Positions 1-64,000 of a DNA stretch of 64,000 nt are shown here, piece by piece. How positions within the stretch are numbered: the first letter of the stretch is position 1; each line of letters starts with the position of its first letter. Location: positions 186,001-250,000 of IMG/VR virus record IMGVR_UViG_3300027899_000001; one strand, written 5' to 3'. A model generated the notes under the pieces. It ran no database searches, had not been told where the DNA came from, and saw only the letters and a program-made list of their open reading frames with translations. The position numbers and the translations under genes were made by a program.

Positions 1-1089
1 AAGTGCTATTCTTTTTGATTGTCTTTGCCACCCTCTTTCATATACGTCAAGATACGCATGATAAAGTTTATCTGTATCTAATCCTGTTATCAATACAGAC
101 CCACTTGATTCAATTTCTCTAAAAACTAAAGAAGATGGATTTTGTTGAATATCAAAAGCAAAAGATTTATTACTTATTGATGCATCTACATGAATATTTA
201 AATCTGCTTTTATTACACCAGGATCATATCCATCTATTAATCTAGTTAAATCCCAATATATTGATACTTCAGCAGTTCCATTATTTGCATAATATAAGTA
301 TGAAGAAGTGTCTGTACTACTATATCCATCATCATAAGTAAAAACTGGATCAACTAAATGATTCATTTTCATTTCATAATTAGTTAATACAGTACCTTCT
401 AATGTATTAGCATTAAAGAGATTATTTACATCTTTTGTAACTCTTAATGAACTAACATCAAATGTTATATTAACATTTCGTGTTAACCCATTTATATCAG
501 CATTTCCTATTCTAAAAATATTATCATTAATATCTCTTACTATTGCGATAGCTCTTATATCATCACCATCTGCTGAAGAAAATAAACTAAATGCATTATA
601 TTGAAAATTTTGATCTATATTTGTAAATTCTATTCTTGTAAAATATTTAGGAATAATTCCATATATTTCAGATGGATAATTAGCATACGGTTGAGCTACA
701 GTAGTCATTACATTATCTATAATATATCTAGGATTTGTATTGCTATATCTAGAAGCACCATTAATTGCAGTTTCTCCACTATCAGTGAAATATCCTGATA
801 TGTTTATAGACATAGTAGTTTCAACATACGTGTCTCCAATTATTTCATAAATTCTTCCTTCTGAAGATATAAAAAGATCCCCATCTTGATATGTTCTTCC
901 GTTTGGTAAAGGCACATCAGCACCAGACCATATCATATAATTGCCTAATATTTTTCCTTCAATGACAGTTCTACTAGTATCTGGATCAATATCTGAAAAA
1001 TACATAGATAATCCTGTACTACCTGCAGATCCATCTGCTCCTTGTGTTCCGTATCCTGGTAATCCAGGTGCATAATTAAATTTTGCCAT
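1..1089 (-). CDS. Virion structural protein, runs off the left window edge (>=363 aa)
   Basis: Absent from the ORF track. Read by hand: ATG at 1089, MAKFNYAPGLPGYGTQGADGSAGSTGLSMYFSD..., open to base 1. Short Gly-X-Y stretch at the N-terminus; preceded by the conserved promoter motif. Confidence 0.75.
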   Translation of the reverse strand, partial: MAKFNYAPGLPGYGTQGADGSAGSTGLSMYFSDIDPDTSRTVIEGKILGNYMIWSGADVPLPNGRTYQDGDLFISSEGRIYEIIGDTYVETTMSINISGYFTDSGETAINGASRYSNTNPRYIIDNVMTTVAQPYANYPSEIYGIIPKYFTRIEFTNIDQNFQYNAFSLFSSADGDDIRAIAIVRDINDNIFRIGNADINGLTRNVNITFDVSSLRVTKDVNNLFNANTLEGTVLTNYEMKMNHLVDPVFTYDDGYSSTDTSSYLYYANNGTAEVSIYWDLTRLIDGYDPGVIKADLNIHVDASISNKSFAFDIQQNPSSLVFREIESSGSVLITGLDTDKLYHAYLDVYERGWQRQSKRIAL

Positions 1090-1094
1090 GTTGG

Positions 1095-1108
1095 TTTATT
1101 TTATATAT
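1095..1108 (-). promoter_or_regulatory. Putative late promoter motif ATATATAAAATAAA (copy 1)
   Basis: Exact 14-mer seen six times in intergenic positions just upstream of starts. Confidence 0.6.
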
Positions 1109-1109
1109 T

Positions 1110-4100
1110 TTATTTTTCAAAGAGTGTAAACTTAACATAATAAGAATAATTTAAATTCTTAGGAATTGTTATCAAATATTTCCAATCTTTATTTTCAAAA
1201 GATAATTTAGTTGTATAATTTATTTTTATATTTTCTGAAAATTGAGTATCATATGTATAATATAATAATGAAGTAGCATAACTTTTTGTATAAAGATTTA
1301 ATTTAATTTTACTAATGCTTATGTTATAATATGAAATGATAGTGTCATTAATATAAGAATTTATAATTGCGTCTGTTGCTGCTAATCCTGCCCAGTTATT
1401 TAAAAATAGTTTGTTATCTTTAAATAAATTAGATATAATTTTAGTTAAATTATAACTTAAAATATAATTATTAGTATCAGTTATAACTGAAGCTACTGTT
1501 ACATCAAAGGAATCTAAAACTAAATAATCTGGAAGTTTTATTAATTTTGATCCAAAAAATGATGGTAATTCTAAAGATGATTCATAACCATTAATTAATG
1601 TAGATTCTTGTAATGTATAATAATTTGCATCCCAAAGAGCATTAAATACATTAAATTCTTCTTTATAATCAATAGCATTGGCAGCGCTAACATCTGTTTC
1701 AGAAACTCTAGTAGTAACTTTATTGTACCATAATTGATCAATATTTTTATATGAACGTAAATTTGTATTACTTAATGTAAAATCAAGATTCAATATATCC
1801 ATTAAATCTTTGTCTTCGTTAGATTTAAAATCTAATATAGAATCAAATTTAGGTGTATACCAGCCATTATATGTTGTTAAATTATTAAATTGTCGCGGAG
1901 TATTTAATGCAAAATAAAATGGACACGTTTTAAATGTAAGATTATCATATATTACATTTTCTCTAATAATATACGCCATAATGTAATCATTTTCATTATT
2001 AAGAAAACTAGTTAATGTATTTATATTACATGTATTATTTGCATATAAATTCCAGTTATTTTGATATAAATATCCGTAATTAACTATACTATCTCCATAT
2101 GTATTTACACTTCTGCTATATGAATAATCAACAGTTTTAGAAAAAGTATTATAAGAATATGGTGCATATAATGTATCGGGATAATTTATTAATGTATTTA
2201 AATTTGTAAATGCATTAAATGTAGTATCGAAACTTTTTAGTCCATGACTTAATTGTGCATACGGTCTTATTAAACTTACATCGTATGAAATAAAATCTTT
2301 ATATTCATACATGTTAACAAGAGGTTTATTTAAAACATCTGTTCTAACTATAAATGGAGTTTTTTCAAATGTCCAATTAGGACCATTTTTCAGTGATTTC
2401 CATTGTACACCAAGAGATACGTCATCCATTATTGATTTTCCGGTACCACCTCCATATGTAGGTGAACCATAAATGCCATTAGAATATCTTTTATTATAAT
2501 TTAATACATCTGCACCCTGGTACCATATCATTAAAACAGTTTTTGTGTTTTCATTTATAATAATTTCTATGGGTTTATTACTGTGTGCATTTCTTGAAGA
2601 AGTTGATATAAATGAAAATTTATATCTATTATAATCTTTAATATTTATAGTATTTTTAGCAACATCTTTAATACTTATAGATATGCTTAATCCCATAAAT
2701 AATATATCTATTGATTGTTTATAATCATTATAGTAACATAAAACAGAACGATTTATAGTATCATCAACTTCATTATTTGAAAATATTAATTTTGAAAAAA
2801 TATCATTATAGGGTTTTTCAAATATTAAATTTTTAATAGTTTTTCTATAAGTTATACCATCTTCTACATATTCCATTACATCATTAAGATCATGAAAAAT
2901 ATAACTTTGCCATGCTCTGGTTCCAGGTGTTAAATATTTAAATACGGGATATGTTATTTCTTGAGTATAATTATTTCCACTAGGAATAAAATTAGTAGGA
3001 AGTACAGAATCAAATATATTAGAATTAAATATTAATCTAAATGGATTATTTCGACAATCTGTGCCCAATCCTACCCATTTAGAAACAGTAGGAACCGTTA
3101 AACCATATTTTAAACGTGTAGTAGAATTATAATAATCATAAATGTTTTCTTCTGAATATGCTGAACCAGTTTTATAAGATGTATAATTATATGAGCCGTC
3201 TAATAAATTATATGTAATAAGAGTATCTGTAGTAGCTGATATATATGCACTAGAATTAAATGTGTTAAATCCCAATGGAAACATACTTGTATATCCAGAA
3301 TAATTTTGAGTTACATTACCTATAGTAATATATCCCGTGCCTGAAATAAGTTGATAAGAATCTTTAATTTCAATTACATTTGCGGTATTTGCTGGAACTG
3401 TTAAAAAATAAGTACTTATATCATCTTCTCTTTTATAAAAATATTCACTCGTAAAATTAAGAGTTGAAGAATCATACACGGTATAATCTATATCTTTTAC
3501 TGGATTTACTCCCATTAAAGAAATATTATAAGTTTGAATATCATAAGAATTCCAAAATCCTGTTACTGTTTGTATTTCTTCTGCAGTTTGAATTAAATAT
3601 CTATGTTCATGATAAGGATCTTGAATATATTGATATGAATCTATAAAATTAGAAGATATATCAAAGTTAATAATTAATTTATACCAATTATCTTTTCCTT
3701 GATATAAAGTATATTGACTTAAATTATCAGCTTCACTGGCATCGAAATTATATAATAAATTACTTCCTCTATTAAATAAATCTATAAATATTGTTCTTCT
3801 ATCTCCATATAATTCAAAATTTATTGGGCCATATTGCGCATCATAAGCGATTGTTTCAAAATTAGCATCTTCTGGCGTGAATCGACCAAAAAATGTTATA
3901 TCATCAGGACGTGCAGCACTATTAAATCCTGAACTGGCATTATTCCAATCATTCAAAGTTTGCGCTGTAATTCTTTGAAATTCCCAGCTTTCTGATGAAT
4001 CTGCAACATCATTAAGAAGAATAGCTGTCCAATTGCTTGCACTTAATCCAGTTGTAAAATAATTATCATTATAGTCTTCAAATCTATGAAATGCTTCTTT

Positions 4101-5846
4101 TATTGAATCTATTTGATCTTCTATACTTCCTGTTACTAAAAAGTTTGTTTGATAAATAGTAGGATAACCTCCAGGTTCAGTATATGTAGATACATATTTT
4201 TGGCAATTTGATACATCGGCTATACCATATGCTTCCCATATTTTATTTTGAGTTCTATTTATTATACGAAGATGTTCTCCTTGATGTAAATGATTATTAA
4301 TTCTTAATGTAATAAATGGAGTATATTCTTTTTTATTAACTACATTACTAAATATATTATTATTTGGATTACTTACATAATTATTTATATACCCTTCACT
4401 TCCATTTATTTGAGAAACAGATGTAATTCGTTTAAGAGTTTTTCCATCATTTATAACAAATAATCTATTTCTATATTCTGGCGAAATATCTCCCGCATTT
4501 GTAAATACAGATGAATTAATGAATGTGCTAAGATCTCTTCCATCAAGAGAAAGAATTCTTACATTTCCCGTTGAAAAATCATTATAATATGCTACTTTAT
4601 ATAAAATATTTTCAGTTAAATATAATCCAAAATAACGATTCATAGTATATGCACTAACATCATTATCATCAAAAATATATTCAATATTTAAAAGATTAGC
4701 GCTTAATAAATTATTTCTTTCAAACCCATTAGATACAAACGCATTTAATTCTGTAAAATTATTAATAGTTTTATTAAAATAATAAGGTGTTTCTGAACGT
4801 CCTGCTAATACACCTTTATCTACAGTAATTCCATACCATGTATTCGGATCTGCATCTGCGGTAGAAATACTTGGATCAGTTAAAGATAAAAATACTGGTG
4901 CAGGAAATTTAATTAAATCATTTCTATGAGTTTCTAAATATTTTCCTAATCCAGAATCATTTTTTAAACTCCATGTTTTAATAATGTCACTATTTTCAAA
5001 ATATTTTGACGCTAAGTATGAAAGAGAATCATTATTATATGTTTCTACATTATAAATACCCGGCATTCTAAACACACAAAAATAATCGGGGAGTTTACTA
5101 TTTATCCATATAGGAGCTAATAACGCATTATCTTCTGCATATAATTCATCTTCAAATAATCTTGCTCCATAATTATATGTCGTACGATACTGATCTTTAT
5201 ATTCTGTTTTAGGAATAGTTATATCTAAAGTATTTAAAGAATCTACTCTATAAAGTTCTCCTAAAGGAAGAGCGGTAAATACATTTCTAATATCGCTTGA
5301 TAATACGCTTTCAGAAGAAACACTTTGTTTTCTATATTTTTTATTTGACAAAATATCAGATACTTTAAACGTATCTAAATATAAATTTTCACTTACATCA
5401 ACTATAAGTTTTATGTTTCCTGTGAATTTAGGATTGGTTCTTAATACTAAATATGATGTTTCATTATCAACTAAAACTTCTTTGTTTTCATATGTATTAA
5501 ATCCGCCAGCAATTATTGTAGGTCTATTGAGAATAGTAACATAATCATTATAAAGAAAACTTCCCGTTGAATCACTAATATTAAATGATATCGTTATATC
5601 AAATTCAGAGACACTTCTTGTATAAATATGAAATGCAGCGCGAGTAGCAATATCATTTATTTGTAATCCATATAAATATACATTTGTACAACAATCATAA
5701 AGATCAATTCCATTTGCATATAATACATTTCTTTCGGAAATAGAATTAACAGTTATATAGTAGTCAGAAGCATCATGAACATAAGTTAAAATGGCTTCTG
5801 GGTTTTGTGAAGATAAAATTACTGTATCGTTAAAATATTTAAACAT
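1110..5846 (-). CDS. Large virion structural protein (tail/baseplate-associated), 1578 aa
   Basis: Long N/Y/S/T/D-rich, probably beta-rich ORF in the structural operon; many D-x-S motifs; no enzymatic motif recognised. Confidence 0.6.
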   Translation of the reverse strand: MFKYFNDTVILSSQNPEAILTYVHDASDYYITVNSISERNVLYANGIDLYDCCTNVYLYGLQINDIATRAAFHIYTRSVSEFDITISFNISDSTGSFLYNDYVTILNRPTIIAGGFNTYENKEVLVDNETSYLVLRTNPKFTGNIKLIVDVSENLYLDTFKVSDILSNKKYRKQSVSSESVLSSDIRNVFTALPLGELYRVDSLNTLDITIPKTEYKDQYRTTYNYGARLFEDELYAEDNALLAPIWINSKLPDYFCVFRMPGIYNVETYNNDSLSYLASKYFENSDIIKTWSLKNDSGLGKYLETHRNDLIKFPAPVFLSLTDPSISTADADPNTWYGITVDKGVLAGRSETPYYFNKTINNFTELNAFVSNGFERNNLLSANLLNIEYIFDDNDVSAYTMNRYFGLYLTENILYKVAYYNDFSTGNVRILSLDGRDLSTFINSSVFTNAGDISPEYRNRLFVINDGKTLKRITSVSQINGSEGYINNYVSNPNNNIFSNVVNKKEYTPFITLRINNHLHQGEHLRIINRTQNKIWEAYGIADVSNCQKYVSTYTEPGGYPTIYQTNFLVTGSIEDQIDSIKEAFHRFEDYNDNYFTTGLSASNWTAILLNDVADSSESWEFQRITAQTLNDWNNASSGFNSAARPDDITFFGRFTPEDANFETIAYDAQYGPINFELYGDRRTIFIDLFNRGSNLLYNFDASEADNLSQYTLYQGKDNWYKLIINFDISSNFIDSYQYIQDPYHEHRYLIQTAEEIQTVTGFWNSYDIQTYNISLMGVNPVKDIDYTVYDSSTLNFTSEYFYKREDDISTYFLTVPANTANVIEIKDSYQLISGTGYITIGNVTQNYSGYTSMFPLGFNTFNSSAYISATTDTLITYNLLDGSYNYTSYKTGSAYSEENIYDYYNSTTRLKYGLTVPTVSKWVGLGTDCRNNPFRLIFNSNIFDSVLPTNFIPSGNNYTQEITYPVFKYLTPGTRAWQSYIFHDLNDVMEYVEDGITYRKTIKNLIFEKPYNDIFSKLIFSNNEVDDTINRSVLCYYNDYKQSIDILFMGLSISISIKDVAKNTINIKDYNRYKFSFISTSSRNAHSNKPIEIIINENTKTVLMIWYQGADVLNYNKRYSNGIYGSPTYGGGTGKSIMDDVSLGVQWKSLKNGPNWTFEKTPFIVRTDVLNKPLVNMYEYKDFISYDVSLIRPYAQLSHGLKSFDTTFNAFTNLNTLINYPDTLYAPYSYNTFSKTVDYSYSRSVNTYGDSIVNYGYLYQNNWNLYANNTCNINTLTSFLNNENDYIMAYIIRENVIYDNLTFKTCPFYFALNTPRQFNNLTTYNGWYTPKFDSILDFKSNEDKDLMDILNLDFTLSNTNLRSYKNIDQLWYNKVTTRVSETDVSAANAIDYKEEFNVFNALWDANYYTLQESTLINGYESSLELPSFFGSKLIKLPDYLVLDSFDVTVASVITDTNNYILSYNLTKIISNLFKDNKLFLNNWAGLAATDAIINSYINDTIISYYNISISKIKLNLYTKSYATSLLYYTYDTQFSENIKINYTTKLSFENKDWKYLITIPKNLNYSYYVKFTLFEK

Positions 5847-5858
5847 ATTTATATTTTA

Positions 5859-7001
5859 TTAAGTTGTTATATCTAATACAAATTGATCATATATAGAAGG
5901 ATCTGTATTAATAATAGCTTGTAATAATTGTTGTAAGGTTCCTGTAATTTGAGGATATGCTCCTGCTTGAGAAGAAAGGGGATTTGCTAAAACTTGTACA
6001 TATGTATTTGCAGCTATTGTGTCTAATTGGCTTTGTAAATCAGTAGTATTAACAGTATTAATAACTCCGTATTTATCTTTTGTTTTAAGATCAAATGCAA
6101 GATTAACAGCTTGATGTTTAAAATATGTACCTGTTCCAGAATTTGGATTAGGAACGCTATCTGCTATATGTGTAGGAACACCCGCAGCAGATAAAGTTTG
6201 ATCTAACTTAATTGTTTCTTCTTCAACAGCTGCGTCACTTAATATATTTGCAACTTGATTCGATCCTTCAAGATTTGAAGGAAATTCAATAATAATGGGA
6301 TCAGACCAAGCTGATTTAAGTGGATTTAATGGCCAGCCAGCTTCAGATATTGATCTAATTTTAAGTTGTACTTTTTCTCCTTTTTGAATAGGAATATCTA
6401 TTTGATTTATATTTACTACTTCTCCATCTGCTATATTTTCAACAACCCATGTATATGTATTTGTAGATGCATCAAAAACTTTTTGTTTAACAGCAGAAGC
6501 AACAATTGTCCAATCTGTATAAACACCTCTAACAACTTGTTGAGTACTTGGATCTGTATATTCAAATGTATTTAAAGAAATTCCAGTATTATCTAATTTT
6601 AAATAGCGATAAGCATATTCAAATTGAATAATTTGTTGAGGTGGATTTCCTTTTGGTGCAGGAATAGGAAAAAATCCTCTTACACGATATTTAGGATCTG
6701 CAACTACGGCTGAATTTTCATACGCTACAGTAGCTAAAGATCTAACTAAGGATTGATATTCAATAGTAGCTTTCGATAAACTGTTATTGTTACTATCAAT
6801 TTTACTTTGAAGTGTTGCTCTATCTGCAACATTTATTAAAGATACTAATTCAGCTTTTTGCTGTGCAATAGTATCTTTTAAACTATTAATAATAGTTTTT
6901 GTTGATTCTATTTGCGTTTGTGTATTTTTAATAGCTTCAGTATCGAGAGCCGCATTTAACTGAGTATTTATTTGTACAACTTTAAAAAAATTGCTTGCCA
7001 T
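5859..7001 (-). CDS. Structural protein with coiled coil and FN3-like segment, 380 aa
   Basis: Heptad-like N-terminal segment (IKNTQTQIESTKTIINSLKDTIAQQKAEL); VQLKIRSISEAGWP...SAWSDP resembles an FN3 C-terminal strand. Confidence 0.55.
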   Translation of the reverse strand: MASNFFKVVQINTQLNAALDTEAIKNTQTQIESTKTIINSLKDTIAQQKAELVSLINVADRATLQSKIDSNNNSLSKATIEYQSLVRSLATVAYENSAVVADPKYRVRGFFPIPAPKGNPPQQIIQFEYAYRYLKLDNTGISLNTFEYTDPSTQQVVRGVYTDWTIVASAVKQKVFDASTNTYTWVVENIADGEVVNINQIDIPIQKGEKVQLKIRSISEAGWPLNPLKSAWSDPIIIEFPSNLEGSNQVANILSDAAVEEETIKLDQTLSAAGVPTHIADSVPNPNSGTGTYFKHQAVNLAFDLKTKDKYGVINTVNTTDLQSQLDTIAANTYVQVLANPLSSQAGAYPQITGTLQQLLQAIINTDPSIYDQFVLDITT

Positions 7002-7024
7002 AATTTTATTTTTTTATTTTTTAT

Positions 7025-8194
7025 TTAACTTATCACTGGTGCATCTGGAGTTATTCCAAAATATGCTGGAATAAATTTTTCTTTTGCTTGTCCTTCCATT
7101 TGTAATCCAAAATCTGATACATATAAATTATAATAATCATCTAATGTAGTAGATCCACCATTAATTATCAAGTCATTAGAATAAAAATTTATAGAATCAC
7201 TCCAATCATCTCCTATTATATTAAAATCATCATTAACACCCTTTAAAAACACAATATTACATTCGTCAAATCCTACAGGTATATCTAACATTTTTGTAGA
7301 AAATGGTGCATTATATATTTCAAATGAATGATTTATTGTGGGATGATCCATACCAACATTAGCAACAACATGTACTCTTTTTTCATTTAAATGTATATCA
7401 TCAATTTTCCATATTGAATTTTCATAACGTAATGTATCGCCTACTGATAATTGAATATCATTGATTACGGGAGCATCTGAAGTTACACCATAATTAGTTG
7501 TATCAAGATAAAACCATTGTTTTCCTTCTATTGTTCTAATATCTGTAATTACAAAATATCCAGTATAAGGTTCTGTTGATAAAGGAAGACTTTGTATTTC
7601 TTCGTCTTCCCAATATTGTTTTCCTTGTTCATTAAGATATGTAATAGTGTCATAATATGTTCTAGTAGTTGGTATAATATGATCTAAAAACCATTGCGTT
7701 TCTCCATCATCATAATTATCAAAAATCACTCTTTTAACTACTACTCTATCGGATCTATCATCAATTTTTCCTTTAAGATCAAAAGAAACTACAAGTTGTG
7801 GAAACATAATAGATTCAAAAAACCAATTACTTCGTGTTTTAAATTTTGTGGGCGCTAAAACATTTGTAATTTTAGATGGAGATATAGCTACTGGTATTGT
7901 TGTAACTTCTCTATAAGTACCATCATTAAGTAAAATTTTTCCTTCTCCTTTAACAAATGTATCCATTGTTTGCCCCAGCGCATTAACTTTATTAATTACA
8001 TTATTATATGAAGGTAATGAATAAGTAAATGTCGAAACATCTCCAGATATTGGGTCTGGTTGTTCAATTGTTAATGTTACACTATCAGATTGTGTAGTTA
8101 TGCTATCATTAAGTTTTACAACTGATTCCAACGCAATATTAACTTGCTCAACTAATTGATTTACAGTTTCAGTAAATGAATTTACATTTCCCAT
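7025..8194 (-). CDS. Structural protein, 389 aa (possibly N-terminal half of a split gene with 5859..7001)
   Basis: ORF track; operon context. Confidence 0.5.
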   Translation of the reverse strand: MGNVNSFTETVNQLVEQVNIALESVVKLNDSITTQSDSVTLTIEQPDPISGDVSTFTYSLPSYNNVINKVNALGQTMDTFVKGEGKILLNDGTYREVTTIPVAISPSKITNVLAPTKFKTRSNWFFESIMFPQLVVSFDLKGKIDDRSDRVVVKRVIFDNYDDGETQWFLDHIIPTTRTYYDTITYLNEQGKQYWEDEEIQSLPLSTEPYTGYFVITDIRTIEGKQWFYLDTTNYGVTSDAPVINDIQLSVGDTLRYENSIWKIDDIHLNEKRVHVVANVGMDHPTINHSFEIYNAPFSTKMLDIPVGFDECNIVFLKGVNDDFNIIGDDWSDSINFYSNDLIINGGSTTLDDYYNLYVSDFGLQMEGQAKEKFIPAYFGITPDAPVIS

Positions 8195-8223
8195 TTTTTA
8201 ATTATTATTTTTTTATTATATTA

Positions 8224-11200
8224 TTAAATTCCAGCATATGCAACTATATTTGATCTAATTAACATATTACCAGAAGAATCAAGATACATTAATTTTAATC
8301 CAGTTGTAGCTGATCTAAATACTAAACCAGATGTACCAGATGGTTCTAATGTAAATGATCCAATTCTTACTCTGTTAACACTAATATCACCTTGAACAAA
8401 TAAAGAACTATTAATTGTTAAATTACCTGTAAGAGTTCCTCCTGTAAGATTTAATTTAGTTGTAGATAAATTTGATATAGAAGTATCTCTAAATCCTAAT
8501 GATCCATCAGTATACGCTTTAGTTACATCTGGTGATGCTATACTTGGTTCAAGAATTCCTGCTACCCATTTAAATTTACTTGTATTCAAAGATGCATTTG
8601 GAATGTAAGTGGCTCTTACTGTAGCCAATGAAGCATCAGTAGTATTAACTCTAATTGTTAATGTTGATGTTGATGTATCATTGGTGCTAATTTTTAATGA
8701 TAATGTTGCAATAGAAACATCTCTTGTTAATAAAGAACTATCAACATAGGCTTTAGATACTCCTCCTGCAACTGTACTAACATCTACAATAACTTGATTT
8801 CCTACCCATGCAAATCCTGAGCCTAAAGAAGAGTTTGCAAGATAAGTAGCTTTTACTAAAACAATTGATGCATCAGATGATACGCTCTTTTTTGATAAAT
8901 TTGATATAGAAGTATCTCTTATAGATAAAGAACTATCTACATATAACTTACGATGATATAAAATATCTGCATTAGTAGTATCATTTAATGATGCTTCAAT
9001 TGCTGCTATACGAATATCTCTAACTAATAAAGAACCATCTACATATACTTTAGTAACATCTCCTGTTCCTCCACCTGCTCCAGCACTTGCATTTAAATAT
9101 CCACCACTCCAATAAAAACCTGTTCCTAAAGAAGTGTTTGGAATATATATGCCTTTTATGTATATTATAGAAGCATCTGTAGAGTTAAGTTTAACCGTAA
9201 GTGTTCCTACTGAAACTTCTGTAGTATTATGTCTTAAAGTTAAAGTATATAATGAAGCATCAGCAGTATTTAATTTTGTTGTTAATGTTCCTATTGAAGA
9301 ATCTTGTACTATACCTCTAGTATTTAAATAAGAAATTGATGTATCAAGTATAGATACTCTTGTTTGTACAAATTGATTAGTAGCAATTTGTGTACTTGCA
9401 TCATAAGGATTTGCATTTGTTACAGATCTTGGCGTTCCAGTTAATTGTGGATCTAATAAATTAGCTTTAGTTGATGCTAATGATGCTATAGTTATATCTC
9501 TTACTAATAATGAAGCATCTACATAAAGTTTAACATTTGCTATAGACACGTCTCTTAATGATAACGAACCATCTACATATACTTTAGTTGTTCCGCTACC
9601 TGAAATACTTGGTTCAAGATAACCGCCGACCCATGTAAAATAACTAACATTTAAAGAAGCATTTGGAATATAAGTAGCCTTTATTAAAACAATTGAAGCA
9701 TCTCGTATTGATAAACTTCCATCTGTATAAGGTTTCCAGTATTTAGTGCTTGCGTCAAGTTTATTTATTGAAACTTCTGATGCAGCAATAAGAGCATCTC
9801 TTGAAGCTAAAGATCCATCAACATATCCTATTGTAACTCCTCCTGCTGGTAAACTAACGTCTACATACCAAGTATTGTTTCCTGTATTCCATGAAAATCC
9901 TGCTCCTATTGAAGCACTGGGAACGTAAGTGGCTTTTATTAAAATAATTGATGCATCTGTATTATTAGCTCTTGCTGTAAGAGTTCCAACTGAAGTTTCT
10001 GTGATAACTCTTCGCGTATTTATGTATACCATAGATACATCTCTTACTAATAATGAACTATCAACGTAAGCTTTAGTTACGCCACCACTTAAACTACTTG
10101 GTTCAAGATAACCTCCAACCCATTTAAAATAACTAACATTTAAAGAAGCATTAGGAATGTAAGTAGCTTTTATCAAAGAAATAGAAGCATCTCGTATTAA
10201 TAAACTTGCGTCAACATAAGAAAATGTAGCATAAGAACTTCCGCCACTTCCACCAGCACATGCATCTAAATATCCATTATTCCATAATAAACCTACACCT
10301 AATGAAGCACTAGGTATGTAAGCAGCTTTTATATAATTATCTTGTGCATCAACATATGCTTTAGATACATCACCGCCACTTCCAGCACCAGTATAGCCTG
10401 CATTAAATACAACAGGCACTTCAAATGAAATTGAACCATCTCCAATAGTTAAATATGGAGTAATTGATCCTGAATAAAATGTTATTCCTCTATCATTAGT
10501 TTTACTACCAAATTGTAAAGGAGAACCGTATTCTAAAAGAACATTTCCACTAGTGTCTCTTATTGCATTTTCAAGTATAAGATCTTTAATTTTAACACTT
10601 ACATCAAATTGAGCAGGATATAAAGGATTATTTGTAAAAAATCCAAGATTTCCATATTTCATATAAATAGAACAGTCAACAAGCGTTTTTCCATTGTTAG
10701 AAAACATAGGAATAGCATTCGGTGTTCCAGATATTCCTAATGTACCGGTGTTTATTTGATATTGTAAATCAGATATTTGATTTTCAATTTCTGTTTGATT
10801 TGCTGTAATATCAAGATATTGTTCTGTAATATAACTAATTGTTCCTGTTTGTTGATTTAATATTACAAGAGTTTTATTTAAACTATCAAATACCTGAGAA
10901 AAATCTGTAAGTATTTCTTGTGATGATGTTGTATCAGTTACAATAGCCTGCGTATCATCTAACATATAATCAGACTTAATATTGAGTCTAAATGAATACG
11001 ATGTTCCAAATCCTGAAGGTCCACTTTGAAGTTTTGTTATTGATGGAAGTGTAATTTCATTTAATGGATAATTTTGTGTATTTCCACTTGGCGGATCTAA
11101 AAATAAAACTCCTAATAAATTAGTTGCTAATACTGTATCTAATGCTTTATTATAAACTGAATAATAAATCATGATTGCGTTAAAATCAAACGCATCATCT

Positions 11201-12249
11201 TCAGAATAACCATTAGGTGCAGGCAAAGCTAAACTATCAAATGTTAATGCAGAATCTCCAAAAATAGTTTTTAAATTATCAAGATTATATTCAATAGAAA
11301 GACAATCAACTTTAGAACGTTTAAATTGAATTCCCGGCTCAACATATTGAAGATTTATATTATAAATTCCAGATGCAATATATTCTGAACTATCAGTATA
11401 ATAATTATTATCATATGTTATTGGTAAATTTTCAAATGTCCACCACCAACCATTATTCCAGCTTCCTGTACTATTATCATATTGCATAGTATAGGTACTT
11501 ACATAATTAGTTACTGATAAACTTGAATCAGCTAAATCATAATAGGCAGTTATATCTAATGCATCTGGATGAGGTTTAAGATAAGATTCTCTTCCTAAAA
11601 TGTTTGTATTTCCATTGATTATTGATATGCCGTGTTTGTAATTATCATCTTCAACTTGTTTAAAATAAACTGGAGTTTGTCCAAAAGATGTAGGAACTAA
11701 AACATAAGTTTCGTTGTATGTTCCAAATGTATCAGTACGTACAGAACCGGCACTAATTTGACCAATGCATTTAACAACAGAATTATATCCTACTGAAGAA
11801 TCCGTATCAGTTTCTTCTTTCCAATATTTTCCAGCAGAAGTATCTATAGATGTCCAACGAATTGCGCCAGTTTCTTTTAACCATTTCCAAAATACTCTTT
11901 CAGAAATAGTTGTTTGTAATGAAGCGTTATAACTATTTTGACCTAATAAATTTGTTTCAAGGTTTAAAGCATAATTTTGAAAGGATTCGGCAACAATAAT
12001 TCTTCCATCTTTTATACTTGCACCAAACATTTCATACGCTCCCGGAATTGCAAGAACATTGAATCTATTTTGTTGCATATTATCAGGAGCATCAATAGAC
12101 GGAATATTCAACAAAGCAAAATGAGACATTTTAACAATGTTATTACGTTCATTGATGTTTAATCCAATGTCTTCAAGCGCAGAACTAAAAGTATAAATAG
12201 TTCCTCCTTGAGTTCGCATTCTTTTAACAAATGGTGTTATAGTTGCCAT
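8224..12249 (-). CDS. Tail-fibre-like protein: globular N-terminal domain plus repeated stalk, 1341 aa
   Basis: N-terminus MATITPFVKRMRTQGGTIYTFSSALED; coiled coil near residues 450-500; repeated KxYVDxSLxxRDxSI and YIPNASL..W.GGYLEPS units; LTGGTLTGNLTI fibre motif near the C-terminus. Confidence 0.65.
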   Translation of the reverse strand: MATITPFVKRMRTQGGTIYTFSSALEDIGLNINERNNIVKMSHFALLNIPSIDAPDNMQQNRFNVLAIPGAYEMFGASIKDGRIIVAESFQNYALNLETNLLGQNSYNASLQTTISERVFWKWLKETGAIRWTSIDTSAGKYWKEETDTDSSVGYNSVVKCIGQISAGSVRTDTFGTYNETYVLVPTSFGQTPVYFKQVEDDNYKHGISIINGNTNILGRESYLKPHPDALDITAYYDLADSSLSVTNYVSTYTMQYDNSTGSWNNGWWWTFENLPITYDNNYYTDSSEYIASGIYNINLQYVEPGIQFKRSKVDCLSIEYNLDNLKTIFGDSALTFDSLALPAPNGYSEDDAFDFNAIMIYYSVYNKALDTVLATNLLGVLFLDPPSGNTQNYPLNEITLPSITKLQSGPSGFGTSYSFRLNIKSDYMLDDTQAIVTDTTSSQEILTDFSQVFDSLNKTLVILNQQTGTISYITEQYLDITANQTEIENQISDLQYQINTGTLGISGTPNAIPMFSNNGKTLVDCSIYMKYGNLGFFTNNPLYPAQFDVSVKIKDLILENAIRDTSGNVLLEYGSPLQFGSKTNDRGITFYSGSITPYLTIGDGSISFEVPVVFNAGYTGAGSGGDVSKAYVDAQDNYIKAAYIPSASLGVGLLWNNGYLDACAGGSGGSSYATFSYVDASLLIRDASISLIKATYIPNASLNVSYFKWVGGYLEPSSLSGGVTKAYVDSSLLVRDVSMVYINTRRVITETSVGTLTARANNTDASIILIKATYVPSASIGAGFSWNTGNNTWYVDVSLPAGGVTIGYVDGSLASRDALIAASEVSINKLDASTKYWKPYTDGSLSIRDASIVLIKATYIPNASLNVSYFTWVGGYLEPSISGSGTTKVYVDGSLSLRDVSIANVKLYVDASLLVRDITIASLASTKANLLDPQLTGTPRSVTNANPYDASTQIATNQFVQTRVSILDTSISYLNTRGIVQDSSIGTLTTKLNTADASLYTLTLRHNTTEVSVGTLTVKLNSTDASIIYIKGIYIPNTSLGTGFYWSGGYLNASAGAGGGTGDVTKVYVDGSLLVRDIRIAAIEASLNDTTNADILYHRKLYVDSSLSIRDTSISNLSKKSVSSDASIVLVKATYLANSSLGSGFAWVGNQVIVDVSTVAGGVSKAYVDSSLLTRDVSIATLSLKISTNDTSTSTLTIRVNTTDASLATVRATYIPNASLNTSKFKWVAGILEPSIASPDVTKAYTDGSLGFRDTSISNLSTTKLNLTGGTLTGNLTINSSLFVQGDISVNRVRIGSFTLEPSGTSGLVFRSATTGLKLMYLDSSGNMLIRSNIVAYAGI
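8480..10370 (-). repeat. Imperfect coding repeats YVDxSLxxRDxSI...KATYIPNASL...W.GGYL
   Basis: Visible in protein and DNA, e.g. near-identical ~100-nt blocks at ~9610-9715 and ~10095-10200. Confidence 0.8.
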
Positions 12250-12260
12250 ATTATAATTCT

Positions 12261-12274
12261 TTTATTTTATATAT
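12261..12274 (-). promoter_or_regulatory. Putative late promoter motif (copy 2)
   Basis: GAATATATAAAATAAA just upstream of the ATG at 12249. Confidence 0.6.
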
Positions 12275-12288
12275 TCGATATTTTGATA

Positions 12289-15200
12289 TTATTCATTTAT
12301 GTAATATTTAAATGTTGCGCCTGCAGTATTAAATATGGATACTAAACTAGTTAAATGAGTATTCATTGAAGAATCTGTGGGAATCGAATTAGTTCCTTTA
12401 GATAAATTCAAAGTTAGTGAATTATAACTTGCAGGATTATGTGCAGTAAACCAAGTGTCTAATTTAGTAAGTACATCATCTACAGTAAATAAGTCTAGCC
12501 CACAACCAGAAGCATCAATTGTATCAAATCTACCCGCAAATGCAGGAAATAATATTCTTGTAAGATTTGGATTATTATGAACATTCATATAATTATTTAT
12601 ATTTGTCAATCCTGAAATATCTAATGTTCCTGTTAAATTACAATCCCATGCATTAAAATATTCCATATCTTGCGCTGAAGAATGAAATAAAATTTCTGTG
12701 AGATTTGGATTATTTTGAACTTCAAAATCGAAGCCTAATCTTTTAATTGGACGAAGATCTAATGTGTCAGTTAAATTACAACTCCACGCATTAAAATAAT
12801 CAAAAAGAGCATTTGTGCTTGCACAAATTATTTGTGTAAGTTTTGGATTATCATAAACTTCAAAATCTTCTAAAATAGAAAGAGTAGATACATCTAAAAC
12901 TCCAACTAAATTATCAGCATCCATATATAAATATCGTATAGATGCTGGACCGCTAGTAGTACCATTATACACATTAACTATCTTATTTCCTGGCGATGAA
13001 TATGAATGACTAAAACTATTTGCATTTTGTGTTGTCAAGTCTCCTAAATCCCAACTAAGAGTTCCAGAGGAAACTGTAACATTTGGATCAAATGCATTTG
13101 TAGAAGCTTCAGTTGTAAAACTTAAAAATCCAATAGGTGCTACACTTTCACAATTAACAATTATAGTTAACAGCCAACTAGCATTTGTAAATATAGATTG
13201 TAAATTAACTATATCCGAATTATACATACAATCAGTTGGTCCAGAACCTCTTCCACATGAAACATCAATATACAATTCACCTACAGGAGTATTTAAACTA
13301 AACCACGTATTAAGTTTAGCAAATATATCATCCATTGTGCTTGTATTTAATGAACAATTATGAACATCAAATGTATTAAAATGTTGATTTATTGTAGGCA
13401 ATAATATAGATGTAAGATTTGGATTATTGTAAACTTCAAAATATCCACTTAAATTTGTAAGTCCTGAAACATCTAAAGTTCCAGTTAAATTACAATCATA
13501 AGCATAATATCCTGTAAATACTTGAGACGAAACAGGATTAAGTATCTTAGTAAGATTTGAGTTAGAATCAACATCAAATTCTCCGCCTAATCCTGTAAGT
13601 CCTGTTAAATCCAAAGTTCCATTAAGACTACAATCATGCGCATAATACCAATTAAATACTTCAGATGAAATTGGATTAAGTATAGAAGTAAGATTTGGAT
13701 TAGTATCAACATCAAAATATCCACCTAATCCTGTAAGTCCTGATACATCTAGAGTTCCTATTAAATCAGACTGATATGCATAGTAAAAATTTGAAGCAAA
13801 CGATTGAGATGAAACTGGATTAATTATTGTATTAAGACTAGGATTAATAGCAGCTCTAAATTGATTTAAATTAGTAAGATTTGAAAGATCTAAAGTTCCT
13901 ACTACACCAGCATTTTCATTTAAATCAAATCCAGTGACATCGGTTGATCCTGCAGTTGTTCCTGGTAATAATCTAACATGTTTATCTCCAGGAAGAGAAT
14001 AAATATATTCAAAATTATTAAAATTCATATAAGTTGTATCTCCCATATCTGTTTCAACTGTTCCGCTTGAAGTAGTATATGCAAACCAAATATCATATGT
14101 ATGATATAAAGTACCATATGCATTAGTAGTAAATTCTACCATAGGTGCAAGATTAATATGAATTAAAAGACCTTGTCCCCAATTAGAAAATATAGTTTGT
14201 AAATTTACTATATTTGTATTAGACCATTCAGCTGTTGGAGGAGAATTAGTTCCTCTTTCTGCGTGAATTTCTAAACTTTGTGTAGGGCCATTAAGAGTAT
14301 ACCATGCGTCTAATTTTGCAAATATATCATCTATTGTAAATAAATCTAAAGCACAATTATGAACATCAAAAACTGAAAATTGCTGATTTATTGTAGGTAA
14401 CAATATAGTTGTAAGATTTGGATTATCATAAACATGAAATTGTTCGCTTAAATTAATAAGATTAGATACATCTAATGTTCCATTAAGACTACAATTATAT
14501 GCATAATAATTTGTAAATACTTGAGATGAATCTGGATTAAGTATCTGAGTAAGATTTGGATTACCACTAACAAGAAATTGTCCACCTAATCCTGTAAGTC
14601 CTGTTAAATTTAAAGTTCCAGTTAAATTACAATTAGTTGCCCAGTAATTTACAAACACCTGAGATGAAACAGGATTAAGTATCTGTGTAAGATTTGGGTT
14701 AGTATAAACAAGAAATTGTTCGCCCAATCCTGTAAGTCCTGAAACATCTAAAGTTCCAGTTAAATTACAATCATATGCATAATAAGCTACAAATACTTGA
14801 GATGATACGGGGTTAAGTATTTGTGTAAGATTTGGATTACCACTAACACGAAATTGTCCACCTAATCCTGTAAGTCCTAATACATCTAAAGTTCCATTAA
14901 GACTACAATCATACGCAGCATAATAGTCAAACGCTTGAGATGAATCTGGATTAATTATTTGAGTAAGATTTGGATTATTATTAACATCAAAATATCCGCC
15001 TAACCCTGTAAGTCCCGAAACATTTAAAGTTCCAGTTAAATTATTATTATTCGCATAATATGTACTAAATATTTGAGAAGATGTTGGATTAATTATTTTT
15101 GTAAGATCGTGATTTGTTACAATATTCACATATTGTAAATTAATCAAACATGAAATATCTAAAACACCTATGATACTATCTGTTCCTACTGTAACTTGCC

Positions 15201-18200
15201 AAACATCTTCTGGCCCATTAGCTGTTCCCGGCCACACATTAATTGTTTTATTTCCTGGATTAGCATAAATATGATTTATTACATTTGCATCTACTGAAGT
15301 AGAAGTATCACCTAAATCCCAATTAAGTGTTCCATAGACTGAAAAATTAGTACTAAATGCATTTGTTGAAGCATTAGTTCTAAATTGTAAAAATCCTACT
15401 GATGGTTCTGCACAATTTATATAACAAGTAAACGTTCTACCTGCTACTGTAAAGATAGATTGTAAATTATCTATATTTATATTATTCCAACAATCTGTAG
15501 GAGGCGAGTTAGTTCCACCAGCAACATTAATTTCTAAGTTTTGTGTTGGAGGATTAATACTATAATATGCATCCATTTTAGCAAATATATCATCAACAGT
15601 AAATAAATCTAATGCACAATTATCAGCATAAAAATTAATAAATTCTTGATTTATTGTTGGCAATAATATAGTTGTAAGATTTGGATTTTGGCTAGCTGCA
15701 AATTGACCACCTAATTCTGTAAGTCCTGATACATCTAATGTTCCTGTTAAATTACATTGATACACACTAAAATTTTCAAATATTTGAGATGAAACAGGAT
15801 AAAATATTTGTGTAAGAAGAGGATTATTGTATGCCTGAAACGTTCCACCCAATCCTGTAAGTCCTGTAAGATCTAAAATTCCAGTTAAATCACAATTATA
15901 TACAACATAATGTGTAAATATTTCTGATGAAATTGGATTAAGTATTTGATTAAGACTTGGATTATTATTAATAAAAAACGTGCCGCTTAATCTAGTAAGT
16001 CCCGAAACGTCTAATGTTCCTGTTAAATTACAATTATATGCCTGATACCCAGTAAATACTTGTGATGAATCTGGATTAAGTATATGAGTTAAATTTGGAT
16101 TATTATAAACATAAAAATTTCCTCCCAATCCAGTAAGTCCTCGTAAATCTAAAGTATCTGTTATATTACAGCCCGTTGCACCGTAATATGTAAATATTTC
16201 AGATGAATTAGGATTAAGTATTGTATTAAGATTTGAATTACCACTAACCCAAAATCCGCCTCCTAATCCCGTTAGTCCTGAAACATCTAAAATTCCATTA
16301 AGACTACAATTATATGCATAATAATTTGTAAATATCTGTGATGAAACTGGATTAAGTATTTGTGTAAGATTTGGATTATTATTAATATAAAAATTTCCAG
16401 CTAATCCAGTAAGTCCTCTTAAATCTAAAGTTCCAGTTAAATTACAATTCTGCGCATAATAAGTTGTAAACACCTGAGATGAATCTGGATTAAGTATTTG
16501 TGTAAGATTTGGATTATTATAAACCCAAAAATCTGTACCTAATCCTGTAAGTCCAGAAACATCTAGAGTTTCAGTTAAATTACAATCATACGCATAATAA
16601 GTAGTAAATATTTGAGATGAAACGGGATTAAATATATGAGTTAAATTTGCATTACTACCTACATCAAAATATCCACCTAATCCCGTGAGTCCTGAAACAT
16701 CTAAAGTTTCAGTTAAATCGCAGCCAGATGCAGAATAACTAGTAAATACTGTAGATGAAACAGGATTAATTATTTTAGTAAGACTTGGATTACCATCAAC
16801 TCGAAGTTGCCATAAGTTATTAAGTGAAGAAACATCTAAAATCCCAGTTAAATAATCAAACCATAATACTATAACTCTTAATCCACTACTTCCATCAGTT
16901 GTTCCCGGATAGACATTAATAGTTTTGTTTCCAGAATTAGTATATGTATGAGTAAAATTATTTGAATTTACATTATTTGATGCATCACCTAAATTAGAAT
17001 TAAGAATTCCTGACCAAACACCAAACTGTAATGCAATTTCATATGCGGGAGGAGCATTAGTTGTAAAACGTAAAAATCCTACTGATGGCTCTGGATTACA
17101 ATTTATATAATATGTAAATGTTTGTCCTGCTCCAGTAAATATAGATTCTAGATGAACTATATTAGCATTCATTGAACAATCTGTAGGTGCTGCATTAGTT
17201 CCACCTGCTAGATTAACATATAACCCGTTAGAAGGAGAGTTACTAGTAAACCACGTATCTAATTTTGTAAATATATCATCTACAGTAAATAAATCTAAAG
17301 CACAGTTATTTCCATTTATATAAGTAAATGGCATATTAAGAGTAGGTAATAATAATGTATTAAGATTTATATTATCGCTAAATAATAAATAATCGCTTAA
17401 ATTTATAAATCCAGATACATCTAATATTCCAGTTATATTACAATTATCTATTAAATATGAAGTAACAATTTCTGAAGAAGTTGGATTAAGTACACTAGTT
17501 AAATTTGAATTATAATTAAGATAAATGTCTCCGCCTAATCTAGTTAATCCTCTTAAATCTAAAGTATCAGTTAAATTACAATTACCTACATCATACATTG
17601 TAAATACTTGAGATGAATTAGGATTAAGTACTGATGTAAGATGTAAATTATTATAAACTTCAAAATCTCCACCTAATCCTGTAAGGCCTGATACATCTAG
17701 AATTCCAGTTAAATCACAATTATATGCATAATAATTTGTAAAAATTTGAGAAGAAGTTGGATTAAGTATCTGTGTAAGATTAGGATTAGTATGAACTTCA
17801 AAATCTCCACCTAATCCTGTAAGTCCTGTTAAATCTAAAGTTCCAGTTAGATTACATAGTTGTGCCCAATATCCTTGATCAAAGACTTGAGATGAATTCG
17901 GATTAAGTATATGCGTAAGATTAGGATTATCATCAGCATCAAATCCCGAACCTAATCCAGTAAGTCCCGTTAAATCTAACGTATCAGTAAGATCACAACT
18001 ATATACCCAATATCCTTGATCAAAGACTTGAGACGAATTCGGATTAAGTATATGTGTAAGAAGCGGGTTACTGTCAGCATCAAAATATCCTCCTAATCCT
18101 GTAAGTCCAGAAACATCCAATGTTCCAGTAATATTAGAATTGTATACATCATACGTTGTAAATATTTGTGATGAAACTGGATTAAGTACTCGTGTAAGAT

Positions 18201-21200
18201 TAGAATTATTACCTACTTCAAATGTTCCTCCTAAGCCTGTAAGTCCTGAAACATCTAAAGTTCCAGTTAAATCGCAATTAACAGCTCGATATCTTGTATA
18301 TGCTTGTGATGAAACAGGATTGATTATTTTATTAAGACTTGGATCATTAGCAGTATAAAAATCAGTTAAATTGGTGAGACAAGAAATATCTAAAGTTCCG
18401 ACTATACCACTATAATCATATAATTGCATAGCTGTAATATCAGCACTTCCATTTGTTGTTCCTTTACTTAATATAACAGTTTTATCTCCAGCAAGAGAAT
18501 AAGTATAATCAAAATTATTAGAATCTCTTGTATTACTATCACCTAAATCCCAATGAAGTGTTCCCGAGGAAACTGTAAAATTAAAGTAAACATCAAATGG
18601 ATAATAAACAGTTCCATATGCATTTGTAACAAATCTTAAAATTTCACCAGCATCACAATTTATATAATATATAAAGGTTCTTCCTGCACTATTAAATAAT
18701 GATGTTAAATGAACTATATTAGTATTTAATTCGCAATCTGTTGGCGACGTGTTAGTACCATCTGCAACATTAATTTCTAAATTTTGAGTAGGCGGATTAC
18801 TACTATAATAAGTATCAAATTTTGCAAATATATCATCTACAGTAAATAAATCTAAAGCACAATTATTTGCGTTAAAAAATGTAAATTCATTATTTATTGT
18901 AGGTAATAATATAGTTGTAAGATTTACATTATTTTCAACTCTAATTCTATTGCTTAATCCTGTAAGTCCAGATACATCTAGTATGCCAGTTAAATTATTA
19001 TCATTTACATCATATTCTGTGAATACTTGTGATGAAACTGGATTAAGTATTTGAGTGAGAAGCGGATTTACTGTAATTTCTAAATCTCCTCCTAATCCTG
19101 TAAGTCCTCTTAAATCTAAAGTATCTGTTAAATTACAATAATTAGCTAAATAATATGAAAAAGGCTGCGATGAATCGGGATTAAGTATATGTGTAAGATT
19201 TGGATTACGAGTAACACTAAATTGAAAAGCTAAACCTGTAAGTCCAGAAATATCTAACGTTCCTGTTAAATTATTCCATGGACAATAATATCCTGAACTA
19301 ATTACATTAGAAGTAATTGGATTAATTATTTGATTTAAGCTTGGGCAATAAGCAACTTGAATATAATCATTTATACCTATAAGATTAGATAAATTTAAAG
19401 TTCCAACTATATTATTTTCATAAAAATCAACTGCACTTATTGCACTGTATCCGCTAGTAGTTCCGTTATATACTTTAACAGTTTTATCTCCTGTTGATGC
19501 GTAAGTATGAGAAAATGTATTTGCATTTACATTATTAGATGCATCACCTAAATCCCAGTTAAGAATACCTGAATATGTGGATAAACTTGGCTGAAATGTA
19601 TGAGTTGAAGAGTTAGTTATAAATTCAAATATAAGATCGCAATTTATATAATATGTGAATGTATGGCCTGCACTATTGAATACTGATGTTAAATGAACTA
19701 TATTAGCATTCATTGAACAATCAGTAGGAGGAGAATTGGTTCCTCCTGCAACATCAATAGTTAAATTTTGTGTAGGAGTATTACTACTATACCAAGTATC
19801 CATTTTTGCAAATATATCATCAACTGTAAATAAATCTAAAGCACAATTGTTAGCAAGTAAAACAACATATTCTCTATTTACAGTAGGAAAAAGTACAGTT
19901 GTAAGATTTGGATTATCATTAATATTAACCCATCCGCCTAATCCTGTAAGTCCTGATAGATCTAAAGTTCCAGTTAAATTACAATAAGATACTATATATT
20001 CTATAAATACCTGAGATGAAACAGGATTAAGTATTTCAGTAAGATTATAATTACTATCAACTCGAAAATCTCCGCCTAAACCAGTAAGTCCTCTTAGATC
20101 TAATGTTCCTGTTAAATTATTATTATCTAGCCAATAAAGTGTAAATACTTGAGATGAATTTGGATTAAGTATTTTAGTAAGGTTATAATTATTATCAATT
20201 TGAAAATATCCGCCTAATCCCGTAAGCCCTGATACATCTAAAGTATCAGTTAAATTACAACCTTGTGCCATATAGTTTGTAAATATAGTAGATGAAACCG
20301 GATTAAGCACATGTGTAAGATTTGAATTAAAATTAACATTAAAATAACTTAAATTAACGAAACTTGAAATATCTAATGTGTTTATTACACCATCTGTATC
20401 TATAAAAACTCCACTAACGTCTATTGCGCCACTAGTTGTTCCTGGATATACCTTTACAGTTTTATTACCAAAATTAACATATGTATGATTAATACTATTT
20501 GCATTTACATTATTAGATGCATCGCCCAAATCCCAATTAAGTGTTCCAGAAGGACCTGTAAAATTAGCTGAAAGAGGCCCTGAATAAGCATAAGTTGTAA
20601 AAGTTAAAAATGGTTCTTGGGCTGGTGAAGTGCAATTTATAGCATATGTAAATGTTTGTCCATATAATAAGAATTGTGCTTCAAGACTAACAATATTCGC
20701 ATTTAAAGAACAGTCTGTTGGTCCAGCATTTTTTGTTCCTGACATATTAACATTTAATGGTCCTGTAGGAGGATTACTTAAATAATATGCATCTAATTTT
20801 GCAAATATACTGTCTGCAGTAGCCGTATTTATAGAACAATCTTGAACGTTGAATTGATCAAATGGCTGTGAAAATACTGTTGGAAAAATTATAACATTAA
20901 GATTAGGATTATTTGCAAGTGAAAAATATCCACCTAATCCGGAAAGGCCAGAAAGATCTAATGTTCCAGTTAAATCACAATTATACGCTTCATATTGAGA
21001 AAATACCTGAGATGAAACTGGATTAAGTATTTGAGTAAGACCATAATTACCGCTAGCCCAAAATGATCCTCCTAATCCTGTAAGTCCCGAGACATCTAAA
21101 ATTCCAGTTAAATTATTATCATTTACGTGATAATAGTTAAATACTTGTGAAGAAACAGGATTAAGTATTTCAGGAAGACTAAAATTATACGCAATATCAA

Positions 21201-24200
21201 CATAATTACCTAATCCAGTAAGTCCTCTTAAATCTAAAGTATTAGTTAATCCTGACATTATTATTTGATAATATGAAAATACTTGAGATGAATTAGGATT
21301 AAGTATTTCAGTAAGATTATAGTTATTATCACACTGAAATCCTCCACCTAATCCAGTGAGACCTGTTAAATCTAAAGTTCCAATTAAATTACAATTACTT
21401 ACAGAATAAGTTGTAAATATTTCAGACGAAACTGGATTAAGTATAGATGTAAGATTTGCATTGTCATCAACTATAAAATTTCCACCTAATCCAGTAAGTC
21501 CTGAAATATCTAAAATATCAGTTAAATTACAACCAGATACAGCATATTGTGTAAATATCTGAGATGAAACTGGATTAATTATCTGTGTAAGATACGGATT
21601 ACTATAAATATTAAATATTCCACCTAAATTACTAAGACTTGATATGTCTAAAGTTCCAGTTAAATTATCATTATTCATATCAATTTGAATAATACTTGTA
21701 TTTCCTGATGTTGTTCCTGCATATACATTAACAGTTTTATTTCCTGCACTTGTATATGTATGTTCAAAACTATTTGAATTTAATATTGATCCATCACCTA
21801 AATCCCAATTAAGAATTCCCGAAGAAGTTGTGAATGTTGGATCAAATGCATCCGTTGAAGCATTAGTAGTAAATTCAAGTATTTTAACAGGTGGCGTGCA
21901 ATCACTATTTATGTAATAAGTAAATGTTTGTCCTGCTCCAGTAAATATAGATTCAAGATGAACTATATTAGCATTCATAGAGCAATCTGTAGGTGCTGCA
22001 TTAGTACCTCCAGCAGTATTAATAGTTAAATCTTGTGTAGGTGTATTACTGCTATACCATGTATCTAATTTTGCAAATATATCATCAACTGTAAATAAAT
22101 TTAATGAACAATTATTAGCACGAAAATGTATAAATTCTTGATTTATTGTAGGTAATAATATAGTTGTAAGATTAAGATTATTATTAATATACATCCGCCC
22201 TCCTAAACCAGTAAGTCCAGATACATCTAATGTTCCAGTTAAATTACAGCTTTCAGCAGTATAATATGTAAATACTTGAGATGAATCTGGATTAAGTATC
22301 TGAATTAAATTTTGATTACCATCAACATTGAAATCTCCACCTAATCCTGTAAGTCCTCTTAAATCTAAAGTTCCATTAAGACTGCAATCATATGCATAAT
22401 AAAATGTAAATATTTGAGATGAAATTGGATTAAGTATATGTGTAAGATTTGGATTATTATTAACAATAAATTCTCCACCCAATCCAGTAAGTGACGATAT
22501 ATCTAAAGTTCCAATTAAATTACAATTATTTGCATAATAAGCTACAAATACTTGAGATGAAATTGGGTTAAGTATTGAAGTAAGATTTGGGTTAGTAGTG
22601 ACTTCAAAATCTCCACCTAATCCCGTAAGTCCTCTTAAGTCTAAAGTATCTGTTAAATCACAATTATATGCATAATAAGTATTAAATATTTGAGATGAAA
22701 TCGGATTAAGTATTGATGTAAGATTAGGATTACTATCAACATCAAAATAATTTAAATTTATAAGACTCGAAATATCTAATGTTCCTACTAAATTATCAGT
22801 ATTTATATCAATTTCAGTAATTCCTGTACTTCCTGATGTTGTTCCACTATACACATTTACAGTTTTATTTCCAACGCTTGTATATGTGTGTGTAAAATTA
22901 TTTGAATTTAATGTTGAGCCATCTCCTAAGTTCCAGTTGAGTGTCCCGGATGAAGTAGTAAATGTTGGATCAAATGCCAATGTTGAAGCATTAGTAGTAA
23001 ACTGAAGTACTTTTGCTCCAACAGGAACACTACCACAACTAGCATTAATATAAATATTTAAAGTTCTTCCGGCACTAGTAAATATAGATCGTAAATTAAC
23101 TATGTCTGTATTATCCCAACAATTTGTCGGTGCTGCATTAGTTCCGCCAATAGTATTTATTGTTAGATTACCAGTAGGAGTATTACTGCTATAATAAGTA
23201 TTAAATTTTGTAAATATATTATCTACTGTAAATTGATCTAATGCACATACACTTACATCAAATGATGTAAATTGTCTATTAATTGTAGGTAAAAGTATTC
23301 TTGATAAATTTGTATTATTTCCAGCTCTAAATACACCGCCCAAATTAATTAATCCTGAAACATCTAAAGTTCCATTTAAGCTACAATTATTTACATAATA
23401 ATTTGTAAATACTTGTGTTGAATTAGGATTAAGTATTTGTGTAAGATTTGGATTATATCGAGCTAAAAATTGTCCACCTAAACCTGTAAGTCCTCTTAAA
23501 TCTAATGTTCCAGTTAAATTACAATCACGTACAGTATATAGTGTAAATAGTCGTGATGAAACTGGATTAAGTATTTGTGTAAGATTTGACTGAGCAGAAG
23601 TTGCAAATGATCCACCTAATCCCGTAAGTCCCGAAACATCTAAAGTTCCATTAAGACTACAATTTTGTACACTATATGCTATAAAATTTTGAGATGAAAC
23701 AGGATTAAGTATCGATGTAAGATTTGGATTATTATCAACAGTAAAAACTCCTCCTAATCCTGTAAGTCCTTTTAAATCTAATGTTCCTGTTAAATTACAA
23801 TCATTTACTTGATAAACCGAAAATGTTCGTGATGTAGTAGGATTAAGTACATTAGTAAGATTTGGATTACTATAAACTATAAGTTGTCCACCAAAGTTTG
23901 TAAGTCCTGAAATATCTAATACTCCATTAAGACTGCAATTATATGCATAATAATTTGTAAATATTTGAGAAGAAACCGGATTAAGTATTTTAGTAAGTTT
24001 ACTATTATTATATACCAAAAATTGTCCTCCTAATCCTGTAAGTCCTGAAACATCTAAAGTTCCAGTTAAACTACAATCATATGCATGATAAGTAGTAAAT
24101 GCTTGTGATGAAACAGGATTAACTATTTGTGTAAGAAGTGAATTACCATAAACAGAAAAAGCTCCACCTAAATTGCTAAGACTTGATATATCTAAAATTC

Positions 24201-27200
24201 CAACTAGATTATCATTATACATCTGTATAGTAGTTATTCCTGTACTTCCTGATGTTGTTCCACTATATACATTTACAGTTTTATTTCCAACACTTGTATA
24301 TGTATGTACAAAATTATTTGCATTTAATATTGAACCATCTCCTAAATCCCAATTTAAAATTCCAGAAGAAACTGCAATTGATGGGTCAAATGCCAATATT
24401 GAAGCATTAGTTGTAAATTGAAGTACTTTTGATCCAACAATATCACAATTTATAAAATATATAAATGTAAATTCTGATTCTGCAAATATAGATTCAAGAT
24501 GAGCTATATTAGCATTCATAGAACAATCTGTAGGCGGTGAGTTAGTTCCGTTTGCTACGTTGACTGTTAAATTTTGATTAGGTGAATTACTACTATAATA
24601 TGTATCTAATTTTGCAAATATATCATCAACTGTAAATAAATCTAAATCACAATTATCCGCATCAAAATCAATAATTTGTTGATTTATTGTAGGTAATAAT
24701 ATAGTTGTAAGATTTGGATTGTTATAAGCATAGAAATATCCGCCTAATCCTGTAAGCCCTGTTAAATCTAATGTATTACTTAAATTACATTCATATGCCC
24801 AATAATATGTAAATACTTGAGATGAATCTGGATTAAGTATCTGTGTAAGATTTGAATTACTATAAACATAAAAACTTCCACCTAATCCTGTTAATCCTGA
24901 AACATTTAAAGTTCCTGTTAAATCACAACTATATGCACTATAATTTTCAAATATTTGTGTTGAAACTGGATTAAGTATTGATGTAAGATTTGGATTAACA
25001 TCAACACTAAAACTTCCACCTAATCCTGTAAGTCCTGAAACATCTAAAGTTTCTGTAAGATTACATTCATCTATATAATATGAATGGAATATCTCAGATG
25101 AAACAGGATTAAGTACATGTGTAAGAAGAGGATTATAACTAAGTGAAAATACTCCACCCAATCCAGTTAATCCTCTTAAATCTAACGTATCAGTTAAATT
25201 ACAATTATATACTTGATATGAAGAAAATGCCTGAGATGAAACTGGATTAAGTATATGTGTAAGAAGTGGATTATAACTAAGATCAAATCCTCCACCCAAT
25301 CCAGTAAGTCCTGAAACATCTAAAGTTCCAGTAATATTAGATAATTCTACATGATAAGTATTAAATACCTGAGATGAAACTGGATTAAATATTTGTGTAA
25401 GTGTAGAATTACTATAAACACTAAGTGATTGTAAATTTATAAGACTTGAAATATCTAAAAGTCCTACTAAATTATCTCCATTCATATTAATGCTAGTTAT
25501 TCCAGTACTTCCTGATGTTGTTCCAGTGTATACACTAACAGTCTTGTTTCCTACACTTGTATATGTATGAGTAAAACTATTTGAATTTACATAAGATGAC
25601 CCATCTCCTAAATCCCAATTTAAAACTCCTGAAGAAACTGTAAATGCTGGATCAAACGATAATGTTGAGGCATTAGTTGTAAATCTAAGTACCTGTGATC
25701 TAACGATATCGCAATTTATATAATACGTAAATATTTGTCCAGCTGAATCAAATATAGATTCAAGATGAACTATATTCGTATTTAATGAACAATCGGTTGG
25801 CGGAGTATTAGTACCACCAGCAACATCAACAGTCAAACTTTGATTCGGGGAATTAGAAGAATACCAAGTATCAAATTTAGAAAATATCCCATCTACTGTT
25901 AGTAAATTTAATGAACAATTATTAGCATTAAATATGTTGAATTCTCCTGATAATGTAGTGGGTAAAAGTATTGATGAAAGATTAGGATTATTATAGACTT
26001 CAAATCCTGATGTTAAATTTATAAGCCCCGATACATCTAATGTGCCTGTTAAATTACAATCATTAGCAGCATAATAATCAATAATTTGAGTTGAAGAAGG
26101 ATTAAGTATTGTTGTTAAATTTGTATTATTTCCTGCATAAAAAATACCTCCTAGATTTGTAAGTCCTTGTAAATCTAAAGTTCCAGTTAAATCGCAATCA
26201 TTTACATAATAACCAGTAAATACTTGAGATGAAACCGGATTTAATATAGTATTTAAATGTGGATTATAATTAACCCAAAACATTCCACCTAATCCGTCAA
26301 GTCCTGAAACATCTAATATTCCTGTAAGATTACAATTACCCGCACTATATGTATTAAATGAACGCGAAGAATCTGGGTTAAGTATTTTAGTAAGATTTAA
26401 ATTATAATCAGCAGAAAAATTACCGCCTAATCCTGTAAGTCCTGAAACATCTAATATTCCTGTTAAATTACAGTTATCAACTTCATAATGACTAAACGCT
26501 TGAGAAGAAACTGGATTACGTATTGATGTAAGATTTACGTTATTCTTAACATCAAAAACTCCTCCTAATTCAGTAAGTCCTCTTAAATCTAATGTATCTG
26601 TTAAATTACACTCAAATGCAAGATACGCGTTAAAAGGATGTGTTGAAACTGGATTAAGTATATGTGTAAGATTTGGATTTTTAGAAACTTCAAACCATCC
26701 ACTTAATCCTGTAAGTCCTGATACATCTAAAGTATCAGTTAAATCACACGTTTGCACATTATATTGTGTAAATACTTGAGATGAAATTGGATTAAGTATA
26801 TGTGTAAGATTAACATTTCCTATTGCTGTAAAATTGCCACCTAAATTTGTTAATCCACTAATATCTAATGTACCTGTTAAATTACAATAATTTGCATTAT
26901 ATAAATTAAATATTTGCGATGAGACGGGATTAATTATTCTATTAATTCCATAATTCTCATTAACAGTTAATTGTGTTAAAGAAATAAGAGAAGATATATC
27001 TAATACTCCTACTATATTATCATTACCCATATCTATTTGAGTAATACCTGTGCTTCCTGAAGCAGTACCTTTATACACTTCAACTGTTTTGTTTCCTACT
27101 AATGTATATGTATGTGAAATACTATTTGCATTTACATTACTTGATATATCACCCAAATTCCAACTAAGAATACCCGATGTAACATTGATTGCTGGATCAA

Positions 27201-27297
27201 ATATTAAAGTGGACGCATTAGTTATAAATCTAAATATAGGCATTCCGGGATGCCTATATTGAGATACTATTCCATGAGTGAGTATAGGGTTATTCAT
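12289..27297 (-). CDS. Giant modular PKD-like + leucine-rich-repeat protein, 5002 aa (putative adhesin/receptor-binding protein)
   Basis: 12 modules, each with a PKD-like domain (WDLGD...HTY...GNKTVxVY), tandem 46-aa double-LRR units (TGTLDVSGLTGLGGxFxVxxNPNLTxILNPVSSQxFxxYxAxxCNL) and a cap (VDDIFAKLDTWY...GGTNxPPTDC...YYINC). Confidence 0.8.
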   Translation of the reverse strand: MNNPILTHGIVSQYRHPGMPIFRFITNASTLIFDPAINVTSGILSWNLGDISSNVNANSISHTYTLVGNKTVEVYKGTASGSTGITQIDMGNDNIVGVLDISSLISLTQLTVNENYGINRIINPVSSQIFNLYNANYCNLTGTLDISGLTNLGGNFTAIGNVNLTHILNPISSQVFTQYNVQTCDLTDTLDVSGLTGLSGWFEVSKNPNLTHILNPVSTHPFNAYLAFECNLTDTLDLRGLTELGGVFDVKNNVNLTSIRNPVSSQAFSHYEVDNCNLTGILDVSGLTGLGGNFSADYNLNLTKILNPDSSRSFNTYSAGNCNLTGILDVSGLDGLGGMFWVNYNPHLNTILNPVSSQVFTGYYVNDCDLTGTLDLQGLTNLGGIFYAGNNTNLTTILNPSSTQIIDYYAANDCNLTGTLDVSGLINLTSGFEVYNNPNLSSILLPTTLSGEFNIFNANNCSLNLLTVDGIFSKFDTWYSSNSPNQSLTVDVAGGTNTPPTDCSLNTNIVHLESIFDSAGQIFTYYINCDIVRSQVLRFTTNASTLSFDPAFTVSSGVLNWDLGDGSSYVNSNSFTHTYTSVGNKTVSVYTGTTSGSTGITSINMNGDNLVGLLDISSLINLQSLSVYSNSTLTQIFNPVSSQVFNTYHVELSNITGTLDVSGLTGLGGGFDLSYNPLLTHILNPVSSQAFSSYQVYNCNLTDTLDLRGLTGLGGVFSLSYNPLLTHVLNPVSSEIFHSYYIDECNLTETLDVSGLTGLGGSFSVDVNPNLTSILNPVSTQIFENYSAYSCDLTGTLNVSGLTGLGGSFYVYSNSNLTQILNPDSSQVFTYYWAYECNLSNTLDLTGLTGLGGYFYAYNNPNLTTILLPTINQQIIDFDADNCDLDLFTVDDIFAKLDTYYSSNSPNQNLTVNVANGTNSPPTDCSMNANIAHLESIFAESEFTFIYFINCDIVGSKVLQFTTNASILAFDPSIAVSSGILNWDLGDGSILNANNFVHTYTSVGNKTVNVYSGTTSGSTGITTIQMYNDNLVGILDISSLSNLGGAFSVYGNSLLTQIVNPVSSQAFTTYHAYDCSLTGTLDVSGLTGLGGQFLVYNNSKLTKILNPVSSQIFTNYYAYNCSLNGVLDISGLTNFGGQLIVYSNPNLTNVLNPTTSRTFSVYQVNDCNLTGTLDLKGLTGLGGVFTVDNNPNLTSILNPVSSQNFIAYSVQNCSLNGTLDVSGLTGLGGSFATSAQSNLTQILNPVSSRLFTLYTVRDCNLTGTLDLRGLTGLGGQFLARYNPNLTQILNPNSTQVFTNYYVNNCSLNGTLDVSGLINLGGVFRAGNNTNLSRILLPTINRQFTSFDVSVCALDQFTVDNIFTKFNTYYSSNTPTGNLTINTIGGTNAAPTNCWDNTDIVNLRSIFTSAGRTLNIYINASCGSVPVGAKVLQFTTNASTLAFDPTFTTSSGTLNWNLGDGSTLNSNNFTHTYTSVGNKTVNVYSGTTSGSTGITEIDINTDNLVGTLDISSLINLNYFDVDSNPNLTSILNPISSQIFNTYYAYNCDLTDTLDLRGLTGLGGDFEVTTNPNLTSILNPISSQVFVAYYANNCNLIGTLDISSLTGLGGEFIVNNNPNLTHILNPISSQIFTFYYAYDCSLNGTLDLRGLTGLGGDFNVDGNQNLIQILNPDSSQVFTYYTAESCNLTGTLDVSGLTGLGGRMYINNNLNLTTILLPTINQEFIHFRANNCSLNLFTVDDIFAKLDTWYSSNTPTQDLTINTAGGTNAAPTDCSMNANIVHLESIFTGAGQTFTYYINSDCTPPVKILEFTTNASTDAFDPTFTTSSGILNWDLGDGSILNSNSFEHTYTSAGNKTVNVYAGTTSGNTSIIQIDMNNDNLTGTLDISSLSNLGGIFNIYSNPYLTQIINPVSSQIFTQYAVSGCNLTDILDISGLTGLGGNFIVDDNANLTSILNPVSSEIFTTYSVSNCNLIGTLDLTGLTGLGGGFQCDNNYNLTEILNPNSSQVFSYYQIIMSGLTNTLDLRGLTGLGNYVDIAYNFSLPEILNPVSSQVFNYYHVNDNNLTGILDVSGLTGLGGSFWASGNYGLTQILNPVSSQVFSQYEAYNCDLTGTLDLSGLSGLGGYFSLANNPNLNVIIFPTVFSQPFDQFNVQDCSINTATADSIFAKLDAYYLSNPPTGPLNVNMSGTKNAGPTDCSLNANIVSLEAQFLLYGQTFTYAINCTSPAQEPFLTFTTYAYSGPLSANFTGPSGTLNWDLGDASNNVNANSINHTYVNFGNKTVKVYPGTTSGAIDVSGVFIDTDGVINTLDISSFVNLSYFNVNFNSNLTHVLNPVSSTIFTNYMAQGCNLTDTLDVSGLTGLGGYFQIDNNYNLTKILNPNSSQVFTLYWLDNNNLTGTLDLRGLTGLGGDFRVDSNYNLTEILNPVSSQVFIEYIVSYCNLTGTLDLSGLTGLGGWVNINDNPNLTTVLFPTVNREYVVLLANNCALDLFTVDDIFAKMDTWYSSNTPTQNLTIDVAGGTNSPPTDCSMNANIVHLTSVFNSAGHTFTYYINCDLIFEFITNSSTHTFQPSLSTYSGILNWDLGDASNNVNANTFSHTYASTGDKTVKVYNGTTSGYSAISAVDFYENNIVGTLNLSNLIGINDYIQVAYCPSLNQIINPITSNVISSGYYCPWNNLTGTLDISGLTGLAFQFSVTRNPNLTHILNPDSSQPFSYYLANYCNLTDTLDLRGLTGLGGDLEITVNPLLTQILNPVSSQVFTEYDVNDNNLTGILDVSGLTGLSNRIRVENNVNLTTILLPTINNEFTFFNANNCALDLFTVDDIFAKFDTYYSSNPPTQNLEINVADGTNTSPTDCELNTNIVHLTSLFNSAGRTFIYYINCDAGEILRFVTNAYGTVYYPFDVYFNFTVSSGTLHWDLGDSNTRDSNNFDYTYSLAGDKTVILSKGTTNGSADITAMQLYDYSGIVGTLDISCLTNLTDFYTANDPSLNKIINPVSSQAYTRYRAVNCDLTGTLDVSGLTGLGGTFEVGNNSNLTRVLNPVSSQIFTTYDVYNSNITGTLDVSGLTGLGGYFDADSNPLLTHILNPNSSQVFDQGYWVYSCDLTDTLDLTGLTGLGSGFDADDNPNLTHILNPNSSQVFDQGYWAQLCNLTGTLDLTGLTGLGGDFEVHTNPNLTQILNPTSSQIFTNYYAYNCDLTGILDVSGLTGLGGDFEVYNNLHLTSVLNPNSSQVFTMYDVGNCNLTDTLDLRGLTRLGGDIYLNYNSNLTSVLNPTSSEIVTSYLIDNCNITGILDVSGFINLSDYLLFSDNINLNTLLLPTLNMPFTYINGNNCALDLFTVDDIFTKLDTWFTSNSPSNGLYVNLAGGTNAAPTDCSMNANIVHLESIFTGAGQTFTYYINCNPEPSVGFLRFTTNAPPAYEIALQFGVWSGILNSNLGDASNNVNSNNFTHTYTNSGNKTINVYPGTTDGSSGLRVIVLWFDYLTGILDVSSLNNLWQLRVDGNPSLTKIINPVSSTVFTSYSASGCDLTETLDVSGLTGLGGYFDVGSNANLTHIFNPVSSQIFTTYYAYDCNLTETLDVSGLTGLGTDFWVYNNPNLTQILNPDSSQVFTTYYAQNCNLTGTLDLRGLTGLAGNFYINNNPNLTQILNPVSSQIFTNYYAYNCSLNGILDVSGLTGLGGGFWVSGNSNLNTILNPNSSEIFTYYGATGCNITDTLDLRGLTGLGGNFYVYNNPNLTHILNPDSSQVFTGYQAYNCNLTGTLDVSGLTRLSGTFFINNNPSLNQILNPISSEIFTHYVVYNCDLTGILDLTGLTGLGGTFQAYNNPLLTQIFYPVSSQIFENFSVYQCNLTGTLDVSGLTELGGQFAASQNPNLTTILLPTINQEFINFYADNCALDLFTVDDIFAKMDAYYSINPPTQNLEINVAGGTNSPPTDCWNNINIDNLQSIFTVAGRTFTCYINCAEPSVGFLQFRTNASTNAFSTNFSVYGTLNWDLGDTSTSVDANVINHIYANPGNKTINVWPGTANGPEDVWQVTVGTDSIIGVLDISCLINLQYVNIVTNHDLTKIINPTSSQIFSTYYANNNNLTGTLNVSGLTGLGGYFDVNNNPNLTQIINPDSSQAFDYYAAYDCSLNGTLDVLGLTGLGGQFRVSGNPNLTQILNPVSSQVFVAYYAYDCNLTGTLDVSGLTGLGEQFLVYTNPNLTQILNPVSSQVFVNYWATNCNLTGTLNLTGLTGLGGQFLVSGNPNLTQILNPDSSQVFTNYYAYNCSLNGTLDVSNLINLSEQFHVYDNPNLTTILLPTINQQFSVFDVHNCALDLFTIDDIFAKLDAWYTLNGPTQSLEIHAERGTNSPPTAEWSNTNIVNLQTIFSNWGQGLLIHINLAPMVEFTTNAYGTLYHTYDIWFAYTTSSGTVETDMGDTTYMNFNNFEYIYSLPGDKHVRLLPGTTAGSTDVTGFDLNENAGVVGTLDLSNLTNLNQFRAAINPSLNTIINPVSSQSFASNFYYAYQSDLIGTLDVSGLTGLGGYFDVDTNPNLTSILNPISSEVFNWYYAHDCSLNGTLDLTGLTGLGGEFDVDSNSNLTKILNPVSSQVFTGYYAYDCNLTGTLDVSGLTNLSGYFEVYNNPNLTSILLPTINQHFNTFDVHNCSLNTSTMDDIFAKLNTWFSLNTPVGELYIDVSCGRGSGPTDCMYNSDIVNLQSIFTNASWLLTIIVNCESVAPIGFLSFTTEASTNAFDPNVTVSSGTLSWDLGDLTTQNANSFSHSYSSPGNKIVNVYNGTTSGPASIRYLYMDADNLVGVLDVSTLSILEDFEVYDNPKLTQIICASTNALFDYFNAWSCNLTDTLDLRPIKRLGFDFEVQNNPNLTEILFHSSAQDMEYFNAWDCNLTGTLDISGLTNINNYMNVHNNPNLTRILFPAFAGRFDTIDASGCGLDLFTVDDVLTKLDTWFTAHNPASYNSLTLNLSKGTNSIPTDSSMNTHLTSLVSIFNTAGATFKYYINE
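12300..27240 (-). repeat. Nested repeats: 138-nt LRR units inside 12 supermodules of about 0.8-1.7 kb
   Basis: 138-nt period seen in DNA (e.g. 23891 vs 24029). Module starts near 27240, 25700, 24430, 23010, 21885, 20615, 19635, 18645, 17080, 15400, 14140 and 13135. Confidence 0.85.
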
Positions 27298-27300
27298 ATC

Positions 27301-30300
27301 TTAAGTTAAATCTCCAAATAATGTCCAGTTTGTTCCAGAAATTGTATATGCACTTGCTGCACCGTACAAATCTACTATTGAAGTAAAAGAATCTCTTGAA
27401 CGAATAGTTACACCGCTGCCAGGCACTATAGTTAAAACGCCAGTACCTGTATTTACAATAGTTATTTGTGCATTTGTTACAGAAGAAGGTAATATACAAC
27501 TCTTGGCACTACTTGAACTAAATTCTATTATTCTATTATTATCACTTTGAAGTACAGTATATGATGCGCCAGTTTGTAAATTAACAGAAGCTTCTAATAC
27601 TTGAGCAGTTCCTTGAATTCCTTGAGCACCTTGAACGCCTTGAACTCCTTGTGATCCAAGTATTCCTTGAATACCTTGTGCTCCATCTGAAGGACCTTGT
27701 GTTCCTTGAGTTCCTTGAACACCTTGCAATCCTCCCTGAGGACCTTGAGGGCCTTGAATACTTTGAATACCTTGAATACCTTGTGGTCCAAGTATTCCTT
27801 GTATACCTTGAATTCCAATTATTCCTTGAATTCCTTGAGCACCATCTATTCCTTGAATTCCTTGAGCACTTTGAATTCCTTGAGCACCTTGAGCTCCAAG
27901 TATTCCTTGAGAACCAGTTACTCCTTGAATTCCTTGAGAACCTTGAACTCCTTGAGTTCCTTGAGAACCTTGAATTCCTTGTACTCCATTTATACCTTGT
28001 ATACCAGCAATACCTTGTATTCCTTGTGTACCTTGTATTCCTTGTGTACCCTGAGTACCTTGTGTGCCTTGAGTACCTTGTATTCCTTGAGTTCCTTGTA
28101 TTCCTTGACGTCCTTGAGATCCTTGAGCACCTAATGTACCTTGAATTCCTTGACTGCCTTCAATTCCTTGAGAACCTGTTATACCTTGACGTCCCTGTGT
28201 TCCTTGTGTACCTTGAACTCCTTGAGTTCCTTGAACTCCTTGAATTCCTTGAGTACCTTCTAATCCTTGTGTTCCTTGACGACCTTGAATTCCTTGAGCT
28301 CCTTGAGAACCTTGAAGTCCTTGAGAACCTTGAAGTCCTTGAGAACCTTGAATTCCTTGTGTTCCTTGTGTTCCTTGACGACCTTGAATTCCTTGAGCTC
28401 CTTGAAGTCCTTGTGTTCCTTCTAATCCTTGTATACCTTGAGTACCTTGAGTACCTTGAATTCCTTGACGTCCTTGAGCTCCTTGACTACCTTGAATTCC
28501 TTGACTACCTTGAACTCCTTGAACTCCTTGAATTCCAGTTGTTCCTTGCGTTCCTGTTATTCCCTGACGTCCTTGAATTCCTTGAGTACCTTGAGTTCCT
28601 TGTATTCCTTGTGTGCCAGTTAATCCTTGAATACCCTGAGAACCTTCTATACCTTGAATACCTTGAGAACCTTCAGTTCCTTGAATACCTTGAATTCCTT
28701 CTCCTTGAATTCCTTGAATTCCTTGAGAACCTTGAATTCCTTGAGAACCTTGAATTCCTTGTGTGCCTTGAGAACCTGTTACTCCTTGAATTCCTTGTGT
28801 TCCTTGAAGTCCTTGAGCACCATCTATACCTTGAATACCTTGAACACCAGTTATTCCTTGACGTCCTTGAGATCCTTGAGCACCTTGTATTCCTTGAGAA
28901 CCACCAATTCCTTGAATTCCTTGAGCACCTTGAGCACCACTAGTTCCTTGAGATCCTTCAGGACCTTGAGCACCATCAGCACCTTGTACTCCTTGCATTC
29001 CTTCTCCTTGAATTCCTTGTACACCTTGTGTTCCTTGTATTGCTATTCCTTGTATACCTTGAACTCCTACTCCTTGAGGACCTTGAATACCTTGTGCTCC
29101 ATCTGAAGGGCCTTGCGTTCCTTGAGCACCTTGAACACCTTGCAATCCTCCTTGAGGACCTTGTGGCCCCTGTACACTTTGAATTCCTTGAATTCCTTGA
29201 ACACCATCTATACCTTGAACTCCACTTATACCTTGAATACCTTGTAATCCTGTTATTCCTTGTATTCCTTGAGTTCCTTGAGCTCCTTCTATTCCTTGAG
29301 CACCCTCTATTCCTTGAATTCCTTGAACACCATCTAAACCTTGAATACCTTGAATACCATTAATTCCTTGAATACCTTGAGCTCCTTCTATTCCTTGAGC
29401 ACCATCTATTCCTTGTATTCCTTGTATACCATCTATTCCTTGAATTCCTTGAGTTCCTTGTGTTCCTTGAATACCGTATATACCTTGAATTCCTTGTACT
29501 CCTTGAGTTCCTTGAGTTCCTTGAGTTCCCTGTGTTCCTTGTATTCCTTGAAGACCATCAGTTCCTTGAATTCCTTGAATACCATCAATACCTTGTGTTC
29601 CTTGAGTTCCCTGTGTTCCTTGAGTACCATCTATACCTTGTATTCCTTGAGTACCAGTTATACCTTGCGAACCTTGAATTCCTTGAGTACCTTGAGTTCC
29701 TTGTGTTCCTTGACTACCTTGAATACCCTGAGTACCTGTTATTCCTTGACGTCCTTGTATTCCTTGAGCACCTTGTAATCCTTGAGCTCCATCTATTCCT
29801 TGTATTCCTTGAGCTCCATCTATTCCTTGAGTTCCTTGAGTTCCAATTGTTCCTTGAGCTCCATCTATACCTTGAATTCCTTGAGTACCCGTTATTCCTT
29901 GAGTACCTTGTGTTCCTTGTGTTCCTTGAGAACCTTGAATTCCTTGTGTTCCTTGAGTTCCTTGAGCACCTTGAATTCCTTGACGTCCTTGTATTCCTTG
30001 AGCACCTTGTAATCCTTGAGCTCCATCTATTCCTTGTATTCCTTGAGTACCTGTTATTCCTTGTGAACCTTGAATTCCTTGAGCACCTTGTGTTCCTTGA
30101 AAACCCGTTATACCTTGTATTCCTTGAGTACCTTGTGTTCCTTGTGCTCCTTGAGCACCTTGAATTCCTTGAGTACCTTGAATTCCTTGAGTTCCTTGAG
30201 AACCTTGAATTCCTTGACGTCCTTGTATTCCTTGTGTACCTTGTGATCCCTGAGCTCCATCTATACCCTGAATTCCTTGAGTACCAATTATTCCTTGTGA

Positions 30301-32556
30301 ACCTTGAGTTCCTTGAATTCCTTGAGTTCCCAGCGTACCTTGAATTCCTTGTGTTCCTTGTAAACCCGTTATTCCTTGCGAACCTTGAATTCCTTGAGTA
30401 CCATCAGTTCCCTGAATACCTTGAATACCTTGTACACTAACCCCTTGTATTCCCTGAACTCCTACTCCTTGAGGACCTTGAATACCTTGCGCTCCATCTG
30501 AAGGGCCCTGCGTTCCTTGAGCACCTTGAACACCTTGTAATCCTCCCTGAGGACCCTGAGGACCTTGTATACTTTGAATTCCCTGTATTCCTTGAACTCC
30601 ATCTATACCCTGAACTCCACTTATTCCCTGAATTCCTTGAATTCCTTGAGCACCAGTTCCGGTTATTCCTTGTATTCCTTGAGCACCTATTATTCCTTGA
30701 GAACCTATTATTCCTTGAATTCCTTGACCACCTTGAATTCCCTGACTTCCTTGAGAACCTGTTATTCCTTGACGGCCTTGAGTTCCTTGAATTCCTTGGC
30801 CTCCTTGAGAACCAGTTATTCCTTGATCACCTTGAATTCCCTGACTTCCTTGAGAACCTGTTAATCCTTGTGTTCCTTGAGTACCATCTATTCCTTGAGT
30901 TCCTTGAGAACCAGTTATTCCTTGAGCACCTTGAGTTCCTTGAATTCCTTGAGCACCTTGAGAACCAGTTATACCTTGAGTTCCTTGAGAACCAATTATT
31001 CCTTGAGCACCCTGTGTTCCTTGAATTCCTTGACTTCCTTGATCGCCTTGAATTCCTTGACTTCCTTGATCACCTTGAATTCCTTGAGTTCCTTGAGAAC
31101 CATCTATTCCTTGTGTTCCTTGAGAACCTGTTATACCTTGTGTTCCTTGAGAACCTGTTATTCCTTGAGCACCCTGTGTTCCTTGAATTCCTTGAGAACC
31201 TGTTATGCCTTGTGTTCCTTGAGAACCTGTTATACCTTGACGACCTTGAGTTCCTTGAATTCCCTGACTTCCTTGATCACCTTGAATTCCTTGACTTCCT
31301 TGATCACCTTGAATTCCTTGACTTCCTTGATCACCTTGTATTCCTTGACTTCCTTGAGAACCCGTTATGCCTTGAGTTCCTTGAGAACCTGTTATTCCTT
31401 GAGGACCTTGAGAACCTTGAATTCCTTGAGAACCTTGAATTCCCTGAGTTCCTTGAGAACCTGTTATTCCTTGACGACCCTGAGTTCCTTGAATTCCTTG
31501 AAGTCCTTGATCACCTTGAATTCCCTGACTTCCTTGAGAACCTGTTATTCCTTGAGGACCTTGAGATCCTTGAATTCCTTGAGAACCTTGAATTCCTTGA
31601 ATTCCCTGATTTCCTTGAACACCTTGAACACCTTGACGACCCTGAATTCCTTGAACTCCTTGAGTTCCTTGAACTCCTTGAACTCCAGAAGAACCAATTG
31701 ATCCTATTGTTCCTTGAATTCCTTGAACACCTTGTGTTCCTTGTATTCCTTGACGTCCCTGTACACCTTGTACACCTTGAATTCCTTGTGCACCAATTGA
31801 TCCTTGAGTACCTTGACGACCTTGAGCACCTTGTGTTCCTTGAGCACCCTGAATTCCTTGACGTCCTTGAACTCCTTGAGTTCCTTGAGGACCACTTGGA
31901 CCTTGTGCACCTGATATTCCACTGCCACCTCCACCGCCGCTTTCATTTAATCCATATTTATATGTTATCCATGAAGAACCCCATGAAGGATCATATTCAA
32001 TTGCTATAAATTCAACATATGCAAATCCTGCTTCACTTGTATCAACTACAAACGTTGATCCAGTAGAAATATCTAATAAAATTGTAAAAGGATTAGTACC
32101 AACTAAAGAACTATCAAAATAAATACCTACAACCTGAGATAAATTATCATTTTTTAATTGAATAGGAGAAGCATTAGTAATTCTGTAATATGCTTTATTA
32201 ACATCTATCTGTTTATATGATGGATTTTCATATGGCCAATTATCTCCTGCTGTACATGCATCTCTGCCAATTGTTATATCATCGATATACATTCTATAAT
32301 AATTATAATCAGCAATATTACTATTATCATATAAATTAGTATATTGATTTTTTACAACTAAATTATCAACGATTGCTGTTACAAATTCTCCAGTAGCTCC
32401 TTTTACTCGTCCCGTTGTATTAATAGGAACAACAACTACTCCAGAAGATTCATTGTAAATAAGATCCAAATAACGTTTAAATGCCTGATTATTATAATTA
32501 TAGATAGCAGGAAACTCAGGTATGAACGTAGACAGATATACATTTTTTAAATCCAT
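27301..32556 (-). CDS. Collagen-like long fibre protein, 1751 aa
   Basis: ~210-aa N-terminal domain; ~1,440 aa of Gly-X-Gln triplets; C-terminal phage fibre domain (YTVLQSDNNRII...VTIRS...WTLFGDLT). Confidence 0.85.
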   Translation of the reverse strand: MDLKNVYLSTFIPEFPAIYNYNNQAFKRYLDLIYNESSGVVVVPINTTGRVKGATGEFVTAIVDNLVVKNQYTNLYDNSNIADYNYYRMYIDDITIGRDACTAGDNWPYENPSYKQIDVNKAYYRITNASPIQLKNDNLSQVVGIYFDSSLVGTNPFTILLDISTGSTFVVDTSEAGFAYVEFIAIEYDPSWGSSWITYKYGLNESGGGGGSGISGAQGPSGPQGTQGVQGRQGIQGAQGTQGAQGRQGTQGSIGAQGIQGVQGVQGRQGIQGTQGVQGIQGTIGSIGSSGVQGVQGTQGVQGIQGRQGVQGVQGNQGIQGIQGSQGIQGSQGPQGITGSQGSQGIQGDQGLQGIQGTQGRQGITGSQGTQGIQGSQGIQGSQGPQGITGSQGTQGITGSQGSQGIQGDQGSQGIQGDQGSQGIQGDQGSQGIQGTQGRQGITGSQGTQGITGSQGIQGTQGAQGITGSQGTQGITGSQGTQGIDGSQGTQGIQGDQGSQGIQGDQGSQGIQGTQGAQGIIGSQGTQGITGSQGAQGIQGTQGAQGITGSQGTQGIDGTQGTQGLTGSQGSQGIQGDQGITGSQGGQGIQGTQGRQGITGSQGSQGIQGGQGIQGIIGSQGIIGAQGIQGITGTGAQGIQGIQGISGVQGIDGVQGIQGIQSIQGPQGPQGGLQGVQGAQGTQGPSDGAQGIQGPQGVGVQGIQGVSVQGIQGIQGTDGTQGIQGSQGITGLQGTQGIQGTLGTQGIQGTQGSQGIIGTQGIQGIDGAQGSQGTQGIQGRQGIQGSQGTQGIQGTQGIQGAQGAQGTQGTQGIQGITGFQGTQGAQGIQGSQGITGTQGIQGIDGAQGLQGAQGIQGRQGIQGAQGTQGTQGIQGSQGTQGTQGTQGITGTQGIQGIDGAQGTIGTQGTQGIDGAQGIQGIDGAQGLQGAQGIQGRQGITGTQGIQGSQGTQGTQGTQGIQGSQGITGTQGIQGIDGTQGTQGTQGTQGIDGIQGIQGTDGLQGIQGTQGTQGTQGTQGVQGIQGIYGIQGTQGTQGIQGIDGIQGIQGIDGAQGIEGAQGIQGINGIQGIQGLDGVQGIQGIEGAQGIEGAQGTQGIQGITGLQGIQGISGVQGIDGVQGIQGIQSVQGPQGPQGGLQGVQGAQGTQGPSDGAQGIQGPQGVGVQGIQGIAIQGTQGVQGIQGEGMQGVQGADGAQGPEGSQGTSGAQGAQGIQGIGGSQGIQGAQGSQGRQGITGVQGIQGIDGAQGLQGTQGIQGVTGSQGTQGIQGSQGIQGSQGIQGIQGEGIQGIQGTEGSQGIQGIEGSQGIQGLTGTQGIQGTQGTQGIQGRQGITGTQGTTGIQGVQGVQGSQGIQGSQGAQGRQGIQGTQGTQGIQGLEGTQGLQGAQGIQGRQGTQGTQGIQGSQGLQGSQGLQGSQGAQGIQGRQGTQGLEGTQGIQGVQGTQGVQGTQGTQGRQGITGSQGIEGSQGIQGTLGAQGSQGRQGIQGTQGIQGTQGTQGTQGTQGIQGTQGIQGIAGIQGINGVQGIQGSQGTQGVQGSQGIQGVTGSQGILGAQGAQGIQSAQGIQGIDGAQGIQGIIGIQGIQGILGPQGIQGIQSIQGPQGPQGGLQGVQGTQGTQGPSDGAQGIQGILGSQGVQGVQGAQGIQGTAQVLEASVNLQTGASYTVLQSDNNRIIEFSSSSAKSCILPSSVTNAQITIVNTGTGVLTIVPGSGVTIRSRDSFTSIVDLYGAASAYTISGTNWTLFGDLT
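27605..31920 (-). repeat. 9-nt period coding repeat, (Gly-X-Gln)n
   Basis: ccttg recurs every 9 nt on the plus strand. Confidence 0.95.
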
Positions 32557-32580
32557 GATAGATAAAGTATTTTTTATTTA

Positions 32581-32594
32581 TTTATTTTATATAT
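32581..32594 (-). promoter_or_regulatory. Putative late promoter motif (copy 3) for the fibre operon
   Basis: Exact motif ~25 nt upstream of the ATG at 32556. Confidence 0.6.
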
Positions 32595-32622
32595 CTCTAA
32601 AATTTGAAACAATATACTTGTC

Positions 32623-32654
32623 GTGAAAAAATTGTAAATATATGTTTTTTTCAC
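32623..32654. promoter_or_regulatory. Inverted repeat GTGAAAAAA-N14-TTTTTTCAC in the divergent intergenic region
   Basis: Perfect 9-bp arms between divergent genes; low complexity, so may be chance. Confidence 0.3.
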
Positions 32655-32697
32655 CAAATATATAGAATATAATTTAACCTTTTAAACTAAAATAAAT

Positions 32698-33915
32698 ATG
32701 AGTGAAAAATCAATAGGCGACTTCAATTGGGATATATTTGAAGACGGGTATAATGGAAGTACTAAATTAGTTCCAAATCGATCAATCAACGGTAATAACG
32801 AAAAAAATAAATGTTTCTCTCGAGAGCCTTACGCTCAACAACTCTTCGATATCTATACTGAACAAAATTCTGAAATCATCAAAAAAGATCTAAAACCTGG
32901 CGACGTTGTACGGGTAATAGATATTTTCAATATTAAAGATTCATTTATAGATATTGAACTTGCGGGAGGATTAACAATTACAATCGATTTACTAAGAGAG
33001 AAAAAATTCATACAAGTTTTTGGATACACAAGTGCTAAACAATTTACTGACTCATTAAGAGAATATGGTGCTATACGTAATTTTCTTAATAAAGGTTTAA
33101 ACGCTTATATACTTGAAGCTAGTCCTTCAGTTAAAGTTTCATTATGGCAAGGACATCTTAAATCTGTAAGAGATGAATTCATGCAAGAAATTAATAATCC
33201 AACACAAGCATATACTGCAAAAATAGTTGAAGCAAATAAAGGAGGATTTTTTGTTGAGGTTCAAGGAATTGATGCATTTATGCCAGGTTCACTTGCTGCT
33301 CCTAATAAAATAATAGACTTTCAATCTTACATAGGAAAAGAAGTTGTAGTTATGATAGAGGATTTCTTAAAAGAAATGAATTCATTTATAGTATCTCATA
33401 AAAAATATTTGGCTCATATACTTCCAATTAAAATTCAAGAATTAAATACAAGTAAAAAATATATCGGCAATGTAACTGGATGTTCTAAATATGGTATATT
33501 TATTGAATGGGAAATATTTACAGGTTTATTACACACCTCAAAAATGGATGCAGAAACAAAAGTTCAATTTAATGCTCGTAATATTAAGCCGGGTGATCCT
33601 ATTGAATTTTTTATATCTGAAATTACAAAGGATCTTCGCATAATTCTTACGAAAGAAAGTCCAGAAGATAAGTTAAATAAAATTCAAAATTTCATAGTTA
33701 GTTCAAAAGATAAGATTGTAGAATCTTCAGTTGCAGCAGTTATGAATTTTGGAGTCATAGTTAACATAGGAGATATTAACGGATTGATTCCTATTAAGGA
33801 ATTTAAGAAAAATAAAATCATGGCAAATAACTTCGTTTCAGGAGATAAAATAAATGTAATGTTCGATGAGTTTAAAGACGAGCGTATTGTGTTCAAATTA
33901 CCATTTAAAGAATAA
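32698..33915 (+). CDS. rpsA: Ribosomal protein S1 (bS1) homolog, 405 aa
   Basis: Tandem S1/OB motifs (AKIVEANKGGFFVEVQGIDAFMPGS; GNVTGCSKYGIFIE...GLLHTS; VAAVMNFGVIVNIGDINGLIP). N-terminal DFNWD resembles Bacteroidota bS1. Confidence 0.8.
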   Translation: MSEKSIGDFNWDIFEDGYNGSTKLVPNRSINGNNEKNKCFSREPYAQQLFDIYTEQNSEIIKKDLKPGDVVRVIDIFNIKDSFIDIELAGGLTITIDLLREKKFIQVFGYTSAKQFTDSLREYGAIRNFLNKGLNAYILEASPSVKVSLWQGHLKSVRDEFMQEINNPTQAYTAKIVEANKGGFFVEVQGIDAFMPGSLAAPNKIIDFQSYIGKEVVVMIEDFLKEMNSFIVSHKKYLAHILPIKIQELNTSKKYIGNVTGCSKYGIFIEWEIFTGLLHTSKMDAETKVQFNARNIKPGDPIEFFISEITKDLRIILTKESPEDKLNKIQNFIVSSKDKIVESSVAAVMNFGVIVNIGDINGLIPIKEFKKNKIMANNFVSGDKINVMFDEFKDERIVFKLPFKE

Positions 33916-33919
33916 AAGT

Positions 33920-33941
33920 AAAGGAGCCTTAGAGCTCCTTT
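33920..33941 (+). terminator. Intrinsic terminator-like hairpin after the S1 gene
   Basis: AAAGGAGC-cttaga-GCTCCTTT. Confidence 0.65.
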
Positions 33942-33949
33942 CGCGTTGA

Positions 33950-33963
33950 ATATATAAAATAAA
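33950..33963 (+). promoter_or_regulatory. Putative late promoter motif (copy 4)
   Basis: Exact motif between the hairpin and the ATG at 33974. Confidence 0.6.
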
Positions 33964-33973
33964 TGTGTAAATA

Positions 33974-35332
33974 ATGCAAGCACACTATATCAGCGAAAAA
34001 TTTACAGAAGAATCAACAGATCCAATTAGTGATCTTGGTATAGGTATAATAAATGTGAGGAAAGAGTTTAAAACAGAAGAAGAATTTCTTCCTTATCTTT
34101 ATAAAATTTCACCAATGATAATAAATATCAAAGATCCTATAGAAATAATATACGAAGGTGATAAAGACTGGATTTTAAAGCCAAGATTCTTTAATAAAAT
34201 AGAAAAATATTGTGCAAAATATATTACAATAAATGGTGAAAGAGGTGATTTTGGATTTAATCCAGGGAATTTTAAAAGATATATCTTAAAGAAAGCAAGA
34301 AAAAAAATACATGAAGCATTTCGAGAAGAATCTGATCCTACAGAAGATTTAGGAATTGGAAAAGTTCGTTGGTTTAACAAAGTAAAAGATTTTTATATAA
34401 ATCAAGTTTTTGGATATGAAGAAGATGCGGAGCTTTTCATGGAAATCGCTGATGATGAATTAGAAGAAATGTTTCAAAATCAAATAGAGCCCGATGATGC
34501 AGCAGACGAATGTTATAGTGATATTAATTTATATAACAAATGGCGTGAAATGTCGGGTATTGATGAATCTTTAAACGAAAAATTTACAGATGAATCCGAT
34601 CCTATACGTGATATGGGAATAGGCGGAGTTTTTCGTAAAAAAGATTTTCAAACTAAAGAAGAAATATTAGATTTTCTTCTATTATATATACCTAGTATTT
34701 TTAAAACAGAAGAAATTCCAGATGATATTGTATATCCTAAAGAAGCGCATCAAGGCGCATTTAAATATAAATATTGGTACGCTTTAACAGATTATTGTAA
34801 AAAATATATTACTTTAAGAAAAAAAGAAGTAATATTTGATAATCTTCTTTGTATAGATTTATGGATAAAGTTAATAAAAATGGGATATCCTAAAGTAGAA
34901 CAAACTGAAAAAAATCATGATTATGGGCGAGAAATAATAATAGAATCGTTAAACGAAAAGTTTAAAGAACAATCAGATCCTATACATGATATGGGTATTG
35001 GGTGGGATGAAAATACTATTGAAGGGTATCTTAAACTACACGGATATTCTAAAATAAATATTGATCGTAGAAAACGAGGACATATACCCGCTATTAACGT
35101 AGAATTTTCTAAAAATGATGTGAATTTTGAATTTGAGATTGTGTTAGACGATGATTGGGCGTCTTGGAGACATCAATTAGATTGGTGGGATGACAATGAT
35201 AAAAATTATGATTGTCAAACAGAGAGATGGACATTGGGAGATAAAAACGGAGAAATAGACGACGAGAAATTTATAGTGTCTATATTAAAACGAAGATTAA
35301 ATAAATATAATAAACAACATGCGCAAACCTAA
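33974..35332 (+). CDS. Four-module SDP-GIG-tagged polyprotein (putative internal head protein precursor), 452 aa
   Basis: Tag copies at 33974-34045, 34307-34360, 34571-34624 and 34949-35002, each preceded by (I/L)xE. Confidence 0.7.
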   Translation: MQAHYISEKFTEESTDPISDLGIGIINVRKEFKTEEEFLPYLYKISPMIINIKDPIEIIYEGDKDWILKPRFFNKIEKYCAKYITINGERGDFGFNPGNFKRYILKKARKKIHEAFREESDPTEDLGIGKVRWFNKVKDFYINQVFGYEEDAELFMEIADDELEEMFQNQIEPDDAADECYSDINLYNKWREMSGIDESLNEKFTDESDPIRDMGIGGVFRKKDFQTKEEILDFLLLYIPSIFKTEEIPDDIVYPKEAHQGAFKYKYWYALTDYCKKYITLRKKEVIFDNLLCIDLWIKLIKMGYPKVEQTEKNHDYGREIIIESLNEKFKEQSDPIHDMGIGWDENTIEGYLKLHGYSKINIDRRKRGHIPAINVEFSKNDVNFEFEIVLDDDWASWRHQLDWWDDNDKNYDCQTERWTLGDKNGEIDDEKFIVSILKRRLNKYNKQHAQT

Positions 35333-36752
35333 GTCATATTCAGTTTTAGAAGTATTAAATTACGCAGATATCGGACTTACTTTTGAGTTCTATTCTACTA
35401 AAGAATCGAATTTCATAGTGAACGATCTCTCTAATCGTACTTCTAAAAACGTGTTATTAACTAATGAAACTAAATATTATCCTACGTATTCAGATGCGAT
35501 ATTATTGAAAGAATACGAAGCTAAAAGATCTCGCTATAAATTTTTATTAGCTCCTCAGAATTATCATTCGATTCTCCCAATTATTGATAGTGTTACTCAA
35601 TGGATATCAGAAAGCGCTGAGACTGCCCATGATACAGTATTAAAGATATCTCTATCCTTTAATCATCACCAATTAGAAACACTTTCTACAATTTCAAACA
35701 TGAGTCCTACGAAGTTAATGCTAAAATTTGATGAAAGCTTTGTGTATTCAAGATTTCCAGAACAAAAACATTCACCGTACGCGCTATCTATAAAAACATT
35801 AACACCCGTATCCACTTATGTTAATGAAACTGAAATTGCTCAAAATATAGACTATATTTTAACTTTACCTTCTGCAACTTATTATGGAATAGATTTTTCT
35901 AATTATACAAGAGGAATTCTTGAATGTAATTATATTGGTGGAAAAAATTATGCAAATAAGCCTAAAGAAATAAAAGATTTGTTAGAATATTTCATTCTTA
36001 AAACTTATCAAAGCTTAAATGAAGAAGAATATACTTTATTTGAAATTGAAGAAATGAAAAGGTTAACTGAAGATTTTGTAAAAATTCAAATGAGTTATTA
36101 TGATCCTGAAATATTCTTGAAAGAATTTCAAAATATAAAAGTATATGTTGATTTAAAAATGGCAAATCAAACTCTTAAAACGTATTGGAATTTAATAAGA
36201 AAGCCTTTATTTGAAATGATATTGAATGGACATTTAAGAGAAGGACAATTTAATTATGATACTGAGGTTGGAAGATTTCAATTGAGAAAAGGTTATATAG
36301 GAGGAACATTATTAAAGAATTTAGATTTTGTTAAATGTGAAATTACAGGAGTTATGGAAAATTGCACATTCACAGATTGTAATGTAGTTAATTCTAGAGT
36401 ATATAATTCAAAATTTGTTCAAGGAAATAAAGCTATAAATTCATATCTTGAAGGTGTAAGTATCAATAAACAAAACGAAGTTATTAAATCTTATATAATT
36501 AATAATGAAGAAATTGTGAATTGCGCTATTAAAGAAAGTGTAATTAAATTTGCAACACCTGGTAAAAATATTACCCTTGATGAAGATAGCACAATGGTTA
36601 CTAAAAAAGAAAGACTTCCTGAAAAAACAGAAGCTGTTCAAGTAGAAGAAATCCGGGACTATAGTTGGATAAAAAAGATGAATAAGAAATCGGATGATAT
36701 AGGTTATGGAAATCTTTATGATAGAACAAAATATCTAAAAAAAGAAGAATAA
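35319..36752 (+). CDS. Amidoligase-like (COOH-NH2 ligase fold) protein, probably degenerate, with C-terminal beta-helix-like region, 477 aa
   Basis: IGLTFEFY, YYGIDFS and LECNYIGGKNY echo the GxExE, Y..(I/V)N and EFR motifs of phage amidoligases; short hydrophobic periodicity at the C-terminus. Confidence 0.45.
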   Translation: MRKPKSYSVLEVLNYADIGLTFEFYSTKESNFIVNDLSNRTSKNVLLTNETKYYPTYSDAILLKEYEAKRSRYKFLLAPQNYHSILPIIDSVTQWISESAETAHDTVLKISLSFNHHQLETLSTISNMSPTKLMLKFDESFVYSRFPEQKHSPYALSIKTLTPVSTYVNETEIAQNIDYILTLPSATYYGIDFSNYTRGILECNYIGGKNYANKPKEIKDLLEYFILKTYQSLNEEEYTLFEIEEMKRLTEDFVKIQMSYYDPEIFLKEFQNIKVYVDLKMANQTLKTYWNLIRKPLFEMILNGHLREGQFNYDTEVGRFQLRKGYIGGTLLKNLDFVKCEITGVMENCTFTDCNVVNSRVYNSKFVQGNKAINSYLEGVSINKQNEVIKSYIINNEEIVNCAIKESVIKFATPGKNITLDEDSTMVTKKERLPEKTEAVQVEEIRDYSWIKKMNKKSDDIGYGNLYDRTKYLKKEE

Positions 36753-37487
36753 ATGACTAAACAAGAAGTTGTACAATATGTTAATGGAGAAATCACAGCA
36801 TCGTGCTCTATTCCATTTTCTGTACCAGAAGCTGAAATATTAAGATTAATAGATTTAGAATCTAAATGGCTTTACCGTGAATATCGAGACGCAGTACAAG
36901 ATGGTTATTATGTGTTAGATAAAAAGTATTATCAAACATCTGAATGGAGGTCAACAAGAACATTTCAATTACCTGATTGCGTTATGGCAATTAAATATAT
37001 TTACGAAATGACTTCAGGCCAAAGAGTTTTTGGTATTCATGACCCAGATATGAATTTTGATAGATTAATGGCAGCTGATTTATATTTGACTCCTCTTTCT
37101 TCAGATCAAATAACATACAGAACAATTCAATGGAGTTTTTGGGATTTGGCAAAGCAATTTAACTTAAGAGATATTAATCATCATTTTAGTATAAATACAA
37201 AAAGATTAATAATTACAGGTAGAGATCCAGTAGAATCTCTTTGGCTTACAACATTAAATGCAATTCCAAATGAAGATCTTTATGATGATCCTGTTTTTAT
37301 ACGTTGGATAATAGCAAAAGCAAAAGTACAATTAGCAAGAATTATTGGAACATTTAACTATACACTTATTGGAGGCATTCAAATAAATTATAATGATATA
37401 AGAATAGAAGGACAAGAAGAATTAAAAGAATTAAAAGATAAAATTAAGAGCGATTCACCAGCTGATTGGTTCATGATGTTTTCATAA
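36753..37487 (+). CDS. Neck/head-tail adaptor protein, T4 gp13-like, 244 aa
   Basis: C-terminal AKAKVQLARIIGTFNYTLIGGIQINYNDIRIEGQEELKEL matches the gp13-type LPGGVxxN...E..E..L pattern. Confidence 0.65.
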   Translation: MTKQEVVQYVNGEITASCSIPFSVPEAEILRLIDLESKWLYREYRDAVQDGYYVLDKKYYQTSEWRSTRTFQLPDCVMAIKYIYEMTSGQRVFGIHDPDMNFDRLMAADLYLTPLSSDQITYRTIQWSFWDLAKQFNLRDINHHFSINTKRLIITGRDPVESLWLTTLNAIPNEDLYDDPVFIRWIIAKAKVQLARIIGTFNYTLIGGIQINYNDIRIEGQEELKELKDKIKSDSPADWFMMFS

Positions 37488-37503
37488 TGAACCACTTATG
37501 AAT

Positions 37504-38871
37504 ATGAAATTAATTAGAGAAAATATAATAAACGAAAAATTTAGAGAAGAATCTGATCCTATTAAAGATATGGGTATAGGAATGAAACGTATATATTATT
37601 CTTTTGCACCTCAAGAAACTCAATATATTTTATTACTTCGTTGTGAAAAAATGTCTGAAAAATTAGAAGATTTTTTCATACGTCATTCTTTTTTTTGGTA
37701 TAATAAGAATAATGCATGGGAATCATCTTGGGCATATCCAAAAGATAGATGTATAAGAGAAGCTTCAAAAATATTTAAACAAATAGAAAAACTTAAAACT
37801 TACAAAGTTGTATTAGACAGAGACGAAGAAGTCTTTTTTACAGTTCCTGGCTATAATGTAAATGAAGGTGTAGCAGATAAATATACGAGACAAGATCCAC
37901 ATTTATCTCGTGTTCCTGTAGAACATGAAGATTTTGAAAGAGGATATGAGGAAAAAGAAGCTGAAGGAAAACAAAAAGAAGATAGAGATAAAATTGTATA
38001 TAAGGTTAGTAATCATGTATACGTAATGAAAAATCCCACTTCTTTAGAAAAATTCTCTCCCGATTCACGTGCAATTGTAAATAAAAATGGAGATTTATAT
38101 GTTACTACATATAATGTTATGACTCATGATGAAATGGCTCGAAGATTGGAAAAATTAGGAGAATTAAAATATCAAGATAAATGGTGGCAAAAATCTCCAA
38201 CAGAATTTATCACTATTCAAAGAATGTATAAAGAAAATAAATTTGTATTAGGAGAATCTAATGAAGCTATTATGTATTATGTAGATGCTAGTAGAAGAGC
38301 GATATATAATATGCCTGATACTGTTGAATCTGCTAAAAAAGCATTTATACCTTTTCTTGAAAAAGCGAAAAAAGTAAATCCTCAATATCAATTTATTGAT
38401 AAATCTTTAGATGATTTACTTTATTATGCTCCACATCCTGTTAAAGAAAGTTTAATTAATGAGCCTAAATCAATTACACAAGCAGAAAAACAGTTAGCAA
38501 AAGATAGAGAAATGCCCGGACTTAATAAAAGAATATTAAAAACTATTAAAGATAGAGGTGGTGATATCGTCAAAATTTATGCTGTTAATGCAGATTATGT
38601 AAGAGATAAAAAACCAGGATTAAATTTCGATGGATTCACAGATGGAGGACATCATTATGTAACAAGCTTACCCGGATATAAAAAATGGATACCGGAAAAT
38701 GAAATTTGGATAGATGATGTATTTATGATGAAACCGAATGATTTACGAGCAATACTACAACATGAATTTACAGAAAGAAATCTAATGAAGTATAAACATT
38801 GGTCTTATGATAAGGCTCACGATTATGCAAATAAAAAAGAATCAGAATACAGAGAAAGAGTTAAAAAATAA
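37504..38871 (+). CDS. SDP-GIG-tagged multi-domain protein with C-terminal HExxE...H putative metal site
   Basis: MKLIRENIINEKFREESDPIKDMGIG (start likely the second Met at 37504); internal VNE and ESLINE junction-like sites; QHEFTERNLM...YDKAHDYA. Confidence 0.65.
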   Translation: MKLIRENIINEKFREESDPIKDMGIGMKRIYYSFAPQETQYILLLRCEKMSEKLEDFFIRHSFFWYNKNNAWESSWAYPKDRCIREASKIFKQIEKLKTYKVVLDRDEEVFFTVPGYNVNEGVADKYTRQDPHLSRVPVEHEDFERGYEEKEAEGKQKEDRDKIVYKVSNHVYVMKNPTSLEKFSPDSRAIVNKNGDLYVTTYNVMTHDEMARRLEKLGELKYQDKWWQKSPTEFITIQRMYKENKFVLGESNEAIMYYVDASRRAIYNMPDTVESAKKAFIPFLEKAKKVNPQYQFIDKSLDDLLYYAPHPVKESLINEPKSITQAEKQLAKDREMPGLNKRILKTIKDRGGDIVKIYAVNADYVRDKKPGLNFDGFTDGGHHYVTSLPGYKKWIPENEIWIDDVFMMKPNDLRAILQHEFTERNLMKYKHWSYDKAHDYANKKESEYRERVKK

Positions 38872-38897
38872 GGGAGAATTTTTCTCCCTTTCGTTTT
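38870..38897 (+). terminator. Intrinsic terminator-like hairpin
   Basis: AAGGGAGA-atttt-TCTCCCTT followed by TCGTTTT. Confidence 0.65.
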
Positions 38898-38904
38898 ATA
38901 GAAG

Positions 38905-38918
38905 ATATATAAAATAAA
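38905..38918 (+). promoter_or_regulatory. Putative late promoter motif (copy 5)
   Basis: Exact motif between the hairpin and the ATG at 38928. Confidence 0.6.
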
Positions 38919-38927
38919 AAGTATTTA

Positions 38928-39290
38928 ATGATAAAGGATATTTATATACGCTCTGTAGACGATCCCAATTTTCAATACGGTGTTTTAGAACATTCAGATG
39001 CAATAGAATCAATTATCGCAAAAATAAAAATGTTATTTGGAACTCGTCCTGGACAAGTAATGGGTGATATCGCATTTGGATTAGGTATAGAAGATTTAAT
39101 TTTTGAAACACGCGTAAATAAAATTCAATTAGAAGAAAAAATAAAATCCCAATTTGATATTTATATATCAGAAACAAAAGATTTTAAAATAACGCCTACA
39201 GTTTCATTTGGACGTGCTGATGGATATGATTATGCTATTATAGATGTTTTTGTAGATGATCAAAGATTGATAGGAATATTAGTTAAATAA
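38928..39290 (+). CDS. Baseplate wedge subunit, gp25-like, 120 aa
   Basis: IKMLFGTRPGQVMGDIAFGLGIEDLIFE matches the gp25 T..GE....P.FG..L..LLFE pattern; size and context fit. Confidence 0.75.
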   Translation: MIKDIYIRSVDDPNFQYGVLEHSDAIESIIAKIKMLFGTRPGQVMGDIAFGLGIEDLIFETRVNKIQLEEKIKSQFDIYISETKDFKITPTVSFGRADGYDYAIIDVFVDDQRLIGILVK

Positions 39291-39565
39291 TGAAAGCAAA
39301 AAGAGTATTTGAAAAATTTGAAGAAGGAACTGATCCTATTGATGATATGAACATAGGAAAGGTAGTATGTCCTTATTGTAAAGGCCATGGATATACAGAT
39401 GAACACGATCCTCTTTGTTATGATCCAAGAACAGGAGAACATGATTGTTATGGATGTCCTATACAAGTTCCATATGATTATTGCAATGGAACTGGAGAAA
39501 TATTAAAAAAGGATATTGCTAGACATCAAGCAGAAGAACAAAATTGGGACGATTTGCCCTTTTAA
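39290..39565 (+). CDS. Tagged small Zn-finger protein with SSB-like C-terminal tail, 91 aa
   Basis: MKAKRVFEKFEEGTDPIDDMNIG; CPYCKGHG, CYGCP, YCNGTG; ends WDDLPF. Confidence 0.65.
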   Translation: MKAKRVFEKFEEGTDPIDDMNIGKVVCPYCKGHGYTDEHDPLCYDPRTGEHDCYGCPIQVPYDYCNGTGEILKKDIARHQAEEQNWDDLPF

Positions 39566-39581
39566 AAATAAAATATAAAAA

Positions 39582-40286
39582 ATGGAATATTTTGTATATA
39601 TAACAACCAATTTAATTAACGGAAAACAATATGTTGGAGAACATTCAACTGATAACTTAAAAAAAGATAAGTATTTAGGAAGCGGTAATTTTACAAACGC
39701 AAAAAAGAAATATGGAATACATAATTTTGAAAGAAAAATTCTTGAGTTTTTTCCAACAAAACAAGAAGCATTTGCTGCTCAAGCAAAATATATAATTGAA
39801 TTTAATACATTAGTTCCTAATGGATATAATATAAGCCCAACTGGTGGATGGGGAGCTAGTGGGTGTATTTCAAAGGAAGGAAGATTAAGAATAAGTAAAG
39901 CTAATAAAGGTCATAAAAGATGGTTAGGAAAAACTCATACTGAAGAATCAAAAAAGAGAATGAGTAAATCACACGAAGGAATATTACACACAAAAGAAGC
40001 TAAACAAAAAATAAGTAATTCTACCTCAGGAGAAAAAAATGGAATGTATGGAAAACATCATAATGAAGAAACAAAACAAAAAATAAGAAAAAAGGCTGAA
40101 GGACAAATATGGCCAGAGGAAAGAAAAAAAAGAGTAAGTGAAAAAAATAAAGGAAGAAAATATATAGGTGAATTATATGAAATGAGATATAAAAAAATAG
40201 AATGTCTATACTGTAAAACATTAGTAGATAAAGCTAATTATTCAAGATGGCATGGAGAAAATTGTAAAAAGAAAATAAAAATATAA
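39582..40286 (+). mobile_element. Freestanding GIY-YIG homing endonuclease with NUMOD3-type repeats
   Basis: YFVYITTNLINGKQYVG, YLGSG, GYNI; repeated H(T/N)EE(S/T)K.K(I/M)S motifs. Confidence 0.85.
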
Positions 40287-40287
40287 T

Positions 40288-42186
40288 ATGGAATTATTTC
40301 AGACTACTCGCGTGAGAATGTCAGAGCTTTATCAAGATGCTCTTACATTTATCACAAATACCTATGGAGACCTTGGACAATATTTCACAATGGCTTCTCC
40401 TATGGGACAATTACTTCAAGTAATTCTTCATTATGGAAGAATGATTTTATTTTATGTTGAAGATTCTGTAACTGAATTAAACATTAAAACTGCATCAAGA
40501 CCACAAAGTATAAAAGGTCTTGCAAGTTTAACTGGTCATAATCCTTCAAGAGCTATGGCAGCAAGAGGAACATTAACATTATCATATAATGGTTCTAAAC
40601 TTCCTACATATGCAAATGTAATTTCTATTCTTAATTATACTCAACTTACAAATAGTCAAAATGGCTTAACATATACTATTATTCTTCCGGGACAAGAAAC
40701 ACGATTAGATTTAACAAATATTACAAATTATATTGAAGTTAATATCGTTCAAGGAAAAATAGAATTTCAACAAGCAACTGGAACAGGAGATGCATTACAA
40801 TCATTTAATTTTCAAAATAAAAAGGGTGCATTTATTGATAATTATTACGTAAATGTTTATGTTGATGGAGTTAAATGGGCTATTGTAGATTCTATTTTAG
40901 ACATGACTATACAACAACCTGCAGTTATGGTTAAAACAGGACAAACAGGAGGAATAGACATTTTCTTTGGAAATGGTTATAACGGTGCTGCTCCAAGAAT
41001 GGGTTCAACTATATTAGTTGAACATCTTATTACTGATGGAGAAACTGGAAATATAAACAGTATGACTACTCCTACTACAAATATATGGAAATTTATAACT
41101 AAAGGATATGCACTTAATGGAGAAGAAATTGATATTAATAAATATGTTTCAATTGCAATAAAAAATGATATAATGTTTGGTGCTCAAGAAGAACCGCTTT
41201 ATCTAACAAGATTATTAGCTCCAAATATGTCAAGGAGTTTTGTTCTTGCAAACACAAACAATTATATTTATTTTCTTAGAAGATTAAATATGTTTACTGT
41301 TATAGATGCTATTCCTGGGTTTGCAACATTTGAAGATCAATATACGCTGGACAAATATAATCAAGCTCAAACAACATATGAAAAAATAAGTACAGAATAT
41401 AGAAATTTAACTGCAACATACGGAGTAACTTCAACACAAGCAACTGCTAAAAAAGTTGAATTAGATAATGCTCAACAACAATTATATACTTATCAAGCAG
41501 CACTTGAAAAACAAAAACAAGATGATAATACAGTTTACTTATTTTTAGTTCCTGATATAAATAAAAGAATACAACCCGGAGAAAATTATTATAATTGTAA
41601 TATGGCTGCATTTTCATTATCAGATGGAGAAAAATTAGCAATATTAGATTTAATAGAACAAAGTGGTCAAAGAATTTTAACAGTTGATAATGTAATATTA
41701 GATTTACAATTTCCAAGATTCACTTTAAATATGTCTCTTATATTATGGGAAGGAGCTTCTTTTGATACCGTAAGACAAAATATTATTTCAGCAACTTCTG
41801 ATTATTTTTTACAAAATACAAGAAGAGACAGAATTCCTGTTTCTGATTTAGTAAGAATTATTGAAGGATTAGATGGAGTGGATTCTGTAAATGTATGGTT
41901 TGATGCAGCAAAAGAAAATTTTGATAAAGTATATAAAAATCATTATGGAATTGATGATTATGGTGATATTATTCTTGAAAGATATGTTAAAGATGCATTT
42001 GGAAATGAAGTGTCTATAAAAGATGTATATCCTATTATTAGAGGAGGGTTTGAAAATGTATCTGGCGTATTTTACGAAGATAGTTTAACAAAAAATAAAT
42101 TATCATCATTAAATATTCAAGTTAGAGGCTATACAGCCAAAAACTTAAATTCAGAACATAATATAGCAATTGTTAATAATCTATGA
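40288..42186 (+). CDS. Baseplate wedge subunit, gp6-like, 632 aa
   Basis: ELNIKTASRPQSIKGLASLTGHNPSR, IFFGNG..G..P and Y/HLITDGETGN are gp6/baseplate-J-like motifs; follows the gp25-like gene. Confidence 0.75.
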   Translation: MELFQTTRVRMSELYQDALTFITNTYGDLGQYFTMASPMGQLLQVILHYGRMILFYVEDSVTELNIKTASRPQSIKGLASLTGHNPSRAMAARGTLTLSYNGSKLPTYANVISILNYTQLTNSQNGLTYTIILPGQETRLDLTNITNYIEVNIVQGKIEFQQATGTGDALQSFNFQNKKGAFIDNYYVNVYVDGVKWAIVDSILDMTIQQPAVMVKTGQTGGIDIFFGNGYNGAAPRMGSTILVEHLITDGETGNINSMTTPTTNIWKFITKGYALNGEEIDINKYVSIAIKNDIMFGAQEEPLYLTRLLAPNMSRSFVLANTNNYIYFLRRLNMFTVIDAIPGFATFEDQYTLDKYNQAQTTYEKISTEYRNLTATYGVTSTQATAKKVELDNAQQQLYTYQAALEKQKQDDNTVYLFLVPDINKRIQPGENYYNCNMAAFSLSDGEKLAILDLIEQSGQRILTVDNVILDLQFPRFTLNMSLILWEGASFDTVRQNIISATSDYFLQNTRRDRIPVSDLVRIIEGLDGVDSVNVWFDAAKENFDKVYKNHYGIDDYGDIILERYVKDAFGNEVSIKDVYPIIRGGFENVSGVFYEDSLTKNKLSSLNIQVRGYTAKNLNSEHNIAIVNNL

Positions 42187-42662
42187 AACTAGTTAGAGAA
42201 CATATAAACGAAAAATTTACAGAAAATACTGATTCTATTTGGGATATGGAAATAGGCTTGCCTAAGACAATGAATAATATTATAGAAAAGATATTAGACT
42301 TAGATATGCAAGAAAAATTAATTGAAAGTGGTACTACTAATAAAGGAAATATAAATCATATTATTGTAAGTAAAGGCAATCTTATAATTAGATATTATAG
42401 TAATCCATTTAAAAAAGGAGAAACACTAAAACAAAAAATACGAATAAGAAAACAATATTATATAGATCTTATAAAAAGAGCTGGTATTAGTGACATGGTA
42501 GAGAAGGGCATAGATACTCCTTTAAGATATAGAATAACTTTTAAGATAAAACAACCTTATATTAGATTTTTTCCAGAAGGATATGACTATGATGAACTAG
42601 ATTATGACTACTTTAAAAATGGCAATATAAGAACATATAAAAGTAAATATACAGGAGAATAG
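42183..42662 (+). CDS. Tagged protein (cargo family B), 159 aa
   Basis: MKLVREHINEKFTENTDSIWDMEIG; ATGA overlap with the gp6-like gene. Confidence 0.7.
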   Translation: MKLVREHINEKFTENTDSIWDMEIGLPKTMNNIIEKILDLDMQEKLIESGTTNKGNINHIIVSKGNLIIRYYSNPFKKGETLKQKIRIRKQYYIDLIKRAGISDMVEKGIDTPLRYRITFKIKQPYIRFFPEGYDYDELDYDYFKNGNIRTYKSKYTGE

Positions 42663-42667
42663 TAATT

Positions 42668-42934
42668 ATGGCAGAAAGAAGAAAATTATATACGATAAGA
42701 CCATCTTATTTATATCAAGCAAAACATCATAGTGATGTATTTTTAAATCTTGGTTATAAATACAGGGGTAACATTCTTAAAAATGGAACCTCTCCGGAAT
42801 TGTATGCCAACCCTTTACAAGTGGGCATGTTAAGTACAATTGAGGGATTTCTTAATTTTTTAGTTGAACAAGCAAAATATGTTAAAAAATGGTTTTCGAT
42901 CGCGCATGACAAAAACACGACAAATATAAATTAA
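42668..42934 (+). CDS. Hypothetical protein (probably baseplate-associated), 88 aa
   Basis: Fills the gap between baseplate genes. Confidence 0.5.
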   Translation: MAERRKLYTIRPSYLYQAKHHSDVFLNLGYKYRGNILKNGTSPELYANPLQVGMLSTIEGFLNFLVEQAKYVKKWFSIAHDKNTTNIN

Positions 42935-42938
42935 ATCG

Positions 42939-45900
42939 ATGAATTTATCACAGTGGAAAATATATGATAAGGCTGGTGACTACATCAATTGGACGCCTGC
43001 TTCTAATATAAAATTAAGTTTTAACTCAGCTACAGGCATAGGTGCAGAGGGGTACCTAGTTACCGATCCTAGCGGATTTGCTATATATGCAAAAATAACT
43101 GATGGTGGATATTTGTATGATGATGTTATAACAGCTTATTATACATACGCGTTTAGCACTGGCGGAGAAATATTATTAACGCCTACAGATGCATCTATAT
43201 TAACCACAGATGTTTCGATATTTAGTCCTGATGGAATGAATACTAAAAGTATTAGTGGTCTTGCATTGGATCTAGATGCTAGTTTTTCTTATCCCTCTGT
43301 TACTTATGCTGCAGCTATTTTCTTAAAACCCATTTCAGTAGGATTAGTCGAAACAGAAACTCTTTATATTTTCCAAGAAATTGCAACTGATACATATATA
43401 CGCCCATATGATGCAAGCAACTCCACTATATTATTTAGATTCGAAGGAGATGATGTAGAAATTCAATTTTTTACAGTAGATGAAGATACAACAGAAATAA
43501 CTTGGACACGTCAATTACAATTTGATTTATCATTATACACTTTAGATACTCCTATAACTCTTAATATAGGATTTAGAGCAGAAACTGAAGGAGTATTTGA
43601 AAGAATATTAAGAGCATATCATAAAGTTGGAGATGAATATTTTATTTTAGCTGATATTCTTGTTAATGCCGAATCAGTTGGAGAAGATGAAAGATTTAGA
43701 ACACTTATAACAAACTTTGGTCTTCCAGATCCAAAAGATATTCCACAAATTTTTAAGGAAACAGATATTAACGAAGATTTGCCCGATTGGGATGTTCTTA
43801 ATTATAAATCAAAACATCTTATACTTGAGTATGATCAAATAATGCCATATATAGGAACCTATAAAGCGTTAATAAATGCAATTAAATGGCTGGGCTATGA
43901 TGATATTTATGTGCGTGAATGGTTTAAAAACGTTAAAGATAATACTAAATTATCTGTAATTGTTTCTTATGATGCTAAAGATAGAACACAAACAATGTTA
44001 AGATTTGATGCTAATCAAAGAAAAACACTTAAAAAATTAAATCAATTATCTTTAGTTTATTGTTTAACACGCGAAACAGGAGAAATAGATGATTGGGGAA
44101 CACCATTAACTGAAAATTGTTATTCTTATAACATTAAAGAGGTGTTTATAAAATTAATGGCATTAAAACAATGGCTAGAAAGAAATATTATAGGAATAAA
44201 TTGTAGAATAGTAGATCTTACCGGTGAAGGCGTTTATTTTGAAAGAATACAAAATCTTATTTATACAACTGATAATATTGGATTTGAATATAATGTTTCA
44301 CAAACATTAACTCCATATGGACCAGATCATGATAGTGAATTAGTAACTGGAGATGCCAGTGTAAGATTAACATTTTTAGAATTAACTAATACAGCTGTAC
44401 AGGATCTTAAATATCGATTTATAGATATGGCAGAAACTGCTTGGAATCCAAATGATCCAAATATATATTATTCTTTAGATGATCCATCATATCTAGCAGA
44501 TCCAAGTAGCTTTTTAATTATGGGAGCAACTTTTGATTATCCCTTTGTTAACATTGCTGATATTATGTATAAATTATCAGTTCAAAAGGAATTAGGCGGT
44601 GTTATAGGAGAAACTCTTGTTACAAATCCATTATTTGTTTATGAAAATGAAATTAGATTTTATAATACATACGACACATCTTCTATATTTTATGATGTTT
44701 CAACTGATTTAACAATTTTACTTGAAAAAGCATATTTAAGAGATCCAAGTATTGATGAATGGGTTAATTCAATTGCATATACTATTTATCACGAACCTTC
44801 TAATTATTATGATTATGTTTTAGAAACATCAGCAGGTTTTAAAACATATACTAGTGGATATGTTACATTTACTCCTGATACATCAGCAAAATTACAATAT
44901 GCAGTAGATTCTAATTATAAAGTTCCTTTATTAACTTTTCAATATTTTAGTTATACAGATGCTAGTGGATATAATCAAAATTTTGGAGATAAAGAATATA
45001 TTCTTGATATTGTAGATGGAAAAATTTATATGAATTCAGGAATAACAGATAGTTCTGATAATTTAGAAATGTATATCAATTTTAATTATGATACAAGTTT
45101 AATAGAACAACAAATTACTGTTAATGCTGTTTATCAATCTCCTCGAATGAGACTTTTTCAAGTAGACCCGAGTATATATTATTGGGCAGATCCTTCAGGA
45201 TTATCAGGAGGAAACGACCCGAGTATTTATATTATTGATAATAGTATTTATACATTTAATATTCATCATATTGGAGATTATAATATTGATATGTATGCGT
45301 GGGATTCATATAATACAATGATGTATAATCCTGCAAGAGAACCGTATCCAGTATGGGTTAAATATCCTACAATATATTTCTTAGTAGATAATTCAAGTTA
45401 TATGGGATATGATGTTAGTAAATATATGTCCTATTGGGAAGTAAGTACATTAATATCTAATCATCCATTTCCTATTTATGATAGAGATATTCCATTACAA
45501 GGATTACAATTTTTAATTGATGCGAGTGGAAATCCATATATAGAAGTTCCTTCTATCACATATTTTCAAGATGTGCCAGAACCTAATTCATATAATAGAT
45601 TTTTTAATTTAACTGAAAGAGTTGTATCGATATCAGGAACTTCTCTTGTGATAGATGATGATTTTCAAAAATTTTATACAGGTGATAACATTGCAATCGT
45701 TAAATTTGATAAAGGAAAATATGCATTAATATCTGAAGTAAGTTCTAATATACTTACATCAAGTTATTTACCAACATCTAATCCAACATTAATTACAGTT
45801 GATAATATACCCGCTGATTTTATAATAGATCCTTCAACAGATATTTACATTCTAAACGATACATATAGATATGTAACAAATTCAAGTAATAATAATAATA

Positions 45901-46547
45901 ATTTTATAACAGATGTAAGCGGCTATATATTTCAAGTAAATCAAGCAGTAGGAGTAATTGTATCTGATGGAATTACTGGTTATTCTTGGGGATCTACATA
46001 TAGAGTTATTGATGTTAGTGGAGTTACTCATAGATTTAAAGATACTATTCCTGATTTTTTCCTTGATGATCCTAGTAGATATACTATTACTGTTAAACAT
46101 GCTTTTTCAACATATTCAGAATTTACTGCTCCTACATATTTTGCATCAGAATCAGATAACAAATTTAGCGTTTATTTAAAAACTTCATATTGTCAAGAAT
46201 ATTATGTAGACAACACATTTGTTTATATGAATAATATTTTTGATCATGATCATATAAATTTTCAGTGGTATGATCCTTCTTTAGATTTAGTAAACAGCGA
46301 ATTTTATTATTATAAAAAACCTATTTGGGTTGATACTGGTACACTAGTTATTTTAAGAGCTGAATATGATCCAAGTAATTATATGTTAGATCAAAAAAAT
46401 ATTTGGACAGCCAGATTCAATGATAATGATGCAGTATATTTTAAAGTTTATAATGAAAGTGTGCCTATATTATTTGGATTTACTACACACTTTAAGATAA
46501 ATGTTGAAAGTTATGATAAATATGGAAATATAAGTAAGACAGAATAA
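42939..46547 (+). CDS. Large baseplate protein, gp7-like core, 1202 aa
   Basis: YIGTYKALINAIKWLGY resembles the KGT..(A/S)I..L...LG tail-protein-I/gp7 motif; downstream of the gp6-like gene. Confidence 0.55.
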   Translation: MNLSQWKIYDKAGDYINWTPASNIKLSFNSATGIGAEGYLVTDPSGFAIYAKITDGGYLYDDVITAYYTYAFSTGGEILLTPTDASILTTDVSIFSPDGMNTKSISGLALDLDASFSYPSVTYAAAIFLKPISVGLVETETLYIFQEIATDTYIRPYDASNSTILFRFEGDDVEIQFFTVDEDTTEITWTRQLQFDLSLYTLDTPITLNIGFRAETEGVFERILRAYHKVGDEYFILADILVNAESVGEDERFRTLITNFGLPDPKDIPQIFKETDINEDLPDWDVLNYKSKHLILEYDQIMPYIGTYKALINAIKWLGYDDIYVREWFKNVKDNTKLSVIVSYDAKDRTQTMLRFDANQRKTLKKLNQLSLVYCLTRETGEIDDWGTPLTENCYSYNIKEVFIKLMALKQWLERNIIGINCRIVDLTGEGVYFERIQNLIYTTDNIGFEYNVSQTLTPYGPDHDSELVTGDASVRLTFLELTNTAVQDLKYRFIDMAETAWNPNDPNIYYSLDDPSYLADPSSFLIMGATFDYPFVNIADIMYKLSVQKELGGVIGETLVTNPLFVYENEIRFYNTYDTSSIFYDVSTDLTILLEKAYLRDPSIDEWVNSIAYTIYHEPSNYYDYVLETSAGFKTYTSGYVTFTPDTSAKLQYAVDSNYKVPLLTFQYFSYTDASGYNQNFGDKEYILDIVDGKIYMNSGITDSSDNLEMYINFNYDTSLIEQQITVNAVYQSPRMRLFQVDPSIYYWADPSGLSGGNDPSIYIIDNSIYTFNIHHIGDYNIDMYAWDSYNTMMYNPAREPYPVWVKYPTIYFLVDNSSYMGYDVSKYMSYWEVSTLISNHPFPIYDRDIPLQGLQFLIDASGNPYIEVPSITYFQDVPEPNSYNRFFNLTERVVSISGTSLVIDDDFQKFYTGDNIAIVKFDKGKYALISEVSSNILTSSYLPTSNPTLITVDNIPADFIIDPSTDIYILNDTYRYVTNSSNNNNNFITDVSGYIFQVNQAVGVIVSDGITGYSWGSTYRVIDVSGVTHRFKDTIPDFFLDDPSRYTITVKHAFSTYSEFTAPTYFASESDNKFSVYLKTSYCQEYYVDNTFVYMNNIFDHDHINFQWYDPSLDLVNSEFYYYKKPIWVDTGTLVILRAEYDPSNYMLDQKNIWTARFNDNDAVYFKVYNESVPILFGFTTHFKINVESYDKYGNISKTE

Positions 46548-46548
46548 T

Positions 46549-49047
46549 ATGATAATAGAAGTAATAGAAGGAAGCATATATAGATCAGCGTCTAAGACGC
46601 CTCCAATAGTATTGTTTATTCCTGCGCCAATTGCTTTAGCAGCAACAAATATTGGGCTTCATCAATTTGATGCCAATTGGGTATTTGATTCATCTATAGA
46701 AGGATATTATCTTGATGTTGCTGATAATAGTACATTTTCTTCTTTTGTATATAATAATTTAAATGTAGGAGACGTAAGTACTTATACTGTACTTGGTTTA
46801 AATTCTTCAACTAATTATTATTATAGACTTCGTGCTTATGTTGGTTTTATAAGTAGTCCTAATTCTAATATTATAGATACATCAACACTTACATTAGCTG
46901 CTCCTGTTGCAACTGCAGCTACAGATGTATCAACAAATTCATTTGTATCTAATTGGAATGATGTTTCAGAAGCTAATGGTTATTATCTTTATGTTTCTGA
47001 TAATAGTACATTTAGCTCATATGTTACAGGTTTTAATGGATTAAACGTAGCAAATGTATCAACATATTTAGTAACTGGAATTAGTGCTAATACAACTTAT
47101 TATTATCGTTTAAAAGCTTATGATAATGCTAGAACCAGTGATTATTCAAATATAATAAATACTAGTACAAATATAATGATGTACACGGCGTGTGCTACTT
47201 ATTCTCCATATTTTGTTTCAGTATCATCTTCTAGTGGATTCTTAAGTGTAGGCGCTTTAAATTCTAGTGTTGGAACAATAGGTAATTATGTAATAGAATG
47301 GAGATTAAATTCAAGTACGGGTTCTACAGTATTTGTTTCTGGATACGGAGTTGATCCTTCAATTCAATCACAACATCCTGTTGTAAATGAAGTAGTATTT
47401 GCAGGAACTCTTTATCCTATAATAAAATATACATATATAAATTCAGTAAAATATACTCTTGATTTTACTCCAGGCGCACGTTATAGTCCTGATTTTATAA
47501 ATTGCTTAAATCCAGTAGTAATTACTCCTATAGATTGCTGTACAGCTTTAGGAGTTGATCCAATATATCCTTATTATCTTTCATATAATAATGCTGCAGA
47601 TTTTGGTGTAAATAAATCTAGAAGTCTTAAATATGATATATGTCCTAGCGTAGCATACTTAGCTTGGGAATTTGATGCTTTTACAGTTCCAGAACAAATA
47701 AGATTCTATTATTGTACATCAACAAACTTTACTGGTATTTTATTAGATAATTTTATTCATGGCGCATTTCCTTTAACAACTAATTTATATCCTGCGAATT
47801 ATCCTGATGGAAGTGCAAGAACATATCAGAGACAATATAGAGGTGTTTATGGAATAAAATATATTACAGATCTTACAGATGTATCTCATAACACTGGTGA
47901 TTATGTAAGAATAGACATTACTGGTAGCGTATATGATCCAAGTAATAATAATACAAACTGGGATCTAAAAGTAAAATCGTTATATTCTATTGATCCTAGT
48001 TTTTATGATAGCAGTATTTCTAAAATTGCTTCTATAGATCCTTCATTATATTATTATGCAGATCCCGCATGTAGATATGATGTAAGTTATAATACATTAG
48101 AAATTTCACCATCATTCTCTAAAACTTCTCCAGCATCGCCGTTTATATGGAAATATATGGATGTATACACATATGTATTAAATCAAACAGGAAATAGTTT
48201 CATTAATCCTATAAATGATTCACTTAGATGGCAAAATATTACTAATTCAGCTTGGTTGTGGTATGGTGCTGGTGTAACTACAAATATGAATTTAAGTTCT
48301 GGACAAACAATAACAGCAACAAAAGATTCAAGCTATATGACATTTACATTTACAGATATAGCTGATTATAATAAATTTGCTTCTAATATCGCATCTATAA
48401 AAGCAGAACCAAATTACACTATTTGGCAAGGATTATCAAATACAAATGTACGATATTATGCATATTATCAAGTTCAATGTCCTAGTGCAGCAAGTGTAGG
48501 AGATAATTTACAAGATTATGCATTTCAGTTTCATTTATCAGCTGATATTTCATATAATGTTATTAATAAAACTATAGGTTTTCAATTTGTATCTCTTGTT
48601 AATAATATAACAGATTCTTCATGTGATAATTCATACGAACAAGCAGTATCAAGTATCAGTTCTATAAATAATATGAAAATTACGCCATGGCTTCCTATAA
48701 CAACACACGTAAGAAAAGTCGATCCTGTAACTGCTTTATGGTATAATACTACACTTACACATGAGATGACTAGAGAATCATTTACAGAATTTGATATACC
48801 AGGACCAATGACAAACAATTTAGTAGATTTAGCTGCTTTAGGATTTGTTTGGAATCCTATAGGATGGTCAAATTTCACAAATAAATGGACATTATTTAGA
48901 AACTGGGATAGAGTTAATTTTACTGGTAATGCATCTACTCATGATTATAGAATGAAACACTGGAATTTACAAAGAAAAATGTTCTTAAGAACTGATGTTA
49001 GCGCAGATACTGCATGGGAAGTTGTATATGATACGAGCATTGCATAA
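46549..49047 (+). CDS. Fibronectin type III domain virion protein, 832 aa
   Basis: Two tandem FN3 repeats (W...GYYL.V...Y.V.GL...T.YYYRL.AY...S..SN). Confidence 0.75.
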   Translation: MIIEVIEGSIYRSASKTPPIVLFIPAPIALAATNIGLHQFDANWVFDSSIEGYYLDVADNSTFSSFVYNNLNVGDVSTYTVLGLNSSTNYYYRLRAYVGFISSPNSNIIDTSTLTLAAPVATAATDVSTNSFVSNWNDVSEANGYYLYVSDNSTFSSYVTGFNGLNVANVSTYLVTGISANTTYYYRLKAYDNARTSDYSNIINTSTNIMMYTACATYSPYFVSVSSSSGFLSVGALNSSVGTIGNYVIEWRLNSSTGSTVFVSGYGVDPSIQSQHPVVNEVVFAGTLYPIIKYTYINSVKYTLDFTPGARYSPDFINCLNPVVITPIDCCTALGVDPIYPYYLSYNNAADFGVNKSRSLKYDICPSVAYLAWEFDAFTVPEQIRFYYCTSTNFTGILLDNFIHGAFPLTTNLYPANYPDGSARTYQRQYRGVYGIKYITDLTDVSHNTGDYVRIDITGSVYDPSNNNTNWDLKVKSLYSIDPSFYDSSISKIASIDPSLYYYADPACRYDVSYNTLEISPSFSKTSPASPFIWKYMDVYTYVLNQTGNSFINPINDSLRWQNITNSAWLWYGAGVTTNMNLSSGQTITATKDSSYMTFTFTDIADYNKFASNIASIKAEPNYTIWQGLSNTNVRYYAYYQVQCPSAASVGDNLQDYAFQFHLSADISYNVINKTIGFQFVSLVNNITDSSCDNSYEQAVSSISSINNMKITPWLPITTHVRKVDPVTALWYNTTLTHEMTRESFTEFDIPGPMTNNLVDLAALGFVWNPIGWSNFTNKWTLFRNWDRVNFTGNASTHDYRMKHWNLQRKMFLRTDVSADTAWEVVYDTSIA

Positions 49048-49436
49048 TGAAAACAAACAAATTAATACAAATTAATTCAGAATCCCTCGACAAATCTAGT
49101 GTATTTGTCGAGGTAAATTCTTTTAGATGGAGATCTTCATATCAATTATCTTTAGAAGAATTGTTAAAAGGAACTTCTGGAAATTATGATATATCTCAAG
49201 ATATTGATAATACTACTTTAATAATAGATGAAAATACGTTAAAGGTTAAAGTAAATCCTGTACATTTTAGTGCACCGAGTGTCTTCGCTGAGAAATTTAT
49301 TGATCAAAATATATCATATTATTCGCCGCCTAAAGATTCATCCACGTTATCGGGGATGCACATGATGACTGACAGCAACTATTTATATATATGGGTAGGA
49401 AATAGATGGAAGAGAACTCCGCTTTCAGAATGGTAA
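49047..49436 (+). CDS. Small fibre-associated structural protein, 129 aa
   Basis: C-terminal DSNYLYIWVGNRWKRTPLSEW, a motif common at phage fibre protein ends. Confidence 0.5.
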   Translation: MKTNKLIQINSESLDKSSVFVEVNSFRWRSSYQLSLEELLKGTSGNYDISQDIDNTTLIIDENTLKVKVNPVHFSAPSVFAEKFIDQNISYYSPPKDSSTLSGMHMMTDSNYLYIWVGNRWKRTPLSEW

Positions 49437-50060
49437 TTAAATATATTTATGAAGAGTTGCAGATCTGTTATCAATTATCTTTGAGCCCTGAATTAAAATT
49501 TTATTATCATTAATATATTCACGAATATATTTATCTGACATACCAGTGTCAAAGCATATAAAATCCCCCCATATTTCTTGAGGCATATATTCTAAAGACG
49601 TCAATTCTTTATTATGAGATATATTAAAATTATCTTTTATTATTCTTGGACAATTTTTTAAAGATAATAGCTTATTTTCAAAAAGCATTATAGATAATCC
49701 TATTTCTTTTGGTATACCTTCTAATGACGTAAGTTGATTTTTTCCAATATACAAATTAAAATCTACTTTTTTTGGAAATCCTTTAAAATTTTTTAATCCG
49801 CTTTCATACATTGATATTGTGCCGTGAATCTCATTAAATTTAATAAATTCAGGAAATTCTCCATTTGGTAAAGGTATGGCATGAAAATTTATACCTCTTG
49901 CATTAATAGTAAAATCATCATTTATAGTAGGCTCATATACATTTTTCTCATATTTTTCTAGCCATTCTTTAATTAACTTGCGAGATCCTATACCCATATC
50001 TCTTATAGGATCAGAATCTTCTCTAAATTTCTCATTTATGTGTTCTCTTACTATTTTCAT
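49437..50060 (-). CDS. Tagged LRR-like protein, 207 aa
   Basis: MKIVREHINEKFREDSDPIRDMGIG; repeats LKNFKGFPKKV, LTSLEGIPKEI, LLSLKNCPRII, LTSLEYMPQEI. Confidence 0.75.
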   Translation of the reverse strand: MKIVREHINEKFREDSDPIRDMGIGSRKLIKEWLEKYEKNVYEPTINDDFTINARGINFHAIPLPNGEFPEFIKFNEIHGTISMYESGLKNFKGFPKKVDFNLYIGKNQLTSLEGIPKEIGLSIMLFENKLLSLKNCPRIIKDNFNISHNKELTSLEYMPQEIWGDFICFDTGMSDKYIREYINDNKILIQGSKIIDNRSATLHKYI

Positions 50061-50377
50061 TGTATTAAATATCTTTCATTCATATCTACACGATAAACAA
50101 CATAACTATTATCATAAAAATTTACCCTTTCACCGCCATTATAACTTTCAAAACTATCTATAATACAAGAACGTTTTTTACCTCCAATAAATACACCTGT
50201 TATTTTTTTACCTTTTAAAGAATTTAAAAAATCCAACCACGAAGATAACCAAAAATTATTACCGCTTACATAATATTTAGAACGTTCTTCTTCAAAATTA
50301 ATACCTCCTATTCCCAGATCATGTATAGGATCTGATTCTTCTTTGAATAATTCATTTATATGTTCTCTTACTATCAC
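50057..50377 (-). CDS. Tagged hypothetical protein, ~106 aa
   Basis: Likely GTG start at 50377 overlapping the upstream TAG: (M)IVREHINELFKEESDPIHDLGIG. Confidence 0.7.
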   Translation of the reverse strand: MIVREHINELFKEESDPIHDLGIGGINFEEERSKYYVSGNNFWLSSWLDFLNSLKGKKITGVFIGGKKRSCIIDSFESYNGGERVNFYDNSYVVYRVDMNERYLIQ

Positions 50378-51183
50378 TAATTCCAATTTATTTTTATAGT
50401 ATATTTAAATCTACGATATCCATTTGGATAACTTTTTATAAATTCTTTAGAATGTTCTATACTTTTTATTGAATTAAAAACATTTAAATATTCAGTTTTT
50501 GGTGCGAACGCCCAACGAGATGAAAAGAGGCCAGAAGATATTTTATAACGTTGTTCTGATAAATACTCCATCATTCCAGATTCTTTTAACCAATAATCTA
50601 CATTATTTTTAAACGCAACATTATATGGAGGATATTCCACAGCAATTTGAAGATTACTTCCATCTATCTCATATTTATATAAATTTATAAAATGGTGGTC
50701 TGTCATTAAATCTGTAAACTTCTGCAGTGAATCTTCAATAGCTTTTCGTATTCCTATTCCTAAATCATATACTGGGTCAGATTCTTCTGAGAATTTTTCA
50801 TTTAGATTGCGATTCCATGTCTTATACCCCATTTTTTCTAATTTATTGAAAAGTTTTGTTATTACAAATGATGTAGTTTGGTCAAATCCTTTCATAGAAG
50901 GTATTTTAATATATTTACTAACATATTTACATAAATCTTCATATTTATCGTTATCTAAATGGTCTTGTGCTGTAAATTCTTTAAAAGACTTTGTATATAT
51001 TTTTAGAATATTATCTGGAATTTTATTAGTTTTATAAATAATAGGAATTACTTTTAATAAAAAATCTGCAGCGCCTTCTAACGTATCAAACGATCTTTCT
51101 ACATAAATACCAATTCCTAAATCACGAATAGGATCTGATTCTTCTATAAATTTCTCATTTATATGTTCTCTTACTATTTTCAT
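50377..51183 (-). CDS. Two-module tagged polyprotein, 268 aa
   Basis: N-terminal tag plus internal LNEKFSEESDPVYDLGIG at 50752-50805. Confidence 0.75.
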   Translation of the reverse strand: MKIVREHINEKFIEESDPIRDLGIGIYVERSFDTLEGAADFLLKVIPIIYKTNKIPDNILKIYTKSFKEFTAQDHLDNDKYEDLCKYVSKYIKIPSMKGFDQTTSFVITKLFNKLEKMGYKTWNRNLNEKFSEESDPVYDLGIGIRKAIEDSLQKFTDLMTDHHFINLYKYEIDGSNLQIAVEYPPYNVAFKNNVDYWLKESGMMEYLSEQRYKISSGLFSSRWAFAPKTEYLNVFNSIKSIEHSKEFIKSYPNGYRRFKYTIKINWN

Positions 51184-51524
51184 CTTTCAAATCCCATCTT
51201 TTTAAATCTCTCCATTAATAGCTCTGGCCAATAATATACTCTACATGCCTGCTCTCCTGTAGAAATTCCTTCAAACGAAATATATTCTGTTAAAAATTTT
51301 TGTATAATTAAAAAATATGTATGATTTATAGCTCCACCATATCTTAAAATATCATCAGGAATTTTTGATGTTTTTAAAAGTTGCGGAATAATAGTTATTA
51401 AATAATCTAAAAATTTGTCTACATTTACAAAATCTCGATGCGCATATAATCCAATATTCATATCTCTTATGGGATCCGATTCTTCTTTGAATGCTTCATA
51501 TATATGTTCTCTAACTAATTTCAT
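51180..51524 (-). CDS. Tagged protein (cargo family A), 114 aa
   Basis: MKLVREHIYEAFKEESDPIRDMNIG; IP....T.KIPD.I...Y...KMG motif shared with paralogs. Confidence 0.75.
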   Translation of the reverse strand: MKLVREHIYEAFKEESDPIRDMNIGLYAHRDFVNVDKFLDYLITIIPQLLKTSKIPDDILRYGGAINHTYFLIIQKFLTEYISFEGISTGEQACRVYYWPELLMERFKKMGFER

Positions 51525-51990
51525 GCCGAATGTTCTCCCATTATGATAGTAAAATATTCAATTACACTGGGTTTTATTTTAAAAATTACTTCTGAACAAT
51601 TAAATTCAGTAGGAGGTGCACTAGACGAATTTGATTTAATATCTACCTCGTCTTCCATAAAATACAAAATGCCAGCATGTTTTAAAAGATTTTTAGAATA
51701 CTCAATTTTATTTAAAGGTTTTCCATCAAGAGTTTTAAATAAATTAGAATATGTAAGAACTCTTAATTGTTCGTTGGCTAAATCTATAATTAAACCTCTT
51801 ATATTTTTTTATCACTTATATGCCAATTATTATTCATAGTAGATAGATATTCAAATTTGAAAGTGGTATCATATTTTATTATATCTTCAGGAGATTTTTC
51901 TATATTTTTTACAATGCCAATGCCTAAATCATGAACAGGATCTGATTCTTCTCTGAATTTCTCGTTAATATGTTCTCGTACTATTTTCAT
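51521..51990 (-). pseudogene. Tagged gene (cargo family B) interrupted by a frameshift at an A7 tract
   Basis: The 63-aa ORF stops just after A7 (T7 at 51804-51810). Adding one A gives a 156-aa ORF ending in an ATGA overlap at 51521 and resembling 42183..42662. Confidence 0.7.
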
Positions 51991-52144
51991 ATAGTTTATA
52001 TATTTAGATTTTTATAAACCCTAATGATAAAGAAAATTTAACAAAATTTTAACACCAAAATTAAAAACTATGTTTCTATTAATGAATATATAATTATGAA
52101 TTTGATCTGACGACAAATTTAAATTAAACTAAAATAACTATCTT

Positions 52145-52151
52145 AGGAGGT
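52145..52151 (+). promoter_or_regulatory. Strong Shine-Dalgarno AGGAGGT of the Hsp20 gene
   Basis: 7-nt spacing to the ATG at 52159. Confidence 0.7.
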
Positions 52152-52158
52152 TAAAACT

Positions 52159-52596
52159 ATGACAAACTTAGTAAAATTTTTAGACCACAACGAAATGGAA
52201 CCTTGGGACGTACTATTTCGTGATTTTTTTAATAGAGATTCTTTCTTTATGCCTGCATTAAATTCTACAATCAAATATCCAGTAGATATTCATGAAGATG
52301 ATAAATCTTTAAACATTGAAATTGCGTGTGCAGGAATAGATAAAAAAGATATTCAAATTGAAGAACAAGATGGAATTCTTCGTGTATCTTATGAAAAACA
52401 AGAAGAAGAAAATAATGAAGGAAAACATTACATTCAGAGATCAATTGCGAAAAGATCTTTTAATCATGGATGGAAAATTTCTGATAAATTTGATCCTAAA
52501 CAAATTGAAGCTTCTATGGATAAAGGAATTTTAAAAATTTCAATTCCACGATCAGAAGAAAAACAAATAATCAAAAACACAATTAAAATTAAGTAA
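52159..52596 (+). CDS. Small heat-shock protein (Hsp20/alpha-crystallin family), 145 aa
   Basis: YPVDIHED, AGIDKKDI, RSF and ASMDKGILKISIP motifs; C-terminal IKIK. Confidence 0.92.
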   Translation: MTNLVKFLDHNEMEPWDVLFRDFFNRDSFFMPALNSTIKYPVDIHEDDKSLNIEIACAGIDKKDIQIEEQDGILRVSYEKQEEENNEGKHYIQRSIAKRSFNHGWKISDKFDPKQIEASMDKGILKISIPRSEEKQIIKNTIKIK

Positions 52597-52623
52597 AAAA
52601 ACAATCAAACGTCAGATCATATA

Positions 52624-52655
52624 AAAGGGAGCAAAATAGCTCCCTTTGCTTTTTG
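52624..52655 (+). terminator. Intrinsic terminator after Hsp20
   Basis: AAAGGGAGC-aaaata-GCTCCCTTT followed by GCTTTTT. Confidence 0.7.
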
Positions 52656-52691
52656 CGCATTATATGGTAGTTAACTAGGTAATCAGTATGA

Positions 52692-52705
52692 ATATATAAA
52701 ATAAA
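52692..52705 (+). promoter_or_regulatory. Putative late promoter motif (copy 6)
   Basis: Exact motif abutting the ATG of the HNH gene. Confidence 0.5.
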
Positions 52706-53554
52706 ATGAATCATCAAAAAATTTATGAAGCTATAATAACTAAAGCAAAACTAGAAAATAGAAAAAAACTTATAAAAAATAATTTAAATTATATATATTA
52801 TGAAAATCATCATATAATTCCTCGATGCTTAGACGGAACAAATGATGAATATAATTTAGTTTTATTAACTGCTAAAGAACACTATATATGTCATAAATTA
52901 TTAACTTATATTTATAAAGGAAACAGAAAAATTGCGTGTGCATTTTATCGAATGGCCTTTAATAAAAAAGAAAAATACAAAATTTCATCAAGAGACTATG
53001 CATATGCAAGAGAACTAATTAGTAATACTCCTGTATCAGAAGAAACAAGAAAAAAAATAAGTAAAAAAAGCAAAGAACATAAAACATTTTTAGGAAAAAA
53101 ACATACAGAAGAATCTAAGAAAAAAATAGGATTAGCACAAAAAAATAAAATTGTTTCAGCGAAAACTAAACAAAAACAAAGAGAAGCTAATTTAGGAGAA
53201 AAAAATCCGATGTATAAAAAATGCAGTCATTTTAAAGGAACCCATTTATCTGAAGAAAAAAAGAACCACTTAAGGAATTTATATTTAGGAAAAACCCTTG
53301 AAGAATTATATGGAAAAGAACGTGCAAAAGAAATAAAACAAAAAAATAGTAAAAATAATAAAGGAAAAAATTTAGGAAAAATAAAATCAAAACAAGAGCG
53401 AAAAATTATATCAGATTCTGTTAAAGAATATTATAAGTCTTCTAAAGCTAAAATAAAAACTAGTGAAACTACAAAATTAGCAATGCAAAGACCAGAGGTT
53501 AAAGAGAAACAAAAATTAGCATGGATAAAACGAAAAGAAAACAAACAATTATAA
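52706..53554 (+). mobile_element. Freestanding HNH homing endonuclease (T4 Mob-like) with NUMOD3-type repeats
   Basis: YYENHHIIPRCLDGTNDEYNLVLLTAKEHYICHKLL; Lys-rich HTEESKKKI repeats. Confidence 0.85.
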
Positions 53555-56500
53555 AGATGGTAAAGGCCACTGACCTGGAAAACCATATGTTTTCGCACCA
53601 GTTGGCACAAAATCTTTATATAAAAATTTTAACCAAGCAATATTAGTAGGCCTAAGTAATTGATAACTTGGAAAAGGATCGTTTGTAGTAATCAATGACA
53701 TCGATGCTATTAGAGTATTTTTATATGCTTTATAATCAAGAACAGTGCCTTTCAATTTAGTTTCATAGTTAGAAGATAAAAGATCTGCGTTTTTTAGTTT
53801 AAATTTATCTGTTATATTATTTAATACATTATAATTTATATTATCATCCAAATCACCTGCAATATTTATTACTGGTTTAGGATTTTTTGCAGTTAATCCA
53901 AAATTTGCTGTGTCTGGGCTTATCGCTATAGGTAATGCAGCAATACTTTTATTAACATTATCAGCCATAGAATTTAAAGTATTCATTTGATTGTTAATAG
54001 ATTTTTCTGTTGAATCTAAAGAACTTGTAATACCTTTTACTGATTTGCCTCCTGAATATGCATCTCGTAAAATAGCATATTCAGTTTGATATTTCCATAA
54101 TTTTCCACTTTCGGTTGCTATTGCTTCATAATATATTGCAACGCCTTCAACCCAATTTCCATACGCTTTCGCATATTCTAAAGACGTTGTTGTATATTTT
54201 GTAGGTTTATTAGCTTTAAGATTTTTAAGTTCACTTTTTAATCTTTTAACAGTTTCTTTAGATTTATCTACATTTTCTTTAGCTTTATCCATAAGGGGTT
54301 TTATGCTAATTTTTTTCAAATTTGCTATCTGATCCGATATTTCTTTTTTGAGTGCTTGTATTTCATTTTTTAATGCAATCGTAGGATCTCCAAACGGCGT
54401 TACAAAATTTGTATTAAGATTTACAAATAAACTCCAAGGAAATAAATAAATTCCGCATATAGTTAATCCCAATAATATAACTCCATAAGACGTACTTATG
54501 GGTTTTATTGGAACATACACAACTGGAAAAGGAATGGGGGTTGGAAATATCCAGCCTGTTGACCAACCCATTGCAGGATTTGTTACACTTGCTAATGTAG
54601 CATATGAACAATATTTTAACCAATATTGAATATCACCATATCCATATTTTGATTTAGGATTCATATAAGGATCAATTTCTTCTGATTCACAGGTTCTTGG
54701 TTCTGCAATTGAATATAATCTTGCTTGTTTTCCGTTATATTCTGTAATAGAATATGTAGTAAACATGGAAATACTATCAATAAGTTTTTGCAATTCTTCT
54801 ATTTCTACAGGCAATTTTAAATATTCTTTCCATAGAGCTTCAACAAACGTAAAAAGATAATTTCCTTCTTTAACAGTTTCTGTTCGTTGTGTAGTTTCTT
54901 TTTTAATTAAATTATATTTTTTAACTATCGTATCAGCATTTAAATATAATTCGAATAAAAACATAACTCTATTAACAGCAATTAATTTATCATTTCCTTC
55001 CAATTTTCTATTATCATTTGCCAATCCCATTAACCAAGATTTAAGATCAGATAATTTTTTATTTTGTGAATAAACAGCCATCGCTTTTTTAAACCAATCA
55101 CCCAATGATAATCCTTTTTCAATTTCTTTTATTCCTTCATTTATTTTTTGTGCAAGTTTATCTTTATTGTATCCATCAAGAACATATCTTTTTCTTATAA
55201 ATTCATTTATTTTATCTCGTATTTCTATTTCTAATTTAGTTGGATTTTCTATACCATTAAATACTGGACCTAAATTTAATGAATAATATTCAAATAAATC
55301 ATATTCATTTGATTTAGCTTTTGTTAACTTAGCAGCATTTTGTGCCATATCTCTTAAGAGATTTAAATGTTTATAAAATTTTTCGTCTTCTGTTTCTATT
55401 TGTTTTTTTATTTCATTTAATGTTTCATTTTTTGCATGTTTTTCAACATTATCTTGTCCAGCTATTTGTTTAATTTTATTATCGTGTTCTTCATTAATTA
55501 AATTATATGTTAATAATAATCCTGCATATTGTTTGTTAATTCCTGTATATTGATCATGAGTAGATGCATCATCTACAATAGAAATTGACAACATTATAGG
55601 ATATAGTGTTTTAATATAATAATATTTTAAAAATACTTTTGCACTGTTTAAAGTTGCATATTTTTCATTCAAAGAATTAATTAATGATGTTAAGTAATCT
55701 TCAGGAGGCTCCGATATATCTCTAAGAACTATTTTATTGGTAGTTATTTCATCTATGTATCCTGGAATAGGAGAAAAAATAGATTGTGTTCCTAAATTAG
55801 CAATTTTAGTCTTTTGATCTACAAAAGAATCTTTAGGAAGAAATGAAATTAATGCATCAGTTTTTCTATTATTTTGTATAATAGCCATAGTAACTAAATC
55901 CTCATTAACTGTAGCTTCAACTGTAGTTTCTTCGTTTTGAATAATTTCACATGATGTATTTTTTAATCTTTCTTCCAATGGTCTGTGTGGCACGATGACA
56001 TCATCGATGACGACTGGACAATTAAAAGTCGATGTAAAAGGAATCTTATTAATAGAAACATTAAATGGCTCAAAATCACTCTGACATATAGCATCTGTAG
56101 CTATCACTTTTAAAGTTTGAGAAGAGTGTTTATGTAATTTTTTTCTATTAATTAAATATAATGAAGTTATTACTGTAATTGCTATTAAAATATCATCAAT
56201 ATTTTTAAAAGAATTCATTAAATCTTCAAATTGTTTTTTAGTTGAAGATAATCTTTTATCTGTTGAATCTTTTATTTCTTCGTATTCACTTTTTATTAAT
56301 GCATATGTATTACGAATTAATTTTTGAATATATTTGGTTCTATATTTTGAGGGATGAACAGTTTTAGTTAATAAATCTTTAGTCATATCAACATTATGTT
56401 GAAGTAAATATTTATATGTTTGTAGTTTTTCTTGAAATTGATTTGTTTGTAGTTTCAATGCTTCTTTCTCAGCATTTATTCCTTCTTTAATATTTATGTC

Positions 56501-57001
56501 TTTAATAAAATTGTATGTTAAATATGCTCCAGCAGCAATAACTAATGCTGAATTAATTTGTAATTTTAATTGTTGCACTTTATTTTTATTAATTTCTTTT
56601 TCTATATTATTTAAACTGCTTATCGTATTTAAGATTTCTGGCGCAGTTAAATTATCATTTAGAATAGGAATATTATCTATTGATGCTTCATTATGACATG
56701 CTAATAATATTTGTGATAAATTTGAATTGTCGATTTCTTTAGCTGTAAACTTTAATATTGTTTTTGCTCTTATATCAGTTCTTAAAAATTTTGCAGTATC
56801 TTCTTTACTATATCCACCTTTTAAAATCTTACTAAGTATTAATGCTAAAGCTGCCATGGCAGCTATTTTTAATAAATCTATTTTCTTAGGAATACTCGCA
56901 AATAATTTTTCTAATTCCAAATTAATTTTAAATTTGGCATCAGCTTTAGCCATTTCTGTTTTTTTCTTGACTAATAATTTTGCTTTATTTAATAATCCCA
57001 T
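53549..57001 (-). CDS. Large helical protein with hydrophobic segments, 1150 aa, function unknown
   Basis: Coiled-coil-like stretches and four hydrophobic segments; same operon as the gp5-like gene. Confidence 0.5.
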   Translation of the reverse strand: MGLLNKAKLLVKKKTEMAKADAKFKINLELEKLFASIPKKIDLLKIAAMAALALILSKILKGGYSKEDTAKFLRTDIRAKTILKFTAKEIDNSNLSQILLACHNEASIDNIPILNDNLTAPEILNTISSLNNIEKEINKNKVQQLKLQINSALVIAAGAYLTYNFIKDINIKEGINAEKEALKLQTNQFQEKLQTYKYLLQHNVDMTKDLLTKTVHPSKYRTKYIQKLIRNTYALIKSEYEEIKDSTDKRLSSTKKQFEDLMNSFKNIDDILIAITVITSLYLINRKKLHKHSSQTLKVIATDAICQSDFEPFNVSINKIPFTSTFNCPVVIDDVIVPHRPLEERLKNTSCEIIQNEETTVEATVNEDLVTMAIIQNNRKTDALISFLPKDSFVDQKTKIANLGTQSIFSPIPGYIDEITTNKIVLRDISEPPEDYLTSLINSLNEKYATLNSAKVFLKYYYIKTLYPIMLSISIVDDASTHDQYTGINKQYAGLLLTYNLINEEHDNKIKQIAGQDNVEKHAKNETLNEIKKQIETEDEKFYKHLNLLRDMAQNAAKLTKAKSNEYDLFEYYSLNLGPVFNGIENPTKLEIEIRDKINEFIRKRYVLDGYNKDKLAQKINEGIKEIEKGLSLGDWFKKAMAVYSQNKKLSDLKSWLMGLANDNRKLEGNDKLIAVNRVMFLFELYLNADTIVKKYNLIKKETTQRTETVKEGNYLFTFVEALWKEYLKLPVEIEELQKLIDSISMFTTYSITEYNGKQARLYSIAEPRTCESEEIDPYMNPKSKYGYGDIQYWLKYCSYATLASVTNPAMGWSTGWIFPTPIPFPVVYVPIKPISTSYGVILLGLTICGIYLFPWSLFVNLNTNFVTPFGDPTIALKNEIQALKKEISDQIANLKKISIKPLMDKAKENVDKSKETVKRLKSELKNLKANKPTKYTTTSLEYAKAYGNWVEGVAIYYEAIATESGKLWKYQTEYAILRDAYSGGKSVKGITSSLDSTEKSINNQMNTLNSMADNVNKSIAALPIAISPDTANFGLTAKNPKPVINIAGDLDDNINYNVLNNITDKFKLKNADLLSSNYETKLKGTVLDYKAYKNTLIASMSLITTNDPFPSYQLLRPTNIAWLKFLYKDFVPTGAKTYGFPGQWPLPSL

Positions 57002-57558
57002 TACAATTTAACTTTTATCTCTTGTCTTTGTTTTCCTTTATTATATGTATAAACTACAGTATCAAATTTAACTTTAAAGGGCTTAATTTTTTTTGTGTAT
57101 TTTTTTCCTGTTTTTGGAAGAACATAAGCAAGAGTCATATGAGGATGATAGTCTGGAAAAGATTGAGTATTTGGAAATCTTCTTTCAAGCAAATCATGAT
57201 ACATTTGAAGTTCTTCAGATATAGGAACATCATATTTTACAACATCATAATCATCACATTTAAATATGGAAATTTCTTTAATAGTAGATTCAACAGGTTC
57301 AAAAGTTTTCATAAATTCTTTAACATCATTTGGATCGACTTCATTTAGATGAAGTCCAAATAATAAAGTGCAATGAGGTTTATGTTCTAAACCAAAATCT
57401 TTAAATTCATCATCATAAATATCATCTTTTTCAATAATAGATAAGTGCTCATTCCAGTTTGGAACATCTGCATATAACATAACACAACCATAATCTAATT
57501 TTTTAGATTGCGTTTTTTCTTCTGATAGCCAATTTTTAAAAGTTATAAATTTATGCAT
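57001..57558 (-). CDS. 2H phosphoesterase, T4 gp57B/Acb1-like, with capsid-targeting-like leader, 185 aa
   Basis: Two HxT motifs (PHCTL, PHMTL); SFPDYHPHMTLAY parallels the Acb1 DFDDYTPHITLSY segment as I recall it; leader MHKFITFKNWLSE. Confidence 0.75.
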   Translation of the reverse strand: MHKFITFKNWLSEEKTQSKKLDYGCVMLYADVPNWNEHLSIIEKDDIYDDEFKDFGLEHKPHCTLLFGLHLNEVDPNDVKEFMKTFEPVESTIKEISIFKCDDYDVVKYDVPISEELQMYHDLLERRFPNTQSFPDYHPHMTLAYVLPKTGKKYTKKIKPFKVKFDTVVYTYNKGKQRQEIKVKL

Positions 57559-57955
57559 CTTCCCAGTATTTTTTTAATATTTTTTCATGCTGCTTTTTTC
57601 CTAAATCTGGCAAATCTTCAAACTTTTTAATACCTTGCCGTTTAAATTTTTTAAATTGATATGTATATGCAACTCTTTCTGTATTATTAGTAGGATATTC
57701 TTTACCATCATCTTTAGAACCTTTTTTATATAAAAGATAATGAATTAATTCATGTTTCATCCAATTAAGAGGGTCTTTTTTATAATCATAGTCACTTCTA
57801 ATTCTTACTACATTATCATCAGAATCAAATTCAGTAGGATCATTTTTTCCTTCTGGCCAATCTTCCTTTTTAACTATAACAATAGGTAAATCATAATTAT
57901 CTACTTTAATAAGTCGTGATTCATTTAACCAATTTTTATAACTTTTAAATTTCAT
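57551..57955 (-). CDS. HExxH zincin-like metalloprotein with capsid-targeting-like leader
   Basis: Start probably at the second Met (MKFKSYKNWLNE); KHELIHYL with downstream ExxAY. Confidence 0.6.
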   Translation of the reverse strand: MKFKSYKNWLNESRLIKVDNYDLPIVIVKKEDWPEGKNDPTEFDSDDNVVRIRSDYDYKKDPLNWMKHELIHYLLYKKGSKDDGKEYPTNNTERVAYTYQFKKFKRQGIKKFEDLPDLGKKQHEKILKKYWEDA

Positions 57956-57968
57956 TATATTTTTTATT

Positions 57969-58748
57969 TTATACACTTATAAGAACATTAGTTGATAAAA
58001 TAGTTTGTTTAGTTGCTTCAACAAGCCCTACGTTTACTCCAGGTGTTGCCGGAAATTTTTGATCTAAACTTGCAGCCATTGTTGATAATAACGCAATTAA
58101 AGGTTCTCCTCCAACTGCTGTTTGATATGGGCCTGGACCAATTTTAGTTTTTTGACTTCCATTAACTATAACTTCATCAGCAGTAACTTCTGCTAATGCT
58201 GCTGCAGCTATATGAACTTCATTTTTCGTAGTTACATTAATAACATCACCATCCATTTGAATAATTGAATCATTATTAGGAGTTGATAAAGTTATTAACG
58301 TATCTGGTGTTATTTGAATATATGATTCTTTAAAATAAATTTGAAATCCACTTTTAACTTGAAATATAACAGTAAGTTCTTGTTCAGGATCATATAGAAG
58401 AACATGAGTTCCTTGATAATCATCTTTAATTTTTTTAATAAGTTCAGTGTCAATATTTTGAATAGTTGTATATTCTGGCGCATACATATCACCATTATTA
58501 AATTGAATTCTTACAAATTGGCCAACTTTAGGAACAGAAAGAGATCCAGCGCCATCACCGGCAAATATTGTAGAATTTATAGGAACAGCCCATGGTAAAT
58601 ATTTATCTTCTATTCCATCAAATAAACCCAATACTTTAACTTGACATCTTCCTGAAAATGTAGTATCTTTAGTGTTAACTACAATTCCAATCCAGTCATT
58701 ATCGTGATAATCATGTTGAATAAAATCTATATCAGATGTATATGGCAT
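57969..58748 (-). CDS. Baseplate central spike, gp5/gpV OB-fold, 259 aa
   Basis: WIGIVVNTKD...GRCQVKV...LPWA...SVPKVGQFVRIQFNNGD..P.Y; no lysozyme domain. Confidence 0.8.
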   Translation of the reverse strand: MPYTSDIDFIQHDYHDNDWIGIVVNTKDTTFSGRCQVKVLGLFDGIEDKYLPWAVPINSTIFAGDGAGSLSVPKVGQFVRIQFNNGDMYAPEYTTIQNIDTELIKKIKDDYQGTHVLLYDPEQELTVIFQVKSGFQIYFKESYIQITPDTLITLSTPNNDSIIQMDGDVINVTTKNEVHIAAAALAEVTADEVIVNGSQKTKIGPGPYQTAVGGEPLIALLSTMAASLDQKFPATPGVNVGLVEATKQTILSTNVLISV

Positions 58749-58749
58749 A

Positions 58750-59451
58750 TTAATGTATTAGTTTATATTTTTGTAATAATTTTATTATTCGTATTCTTCT
58801 ATTTTTTACTTTCCAATAAAGAAGATTACGAGATAAATTAGAATTCACTGTTGCTCCAAGTTTTATAATAAATTCAGCAGTTTTAATTTTTCCATTATAA
58901 CAAGCTGTTGCTAAAGAATTACTTAATACTTCAGGAGTTAATTGTATTCCATTGTCTATTAATAATTGAAGTATATGAACATGATCAGTTTTAGCTGTCA
59001 TATAAAATGCTCTTGAATTTTCTAAGTTTACGTCTGCTCCATGATCTATCATAAATTTAACCATTAAGGAATTACCTTTAGTACAAGCTTGCACAAGAAA
59101 TTTTCCATTAGACATATTTAAATCAACGCCTTCTTCAACTAATATTTTAAGTATTTCTAAATTATTATATACAATTGTGTATCTTAAATAATCACTATCT
59201 TGATAATTACTACGTGTAATAGATTTTTTTGCTTGTCTATATAAATAAGAAACAAATTCAGGTTTATTAGATGATATGCATGCTAATAATTTAGAATGAG
59301 CAGAAGAACTTGCATTTGGATAACTACGGCCGCTTTTTTCAAACCAAGTATTAATAGCGTGTTCCATTCCAATTCCCATATCTTGTATAGGATCGGATTC
59401 TTCTGAAAATTTTTCATTTATCCATTTTCTATATGCTGAAAATTTTGTCAT
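58750..59451 (-). CDS. Tagged ankyrin-repeat protein, 233 aa
   Basis: MTKFSAYRKWINEKFSEESDPIQDMGIG; ANK motifs (LKILVEEGVDLN, VKFMIDHGADVN, AEFIIKLGATVN). Confidence 0.8.
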   Translation of the reverse strand: MTKFSAYRKWINEKFSEESDPIQDMGIGMEHAINTWFEKSGRSYPNASSSAHSKLLACISSNKPEFVSYLYRQAKKSITRSNYQDSDYLRYTIVYNNLEILKILVEEGVDLNMSNGKFLVQACTKGNSLMVKFMIDHGADVNLENSRAFYMTAKTDHVHILQLLIDNGIQLTPEVLSNSLATACYNGKIKTAEFIIKLGATVNSNLSRNLLYWKVKNRRIRIIKLLQKYKLIH

Positions 59452-59453
59452 CG

Positions 59454-60500
59454 TTAAAATAATTCATATTTTTTTAATAAGTCATAAACTCTTATTCTTC
59501 TACGTTGTTGAGACCATTTTTTCAATAACATTTTTAAAAGACTATTTACTTTTGCGCCTTTTTCTACTAAAAATTCTATCATTTTCAAATCTCCTCTGTC
59601 ACAAGCACTAGTTAATGCAGCATCTAAAATTTCTTTATCTATATCTATATTATCTAACAGATATTGTATAACATTTTTATGTCCAGCATTAACTGCTACT
59701 AAAAATAAATCTCTATTATATCCAATGCCAGTATTTGCGCCATTGTTAATTAAATATTCTAACATAGGTATATTGTCATATACCGTTGTATTTCTAAGTA
59801 TACAAGGATTTGCATTTACATTTGCTCCTGCTTCAACTAACATTTTAACTATTTCAAAGTTATTATAATTTACTGCTGTTTCTAAATAATCACCATAATT
59901 ATAATTTAAATTAGGAACTTTTGGTATAAGATATTTAACGAATTCTATTTTATTATCTACAATACTTTGTCTTAATCTTGAGCGAATATCATTAAAATAT
60001 AAAGGATATAATTTATCTCTAAAATAATCATCCATTATTCTTTCAATTCCAATACCCATATCATGAACTGGATCTGATTCTTCTTTAAATTTTTCATTTA
60101 CTGACGTATTTGGCGAAATGTTTGTATGATATTTACTATTTAATAATTTAATAACTTGTTCAACCATATCTATTACTTTAATATTTTCCCATTCATGACT
60201 ATATGCGTTTTCAGTATGTTCGAATGCATTTTTAAATGCTATATTATCATTTGCGTTAATTGTCAGTTCTTTTAAAGTAAAATAAAGAAGCATAACACAT
60301 ATAGTTTTTTCAGCATCTGTTTTCTTTTTATCTCGAAAATTTTTATTATAGAACGTTGTTGTACTTATAGGCCCCATTCTTTTTATTTCCTCTTTCCATA
60401 AATTTTGTAAATAAGGACGGCCTATACCCAAATCTTTTATTGGATCAGATTGATCAGAAAACTTTTCATTTAACCATTTTCTATATGCGTAGAATTTCAT
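59454..60500 (-). CDS. Two-module tagged polyprotein, second module ankyrin repeats, 348 aa
   Basis: N-terminal tag; internal VNEKFKEESDPVHDMGIG at 60048-60101; VKMLVEAGANVN, IEFLVEKGAKVN. Confidence 0.8.
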   Translation of the reverse strand: MKFYAYRKWLNEKFSDQSDPIKDLGIGRPYLQNLWKEEIKRMGPISTTTFYNKNFRDKKKTDAEKTICVMLLYFTLKELTINANDNIAFKNAFEHTENAYSHEWENIKVIDMVEQVIKLLNSKYHTNISPNTSVNEKFKEESDPVHDMGIGIERIMDDYFRDKLYPLYFNDIRSRLRQSIVDNKIEFVKYLIPKVPNLNYNYGDYLETAVNYNNFEIVKMLVEAGANVNANPCILRNTTVYDNIPMLEYLINNGANTGIGYNRDLFLVAVNAGHKNVIQYLLDNIDIDKEILDAALTSACDRGDLKMIEFLVEKGAKVNSLLKMLLKKWSQQRRRIRVYDLLKKYELF

Positions 60501-62653
60501 TGTTCTAATTTACTATTAGTTGCTTGACTTACTTTAGGTTGTTTTAAAAGATCGCCTTCTATTTTATTATTTAATATAGTTGATGGTGTTGCTTCTATTA
60601 TTCTAGTTGTAGGTATTGTTTTTGTTCTAACATTTGGTGTTTCCATTTTAATTGCTGCGCCATCTGCAATTTCATTAGACAAACCTGTTGATGATTTTTG
60701 TAATTTCATTCCGCCATCTACATTTTCTGATAAATGATCAGATGCTTTTCCTCTAGTAACACCTGATCCTTCTGTAGTTGAAGATAAACGTTCAGACGCT
60801 TTTCCTTCATTTAAAGCAGAACCTTCTGTATTTGAATCTAAACGTTCTGATGATGTTCCACGATTAATATCAGATACTAATGATTGATCATTTAGATTAC
60901 TTGATGCAGTTCCTCTTAACATTGTTGGTTCTTCATTTAAATTTCCTGATACTGCATTAGGAGCTACATGAGGTATACCCGCATTATTATCTAATGGTCT
61001 ATTAGTAGATGATAATAAAGATTGCTCGATTACTGCAGCTCTATATTGAGCAGCGCCTTCAACACTTTTAAGTATATTGATTTCACCTTGTCCAGTTAAA
61101 TTTGTAGCCATAGAATAATCTTTTATTTTTTCCCAAACTCCTTTTTCATTTAATACAATATTTGCAGCTTCTATTAATGCTATTGTATTTTCATCTGTTG
61201 CATCTGATTTAGAAATTTTAGAAAGTTCAGTTATAAATTGTCTCATTATCATATCTGTTTGAATGGGCTGTTCAAGACGAGAAGACGGCGCATTATTATA
61301 TTCATTCGCTACTTCATTTATTCCTTTTCTAATTAAACCTAATGCAGAAACTATGTTTTTTGATTGAAGAGCTGTTGTAATTTCTGTTAAAGAAACTCCT
61401 AAATTTGGAATCGTTGTTATTTTTGCTTTATCAATAATTTTCTTTACAAAATTTGTTCCTAATGCTTTTCCTATATCAATTGCGTTACCCACCCATGTTT
61501 CTGGTCTTACAGCATCTTGATTTTCTGGAATTCTATCATTATATGCATTACTTTGAGTATATCTTGTATCGCCTGTAGTATTTTGATTTATTCTTTCATT
61601 ATATGGTCTCCCAGATTTATGTTGAGTTAAAGGACTTCCAGGATCTCTATCTTGTGCTAATTGTAGAGCTACGGGATATTGATACGCATTTATAGGATTT
61701 TCACTTAGTGTTGAAATTTCATCCTTTGATCTATTAACACCATTTAATTTTCTATCACTTAAAAACATATGTTTAAATACAGGATATGTTTGTAATTCTT
61801 TAATGTTACCAATTTTAACTCCAAATTTTATAGCACCGGGTGTTGGATCGCCTGCAATTGTTAAACCATTTAAATGTTCATATGTTACATCTGTAATATC
61901 AAACTCGCACATTTCACACGTAATTTCCCATGTAGGTAATATATCATCAAGTATAGTTAAAAATAAAGGTGAATCTGATGCAGCACTTTTTAAATTATCT
62001 CCGTATCCAGAAGCTGTTGCACTTTCTGATAATTTAGCTAAATGAAAAGTTCTAAATTCACTAAGATAAATTTTTAATGTAAAATATCTCATCATATCAG
62101 GAAGAACCCATCTTTGATAAACATCATCCCAAGCAATTTTTTTATAAAGATTCATTAAATAACTCATTCTTCCATCTAATCCTTCAAGACATGTGATATT
62201 TATTCTTTTATCATTAAGAATTCTTTGGCCTTTAGTAGGATCAACTTTTAACAATTCGTTAACACCATCAATTGATTGAAAATAATAAGGAAAATCATAT
62301 TGTAAATTTTCAAATTTTAATATAAATTCTCTTAACATTTCAGCACGTGTTGGTTCATTAGCATTTTCTAAATACGAAACAGCAGAATAAGAATTTTCAG
62401 GAGTAAAAGAGCTATAAACAGAATTTCCAGTAAATCCACCAATAGTTTTAAGTGTATCTGCAATAAAAAATAAAGGATGTGGCATTACATCATATAATGC
62501 ACTGTTAGATGCACTATTATAATTTACATCTGATTGAGATCCGAATATTAATTTAAAAGAATAGTATGTTGGTTCATCAAAACGTTTTGATAAAGTATAT
62601 TTTTCAGCTATCTTTGGAGATGCGCCTCTAAATTGATTATACATAGTTTTCAT
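60497..62653 (-). CDS. Putative tail/baseplate protein with low-complexity repeated C-terminus, 718 aa
   Basis: Lies between hub-like and spike genes; ~19-aa repeats (RGTSSERLDSNTEG, EGKASERLSSTTEG, RGKASDHLSENVDG). Confidence 0.45.
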   Translation of the reverse strand: MKTMYNQFRGASPKIAEKYTLSKRFDEPTYYSFKLIFGSQSDVNYNSASNSALYDVMPHPLFFIADTLKTIGGFTGNSVYSSFTPENSYSAVSYLENANEPTRAEMLREFILKFENLQYDFPYYFQSIDGVNELLKVDPTKGQRILNDKRINITCLEGLDGRMSYLMNLYKKIAWDDVYQRWVLPDMMRYFTLKIYLSEFRTFHLAKLSESATASGYGDNLKSAASDSPLFLTILDDILPTWEITCEMCEFDITDVTYEHLNGLTIAGDPTPGAIKFGVKIGNIKELQTYPVFKHMFLSDRKLNGVNRSKDEISTLSENPINAYQYPVALQLAQDRDPGSPLTQHKSGRPYNERINQNTTGDTRYTQSNAYNDRIPENQDAVRPETWVGNAIDIGKALGTNFVKKIIDKAKITTIPNLGVSLTEITTALQSKNIVSALGLIRKGINEVANEYNNAPSSRLEQPIQTDMIMRQFITELSKISKSDATDENTIALIEAANIVLNEKGVWEKIKDYSMATNLTGQGEINILKSVEGAAQYRAAVIEQSLLSSTNRPLDNNAGIPHVAPNAVSGNLNEEPTMLRGTASSNLNDQSLVSDINRGTSSERLDSNTEGSALNEGKASERLSSTTEGSGVTRGKASDHLSENVDGGMKLQKSSTGLSNEIADGAAIKMETPNVRTKTIPTTRIIEATPSTILNNKIEGDLLKQPKVSQATNSKLEQ

Positions 62654-62661
62654 ATCTTCTT

Positions 62662-64000
62662 CTAAATTTTTGTTTTATTAACTGCTTGCACGGGTAAAGG
62701 TGGTGGCCATTCTCTTCTTGTTAAAATAAATTCTTGTGTAAAATTACTAAAACTAATTTCATCACTTTTGCTAGTACTACTCCATGATAAAACAAAACCT
62801 TTAACAATGTACCATCCACTATAAAATCTATCTAACATATCATTAAACTCTGCGTCAGGATTTATTTTCATATTTTCAATAGAATCTACTTTAATTATAG
62901 CCATAGGTAATTTATCTCCTCGTATTATATTAAAATTATTTCCATTAACTTCTACATGTACATTTAATTTATCAAGTTCTTTGTTATTAATTAAATTTTG
63001 AACTTTAGCAAGCTGATAACTCTTATGATGATTTCCTGTCCATTGTAAATTATCATTATCAGGATTACTAATAGTATATTGTACTCCTAACCAAGGATAT
63101 TTTTCATAAATATCTGTATAACTATAATTAGCACGTTTTAAATCTTTAGTATTAGTAGAAGCATCAAATTTAGCGCGGCCTCTTAATAAAATCATTTTAT
63201 TTGATTTATCTTCATCATATGTAGGTTCTACTGTTATTGCCCAATAATTTTTATTTTTTTCCGTTTTTGGATTTTCATATACATCTTTATTATGTTCAAA
63301 CATCTCACATGTCATTTTTGTTCCAATTTGAAATGTTATATTTGATGATTTATTTATTGGTCTCCAAGTTATAATATAAAAGGGCGTAGTTCTAAAACTT
63401 AAATAATTTGAAAAAACTTTTACCATTGGCCTAGTTTTTTCTTCTTCTGTATTAGCACCATAATTCCAGTTTTTATCAAAATTTGAAATTAACGCCGCAA
63501 CATCTACTTCTGATTCTGCTGACATTAATTGTTTATTAAGATTAATAAAATTTAGATTATAATACACGTCTATCCAACATGCGTAAAAAGATTTATTATC
63601 TCTCCATGCTCTTTCAATTAAATTATTAATAAAAATATCTCCTGCTATATTAGCTTTGAGCCAAATTTGTTTATCATTAGTATCATCTTCATTAGATGAA
63701 AATCCTAATTTATATCTTTTTGCAAAATCTTTAGCTGCTTCAAGTGTAGTTCCTTCAAAATGATAGTCATTTTTTTGACTTTTAAGTCCTGGAATAAATA
63801 ATTCTCCATAAAAAGACATTCTAATTAGTTCTTTTCTTTCAGTTGAAGTTGGTAATACATGTACTCCAGTAATAACATAATCATTGCGAATAATTTTTAA
63901 TGTATCTGTTTTATTACGTATAGCAACTGAAATTATATCTCCATCTTTTGGCATTTCTTTTGCTAAAAATAATTGACTTATAAATGCACAATCTAATGAA
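62662..64000 (-). CDS. Baseplate hub protein, gp27/gpD-like, 5' end beyond the window
   Basis: Frame stays open upstream of 63954 to the edge (SLDCAFISQLFLAKEMPKDGD); C-terminal VEVNG.NF.I.RGD...YSGWYIV......F.QE..L.R hub-type motif. Confidence 0.6.
   Translation of the reverse strand, partial: SLDCAFISQLFLAKEMPKDGDIISVAIRNKTDTLKIIRNDYVITGVHVLPTSTERKELIRMSFYGELFIPGLKSQKNDYHFEGTTLEAAKDFAKRYKLGFSSNEDDTNDKQIWLKANIAGDIFINNLIERAWRDNKSFYACWIDVYYNLNFINLNKQLMSAESEVDVAALISNFDKNWNYGANTEEEKTRPMVKVFSNYLSFRTTPFYIITWRPINKSSNITFQIGTKMTCEMFEHNKDVYENPKTEKNKNYWAITVEPTYDEDKSNKMILLRGRAKFDASTNTKDLKRANYSYTDIYEKYPWLGVQYTISNPDNDNLQWTGNHHKSYQLAKVQNLINNKELDKLNVHVEVNGNNFNIIRGDKLPMAIIKVDSIENMKINPDAEFNDMLDRFYSGWYIVKGFVLSWSSTSKSDEISFSNFTQEFILTRREWPPPLPVQAVNKTKI

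What the first reader, a model, noticed from the sequence alone, without database searches (positions are those of the whole stretch)
1110..49047. Pervasive D-x-S tripeptide enrichment in outer virion proteins: possible modification sequon
Seen (hand counts): about 29 D-x-S in the 1202-aa protein and about 22 in the 832-aa protein (DPS, DAS, DVS, DTS, DSS, DNS), roughly three times what composition suggests. They are also dense in 8224..12249 and 1110..5846. They are missing from the gp7-like core (about residues 200-470 of 42939) and scarce in S1, Hsp20, the nucleases and the 1150-aa protein. The proteins are not homologous, so this looks convergent. Inference: a sequon for virion glycosylation or another modification; it resembles N-x-S/T and differs from the Bacteroidota D-(S/T)-x O-glycosylation motif.
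Basis: partly seen in the sequence, partly recalled or inferred. Interest (0 to 1): 0.65.

Follow-up and report, generated by a model that had tools for sequence, protein, structure and literature searches.

The report
Conserved Asp-x-Ser motif on phage fibres
The outer baseplate and fibre proteins of this 405-kb phage carry three to four times too many Asp-x-Ser tripeptides, conserved across its whole clade, and the phage also encodes a large sugar-synthesis gene island, so the motif may be a new attachment site for virion sugars, though this is unproven.

Summary
The hand counts are exact: 29 D-x-S against 8.4 expected in the 1202-aa protein and 22 against 5.7 in the 832-aa protein. The 1341-aa protein has 42 against 9.8 and the 5002-aa protein 83 against 28.7. 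In the complete 405-kb genome of the same phage, 8 of 392 ORFs carry the whole excess, and all are fibre or outer-baseplate proteins. Only D(i)-S(i+2) is enriched, not D-x-T, N-x-S, S-x-D or other spacings. The middle residue is small and uncharged, and the signal lies at protein level. In more than 100 gp7-like homologues, 24-25 sites are positionally conserved. Homologues in crAss-like and Lak phages lack the Ser at those sites.

Many copies sit in known structural consensus motifs (LRR-like, PKD, DUF285, hairpin turns). The phage also encodes a ~29-kb glycan island inside its structural region, plus two GT2 genes beside a second fibre module.

The sequon reading is therefore plausible (about 0.4) but unproven. 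A purely structural turn motif is nearly as likely (about 0.35). It is neither N-x-S/T nor the Bacteroidota D-(S/T)-x motif.

The parts
42939..46547 (+). 1202-aa baseplate-periphery protein (gp7-like by position, downstream of the gp6-like wedge gene). It has 29 D-x-S: 6 in residues 1-196, none in 197-471, and 23 in 472-1202.
   Evidence: PHROG 28177 is matched by residues 126-443. There are more than 100 full-length homologues, all enriched 2.1-4.3 fold. 24-25 site columns are conserved. No internal repeats were found. The AF2 model has pLDDT 82.5, with sites mostly in turns after strand ends.
46549..49047 (+). 832-aa fibre or receptor-binding protein with two FN3 domains (about residues 22-207) and a C-terminal module. 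It has 22 D-x-S.
   Evidence: The FN3 match is and the repeat. Homologues split into 11 enriched ones from syntenic myophage relatives and 11 non-enriched ones. The non-enriched ones form one clade that includes crAss-like phage contigs.
8224..12249 (-). 1341-aa fibre protein. The N-terminal ~500 residues are shared with Lak and Flavobacterium phages. The C-terminal part (584-1291) consists of repeats with the unit YVDxSLxxRDxSI...GFxW. It has 42 D-x-S.
   Evidence: 70 proteins share the repeat, and all are enriched 1.9-6.1 fold.
12289..27297 (-). 5002-aa giant fibre or adhesin built of about 10 super-repeats of ~460 aa, each with an LRR-like unit and a PKD domain. It has 83 D-x-S, nearly all inside repeat consensus (LDVSGL, WDLGDGS, ayDCSLnG).
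   Evidence: See (PKD).
1110..5846 (-). 1578-aa protein with only a marginal excess (18 against 9.7).
   Evidence: It has no family match.
27301..32556 (-). 1751-aa collagen-like fibre protein, not significantly enriched (6 against 2.9). It is part of the same fibre module and an alternative candidate target of the glycan machinery.
40288..42186 (+). gp6-like baseplate wedge protein, a negative control with 0 D-x-S against 2.1 expected.
   Evidence: See (phrog_219).
53549..57001 (-). 1150-aa protein, a negative control at expectation (4 against 3.8).

Best explanation
D-[V/A/P/S/T/G/C/I]-S is a short linear motif held under selection across one clade of huge Bacteroidota-type myophages. It occurs on the exposed parts of their outer baseplate and fibre proteins.

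Shown:
- The Asp and the Ser two residues later behave as one unit.
- They usually sit in a tight turn between two hydrophobic strands, or on the outward face of a strand.
- The middle residue is small and uncharged.
- The motif is kept at the same positions over deep divergence in this clade. Homologues in other phage lineages lack it.

Inferred: the motif is the acceptor site for a phage-encoded modification of the serine. The most likely modification is O-glycosylation in the cytoplasm by some of the phage's own glycosyltransferases, using sugars made by its nucleotide-sugar island. The neighbouring Asp would serve as the recognition or activating residue, by analogy with the Asx-turn of N-x-S/T. 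The result would be sugar-coated fibres and baseplate periphery. The structural turn role and the sequon role are compatible, because a pre-existing Asp turn would have gained a Ser.
For: 1. Eight of 392 ORFs of the complete genome hold the entire excess, and all are fibre or outer-baseplate proteins.
2. The same tripeptide ranks first in three families with no profile-level homology.
3. The signal is strictly specific. D-x-T, N-x-S, N-x-T, S-x-D and other spacings are not enriched. Charged and amide residues at x number 12 against 82 expected. Generic turn propensity does not predict this.
4. D and S are lost together three times more often than independence predicts, 172 against 59. Ser is seldom replaced by Thr.
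5. The motif is clade-specific at homologous positions. At the 11 columns conserved as D-x-S in the myophage clade, the crAss-clade homologues of the 832-aa protein keep D in 48%, S in 12% and both in 3%. Lak gp7 homologues keep D but not S.
6. Large tail proteins of PTm1, MaF61, MA9V-1, LR756500, LR745206, LR756502 and two crAss-like contigs show essentially no enrichment. The one exception is a 634-aa MaF61 ORF at 2.6 fold, p 0.004.
7. The phage encodes many sugar enzymes between its gp23-like and gp24-like capsid genes: GDP-mannose 4,6-dehydratase, NDP-hexose 2,3-dehydratase, a DegT aminotransferase, an RmlD-like reductase, C- and FkbM-type methyltransferases, three GT25, a GT10 fucosyltransferase, below-threshold GT8-, GT47- and GT2-like matches, and an AGT-like GT-B. 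Two further GT2 genes lie 5 kb from the second D-x-S-rich fibre module.
8. GT25 is present in 8 of 11 clade contigs; the three without it are 14-19% fragments. It is also present in the mildly enriched Lak phages. It is absent from six non-enriched relatives.
Against: - There is no direct evidence that any Ser is modified, and no D-x-S sequon is known.
- Many sites lie in motifs that are structural in unrelated, unglycosylated proteins (LRR-like LDVSGL, PKD GDGS, DUF285 DxSnVTnM).
- In the gp7 family the whole excess consists of old, position-conserved sites, while variable sites occur at chance level. That pattern is typical of structural residues.
- When Ser is replaced it is often replaced by D, N or T, which are turn formers.
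- Eight of 29 sites in the 1202-aa model are in strands, and burial could not be measured.
- Non-enriched huge phages also have GT2 genes, and LR756501 has a GT25.
- High and low enrichment in the 832-aa family differ by a single branch, so there is only one evolutionary contrast.
- The island could instead serve DNA modification (it has an AGT-like gene), the collagen-like fibres or host surface glycans.
- Bacterial multi-FN3 proteins have a baseline of 1.4 fold, and a few reach about 3 fold or more.
Confidence: 0.4

Rival explanations
1. The motif is purely structural. D-x-S would be an Asx-type turn or cap (a type I turn closing a hairpin, a helix N-cap, or the exposed pair of an LRR, PKD or DUF285 strand). 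This lineage's beta-rich fibre modules would use it again and again, each family would inherit it vertically, and internal repeats would multiply it. No modification would be involved.
For: - The flank profile is three hydrophobic residues, then D-x-S-x, then two hydrophobic residues. In the AF2 model 21 of 29 sites are in coil, about ten within one residue of a strand end, and several are D-P-S helix caps.
- Known module consensus motifs contain D-x-S.
- Sites are strongly conserved in position with no turnover.
- Ser is most often replaced by D, N or T.
- The 1341-type repeat carries the motif in all 70 relatives found.
- Bacterial multi-domain FN3 proteins show a mild baseline excess, and some reach about 3 fold or more.
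Against: - Generic turn propensity would also enrich N-x-S, D-x-T, D-x-D and D-x-N, and would allow E or K at x. None of this is seen.
- This reading gives no reason why more than five unrelated families in one genome converge on the same tripeptide. Homologous or analogous proteins of nine other phage genomes, plus the tail proteins on two crAss-like contigs, use other turn sequences at the same columns.
Confidence: 0.35
2. The motif is a ligand- or metal-binding surface. Exposed Asp/Ser pairs repeated along fibres and the outer baseplate would form a multivalent, lectin-like or cation-binding face. That face would contact a host surface polysaccharide or stabilise the virion.
For: The motif is restricted to the host-contacting proteins. 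D and S lie on the same face at i,i+2 with an inward-pointing small x. In 10 of 42 sites of the 1341-aa protein the pattern extends to D-x-S-x-S.
Against: No lectin or MIDAS fold was detected. Receptor-binding surfaces normally diversify, whereas these sites are conserved across more than 100 homologues. Nothing was tested directly.
Confidence: 0.12
3. The excess is an artefact of composition, internal repeats or a DNA-level motif.
For: Repeats do inflate the counts in the 5002-aa protein, the 1341-aa protein and the N-terminal part of the 832-aa protein.
Against: Shuffles that keep composition give z of 7-11. The repeat-free 1202-aa protein and the non-repeat parts stay enriched. Mixed TCN and AGY serine codons rule out a DNA motif. 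The excess is conserved in more than 100 homologues.
Confidence: 0.02

Closest known systems
Phage-encoded virion glycosylation in mycobacteriophages (Freeman et al. 2023, as summarised in PMC12619734)
   Same: Glycosyltransferase genes are carried by the phage within or next to the structural genes, and virion proteins are the proposed targets.
   Different: In mycobacteriophages the glycans sit at the C-termini of capsid and tail-tube subunits. Here the capsid protein is not enriched (1 against 1.1), the candidate sites are internal D-x-S turns of fibre and baseplate proteins, and nothing has been shown biochemically. I could not read the original paper because it is not held.
General O-glycosylation of Bacteroidota at D-(S/T)-(A/I/L/V/M/T) (PMC8550257)
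   Same: An Asp close to the acceptor hydroxy residue, a likely Bacteroidota host, and fucose-related enzymes in the loci (PMC8698959).
   Different: The spacing differs (D-x-S, not D-S/T-x). Thr is not used. The canonical motif is under-represented in these proteins, 51 against 82. That system acts in the periplasm, whereas phage virions assemble in the cytoplasm (the latter from general knowledge).
N-x-S/T sequon
   Same: A three-residue motif with a hydroxy residue at +2, lying in an Asx-type turn.
   Different: Position 1 is Asp, not Asn, and N-x-S/T is not enriched. Pro is the commonest middle residue in the gp7 family, whereas Pro is excluded from N-sequons (general knowledge).
Autonomous glycosylation machinery of chloroviruses and giant viruses (PMC5408694, PMC9614988)
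   Same: Virus-encoded nucleotide-sugar pathways for rare sugars, together with many glycosyltransferases, used there to decorate capsids and fibrils.
   Different: Those are eukaryotic viruses with different sequons. In the phage the target of the island is unknown.
Structural consensus motifs containing D-x-S: LRR LDLSxN, PKD WDFGDGS, DUF285 WDVSNVTNM
   Same: They account for most sites in the 5002-aa and 2290-aa proteins.
   Different: They do not account for the gp7-like protein, the C-terminal part of the 832-aa protein or the 1341-type repeat, which match none of these families.
Moraphages and Lak megaphages (PMC12619734)
   Same: Large Bacteroidota-associated T4-like myophages with several core glycosyltransferase orthogroups and Hsp20. 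Lak tail proteins show a mild D-x-S excess of 1.5-2.2 fold.
   Different: This phage is 405 kb, while moraphages reach 307 kb. It reads with code 11, unlike Lak. Membership of either group was not tested.

Membership tests
N-glycosylation sequon N-x-S/T | Asn at position 1, with S or T at position 3 | tested here: not met
   N-x-S and N-x-T are at expectation in all enriched proteins and in the gp7 family.
N-glycosylation sequon N-x-S/T | The middle residue is never Pro | tested here: not met
   Pro is the commonest middle residue in the gp7-like family.
Bacteroidota O-glycosylation motif D-(S/T)-(A/I/L/V/M/T) | The acceptor S/T lies directly after the Asp and is followed by A/I/L/V/M/T | tested here: not met
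   51 observed against 82 expected in the eight D-x-S proteins.
Bacteroidota O-glycosylation motif D-(S/T)-(A/I/L/V/M/T) | Substrates are exported to the periplasm | not tested
   No signal-peptide analysis was run. Virion proteins are expected to be cytoplasmic (inference).
Phage-encoded virion glycosylation | Phage glycosyltransferase genes lie in or beside the structural module | tested here: met
   The island lies between the gp23-like and gp24-like genes. Two GT2 genes lie 5 kb from fibre module B.
Phage-encoded virion glycosylation | A glycan is detected on virion proteins | not testable with these tools
   This needs mass spectrometry or glycan staining of virions or recombinant proteins.
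Type I beta-turn / Asx-turn hairpin motif | Asp at i and a hydroxy residue at i+2, in a short loop between two strands | tested here: met
   Shown by the AF2 secondary structure and the flank profile of the gp7 family. It holds for most sites, not all.
Type I beta-turn / Asx-turn hairpin motif | Equivalent turn formers (N at i; T, D or N at i+2; E or K at i+1) are used interchangeably | tested here: not met
   Only D-x-S is enriched, and charged x is nearly absent.
PKD / DUF285 / LRR repeat modules | A significant match to the family profile | tested here: met
   PKD_4 matches the 5002-aa protein at 1.3e-44. DUF285 matches the 2290-aa protein at 5.6e-62. The LRR-like unit is recognised by its pattern only, with no Pfam LRR hit.
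T4 gp7 baseplate wedge protein | Homology to gp7, or a gp7 fold, together with the gp25-gp6-gp7 gene order | tested here: inconclusive
   The gene order is met: the gp6-like phrog_219 gene lies upstream, and GPW_gp25 is present in syntenic relatives. There is only a match to the unannotated PHROG 28177. The Foldseek search of the whole model was uninformative.

The most novel reading that the evidence does not exclude
D-[small]-S is a previously unknown serine O-glycosylation sequon. A clade of huge, probably Bacteroidota-infecting phages would use it to coat their own fibres and outer baseplate with rare sugars, made and attached by phage-encoded enzymes in the cytoplasm. This would be a phage counterpart of the autonomous glycosylation of chloroviruses and mimiviruses.
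Probability: 0.35. Interest if true: 0.85.

Novelty: new variant of a known kind. Interest (0 to 1): 0.62.

Why it matters
If the motif is a sequon, it would define the first sequence rule for phage virion glycosylation. It would also link a large orphan glycan island in huge phages to concrete targets. And it would imply that fibre glycans shape host recognition, stability or evasion of anti-phage binding in Bacteroidota-rich habitats.

The rule is directly testable: about 25 conserved sites in one protein, Ser only, small middle residue. Even if the motif is only structural, the finding shows something unusual. One lineage imposes a single turn sequence on many unrelated fibre families, which calls for an explanation and gives a simple sequence marker for this clade's outer virion proteins.

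Tried and rejected
- Composition and shuffle artefact: rejected.
- DNA-level motif: rejected, because serine codons are mixed.
- Internal repeats as the full explanation: rejected for the 1202-aa protein by BLAST of fragments and by profile-profile comparison of seven segments. A first self-BLAST was uninformative because the self-hit masks internal hits.
- Hidden homology among the three families: none found; hhalign probability is below 1%.
- Sequence search of solved structures: no useful relative.
- Foldseek on the whole 1200-residue model: only generic strings of beta-sandwich domains, with TM below 0.1.
- AlphaFold on the 1341-aa repeat region: pLDDT 43, unusable. The weak hint of helices in the YVDxSLxxRDxSI segments is not relied on.
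- Literature searches for a D-x-S motif or YVDGS repeat: only MIDAS D-x-S-x-S and unrelated hits. The key mycobacteriophage paper is not held.
- Hanks-type kinase and GT1 in the complete genome: none.
- 'Any glycosyltransferase' as a marker of the enrichment: rejected, since non-enriched huge phages have GT2 genes.
- GDP-mannose-dehydratase-type genes are not clade-specific either.
- Depletion of the canonical Bacteroidota motif looked interesting, but bacterial FN3 proteins show the same depletion.
- TAG=Q was used only for the Lak-A1 and Lak-B7 loci, where the DNA itself demands it: ORF coverage rises from 0.16 to 0.87.


Full report
**What the window is.** The window has 28% GC. It holds the baseplate and fibre region of a T4-like myophage. 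Identified genes include a gp6-like wedge protein, a hub protein, a head-tail adaptor, Hsp20, homing endonucleases and a collagen-like fibre. The nearest named relatives of its proteins are Lak megaphages of Prevotella and jumbo phages of Tenacibaculum, Chryseobacterium and Flavobacterium. The FN3 pair of the 832-aa protein is 45-54% identical to FN3 domains of Bacteroidota T9SS proteins. A Bacteroidota host is therefore likely, but this is an inference.

The window's assembly is a 133-kb fragment. The same phage exists as a complete 405,016-bp record with terminal repeats. I fetched that record whole. Window coordinate w corresponds to position 186,000 + w of that genome.

**Check of the observation.**
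- 1202-aa protein: 29 D-x-S against 8.4 expected.
- 832-aa protein: 22 against 5.7.
- 1341-aa protein: 42 against 9.8.

Shuffle z-scores run from 7 to 11. The 1578-aa protein is only marginal, with 18 against 9.7. D-x-S ranks first among 1600 gapped residue pairs in the 1341-, 1202- and 832-aa proteins.

The rest of the 133-kb contig is at expectation, 131 against 123. In the complete genome, 8 of 392 ORFs carry the whole excess, and the remaining 381 that are not individually significant (p >= 0.01) give 361 against 337.5. The four extra proteins form a second fibre module that runs across the genome ends:
- a 1295-aa collagen-like fibre with an endosialidase-chaperone domain;
- a 2290-aa protein with DUF285 and PKD domains;
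- a 1722-aa collagen-like protein carrying the same YVDGSL repeat as the 1341-aa protein;
- a 5523-aa protein with beta-helix and FN3 domains.

**How specific the signal is.** Only the pair D at i and S at i+2 is enriched. D-S, D-xx-S, D-xxx-S, S-x-D, D-x-T, N-x-S, N-x-T, S-x-S, D-x-D and D-x-N are all at or below expectation. The middle residue is V, A, P, S, C, G, T or I. K, R, E, D, Q and N together occur 12 times against 82 expected, and large aromatics are also rare. Serines in the motif use both TCN and AGY codons, as elsewhere in these genes, so the constraint acts on the protein.

**How much repeats explain.**
- The 5002-aa protein consists of about ten super-repeats. Its sites sit in an LRR-like unit (LDVSGL), in the PKD hallmark (WDLGDGS) and in a few other repeated units.
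- The 2290-aa protein carries DUF285 repeats whose family consensus itself contains D-x-S.
- The C-terminal 700 residues of the 1341-aa protein are repeats of YVDxSLxxRDxSI...GFxW.
- The first 207 residues of the 832-aa protein are two FN3 copies.

So a good part of the raw count is a few motifs multiplied, and some of those motifs are structural in unrelated organisms.

Repeats are not the whole answer, however. The 1202-aa protein has no internal repeat by fragment BLAST or by profile-profile comparison of seven segments. The non-repeat parts of the other proteins stay enriched: 14 against 3.8 in 832-C and 9 against 3.5 in 1341-N. The three families show no homology to each other at profile level.

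**Conservation.** The 1202-aa protein has more than 100 full-length homologues at 40-64% identity. Every one is enriched, with a median of 3.3 fold and a minimum of 2.1. In 107 aligned homologues, 24-25 column pairs carry D-x-S in at least half of the sequences. Control motifs give 0-2 such columns. The variable sites, about 6 per protein, are at chance level.

The motif residues are more conserved than other residues of the same type: Asp 0.74 against 0.51, and Ser 0.71 against 0.42. Thr replaces Ser in at most a few percent of sequences at most sites. D and S are lost together 172 times against 59 expected under independence, so they act as a unit.

**Structural setting.** The AlphaFold model built from 93 sequences has mean pLDDT 82.5.
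- 21 of the 29 Asp residues are in coil, about ten of them within one residue of a strand end.
- Several D-P-S sites start short helices.
- Eight are within strands.

The family-wide flank profile is three hydrophobic residues, D-x-S-x, then two hydrophobic residues. That describes a tight turn between two strands. Such sites are likely to be exposed, but I could not compute accessibility because coordinates are not returned.

**Clade specificity.** This is the most informative result.

Homologues of the 832-aa protein fall into two groups. Eleven are enriched 2.5-4.1 fold and eleven are at 0.9-1.7 fold. One well-supported branch separates the groups. The enriched ones that I could place lie in syntenic relatives of this phage, or on another contig with phage replication genes. 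Two non-enriched ones lie in crAss-like phage contigs, where no protein is enriched. At the 11 column pairs conserved as D-x-S in the enriched group, the other group has D in 48%, S in 12% and both in 3%.

The Lak homologues of the 1202-aa protein likewise keep the Asp at many of our sites but not the Ser. Large tail proteins of PTm1, MaF61, MA9V-1, LR756500, LR745206, LR756502 and LR756501 show no clear excess. Lak-A1 and Lak-B7 show a mild one, 1.5-2.2 fold in three or four tail proteins, at positions different from ours. Bacterial multi-domain FN3 proteins give a baseline of 1.4 fold, and a few reach about 3 fold or more.

The strong excess is therefore a trait of this phage clade. It cuts across unrelated protein families, which points to a factor acting in trans. 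The caveat is that the high/low contrast rests on very few independent evolutionary events.

Outside the window, between the gp23-like major capsid gene and a gp24-like paralogue, lies a ~29-kb block on one strand. It spans G000 4,935-34,231, which is positions 274,974-304,270 of the complete genome. It encodes:
- GDP-mannose 4,6-dehydratase (E 4e-128);
- NDP-hexose 2,3-dehydratase (2e-131);
- a DegT-type aminotransferase;
- an RmlD-like reductase;
- a sugar C-methyltransferase;
- FkbM and other methyltransferases;
- a radical-SAM/SPASM protein;
- two oxidoreductases;
- three GT25 enzymes;
- a GT10 fucosyltransferase;
- an AGT-like GT-B enzyme;
- weaker GT8-, GT47- and GT2-like matches.

Two more GT2 genes lie 5 kb upstream of the second fibre module. 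No Hanks-type kinase or GT1 was found.

GT25 occurs in 8 of 11 clade contigs, and the three without it are 14-19% fragments. It also occurs in both Lak phages and in LR756501. It is absent from six non-enriched relatives. Against this, GT2 genes are common in non-enriched huge phages, and dehydratase-type genes are not clade-specific. The association is therefore suggestive only.

**Weighing the explanations.** Several points favour a trans-acting reading, in which D-[small]-S is recognised as a linear motif, most plausibly as a serine O-glycosylation site:
- the same tripeptide appears in many unrelated outer proteins of one genome;
- specificity is strict, which generic turn propensity does not predict;
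- Ser has been gained next to pre-existing Asp turns in this clade only;
- a rich phage glycan machinery sits in the structural region.

Other points favour a purely structural reading:
- the sites are position-conserved with no turnover;
- they lie in hairpin turns, helix caps and well-known module consensus motifs;
- when Ser is lost, other turn formers often replace it.

A third possibility is an exposed Asp/Ser face for glycan or cation binding. I put these at about 0.40, 0.35 and 0.12. The first two are not exclusive, because a structural Asx-turn is exactly where a sequon would be expected to evolve.

**Comparison with what is known.**
- The motif is not N-x-S/T. Asn is not enriched, and Pro is the commonest middle residue.
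- It is not the Bacteroidota D-(S/T)-(A/I/L/V/M/T) motif (PMC8550257), which is under-represented here, 51 against 82. That system also acts on exported proteins.
- The closest functional precedent is phage-encoded virion glycosylation in mycobacteriophages (cited in PMC12619734). There the targets are the C-termini of capsid and tail-tube proteins.
- Another precedent is the autonomous glycosylation of chloroviruses and giant viruses (PMC5408694, PMC9614988).
- A recent paper on 'moraphages', Bacteroidota-associated relatives of Lak phages, reports four core glycosyltransferase orthogroups without assigning a target (PMC12619734). I did not test whether this phage belongs to that lineage.

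**Limits.**
- Accessibility, the fold of the trimeric fibres and any chemical modification could not be assessed.
- The model of the 1341-aa repeat region failed (pLDDT 43).
- The Foldseek search of the whole 1202-aa model was uninformative.
- The phylogenetic contrasts are few.

Noticed in passing
outside the window: G000 4,935-34,231 (complete genome 274,974-304,270): A ~29-kb one-strand island of nucleotide-sugar enzymes, methyltransferases and about eight glycosyltransferases lies between the gp23-like capsid gene and a gp24-like paralogue. Its enzyme set (2,3-dehydratase, aminotransferase, C-methyltransferase, GDP-mannose dehydratase, fucosyltransferase) points to rare deoxy, amino or methyl sugars.
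   Followed up: partly
window 12289-27297 (-): The 5002-aa protein is built of about ten super-repeats of ~460 aa, each combining an LRR-like unit with a PKD domain. It is one of three proteins above 2000 aa in this genome.
   Followed up: partly
window 27301-32556 (-), and the + strand ORFs at 27651-32009: The collagen-like gene has 43% GC against 28% for the genome. The long ORFs listed on the opposite strand over it are most likely shadows of the glycine-codon repeat, not genes.
   Followed up: no
window 46549-49047; loci L003 10001-12223 and L004 10001-11875: The C-terminal module of the 832-aa fibre protein is shared with crAss-like phage contigs that carry CrAss_Ring and MUZ genes. This indicates exchange of a fibre module between a huge myophage lineage and Crassvirales.
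   Followed up: partly
window 39582-40286 (+) and 52706-53554 (+): Two homing-endonuclease genes (PHROGs 314 and 655) sit inside the baseplate gene block.
   Followed up: no
complete genome 386,690-405,016 and 1-28,921 (loci L114, L120, L121): A second fibre module spans the genome ends and holds four more D-x-S-rich giant proteins. The 1722-aa ORF runs off the record's end, and I did not find the terminal repeat reported by IMG/VR as an exact match of the two ends.
   Followed up: partly
L001 (Lak-A1) and L118 (Lak-B7): The tail-gene regions of Lak phages read open only with TAG as a sense codon (ORF coverage 0.16 against 0.87). The window's phage reads open with the standard bacterial code.
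   Followed up: yes
window 52159-52596 (+) and 57001-57558 (-): An Hsp20 gene and a gene like 2',5'-RNA ligase are embedded among the baseplate genes. They keep the same positions in a syntenic relative (L006).
   Followed up: no
window 5859-7001 (-) and 7025-8194 (-): Two adjacent genes of 380 and 389 aa match consecutive halves of one 1092-position PHROG profile (29329). They look like a split or duplicated fibre-associated protein lying between two fibre genes.
   Followed up: no

What the first reader, a model, noticed from the sequence alone, without database searches (positions are those of the whole stretch)
12289..27297. 5,002-aa phage protein of 12 PKD-LRR-cap modules with variable LRR faces
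Seen: an almost invariant 46-aa double-LRR scaffold, while positions around FxVxxN and FxxYxAxxC vary from repeat to repeat and are rich in Y/W/D/E/N. LRR number differs between modules, and most caps hold a Cys pair (TDC...INC). Established: these positions form the concave binding face of LRR solenoids, as in variable lymphocyte receptors and internalins. Inference: a string of up to 12 binding specificities reshuffled by recombination between 138-nt units.
Basis: partly seen in the sequence, partly recalled or inferred. Interest (0 to 1): 0.7.

Follow-up and report, generated by a model that had tools for sequence, protein, structure and literature searches.

The report
Giant 12-module LRR adhesin of a megaphage
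A 405-kb freshwater megaphage encodes a real 5,002-residue protein made of twelve PKD–leucine-rich-repeat–cap modules, each with a different tyrosine/aspartate-rich surface, which is most likely a many-headed adhesion fibre and is the only protein of this family and size found in billions of database sequences.

Summary
Window 12289-27297 (- strand) is one intact 5,002-aa ORF (541 kDa, pI 4.05) under the standard code. It has 12 modules, each a PKD domain, an LRR solenoid and a helical cap. There are 70 double-LRR anchors, 3-9 per module, and 10 of 12 caps carry a Cys pair.

Sequence entropy peaks at unit positions 15/17/19/20 and 38/40/42/43. These are positions 3, 5, 7 and 8 of LxxLxLxx(N/C), the outward-facing residues of the strand before the Asn/Cys ladder. 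They are enriched in Y, W, D, E, N and Q. dN/dS is about 1.5 there and 0.36 on the scaffold. An AF2 model of one module (pLDDT 95) matches solved LRR proteins (Z about 22).

The gene lies in a complete 405-kb genome with direct terminal repeats and a Lak-like capsid protein. It sits directly after a ~1,430-residue collagen-like fibre gene and beside tail and baseplate genes. Relatives are almost all single-module proteins in the same position. One syntenic ortholog has one module.

The reading as a multivalent adhesin is supported by inference only. "Reshuffling by recombination between 138-nt units" is not shown: units are about 70% identical, no strain variants were found, and the genome has no reverse transcriptase. 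I rate it a new variant of a known kind.

The parts
12289..27297 (-). Complete ORF of 5,002 aa plus a TAA stop; the 12-module PKD-LRR-cap protein (P0001), 541 kDa, pI 4.05
25711..27297 (-). Module 1 (aa 1-529), 8 LRR anchors. It starts with the conserved N-terminal peptide MNNPILTHGIVSQYRH, followed directly by the PKD domain.
   Evidence: the same peptide is present in the single-module ortholog of L011
24445..25710 (-). Module 2 (aa 530-951), 6 anchors. This is the module that was modelled.
   Evidence: AF2 pLDDT 94.9, pTM 0.91; top PDB matches are all LRR proteins, Z up to 22.5
23035..24444 (-). Module 3 (aa 952-1421), 7 anchors; the second Cys of the cap is shifted (YINASC)
21898..23034 (-). 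Module 4 (aa 1422-1800), 5 anchors; cap ends YINSDC
20632..21897 (-). Module 5 (aa 1801-2222), 6 anchors; most divergent internal cap
19639..20631 (-). Module 6 (aa 2223-2553), 4 anchors
   Evidence: two-module model M6-M7 pLDDT 93, pTM 0.72
18655..19638 (-). Module 7 (aa 2554-2881), 4 anchors
17098..18654 (-). Module 8 (aa 2882-3400), 8 anchors. Its PKD has a 5-aa insert shared with module 11; two of its units are 47 aa long.
15412..17097 (-). Module 9 (aa 3401-3962), 9 anchors; the longest LRR run
14149..15411 (-). Module 10 (aa 3963-4383), 6 anchors; the cap has lost both Cys (PTAEW...HINL)
13150..14148 (-). Module 11 (aa 4384-4716), 4 anchors
12292..13149 (-). Module 12 (aa 4717-5002), 3 anchors. 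It is the most divergent module. Its terminal cap has no Cys pair and ends ...YINE, like the C-termini of single-module relatives.
27301..32556 (-). Upstream gene of a conserved pair: a 1,751-aa collagen-like protein. It has a ~205-aa N-terminal domain, ~1,430 residues of G-x-y triplets, and a ~110-aa C-terminal domain like those of PHROG 'virion structural' and 'minor tail' proteins. It ends in TAA three bases before the LRR gene's ATG.
   Evidence: Pfam Collagen E 1.5e-195; sequence; PHROG hits; junction; collagen-then-LRR order recurs in L010, L011 and L014
8224..12249 (-). Downstream gene on the same strand, 39 nt after the LRR stop: a 1,341-aa protein with a conserved ~600-aa N-terminal part and repeated 'YVDxSLxxRDxSI' motifs, possibly a tail fibre (the atlas leads are below significance). 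Its ortholog also follows the LRR gene in L011.
   Evidence: 52% identity to L011:11771-14608; only weak atlas leads to tail-fibre and baseplate families
36753..42186 (+). Context: the divergently transcribed virion module, with a head-tail adaptor (36753-37487) and a baseplate wedge subunit (40288-42186)
   Evidence: PHROG phrog_211 E 1.4e-7 and phrog_219 E 5.7e-22

Best explanation
The ORF is a genuine late/structural gene of a ~405-kb freshwater megaphage whose capsid protein is Lak-like. It encodes a 541-kDa, very acidic, lysine-poor protein built from 12 tandem copies of a unit that exists as a complete single-module protein in related phages. Each unit has three parts. First, a PKD-type Ig sandwich that leads straight into the solenoid. 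Second, an LRR solenoid of alternating 23-aa repeats: type A is FxxYxAxxC-NLTGTLDxSG and type B is LxGLGGxFxVxxN-PNLTxILNP, giving a mixed Cys/Asn ladder. Third, a two-helix cap. Caps that are followed by another module carry a covarying Cys pair, probably a disulfide. On every repeat, the outward-facing residues of the strand before the ladder residue are hypervariable and rich in Tyr, Trp, Asp and Asn, so each module presents its own extended binding sheet. My inferred mechanism is that the protein is displayed on the virion, together with or near the neighbouring ~400-nm collagen-like fibre and the tail-fibre genes. There it would act as a multivalent and probably multispecific adhesin. Twelve different LRR faces joined by short (2-8 residue) linkers would capture host-surface ligands, raising the adsorption rate and/or widening the range of hosts or receptor variants. 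The array arose by duplication of whole modules followed by divergence of the faces. Shown: the architecture, the fold class, the pattern of variability, the genomic setting and the family distribution. Inferred: virion display, ligand binding and distinct specificities.
For: Intact ORF and 12 modules. PKD confirmed by Pfam and by ColH PKD structures. AF2 model pLDDT 94.9; the best PDB matches are all LRR proteins, namely LIC11098 Z 22.5, InlJ with its cysteine ladder Z 21.7, InlF, and BspA-type Bacteroides proteins Z 14-18. Hypervariable positions are LRR positions 3, 5, 7 and 8 in both repeat types, and the same holds in 421 units from 149 homologs, rho 0.78. dN/dS is 1.5 at those sites against 0.36 on the scaffold; Y, W, D, E, N and Q are enriched. 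Every face is different. Phage setting: major head protein 48% identical to Lak megaphages; head protease and major head protein; baseplate wedge and head-tail adaptor nearby; complete 405-kb genome with direct terminal repeats. The gene order collagen-like gene, then PKD-LRR gene, then the homolog of the 1,341-aa protein holds in L011. A collagen-like gene directly precedes the PKD-LRR gene in L010 and L014 as well, and the pair occurs a second time in the same genome. The collagen C-terminal domain hits PHROG virion structural and minor tail families. The closest multi-module relative, P0002, carries lectin-like Fib_succ_major domains. Cys-pair covariation: 12 of 12 against 3 of 88. Lys is 0.9% against 9.0% in the phage's other ORFs. 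There are ten same-strand ORFs in a row, and the six gaps that lie inside the window are 3-39 nt.
Against: There is no direct evidence that the protein is in the virion or binds anything. The protein has no recognisable anchoring domain beyond a 17-aa conserved N-terminal peptide. Exposed strand positions of any LRR are the least constrained, so high entropy there is partly expected without selection for binding, and dN at those sites is near saturation. Concavity was not measured because no coordinates were available. Foldseek TM-scores to solved LRRs are low (0.2-0.35), so the curvature or twist differs from classical horseshoes. The gene is known from a single assembly lineage only.
Confidence: 0.6

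Rival explanations
1. The protein is a passive structural fibre or spacer. The modules only give length and stiffness. The variable faces reflect neutral drift at unconstrained surface positions, plus selection against misfolding between neighbouring near-identical domains.
For: Variability at the x positions of LxxLxL is expected in any LRR. The units show a star-like pattern with no clear sub-families. Tandem domains commonly diverge. Short linkers and pTM 0.72 for two modules fit a semi-rigid rod.
Against: Other exposed positions (3, 8, 12, 45) are clearly less variable than the sheet positions. The Tyr/Trp/Asp/Asn enrichment with almost no Lys, in a 28% GC genome whose other proteins have 9% Lys, is not a drift composition. 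dN/dS is above 1 only at those sites. Relatives pair the module with lectin-like domains. A collagen-like protein already supplies length next door.
Confidence: 0.17
2. The protein is an adhesin for non-host surfaces. It would tether the virion to particles, biofilm matrix, mucus or algal/cyanobacterial sheaths where hosts are dense (a BAM-like sub-diffusive search), rather than recognising the infection receptor.
For: PKD/Ig-like domains on phages are linked to such adherence in the BAM model (cited in PMC10945359). The protein is huge, acidic and fibre-associated. The sample is a freshwater metagenome.
Against: The gene sits among tail, baseplate and fibre genes rather than head-decoration genes. 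The diversity of faces suggests co-evolving targets. No test could separate this reading from host binding here.
Confidence: 0.13
3. The protein has an intracellular role. It would be made or injected during infection to bind host proteins, for example as a decoy or sponge against defence systems, and would not be a virion surface protein.
For: LRR domains are protein-protein interaction modules in bacterial effectors and immune sensors (matches to IpaH, SlrP and NLR LRRs). The protein has no signal peptide or anchor domain.
Against: PKD domains, a covarying Cys pair, lysine depletion, the conserved pairing with a collagen-like fibre gene and the tail-gene neighbourhood all point to an extracellular structural role. 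The 541-kDa size is implausible for an injected or early protein.
Confidence: 0.06
4. The array is an assembly artefact, that is, a repeat mis-assembled into an over-long array.
For: The gene is known from one metagenome assembly lineage. Logan k=31 contigs break inside the repeats and show two alternative joints.
Against: Copies are only 60-84% identical and the longest exact repeat is 45 nt, which is shorter than a short read. The reading frame stays open for 15 kb. Depth is even at ~38-45x and the contigs match with zero mismatches. The contig closes with direct terminal repeats at 405 kb. All 70 faces are different.
Confidence: 0.02

Closest known systems
BspA-type / LRR_5 (PF13306) surface proteins of Bacteroidota, Treponema and Trichomonas, and their phage-encoded look-alikes
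   Same: 23-aa repeats with a conserved Cys and beta-strands on two sides of the solenoid; adhesin role. Family members P0012 (53 bits), P0058 and P0006 hit LRR_5 in the region that phmmer aligns to this protein's LRRs. Solved BspA-type proteins match at Z 14-18. BFVD holds phage 'Leucine rich repeat 5', 'BspA family' and 'internalin-like' proteins.
   Different: This protein itself hits no Pfam LRR model at E<=0.1 (residues 1-1300 and 4400-5002) or E<=1 (residues 1301-4399). Its repeats alternate two types with a Cys/Asn ladder. It has PKD N-caps and a helical C-cap. The module is repeated 12 times, and there is no signal peptide or T9SS sorting domain.
Listeria internalins (InlA/B/F/J)
   Same: An LRR solenoid fused to an Ig-like domain and a cap, binding through the beta-sheet face. 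InlJ has a cysteine ladder in place of Asn. InlJ and InlF are among the top structural matches, Z 21.5-21.7.
   Different: In internalins the order is cap, LRR, Ig-like; here it is Ig-like (PKD), LRR, cap. Sequence identity is below 20%. Internalins have one LRR domain per protein and are anchored to the cell wall. Foldseek TM-scores are low, so the curvature differs.
Variable lymphocyte receptors of lamprey and hagfish
   Same: An invariant LRR scaffold with hypervariable residues on the sheet positions, Tyr/Trp/Asp/Asn-rich paratopes, Cys-containing caps and a variable number of LRRs.
   Different: VLR diversity is made somatically by copying cassettes into one incomplete gene. Here all variants are hard-wired in series in one polypeptide. 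No cassette store, reverse transcriptase or deaminase-type mechanism was seen, and there are no LRRNT/LRRCT homologs. This is an analogy only.
Phages with several receptor-binding proteins (multi-tailspike phages) and jumbo-phage fibre 'clouds' such as the Goslar DUF7941 proteins with LRR/beta-helix domains
   Same: Many binding heads on one virion, proposed to widen host recognition. LRR domains are proposed as host-recognition elements in Goslar gp86/gp92/gp161 (10.64898/2026.04.21.720040).
   Different: In those phages each specificity is a separate protein on a branched adaptor. Here up to 12 heads are fused in one chain. There is no DUF7941 domain, and the lineage is different (Lak-like rather than Chimalliviridae).

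Membership tests
Leucine-rich repeat superfamily | Tandem 20-30-aa repeats carrying LxxLxLxx(N/C)xL | tested here: met
   23-aa repeats. Type A has F13 xx Y16 x A18 xx C21 x L23; type B has G36 xx F39 x V41 xx N44 xx L. N44 is the most conserved residue in the family at 0.07 bit.
Leucine-rich repeat superfamily | Right-handed solenoid fold with a parallel beta-sheet formed by the LxL strands | tested here: met
   AF2 pLDDT 94.9 with strands in exact 23-aa register. All top PDB matches are LRR proteins, Z up to 22.5. This is a prediction, not a solved structure.
Leucine-rich repeat superfamily | Match to a curated LRR sequence model (Pfam LRR_1-12) | tested here: not met
   No Pfam LRR family at E<=0.1 (residues 1-1300 and 4400-5002) or E<=1 (residues 1301-4399). 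Only homologs reach LRR_5.
Leucine-rich repeat superfamily | Variable residues lie on the concave face | tested here: inconclusive
   Motif register and strand alternation place them on the outward side of the canonical sheet.
PKD domain (PF18911 / PF00801) | Score above the Pfam gathering threshold and the WDFGDG-type motif | tested here: met
   PKD_4 scores 56.8 and 99.4 bits against a cutoff of 27. There are 12 W(D/N)LGD motifs. The profile aligns to the ColH PKD domains.
BspA-like LRR_5 family | Pfam PF13306 above threshold | tested here: not met
   Not detected in this protein. It is detected in homologs P0012 (53.4 bits against 27.7) and P0058 (33.2 bits), so the link is by transitive homology only.
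Diversity-generating retroelement target | A reverse transcriptase and template repeat in the genome | tested here: not met
   No RVT_1 match in the complete 405-kb genome, while the control genomes gave matches.
Variable lymphocyte receptor system | An incomplete germline gene plus flanking LRR cassettes copied in somatically | tested here: not met
   The gene is complete and in frame. The only other LRR copies in the genome are another intact gene at 391-398 kb.
Phage tail fibre / receptor-binding protein | Presence in the virion and binding to the host receptor | not testable with these tools
   Only context is available: the tail, baseplate and collagen-fibre neighbourhood and its conserved synteny. 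There is no PHROG match for the protein itself.
Lak-like megaphage (genome context) | Hallmark structural genes related to the Lak phages | tested here: met
   The major head protein is 48% identical over 98% of its length to the Prevotella Lak phages. The genome is 405 kb with direct terminal repeats. All three stop codons are used, so there is no sign of the stop-codon recoding that I recall being reported for Lak phages (my own knowledge, not checked in a paper here).

The most novel reading that the evidence does not exclude
One viral polypeptide carries a hard-wired library of twelve independently diverged LRR binding sites on a common scaffold, a germline, in-series counterpart of VLR or antibody repertoires. 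This would let a single megaphage particle recognise many different host surface variants or host species. The number of modules (1 to 12 across relatives) would then tune host range.
Probability: 0.3. Interest if true: 0.8.

Novelty: new variant of a known kind. Interest (0 to 1): 0.6.

Why it matters
How megaphages find their hosts is unknown, because only one has been cultured. LRR domains are a classic recognition scaffold in animals, plants and bacterial pathogens, but they have hardly been studied in phages.

This gene defines a phage LRR family of about 590 representative clusters that Pfam LRR models and PHROGs do not detect in this protein. It shows that one lineage multiplied the recognition module twelve-fold.

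If the modules bind different ligands, this protein would be a natural example of polyvalent host recognition built into one chain. It would also offer a compact, well-folding and naturally diversified scaffold for engineered binders. Finally, it gives a concrete handle for identifying the hosts of uncultured megaphages: express single modules and pull down or stain cells.

Tried and rejected
1. Similarity to GenBank phages. Megablast of the structural region and tblastn of module 1 against 50,697 phage records gave nothing.

2. Stop-codon recoding or read-through. The collagen ORF, the LRR ORF and the next ORF are all in one frame. However, the junction stop is TAA, all three stop codons end ORFs in this genome, and 93% of the genome is coding under table 11. 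I did not invoke another code.

3. DGR mutagenesis. There is no reverse transcriptase in the complete genome.

4. Recent recombination or gene conversion. The longest exact repeat is 45 nt. Nearest-neighbour units are scattered (1 of 46 in the same module). PKD and cap identity matrices are uncorrelated in either register (rho -0.05 and 0.09). AU tests were one-sided: the PKD data reject the cap clade (p 6e-8), but the cap data do not reject the PKD clade M8+M11 (p 0.11). I therefore class mosaicism as suggestive only.

5. Strain comparison. L007, from another sample, is 100% identical to the second paralog locus. A metagenome scan with module 12 returned only the same 405-kb contig.

6. Cellular homologs. 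A pattern scan of 185,579 species genomes found none; its sensitivity is limited.

7. Complex prediction of the collagen C-terminal domain (three copies) with the LRR N-terminus gave no verdict, score 0.02. This is no evidence either way.

8. Atlas search of the downstream 1,341-aa protein gave only sub-threshold leads to tail-fibre and baseplate families.

9. Sequence search of the PDB found only PKD domains, not the LRR part.

10. Moraphages (PMC12619734) were considered as the lineage. They reach only 307 kb, and that paper does not mention collagen, leucine or PKD. Membership was not tested.
Full report
**1. The observation**

Window 12289-27297 on the - strand is a single ORF of 5,002 codons ending in TAA. 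It has no internal stop under the standard code. The product is 541 kDa with a pI of 4.05.

Twelve W(D/N)LGD motifs and twelve 'PT(D/N)C...YINC' caps divide it into 12 modules. Pfam recognises the PKD domains: PKD_4 scores 56.8 and 99.4 bits against a cutoff of 27. A profile of the modules aligns to the PKD domains of collagenase ColH.

Seventy 'TLDxSGL' anchors lie exactly 46 residues apart within modules, occasionally 45 or 47. The counts per module are 8, 6, 7, 5, 6, 4, 4, 8, 9, 6, 4 and 3. Ten of the 12 caps carry the Cys pair; M10 and the C-terminal M12 have lost both Cys.

**2. The pattern of variability**

- In 46 gap-free units, most scaffold positions have under 1 bit of entropy. Positions 15, 17, 19, 20 and 38, 40, 42, 43 have 2.3-3.6 bits.
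- Both halves of the unit fit the LRR signature. Type A reads F13-x-x-Y16-x-A18-x-x-C21-x-L23. Type B reads G36-x-x-F39-x-V41-x-x-N44. The hypervariable sites are therefore positions 3, 5, 7 and 8 of LxxLxLxx(N/C).
- These are the alternate, outward-pointing residues of the strand that precedes the Asn/Cys ladder. By established LRR structural knowledge, that is the ligand-binding sheet.
- These sites are 20% Tyr, 20% Asn, 12% Asp and 3% Trp, with almost no Lys.
- Among the paralogous units, dN/dS is about 1.5 at the eight sites and 0.36 on the 33 scaffold codons (dS about 0.5). The non-synonymous distance is near saturation.
- All 70 type-B faces and 67 of 70 type-A faces are unique.
- The same positions are the most variable in 421 units taken from 149 homologs (Spearman 0.78). 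The pattern is therefore a property of the family, not of this gene alone.

**3. The fold**

An AF2 model of module 2, using the 12 modules as the alignment, has pLDDT 94.9 and pTM 0.91. It shows a beta-sandwich, then a solenoid with four strands per 46 residues, then a cap of two helices.

- Foldseek and VIA-align return only LRR proteins at the top: Leptospira LIC11098 (Z 22.5), InlJ with its cysteine ladder (21.7), the RPP1 LRR (21.6), InlF (21.5), and BspA-type Bacteroides proteins (Z 14-18).
- Foldseek TM-scores are low (0.2-0.35), so the overall curvature or twist differs from classical horseshoes.
- I could not read the coordinates. 'Concave' is therefore inferred from motif register, not measured.
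- A two-module model (M6-M7) has pLDDT 93 but pTM 0.72, with a four-residue linker between the cap and the next PKD. The modules are confidently folded, but their mutual orientation is less certain.

No Pfam LRR model matches the protein at any point. Homologs that phmmer aligns over the same region do hit LRR_5, the BspA type. This is a sequence-divergent branch of that kind of LRR.

**4. The Cys pair**

In caps collected from the family, all 12 that have the first Cys also have the second. Only 3 of 88 caps without the first Cys have a Cys near the second site. The pair occurs only in caps that are followed by another module. Terminal caps end '...IN(T/E/Y)' at the protein's C-terminus, as M12 does. 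This covariation fits a disulfide, or another paired site, that stabilises internal junctions.

**5. Where the gene lives**

- The held genome is a 133-kb record, but the same 15,009 nt are 100% identical in IMGVR_UViG_3300027899_000001 (contig Ga0209668_10000002). That contig is 405,016 bp, has direct terminal repeats and is rated complete.
- The major head protein is 48% identical over 98% of its length to those of the Prevotella Lak megaphages.
- The only run holding the sequence is a freshwater metagenome.
- TAA, TGA and TAG all terminate ORFs, and coding density is 93% under table 11, so no alternative code is indicated.

The gene is second in a run of ten same-strand ORFs; the six gaps that lie inside the window are 3-39 nt:

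- a 1,751-aa collagen-like protein;
- this gene;
- a 1,341-aa protein with 'YVDxSLxxRDxSI' repeats;
- ORFs of 389, 380, 1,578, 609, 276, 592 and 156 aa.

The run is transcribed divergently from a block that holds a head-tail adaptor and a baseplate wedge subunit.

The collagen-like protein has about 1,430 residues of G-x-y triplets. At 0.29 nm per residue that is roughly 400 nm, by my own arithmetic. Its C-terminal domain resembles those of PHROG 'virion structural protein' and 'minor tail protein' families.

**6. Relatives**

An exhaustive phmmer search with one module found 588 representative proteins at E<=1e-3, of which 186 are at E<=1e-30. The members I looked up came only from metagenome collections (JGI/IMG, ENA, Logan).

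- Among the best 150, 76 have one PKD motif and 72 have none detectable. Only a handful are multi-module: P0002 (4 PKD motifs, 2,782 aa, with Fib_succ_major lectin-like domains), P0003 (5, 2,709 aa) and P0004 (2).
- In the 2,750-8,750-aa class of 5.8 billion clusters, the only homolog is P0002.
- The PKD-LRR gene directly follows a collagen-like gene in L010, L011 and L014. In L012 and L013 it follows a ~1,000-aa protein without collagen repeats. The pair occurs a second time in this same genome, as a collagen-like gene followed by a 2,290-aa, 2-PKD, 26-anchor protein at 391-398 kb.
- The best syntenic ortholog is in L011. Its S1-domain neighbour is 69% identical and its downstream 946-aa protein (the homolog of the 1,341-aa protein) is 52% identical. 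It begins with the same peptide MNNPILTHGIVSQYRH but has one module and 858 aa.

The 12-module protein is therefore a lineage-specific expansion by whole-module duplication.

No homolog was found in 50,697 GenBank phage genomes by tblastn, nor in 185,579 prokaryote species genomes by pattern scan. BFVD does hold structurally similar phage proteins annotated PKD, LRR_5, BspA-like or internalin-like.

**7. Recombination**

The DNA units average 70% identity (maximum 84%). Module-scale copies are 60-82% identical, and the longest exact repeat is 45 nt.

- Only 1 of 46 units has its nearest relative in the same module, none is adjacent, and a few consensus-like units act as hubs. This looks like a star-like, old divergence.
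- PKD and cap similarity matrices are uncorrelated, whether a cap is paired with its own PKD or with the next one.
- The PKD data strongly reject a clade seen in the cap tree (p 6e-8), but the cap data do not reject the one well-supported PKD clade (p 0.11). Past exchange between modules is possible but not demonstrated.
- No strain variant was available. The only other sample holding this phage is 100% identical over 14 kb, and the metagenome scan returned the same contig.
- There is no reverse transcriptase, so this is not a DGR.

**8. The artefact question**

Copies this diverged are unambiguous for short reads. The frame stays open over 15 kb. Logan's k=31 contigs of the run match with zero mismatches at an even 38-45x depth and break only where 31-mers repeat. 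Two alternative joints rest on 34-38-nt sides. The run may be the source sample, so this is consistency, not independent proof.

**9. Interpretation**

The best reading is a virion-displayed, multivalent adhesin (confidence about 0.6). The reasons are:

- a recognition fold with face-specific hypervariability and a paratope-like composition;
- Ig-like domains and a likely disulfide;
- a ten-fold depletion of lysine relative to the phage's other proteins;
- conserved pairing with a collagen-like fibre gene next to tail genes;
- lectin-like domains in the nearest multi-module relative.

Whether the twelve faces have twelve specificities is open (about 0.3). Ongoing cassette-like reshuffling is unlikely on present evidence (about 0.15).

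The rivals are a passive spacer, adhesion to non-host surfaces, an intracellular binder and an assembly artefact; each is weighed in its own section. A complex prediction between the collagen C-terminal trimer and the LRR N-terminus gave no verdict and is not used.

**10. Novelty**

LRR and PKD domains are known in phage proteins and are proposed as host-recognition elements, for example in Goslar (10.64898/2026.04.21.720040). None has been characterised functionally as far as my searches reached.

What is new here is a distinct, sizeable phage LRR family with a PKD-LRR-cap module, and its 12-fold tandem expansion into the family's only giant member, in a Lak-related freshwater megaphage. I class it as a new variant of a known kind.

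Noticed in passing
window 27301-32556 (-): A 1,751-aa collagen-like protein with ~475 G-x-y triplets (mostly G-x-Q), by my arithmetic a ~400-nm triple helix. Local GC is 43% against 28% for the genome, with strong skew. The C-terminal 110 aa match PHROG virion structural and minor tail C-termini. The spurious +-strand ORFs listed inside it are a by-product of the repeat.
   Followed up: partly
window 27295-27303 and 12249-12291: The collagen ORF, the LRR ORF and the next ORF are all in the same reading frame. The first two are separated by TAA-GAT and the last two by TAA plus 13 codons. All three stop codons are used genome-wide and nothing indicates recoding or read-through.
   Followed up: yes
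G001:C1:386870-404856 (L010; identical in L007 from another sample): A second collagen-like plus PKD-LRR gene pair in the same phage genome: a collagen-like ORF of >1,235 aa, then a 2,290-aa protein with 2 PKD motifs and 26 LRR anchors, followed by another collagen-like ORF of >1,668 aa near the genome end.
   Followed up: partly
whole record (G000 against G001): The 133-kb record that holds the window is a fragment of a complete 405,016-bp genome with direct terminal repeats. Its major head protein is 48% identical to the Prevotella Lak megaphages, yet it comes from a freshwater metagenome and uses the standard code.
   Followed up: partly
window 5859-7001 and 7025-8194 (-): Two adjacent ORFs (380 and 389 aa) match consecutive parts (398-701 and 9-395) of one PHROG profile of 1,092 positions (phrog_29329, function unknown). 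This looks like a gene that is single in other phages and split here.
   Followed up: no
window 39582-40286 (+): A homing-endonuclease ORF (phrog_314, E 5.6e-43) sits directly upstream of the baseplate wedge gene, inside the virion structural block.
   Followed up: no
window 12289-27297 (-): Extreme composition: Lys 0.9% and Glu 1.6% against 9.0% and 6.8% in the phage's other ORFs; Asn+Thr+Ser 33%; net charge about -280. There are two N-x-T sequons per 46-aa unit.
   Followed up: partly
window 8224-12249 (-): The 1,341-aa downstream protein has a conserved ~600-aa N-terminal part (52% identical to a 946-aa ortholog in L011). Its C-terminal half is built of variable numbers of 'YVDxSLxxRDxSI...ATYIPNASL' repeats. 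It is possibly a tail fibre whose repeat number also differs between relatives.
   Followed up: partly
window 32698-33915 (+): A 405-aa protein with three S1 RNA-binding domain stretches is transcribed divergently from the fibre operon. It is 69% identical in the related contig L011, and an ORF of similar size sits at the same position in the other relatives.
   Followed up: no
window 14298-17199 and 16373-16671: Logan contigs of run X1 show two alternative joints inside the array: one skips 297 nt and one goes back 2,902 nt. They rest on only 34-38 nt of flanking match. They are most simply de Bruijn graph ambiguities at shared 31-mers, but a minority length variant is not excluded.
   Followed up: no

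What the first reader, a model, noticed from the sequence alone, without database searches (positions are those of the whole stretch)
33974..60500. Candidate new system: a shared peptide tag (xNE-KFxEESDPIxDMGIG) on diverse cargo proteins, probably capsid-packaged effectors
Seen: 16 copies of (I/L/V)xE-(K/A/L)Fx(E/D)(E/Q/D)(S/T)DP(I/V)xD(M/L)(G/N)IG in 11 ORFs, listed by lower coordinate: 33974 x4, 37504, 39290, 42183, 49437, 50057, 50377 x2, 51180, 51521, 58750, 59454 x2. The tag heads otherwise unrelated domains: ankyrin, LRR, Zn finger, acidic and two unknown families. Codons vary synonymously (tca/tct/tcc; ggt/gga/ggc/ggg), so selection acts on the peptide. N-terminal copies follow an 8-13-aa leader ending in (I/L/V)xE (MKIVREHINE, MKFYAYRKWLNE). 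Established: T4 internal proteins carry a ~10-aa capsid-targeting sequence (MKTYQEFIAE type) that prohead protease gp21 removes after (I/L)xE, and they are injected with the DNA. Inference: the leader loads cargo into the prohead, and cleavage exposes a conserved ~15-aa N-terminus that is a second address (core docking, ejection or host-target binding). I know of no equivalent retained tag in T4 internal proteins.
Basis: partly seen in the sequence, partly recalled or inferred. Interest (0 to 1): 0.95.

Follow-up and report, generated by a model that had tools for sequence, protein, structure and literature searches.

The report
Shared cargo tag in Lak-like megaphage
A 405-kb freshwater phage related to the Lak megaphages puts the same short peptide, right after what looks like a capsid-protease cutting site, in front of dozens of unrelated small protein domains. 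This points to a large, unnamed system for loading and trimming cargo proteins in the phage head, though no experiment has yet tested it.

Summary
There are 16 copies of (L/I/V)xE-KFxEESDPIxDMGIG in 11 ORFs, against none expected by chance.

The window belongs to a 405-kb IMG/VR contig from freshwater. Its capsid protein is 48% identical to that of the Lak megaphages. A tag profile hits 1,669 protein clusters in metagenomes. Some proteins carry up to 10 copies, spaced about 120 aa apart. The tag is absent from cultured phages, Pfam, NCBIfam, PHROGs and PDB, and essentially absent from cellular genomes.

Codons in the tag vary as freely as background, so selection acts on the peptide. The domains behind the tag fall into more than 100 unrelated clusters. 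AlphaFold folds those domains confidently but leaves leader and tag undocked.

The 8-13-aa leader resembles the T4 capsid-targeting sequence. The same genome encodes a gp21-type (S77) prohead protease. Its capsid protein has LNE where T4 gp23 is cut, and about 70 relatives conserve this. Leaders also occur without the tag. Sister lineages keep the leaders but carry different 16-aa tags.

My reading is capsid-targeted cargo, including polyproteins, cut at NE|KF so that a lineage-specific tag stays on each piece. Packaging, cleavage and the tag's role are all inferred.

The parts
33974..35332 (+). 452-aa ORF with four tag copies: ISE|KFTEESTDPISDLGIG at 33989-34045, IHE|AFREESDPTEDLGIG at 34307-34360, LNE|KFTDESDPIRDMGIG at 34571-34624, LNE|KFKEQSDPIHDMGIG at 34949-35002. 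A polyprotein-like string of modules of about 110-125 aa.
   Evidence: modules 1 and 3 belong to the 'Y.R.F..IPDDI' body family
37498..38871 (+). 457-aa ORF with an N-terminal leader MNMKLIRENIINE and a tag at 37528-37581. The large C-terminal body has no family match.
39290..39565 (+). 91-aa ORF with the 8-aa leader MKAKRVFE and a tag at 39305-39358 (VFE|KFEEGTDPIDDMNIG), followed by a Cys-rich body (CPYCKGHG...CNGTG). Its start overlaps the stop of the gp25-like baseplate gene 38928-39290.
42183..42662 (+). 159-aa ORF with leader MKLVREHINE and a degenerate tag at 42204-42257 (KFTENTDSIWDMEIG, 21 bits). Its start overlaps the stop of the baseplate-wedge gene 40288-42186.
49437..50060 (-). 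207-aa ORF with leader MKIVREHINE and a tag at 49986-50039. The body looks like a leucine-rich repeat by eye; there is no Pfam hit.
50057..50386 (-). 109-aa ORF (TTG start called) with leader ..VIVREHINE and a tag at 50306-50359 (INE|LFKEESDPIHDLGIG).
50377..51183 (-). 268-aa two-module ORF with an N-terminal tag at 51109-51162 and an internal tag at 50752-50805 (NRNLNE|KFSEESDPVYDLGIG).
51180..51524 (-). 114-aa single-module ORF with leader MKLVREHIYE and a tag at 51450-51503. Used for structure prediction: the body has pLDDT above 90, while leader plus tag score 53-57.
51521..51990 (-). Tagged gene in two frames. ORF 51799-51990 (63 aa, tag at 51916-51969) stops just after an A7 run. A -1 shift there gives a continuous 156-aa product ending at 51521. 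The sequence is identical in a contig from another sample.
58750..59451 (-). 233-aa ORF with leader MTKFSAYRKWINE, a tag at 59368-59421, and ankyrin repeats (Ank_2, 2.3e-23).
59454..60500 (-). 348-aa ORF with leader MKFYAYRKWLNE and a tag at 60420-60473, an internal tag at 60048-60101 (NTSVNE|KFKEESDPVHDMGIG), then ankyrin repeats.
57001..57558 (-). Leader without tag: MHKFITFKNWLSE|EKTQ..., on a 2H phosphoesterase (2_5_RNA_ligase2 at 38 bits; Acb1 at 24.7 bits, below its cut-off).
57551..57976 (-). Leader without tag: MKFKSYKNWLNE|SRLIKV..., on a 141-aa protein with an HELIH motif and no family match.

Best explanation
The unit has two parts. The first is an 8-13-aa amphipathic leader, or inside polyproteins a linker of the form (I/L/V)(K/R)E(S/H)(L/V/I)NE. 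It ends in (L/I/V)-N-E, which is the maturation site used by this clade's gp21-type prohead protease. The second part follows immediately: a 15-aa peptide, KFxEESDPIxDMGIG. The most likely mechanism is this. Tagged proteins and polyproteins are made late and are recruited to the prohead core in the way T4 internal proteins are recruited by their capsid-targeting sequence. The prohead protease then cuts after the Glu. Leaders are removed and polyproteins are chopped into domains of about 13 kDa, each starting with the same tag. The retained tag is a flexible linear motif that binds one shared partner encoded by the phage: the core or scaffold, the inner capsid surface, the portal, or an exosite of the protease itself. 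It therefore acts as the retention or sorting signal for more than 60 different cargo modules per genome. What is shown: the motif, its modularity, selection at the peptide level, the protease and its conserved LNE site in the capsid protein, separability of leader and tag, and the lineage-specific nature of the tag. What is inferred: packaging, cleavage at E|K, the identity of the partner, and any delivery into the host.
For: The motif is real and modular. There are 16 copies in the window. In 106 IMG/VR stretches there are 418 copies in 250 distinct ORFs, with P3 L/V/I at 95-97% and P1 E at 96-98%. A profile search hits 1,669 clusters among 1.84 billion representatives, with up to 10 copies per protein. 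Selection acts on the peptide. The bodies fall into 105 BLAST clusters, and only ankyrin and DUF6267 have clear Pfam matches. AlphaFold gives confident bodies but leaves leader plus tag at pLDDT 38-57 for two different cargo types. The leader resembles T4 MKTYQEFIAE in length and at M1, K2, E6, I8 and E10; the T4 sequence targets proteins to the core and is removed at L/I-X-E (PMC9026906). The same genome has a Peptidase_S77 protease-scaffold protein and a gp23-like capsid protein. LNE at the position matching the gp23 cut is conserved in about 70 capsid proteins, including Lak-A1. [LIV]NE occurs 10 times against 1.3 expected in the scaffold protein. The same leaders occur without the tag on enzymes, and on a small protein whose sequence after the leader is homologous to the mature N-arm of the capsid protein. 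Sister lineages, with protease 78-80% identical, keep the leaders (MKIVREHLNE, MRAKFINE) but carry other 16-aa tags (IKQNIEGSGLxxIGIG; xxxFxRGxDPxxSMGVG). This is the pattern expected if the tag co-evolves with a phage partner. Tagged genes overlap the stops of baseplate genes and follow the portal gene in four to five related contigs.
Against: There is no direct evidence of packaging or cleavage. No cultured phage carries the tag, no RNA run was listed, and no proteome is available. Tag genes are scattered over the whole 405-kb contig, with at least 67 copies between 58 and 397 kb, and not only in structural modules. In 79 protease-neighbourhood loci from other contigs no tag lies within 10 kb of the protease gene. 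[LIV]NE is also enriched in two probable tail proteins of the window, so the enrichment is not specific to the head. Some tagged proteins have no N-terminal leader; about 6% have their first tag more than 40 aa from the start, for example a protein with a HAD-like N-terminus in L029. Leader-only proteins show that the tag is not needed if the leader alone does the targeting. More than 60 cargo species per capsid is a great many.
Confidence: 0.55

Rival explanations
1. The tag is only the P' half of an extended protease recognition site. It makes the scissile bond next to a folded domain accessible and specific, so that polyproteins are processed efficiently. After cleavage it has no address or docking role.
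For: The tag always abuts the [LIV]xE site. It is predicted to be flexible. It differs between lineages whose proteases are 78-100% identical, which fits co-evolution with the protease. Internal copies punctuate polyproteins at regular 105-144-aa spacing.
Against: T4 gp21 and its giant-phage homologues need only a three-residue P-side motif (PMC9026906). The capsid protein, the scaffold and the leader-only proteins of the same genomes have LNE or [LIV]xE sites with unrelated P' residues. Fifteen residues at 80-98% conservation across hundreds of paralogues is far more than accessibility requires.
Confidence: 0.15
2. The leader plus tag is an uncut, shared interaction motif used in the infected cell and not in the virion. 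It could recruit many different domains to one phage or host hub, such as a chaperone, a compartment or a degradation machine. On this view the resemblance to a prohead protease site is incidental.
For: Tag genes are dispersed through the genome. No tag is seen within 10 kb of the protease gene in any of the other 79 protease-neighbourhood loci. Ankyrin and repeat cargos are typical protein-binding adaptors. Nothing here shows cleavage.
Against: P1 Glu is conserved at 96-98% and P3 is aliphatic at 95-97%, matching the clade's conserved capsid maturation site. The leader parallels the T4 capsid-targeting sequence. The same leaders sit on a homologue of the capsid N-arm exactly at the predicted mature end. 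Some tag genes are translationally coupled to baseplate genes.
Confidence: 0.15
3. This is one expanded paralogous family, and the 'tag' is simply the best-conserved N-terminal stretch of a common domain inherited by duplication.
For: Module size is uniform (median 121 aa). One body family of 51 members recurs.
Against: The bodies fall into 105 BLAST-unrelated clusters that include ankyrin repeats, Cys-rich modules and a 376-position DUF6267 domain. DUF6267 occurs both with and without the tag. The tag is not part of the predicted fold.
Confidence: 0.05
4. The conserved stretch acts at the DNA level, as a recombination boundary for shuffling gene cassettes.
For: Tags lie at every module border, and tandem single-module genes and polyproteins look interconvertible. 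Tag DNAs are 72-91% identical over 40-130 nt.
Against: Synonymous codon entropy inside the tag equals or exceeds background, and Ser uses both the TCN and AGY codon families. Conservation is therefore on the peptide.
Confidence: 0.03

Closest known systems
T4 capsid targeting sequence (CTS) and internal proteins IPI/IPII/IPIII and Alt
   Same: A short N-terminal propeptide of about 10 aa is shared by otherwise unrelated proteins (here MK(I/L)VREHINE; T4 MKTYQEFIAE). It ends in the L/I-X-E motif of a gp21-family serine protease, and the same genome encodes such a protease. The cargo set is hypervariable and the cargo genes are scattered around the genome.
   Different: Here a second, 15-16-aa conserved peptide follows the predicted cut and would stay on the mature protein; T4 IPII and IPIII continue with unrelated sequence. 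The unit is also used internally to punctuate polyproteins of 2-10 modules. There are tens of cargo species per genome, not three or four. Module pI is spread from 4.8 to 9.3 and is not uniformly basic. There is no sequence homology to the T4 internal proteins.
Processed inner-body and ejection proteins of phiKZ, 201phi2-1 and SPN3US
   Same: These are huge phages whose heads hold many paralogous internal proteins cut after Glu by a gp21-related protease. Paralogues can share conserved N-termini, as SPN3US gp53 and gp54 do (PMC5694885).
   Different: Those phages use S/A/G-X-E sites and often have propeptides longer than 100 aa. Here P3 is L/I/V and the leaders are 8-13 aa. No genome-wide retained tag or regular polyprotein punctuation has been described for them in the papers read.
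Polyvalent proteins of phages and conjugative elements (Iyer et al. 2017, PMC5512222)
   Same: Several unrelated domains lie in one polypeptide that is predicted to be packaged, proteolytically released and delivered with the DNA.
   Different: Polyvalent proteins are built from known conflict domains and usually carry their own metallopeptidase. Here the modules are mostly unknown 100-aa domains, no embedded peptidase was found by Pfam, and release would be by the prohead protease at a repeated site-plus-tag.
Lak megaphages (Prevotella phage Lak-A1 and relatives)
   Same: They are the nearest named relatives: the capsid protein is 48% identical over 98% of its length, GC is low, and the LNE motif sits at the same capsid-protein position.
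   Different: No Lak genome in the phage collection matches the tag in a tblastn search with E up to 10. Only 42 kb of Lak-A1 was inspected for leaders.

Membership tests
T4-type CTS / internal-protein system | Short (10-19 aa) N-terminal propeptide shared by otherwise unrelated proteins | tested here: met
   The K of the tag is at residue 9 or 11 in 64% of 250 ORFs. There are three leader classes, found on more than 100 body clusters and on proteins without the tag.
T4-type CTS / internal-protein system | Propeptide ends in the gp21 cleavage motif L/I-X-E | tested here: met
   P3 is L/V/I at 95-97% and P1 is E at 96-98% over 338 distinct copies. All 16 window copies conform. The motif definition comes from PMC9026906.
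T4-type CTS / internal-protein system | Genome encodes a gp21-family prohead protease with a core or scaffold | tested here: met
   L069, on the same 405-kb contig, has Peptidase_S77 at 57 bits (cut-off 27). LGELDHP and SSRAAG align with the T4 gp21 His and Ser motifs. The protease is fused to a 600-aa scaffold-like region and lies next to a gp23-like capsid protein.
T4-type CTS / internal-protein system | [quoted passage not shown] | not testable with these tools
   No cultured phage, proteome or RNA run was available.
T4-type CTS / internal-protein system | Mature protein is ejected into the host with the DNA | not testable with these tools
   This needs an infection experiment.
T4-type CTS / internal-protein system | Sequence homology to T4 IPI/IPII/IPIII | tested here: not met
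   No PHROG, Pfam or NCBIfam family of internal proteins was hit.
phiKZ/SPN3US-type processed head proteins | Cleavage motif S/A/G-X-E | tested here: not met
   P3 is L/V/I in more than 95% of copies. Peptidase_S80 scores lower than S77.
Polyvalent proteins (PMC5512222) | Multidomain polypeptide built from known conflict domains, usually with an embedded peptidase | tested here: not met
   Of 117 module representatives and 7 long polyproteins, Pfam finds only ankyrin and DUF6267 clearly, plus weak IDEAL, HEPN_AbiA_CTD and WG_beta_rep hits. No peptidase domain was found.
Any described domain or motif family for the tag itself | Significant match of the tag to Pfam, NCBIfam, PHROGs or a PDB chain, or a mention in the literature | tested here: not met
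   Searches found nothing. A full-text search for DMGIG returns only unrelated GIGYF papers. Cluster members are named 'hypothetical protein' or left unnamed.

The most novel reading that the evidence does not exclude
The tag is a retained 'zip code' that is tuned to each lineage. After the prohead protease trims the leader, every one of more than 60 cargo modules begins with the same free N-terminal peptide. That peptide docks them to one site inside the capsid and orders their exit. If so, this would be a natural, programmable system for packaging and delivering many proteins in megaphages. It would have a module grammar (leader, cut site, tag, 100-aa domain) that also works in tandem as polyproteins. 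The uniform N-terminal Lys could in addition act as a timer for degradation in the host. That last point rests on my general knowledge of bacterial N-end rules and was not tested.
Probability: 0.3. Interest if true: 0.85.

Novelty: new variant of a known kind. Interest (0 to 1): 0.68.

Why it matters
Megaphages of the Lak type are known only from metagenomes, and most of their genes have no assigned role. This grammar would assign a likely location (the head interior) and a likely processing step to dozens of genes per genome and to at least 1,669 protein clusters. It extends the T4 capsid-targeting idea in two ways: a retained, co-evolving second peptide, and polyprotein arrays cut by the prohead protease. 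If the tag proves to be a docking signal, it would also give a compact handle for loading foreign proteins into large capsids, and a way to find injected proteins, possibly including anti-defence factors, by sequence alone.

Tried and rejected
- **Megablast of 9.8 kb and tblastn of a 268-aa tagged protein against 50,697 phage records:** no match. A 30-aa tag query at E up to 10 returned only chance-level hits.
- **Rfam and tRNA scans of the window:** nothing found.
- **Word-indexed homologue search with the 114-aa protein:** only 5 candidates and 1 relative, so it was uninformative.
- **ESM Atlas:** only unnamed viral clusters, with low scores.
- **Foldseek of the modelled 'Y.R.F..IPDDI' body against PDB:** no hit below E = 0.5, so the fold is unassigned.
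- **Sequencing runs:** one freshwater DNA run, probably the source sample, and no RNA run listed, so expression timing could not be checked.
- **Tags near the protease gene in 80 related loci:** found only in the window's own genome, so this adjacency is not a general feature.
- **Portal adjacency:** seen in four to five contigs whose portals are near-identical to one another. I count it as one conserved arrangement, not as independent events.
- **GTDB genome scan:** 6 exact DNA matches. Four are chance hits in unrelated proteins and 2 are true tags on small MAG contigs that are probably mis-binned phage.
- **Ribosomal RNA as the cause of the GC-rich stretch at 28-32 kb:** rejected. The stretch is a collagen-like G-x-Q repeat protein.


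Full report
**1.
A profile built from the copies scores exactly 16 places in the six-frame translation at 21-52 bits; the next best place scores 5 bits. A degenerate DNA pattern for DP(I/V)xD(M/L)xIG matches 13 times, against 0.00 expected from shuffles.

Two copies are degenerate: 42204-42257 and 34307-34360. A 63-aa tagged ORF ends just after an A7 run, and a -1 shift there gives a 156-aa product of normal module size. The same sequence is present in a contig from another sample.

**2. What the window is.**
The window has 28% GC and no tRNA or Rfam hits. The region from 34 to 64 kb is a contractile-tail and baseplate module. It holds:
- a gp25-like gene at 38928-39290;
- a baseplate wedge gene at 40288-42186;
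- a gp5/VgrG-like OB-fold gene at 57969-58748;
- a head-tail adaptor-like gene at 36753-37487;
- fibre-like giant genes.

Tagged genes are interleaved with these on the same strand. Two of them start on the stop codon of a baseplate gene.

The window is part of the 405-kb IMG/VR contig 3300027899_000001, because locus L025 contains the 33974 ORF letter for letter. The source is a freshwater metagenome. The capsid protein of this genome is 48% identical over 98% of its length to that of the Prevotella Lak megaphages, which are the nearest named relatives.

**3. The motif is a widespread, unnamed, virus-only module.**
An exact degenerate DNA pattern found 106 stretches in IMG/VR. They hold 418 copies (338 distinct) in 250 distinct ORFs.

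A 32-position profile searched against 1.84 billion cluster representatives hits 1,669 proteins at E ≤ 0.001 and 642 at E ≤ 1e-10. One 1,203-aa protein has 10 copies. The members I looked up come only from metagenome sources and are unnamed or 'hypothetical'.

The tag was not found in any of the following:
- Pfam, PHROGs and NCBIfam;
- any PDB chain;
- any of 50,697 deposited phage genomes.

It also has no literature mention in a full-text search. Among one genome from each of 185,579 prokaryotic species, only two true copies exist, both on small MAG contigs.

**4. Anatomy.**
The consensus is (L/V/I, 95-97%) (N, 62-71%) (E, 96-98%) | K F x E (E/D) S D P I x D (M/L) G I G.
- **Position in the ORF:** in about 85% of ORFs the first copy is N-terminal, behind an 8-13-aa leader. 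The main leader classes are MK(L/I)V(R/K/A)E(H/Y/F)I(N/Y)E, MxKFxxY(R/K)xW(L/I)NE and M(K/R)A(K/R)x(V/I)xE.
- **Internal copies:** these sit behind a linker that imitates the leader, (I/L/V)(K)E(S)(L/V/I)NE.
- **Copy number and spacing:** ORFs carry 1-8 copies (up to 10). Spacing is 105-144 aa with a median of 121.
- **The bodies behind the tag:** they fall into 105 BLAST clusters. Of 117 representatives, only ankyrin (3) and DUF6267 (1) have clear Pfam hits.
- **Level of selection:** codon entropy inside the tag equals background, so selection is on the peptide.
- **Predicted structure:** the 'Y.R.F..IPDDI' body (pLDDT above 90) and the ankyrin body (85-96) fold with confidence. Leader plus tag stay at 38-57 and do not pack on either body.

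The tag therefore behaves as a portable linear motif and not as part of a fold.

**5. Link to the prohead protease.**
Locus L069, on the same 405-kb contig, encodes a 781-aa protein. Its first 170 residues or so are Peptidase_S77, the T4 gp21 family (57 bits). LGELDHP and SSRAAG align to the gp21 motifs. The rest of the protein looks like scaffold, and a gp23-like capsid protein follows.

T4 gp21 cuts after L/I-X-E. The 10-aa T4 capsid-targeting sequence brings internal proteins to the core and is then removed (PMC9026906). T4 IPII and IPIII begin MKTYQEFIAE|A in the T4 record. The commonest leader here, MKIVREHINE|K, has the same length and shares M1, K2, E6, I8 and E10.

T4 gp23 reads ...FGSFLTE|AEIGG at its known maturation cut (the position of the cut is established knowledge). 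This phage's capsid protein reads ...HFHALNE|AAMGG at a comparable distance before the aligned core. In about 70 capsid proteins from relatives whose proteases are 50-100% identical...AH(F/Y)H(A/S)LNE is nearly invariant, while the residues after E vary (AAMGG, GFTYP, SAGAY, EAVGG). Lak-A1 has ...AKLNE|DAF.

[LIV]NE occurs 10 times in the protease-scaffold protein, against 1.3 expected from composition. It occurs 3 times against 0.2 in the capsid protein. Most other window proteins are at expectation, although two probable tail proteins are also enriched.

The tripeptide in front of every tag is thus the clade's own maturation motif. Actual cleavage is inferred, not shown.

**6. Leader and tag are separable.**
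The same leaders occur without the tag on several proteins:
- a 2H phosphoesterase (window 57001-57558; 2_5_RNA_ligase2 at 38 bits, and an Acb1 hit just under its cut-off);
- the neighbouring 141-aa protein (57551-57976);
- a cytidylyltransferase-like protein;
- DUF6267 proteins, a domain that also occurs behind a tag;
- many small proteins.

One leader-only protein, of about 130 aa and rich in Lys, continues after ...INE| with LMGAGASPGMG..APASVAATTGAQ..GSGDK. This is homologous to the capsid protein's sequence directly after its ALNE|. Two proteins with different propeptides therefore share a homologous 'mature' start exactly at the predicted cut.

**7. The tag is lineage-specific and the leader is not.**
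Type A tags (KFxEESDPIxDMGIG) were found only on contigs whose protease is at least 89% identical to the window genome's. Related contigs of 130-364 kb with 62-86% identity have no exact-pattern hit, although the window genome has dozens.

Relatives at 78-80% identity carry the same leaders (MKIVREHLNE, MRAKFINE, MKAKLVINE) followed by other 16-17-aa peptides:
- **Type B:** IKQNIEGSGLxxIGIG.
- **Type C:** KQNFKRGLDPKKSMDIG and AVSFQRGKDPMTSMGVG. Type C bridges types A and B.

Net charge runs from acidic (A) to basic (C). Only a hydrophobic start and the final Φ-G-Φ-G are common to all three. Within a genome, dozens of paralogues keep one version although their synonymous sites are scrambled. 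This is the pattern expected for a peptide that must fit one partner encoded by the same phage.

**8. Best explanation and its limits.**
I think these are head-internal cargo proteins and polyproteins. They would be recruited in the T4 manner and cut by the prohead protease after (L/I/V)NE, leaving domains of about 13 kDa that each begin with the tag. The tag would serve as a docking or retention peptide for a phage partner. I put confidence at about 0.55 for packaging plus cleavage, and lower for the docking role.

Several findings count against this:
- There are no expression, proteome or isolate data.
- Tag genes are dispersed over the genome, with at least 67 copies in the 158 kb fetched.
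- Tags are not adjacent to the protease gene in the 79 protease-neighbourhood loci from other contigs.
- A few tagged proteins have no N-terminal leader.

The rivals are that the tag is only the P' side of the cleavage signal; that it is a cytoplasmic hub-binding motif that is never cut; that it reflects plain paralogy; and that it is a DNA recombination boundary. The first two cannot be excluded with these data. The last two are disfavoured.

**9. Comparison and novelty.**
The system most resembles the T4 capsid-targeting and internal-protein system. It meets all the defining features I could test: a shared short propeptide, an L/I-X-E end, and an S77 protease in the same genome. It differs in three ways: the retained and co-evolving second peptide, its use as polyprotein punctuation, and its scale.

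It is not of the phiKZ/SPN3US type, which uses S/A/G-X-E sites and long propeptides (PMC5694885). It is also not a polyvalent protein in the sense of PMC5512222, because it has no known conflict domains and no embedded peptidase.

I rate it a new variant of a known kind. The motif family itself appears to be undescribed.

Noticed in passing
window 57001-57558 (-): A 2H phosphoesterase (2_5_RNA_ligase2 at 38 bits; anti-CBASS Acb1 model at 24.7 bits, just under its cut-off of 27) carries the CTS-like leader MHKFITFKNWLSE but no tag. If the leader means capsid loading, this would be a pre-packaged nuclease for cyclic nucleotides or RNA ends. Orthologues with the same leader are in L022, L097 and L103.
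   Followed up: partly
window 51521-51990 (-): A tagged gene is split by a frame change at an A7 run (GATAAAAAAATATAA). A -1 slip yields a 156-aa protein of normal module size. The same sequence occurs in a contig from a different sample (L002). It could be a pseudogene or programmed or transcriptional slippage.
   Followed up: partly
L046:1284-1676 (+) and the C-terminal part of the segment L088|+1|1576: A small Lys-rich protein of about 130 aa has the leader MKAKSINE|. Its next 45 or so residues are homologous to the capsid protein's N-arm directly after its ALNE| site (APASVAATTGAQ...GSGDK). It may be a capsid-arm mimic or a core protein.
   Followed up: partly
L138, L139, L140, L212-L218: Sister lineages have the same leaders but different 16-17-aa tags: IKQNIEGSGLxxIGIG, and KQNFKRGLDPKKSMDIG or AVSFQRGKDPMTSMGVG. 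Only 11 type-B copies were collected, and their full distribution is unknown.
   Followed up: partly
window 27301-32556 (-): A 1,751-aa ORF with a long collagen-like G-x-Q repeat (505 Gly, 397 Gln). It explains the jump to 43% GC and the strong skew at 28-32 kb, and it generates many spurious ORFs on the opposite strand. A 145-aa protein with the same repeat lies next to the capsid gene in L069 (4322-4759).
   Followed up: partly
window 1110-27297 (-): A run of giant ORFs of 1,578, 380, 389, 1,341 and 5,002 aa. The 5,002-aa protein is highly repetitive (rich in N, L, T, S) with recurring units of the form 'GILxWxLGDxSxNVNANxxSHTY'. None carries the tag.
   Followed up: no
window 32698-33915 (+): A 405-aa protein with three S1 RNA-binding domains (Pfam S1, 1.1e-22) lies directly upstream of the first tagged gene. 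It resembles a phage-encoded ribosomal protein S1.
   Followed up: no
window 39582-40286 (+) and 52706-53554 (+): Two ORFs look like homing endonucleases by eye (a GIY-YIG-like N-terminus and an HNH-like N-terminus). They share K-rich repeats of the form 'GKxHTEExKxKxS' and are inserted among structural and tag genes. An Hsp20 gene lies at 52159-52596 (phrog_432).
   Followed up: no
window 53549-57001 (-) and 60497-62653 (-): Two probable tail-internal proteins are also enriched in [LIV]NE: 6 against 1.5 expected, and 5 against 0.7. The second begins MKTMYNQFRGASPKIAE|K, which ends in an I-A-E tripeptide like the T4 CTS. Whether the prohead protease motif is used outside the head is unclear.
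   Followed up: no

Follow-up and report, generated by a model that had tools for sequence, protein, structure and literature searches.

Phage T4 offers the closest functional analogue of the locus described here, in what appears to be a shared logic of a capsid targeting sequence (CTS) placed on a set of internal proteins (PMC3012670, PMC9026906). The internal proteins of T4 are diverse apart from the CTS (PMC9026906, PMC3012670, PMC5694885), and the prohead protease gp21, which cuts after L/I-x-E and degrades the scaffold at many sites, removes this 10-residue sequence from them, residues 8 and 10 being the determinants of processing (PMC9026906). The giant myoviruses phiKZ, 201phi2-1 and SPN3US have about 50 head proteins and make several x-E cuts per precursor (PMC5694885, PMC10052503), and in SPN3US the paralogues gp53 and gp54 have identical N-termini containing cleavage motifs (PMC5694885). 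Polyvalent proteins, in the summary of Iyer et al. 2017 given in PMC9503650, join unrelated effector domains in one virion-borne polypeptide that is thought to be co-injected with the DNA. Finally, encapsulin targeting peptides, which are short and flexible and have a core of two hydrophobic residues separated by glycine (native ..GGDLGIRK, consensus DGSLGIGSLKG), bind the interior surface of a shell with the HK97 fold (PMC7925596).

The megaphage tag that we report here resembles each of these systems in part. As with the T4 internal proteins (IPI, IPII, IPIII and Alt), a short N-terminal sequence stands on unrelated small proteins, one tag being common to 184 ORFs and 108 module families in the manner by which a T4-type CTS is recognised. 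The T4 CTS has [LI]-x-E at residues 8-10, and here Phi-N-E takes those positions in 49% of N-terminal tags; the genome itself supplies a gp21-family protease together with a scaffold and a gp23-like capsid protein; and variable putative cargo genes come and go between conserved genes. Unlike the T4 CTS, whose targeting part lies before the cut, the tag is most strongly conserved after the putative cut. It also recurs within ORFs, up to 10 times, and is present in about 80 copies per genome as against a handful in T4. No similarity in sequence links the tag to the CTS; the analogy would be one of function and not of descent, and on the side of the tag it is drawn from sequence alone. The phiKZ, 201phi2-1 and SPN3US systems approach the tagged design in their gp21-like protease, their paralogues with shared N-termini and their multiple cuts, but these phages discard long N-terminal propeptides, obtain one mature product per precursor and have no repeated tag between independent domains. 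Polyvalent proteins, which occur in phages and in conjugative elements, likewise place several unrelated domains in one polypeptide, but as summarised in PMC9503650 these are mostly enzymatic and often accompanied by embedded proteases or MuF. Neither a conserved inter-domain tag nor domains found free with the same tag are known from them. With the encapsulin peptides the tag shares a hydrophobic-Gly-hydrophobic core lying in a stretch of low pLDDT, a similarity of 4-5 residues; encapsulin peptides are, however, usually C-terminal and their cargo gene sits beside the shell gene, whereas the tags are N-terminal or internal and their genes are dispersed. Viral polyproteins and MARTX-type multi-effector toxins, like the present design, have several units that function independently in one ORF, with protease sites at the junctions where the tagged ORFs have putative ones, but they involve different proteases and different biology. 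Neither the T4 system, nor the processed head proteins of phiKZ and SPN3US, nor the polyvalent proteins carry a conserved tag repeated between independent modules. We know of no polyprotein design for cargo proteins in tailed phages, and our search of the literature found no description of the tag family or of a tagged-module polyprotein.

Tagged modules in the window

The window analysed here is a stretch of 64,000 nucleotides (G+C 29%) at about positions 186,001-250,000 of the 405,016-bp IMG/VR contig 3300027899_000001. On the evidence of its sequence the contig is a myovirus-type megaphage and a relative of the Lak megaphages; comparison with Prevotella Lak phages gives identities of 41% for the baseplate wedge protein and 48% for the capsid protein. 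Whereas the Lak phages recode stop codons, no such recoding is seen in the window, and we rejected it there because long ORFs, including one of 5,002 aa, are unbroken under code 11; TAA, TGA and TAG each terminate genes in the window, TAG ending three of them. The ORF at the centre of this study contains the following elements:

33974..35332, + strand: four-tag ORF, 452 aa, ATG to TAA
33989..34045, + strand: tag 1 (aa 6-24), opening ISE, with a one-residue insertion
34046..34297, + strand: module 1 body (aa 25-108), of the ~90-aa 'cluster 1' family
34307..34360, + strand: tag 2 (aa 112-129), opening IHE
34361..34561, + strand: module 2 body (aa 130-196)
34571..34624, + strand: tag 3 (aa 200-217), with ES before LNE; AlphaFold2 (AF2) pLDDT ~58-64
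34625..34939, + strand: module 3 body (aa 218-322), cluster-1 family, predicted compact alpha/beta, pLDDT 87-97
34949..35002, + strand: tag 4 (aa 326-343), with ES before LNE; AF2 pLDDT 54-68
35003..35329, + strand: module 4 body (aa 344-452)

The ORF is unbroken under code 11, so stop read-through need not be invoked, and no Pfam, PHROG or PADLOC family matched it. On one side it is flanked by the gene for an S1-domain protein and on the other by conserved virion-module genes, a head-tail adaptor-like gene followed by the baseplate wedge gene. In one relative the same slot holds an untagged 226-aa gene and in another it is gene-free; since the content of the slot varies in this way, we regard the ORF as an accessory cassette. 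The tags follow one another at intervals of 106, 88 and 126 aa with Phi-x-E present at every module junction, which confirms the initial annotation, where a tag had been seen to recur every ~90-125 aa with ISE, IHE, ESLNE and ESLNE as potential protease sites.

The design is not confined to this gene. A hidden Markov model (HMM) of the tag detects 16 tags in 11 ORFs of the window, and a back-translated core pattern matches the window eight times, against 0.00 matches expected from 100 shuffles. The other tagged ORFs are:

37498..38871, + strand: single-tag protein with a 429-aa body
39290..39565, + strand: single-tag Cys-rich protein, 91 aa
42183..42662, + strand: single-tag protein directly past the baseplate wedge gene, tag slightly degenerate
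49437..50060, - strand: single-tag protein with a leucine-rich-repeat-like (LRR-like) body, of a family of 35 that is always the last module
50057..50386, - strand: single-tag protein, 109 aa
50377..51183, - strand: two-tag protein, module 1 in the cluster-1 family
51180..51524, - strand: free tagged cluster-1 module, 114 aa
51799..51990, - strand: short tagged ORF, 63 aa, possibly a remnant
58750..59451, - strand: single-tag ankyrin-repeat protein
59454..60500, - strand: two-tag protein, second module consisting of ankyrin repeats

The initial annotation had pointed to the same design in 50377..51183 and 59454..60500, and each of these indeed carries two tags. It had also proposed that modules 1 and 3 are paralogues of the free gene 51180..51524, and this relationship is recovered with the tag removed (E=4e-5 and 1e-10). 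Modules 1 and 3 match each other at E=5e-7, again with the tag removed, and both belong with the body of 51180..51524 to the 34-member cluster-1 family.

Spread of the tag and constraint on its sequence

The consensus of the 18-residue tag is [ILV]-N-E-K-F-x-E-E-S-D-P-I-x-D-[LM]-G-I-G. It was absent from 50,697 GenBank phage records searched with tblastn, among them Lak and other published huge phages as well as T4 and its relatives; none of the Pfam, PHROG and PADLOC models extends over it, and a word-index protein search returned the window's own protein only. A pattern scan of IMG/VR, by contrast with GenBank, yielded 83 loci on about 35 contigs from 14 samples. When the tag HMM was applied to six-frame translations of these loci its scores split in two, with 358 matches at 12 bits or above and noise below 7 bits, and deduplication left 184 tagged ORFs with 267 tags, of which 135 ORFs have a single tag and 49 (27%) have two to seven. 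When 1.84 billion representative proteins were searched with a profile, at least 1,658 tagged clusters came up at E≤0.001, a number that is a minimum since one tag by itself scores close to the threshold; the maximum was 10 tags in one metagenomic protein, and the cluster members that were looked up are all unnamed metagenomic proteins. The 405-kb contig itself, about half of which was covered, has at least 78 tags, and its tagged genes form clusters dispersed along the whole genome. The tag family is a real, widespread and undescribed feature.

Within the tag, position 0 is Phi in 92-98% of cases, position +2 is E in 94-100%, and [LM]-G-I is present in more than 90%; the terminal D-[LM]-G-I-G is followed by hydrophobic and basic residues. 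The first tag of a protein nearly always begins 5-11 residues past the Met, the sequence before it being M-K-[IL]-V-[RK]-E-[HY] or M-[RK]-A-[KQ]-[YF], while internal tags are spaced ~100-145 residues apart across the family and follow K/E/S-rich sequence, often [IL]-K-E-S. That internal tags are retained had been noted from the start, and the constraint on them proves equal to that on N-terminal tags: median HMM scores are 36.8 and 38.0 bits, respectively, and all 83 internal tags have E at +2 and F at +4. Pairwise tag identity is 0.82 at second codon positions as against 0.58 at third positions, and all synonymous codons are in use for the Ser, Gly and Leu residues of the tag. Given that internal tags are well conserved and their synonymous sites variable, selection acts on the peptide. 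Identity among tags of the same genome barely exceeds that between genomes (0.716 vs 0.684), a difference too small to be informative.

These figures bear directly on the idea that the tag works at the level of DNA or RNA, for instance as a site of recombination or of internal translation initiation, instead of as a peptide signal. Modules do shuffle between genes with tags at the junctions, as a recombination site might lead one to expect, but such shuffling could be a by-product, and conservation of the tag tracks the reading frame, being highest at second codon positions and leaving the choice of Ser, Gly and Leu codons free. Moreover, internal tags have no start codon, none being found at or before position 0 in any of them. 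We regard a nucleic acid element as extremely improbable.

The modules themselves are highly diverse. The tagged bodies, with a median length of 109 aa past the tag, fall into 108 BLAST clusters, many of them singletons, and the largest families are LRR-like (n=35, always the last module), cluster-1 (n=34) and ankyrin repeats (n=28). Matches of these bodies to Pfam, PHROG and PADLOC are limited to ankyrin repeats and DUF6267, most bodies having none, and a PDB sequence search with a DUF6267 protein gave no match. Members of the ~90-aa cluster-1 family are free genes in 11 of 34 cases and otherwise occupy every position of multi-tag ORFs. Module 2 of the four-tag ORF has a 50%-identical orthologue as the first module of a two-tag gene (L032:11136-12083) that sits past the baseplate wedge gene of a related phage, while for the module 4 body no detectable relative was found among the tagged modules. 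A set of tagged genes also lies past the portal gene in four contigs, where L077 has one four-tag ORF in the slot and the others have single-tag genes, L026 three of them, L022 two and L005 a single one. Free genes of L005, L022 and L026 share 46-49% identity with the last of the four L077 modules. The neighbours past this portal slot are not head genes. The case was found by inspection; an automated search for fused versus split orthologues returned nonsense polymorphism only.

It might be supposed from such arrangements that multi-tag ORFs are accidental fusions of adjacent paralogues, created by loss of stop codons, and that their internal tags are functionless relics. Tandem tagged genes often have overlapping stop and start codons, the portal slot carries either one fused gene or several separate ones, and the nonsense polymorphism shows that some tagged genes are dispensable, all of which would suit this explanation. 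However, multi-tag ORFs make up more than a quarter of the tagged set and reach 10 tags, and internal tags match the N-terminal ones in conservation while the bodies have diverged past recognition. No decayed tags were seen, given that the HMM scores form two separate groups, and the synonymous variation speaks against gene conversion. We consider accidental fusion very unlikely.

Structure prediction agrees with a modular organisation as far as it extends. The full 452-aa ORF modelled with AF2 without an alignment gave a pLDDT of 34, and a full-length alignment stacked all homologues on module 3, so modelling was restricted to aa 190-345 with a 34-sequence alignment and concerns module 3 only. 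This model has a compact alpha/beta core (pLDDT 87-97) between two linker-plus-tag stretches of low confidence (54-68). Foldseek searches with it gave no fold match in PDB or BFVD (best E=1-2), and an ESM Atlas search gave composition-like matches only. The expectation of the initial annotation that independent domains would be joined by flexible tag linkers is thus borne out for module 3, the one module modelled, and its view that a module can exist as a free gene holds both for the free cluster-1 genes and for the genes of L005, L022 and L026 that are fused in L077. Free and fused occurrence, shuffling, orthologues and the compact predicted domain together indicate that the modules are independent units. 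Judging from free and fused occurrence, the shuffling of module 2, the variable slot of the four-tag ORF and the portal slot, they probably do not pack together.

Prohead protease, scaffold and the Phi-N-E motif

With T4 head proteins as queries against the fetched IMG/VR loci, head genes were located about 110 kb from ORF 33974..35332 on the same contig; a stepwise walk along the contig found no head genes. The two genes of interest are:

L054:4852-6624: gp23-like capsid protein
L054:6707-9052: gp21 homologue-scaffold fusion, 781 aa, immediately upstream of the capsid gene

The gp21 homologue constitutes the first ~150 residues of the fusion, the long remainder being scaffold-like. It is 28% identical to T4 gp21 over 113 residues, and its His motif (ELDHP) and Ser motif (SISSRA) align with those of the T4 enzyme. 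A head protease had been postulated in the initial annotation, and one of gp21 type is in fact encoded on the contig. Tagged genes adjoin the protease/capsid cluster in the 405-kb phage only, an adjacency that is not kept in orthologues.

The opening residues of the tag recur in these head proteins. The protease-scaffold protein of the 405-kb phage contains [ILVM]-N-E 11 times, against 1.36 expected from shuffles, and 13 orthologues (56-82% identity) contain it 7-13 times against 0.9-2.0 expected, an enrichment of 5- to 12-fold across the 14 orthologues. The capsid protein has three occurrences where 0.25 are expected. Two of the three lie in its N-terminal 43 residues and are kept in nearly all orthologues, one as L-N-E at aa 4-6 and the other as A-L-N-E-A-x-[ML]-G-G at aa ~40-48, and Lak, PTm1 and further relatives have a Phi-x-E at the corresponding place. 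T4 gp22, taken as a positive control, has 21 Phi-x-E against 11.1 expected; gp22 and related scaffolds show a roughly two-fold excess of Phi-x-E, with a preferred middle residue that differs for each. We dropped the equation of L-N-E with the E65 site of T4, because aligning the N-terminus of the capsid protein pairwise to T4 gp23 in MAFFT gave an ambiguous result that did not place L-N-E there. At P1', 85% of tags have K, a residue that the scaffold sites never have there. From the enrichment in scaffold and capsid proteins, we infer that Phi-N-E is the motif of the prohead protease of the 405-kb phage.

Two untagged proteins of the window share the excess and are candidate protease substrates:

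53549..57001, - strand: untagged 1150-aa protein, candidate protease substrate
60497..62653, - strand: untagged 718-aa protein in the same operon as 59454..60500, candidate protease substrate

The first has six [ILVM]NE against 1.35 expected from shuffles and the second five against 0.79, while the other 21 of the 23 untagged window proteins together have 15 against 10.8 expected, which is near expectation. Both flank the tagged ankyrin genes on the same strand, and 60497..62653 overlaps the start of 59454..60500.

Candidate roles of the tag

The best-supported reading of these data, plausible but in our estimation somewhat short of an even chance, is that the tag is a cargo label with a protease site and that multi-tag ORFs are polyprotein precursors cut in the prohead. 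The tag would then work much as the capsid targeting sequence of T4 does, as a transferable address that marks diverse small accessory proteins for incorporation into the prohead; the labelled cargo would comprise ankyrin, LRR-like and zinc-ribbon-like proteins and some 100 further families without assignment. Phi-N-E, the first three residues of the tag, would be the cutting site of the phage's own gp21-type prohead protease. Cutting of ORF 33974..35332 inside the prohead after E8, E114, E202 and E328 would release, besides a peptide of 8 residues, products of ~12.6, 10.4, 15.1 and 14.9 kDa. Each of these would open with K/A-F-x-E-E-S-D-P-I-x-D-[LM]-G-I-G and would be of a size that could pass out through the tail together with the DNA and then act on the host. 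The initial annotation had proposed that one precursor is cut by the head protease into small tagged proteins. Those steps of the proposal that can be tested in sequence are supported, while cleavage at Phi-N-E, entry of the tagged proteins into the capsid, products of 10-15 kDa and ejection are what we infer from them.

Several observations were counted against the polyprotein model. The 15 best-conserved residues of the tag lie downstream of the proposed cut, and K at P1' sets the tags apart from the scaffold sites. At least 78 modules per genome would be a large cargo for a capsid, and this figure is to our knowledge far above that of any known set of internal head proteins. The tagged genes are dispersed, and the 10-tag relative is located among helicase, nuclease and nucleotide-metabolism genes; the adjacency to the protease is not conserved, and the portal slot has no head genes as neighbours.

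An alternative is that tagged proteins are packaged uncut, the tag binding capsid or scaffold and multi-tag proteins remaining intact as beads on a string. Flexible tags would let the domains thread the tail tube serially, and each tag would add binding strength. This fits with tags that are modelled as flexible and modules that are small, it accounts for the conservation of internal tags with no requirement for a free N-terminus, and encapsulin targeting peptides have in L-G-I a core similar to D-[LM]-G-I-G (PMC7925596). What it leaves unexplained is the near-invariant Phi-N-E, a motif enriched in scaffold and capsid propeptide, and we think packaging without cutting unlikely. The likeness of D-[LM]-G-I-G to the encapsulin core might nonetheless serve as a lead for binding of the retained part of the tag to an HK97-fold shell. 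It also allows a bolder form of the cargo idea, which we rate as doubtful, in which a megaphage lineage evolved the tag as a universal capsid cargo-loading peptide with a protease site at its front and an encapsulin-like, shell-binding D-[LM]-G-I-G at its back. Dozens of small proteins directed at the host would be loaded with it, many of them as multi-tag cartridges of up to 10 modules that the prohead protease cuts apart.

The tag could instead be a docking motif that has nothing to do with the capsid. Its hub would be a host protein, a phage chaperone, a protease adaptor or a compartment, to which the variable modules would bring their targets, and multi-tag proteins would be multivalent adaptors. 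Ankyrin and leucine-rich repeats are typical target-binding modules and are among the tagged bodies, the tagged genes occur in replication-gene neighbourhoods and genome-wide, and the tagged modules are very numerous, all of which would be natural for such adaptors. However, no hub partner was identified, and the match of Phi-N-E to head-protease substrates would have to be a coincidence, as would the placing of Phi-N-E at residues 8-10 of N-terminal tags, which parallels the T4 CTS (PMC9026906). We view a docking role away from the capsid as rather unlikely.

If the polyprotein mechanism is correct, it would explain how the largest phages deliver a large and rapidly evolving protein repertoire to the cell along with their DNA, and it would add a polyprotein strategy to the biology of tailed phages. 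Tagged modules make up about 7% of the 405-kb genome, all of them annotated as 'hypothetical' at present, and the tag would provide a one-step sequence rule for predicting virion cargo in uncultured megaphages. The 18-residue tag would also be a candidate for loading foreign proteins into capsids, a use for which the T4 CTS has already been tried. Should the cargo-peptide reading be true, encapsulin-type loading would operate in a tailed dsDNA phage and would constitute a natural link between phage capsids and encapsulins. Even without cutting, at least 1,658 clusters are united by the tag into a family that is absent from Pfam and PHROGs and that must bind some common partner.

Proteins rich in the putative cleavage motif

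The motif [ILVM]NE, which opens the tags and is the putative cutting motif of the gp21-type prohead protease, is in excess within the protease gene product of this phage, which is encoded outside the window on the same contig:

L054:6707-9052 (contig 3300027899_000001, ~306.7-309.0 kb), - strand, gp21-like prohead protease-scaffold fusion

Here a scaffold-like region of ~620 aa, carrying repeated N-E-W-T..I-A-K motifs, is fused to the gp21-like protease, and [ILVM]NE is in ~8-fold excess in the protein; an excess is also kept in 13 orthologues. Two large untagged proteins encoded in the window show a significant excess of the same motif:

53549-57001, - strand, large untagged protein, [ILVM]NE 6 versus 1.35 expected
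60497-62653, - strand, large untagged protein, [ILVM]NE 5 versus 0.79 expected

Family searches with both proteins gave no match. Their genes flank tagged ankyrin genes, all on one strand, and the two products count as candidate internal head proteins or additional substrates of the protease.

Genes and domains associated with the tagged proteins

Other genes of the window, which also encodes the four-tag ORF (33974..35332), include:

12289-27297, - strand, single ORF of 5,002 aa
32698-33915, + strand, S1-like repeat protein of 405 aa, directly upstream of the four-tag ORF
39582-40286, + strand, homing endonuclease gene (phrog_314, E=6e-43)

The S1-like repeat protein, with ~80% conservation in relatives (L032, L048), is unusual within a virion gene module. 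The endonuclease gene separates a small tagged Cys-rich gene from the baseplate wedge gene, and similar endonucleases occupy other sites of the same module in related phages (L032:4602-5381, L032:6796-7599). For the 5,002-aa ORF, Pfam records no entry. Its flanking ORFs measure 1,341, 1,578 and 1,751 aa, and the longest of these is a collagen-like tail fibre whose opposite strand carries many spurious ORFs.

Elsewhere, two further kinds of tagged protein were found:

L029:5103-7295, - strand, tagged protein ending in DUF6267 (Pfam match)
L084 (ENA contig k141_332119, 139,829 bp), 10001-13612, 10-tag protein of 1,203 aa

DUF6267 is C-terminal in some tagged proteins (L029:5103-7295 and P0037; E=1e-69 and 1e-58) and is the sole non-repeat Pfam family found on them; a PDB sequence search with a DUF6267 protein returned no relative. 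The 10-tag gene sits in a nucleotide-metabolism set encoding a DnaB-like helicase, an Mre11-like phosphoesterase, a nucleoside deoxyribosyltransferase and a dATP/dGTP pyrophosphohydrolase (PF04447). The set may have a bearing on DNA base modification.

Variation and probable decay of tagged genes

One small ORF combines a perfect tag with almost no body:

51799-51990, - strand, tagged ORF of 63 aa

It is the only coding sequence in a gap of ~600 bp (51524-52159) and probably represents what is left of a tagged gene. A two-tag gene recovered from two samples (L014:660-1607 and L032:11136-12083) differs by a single base, which changes codon 66 from CAA to TAA. This nonsense polymorphism suggests that the tagged, putative cargo genes are individually dispensable.
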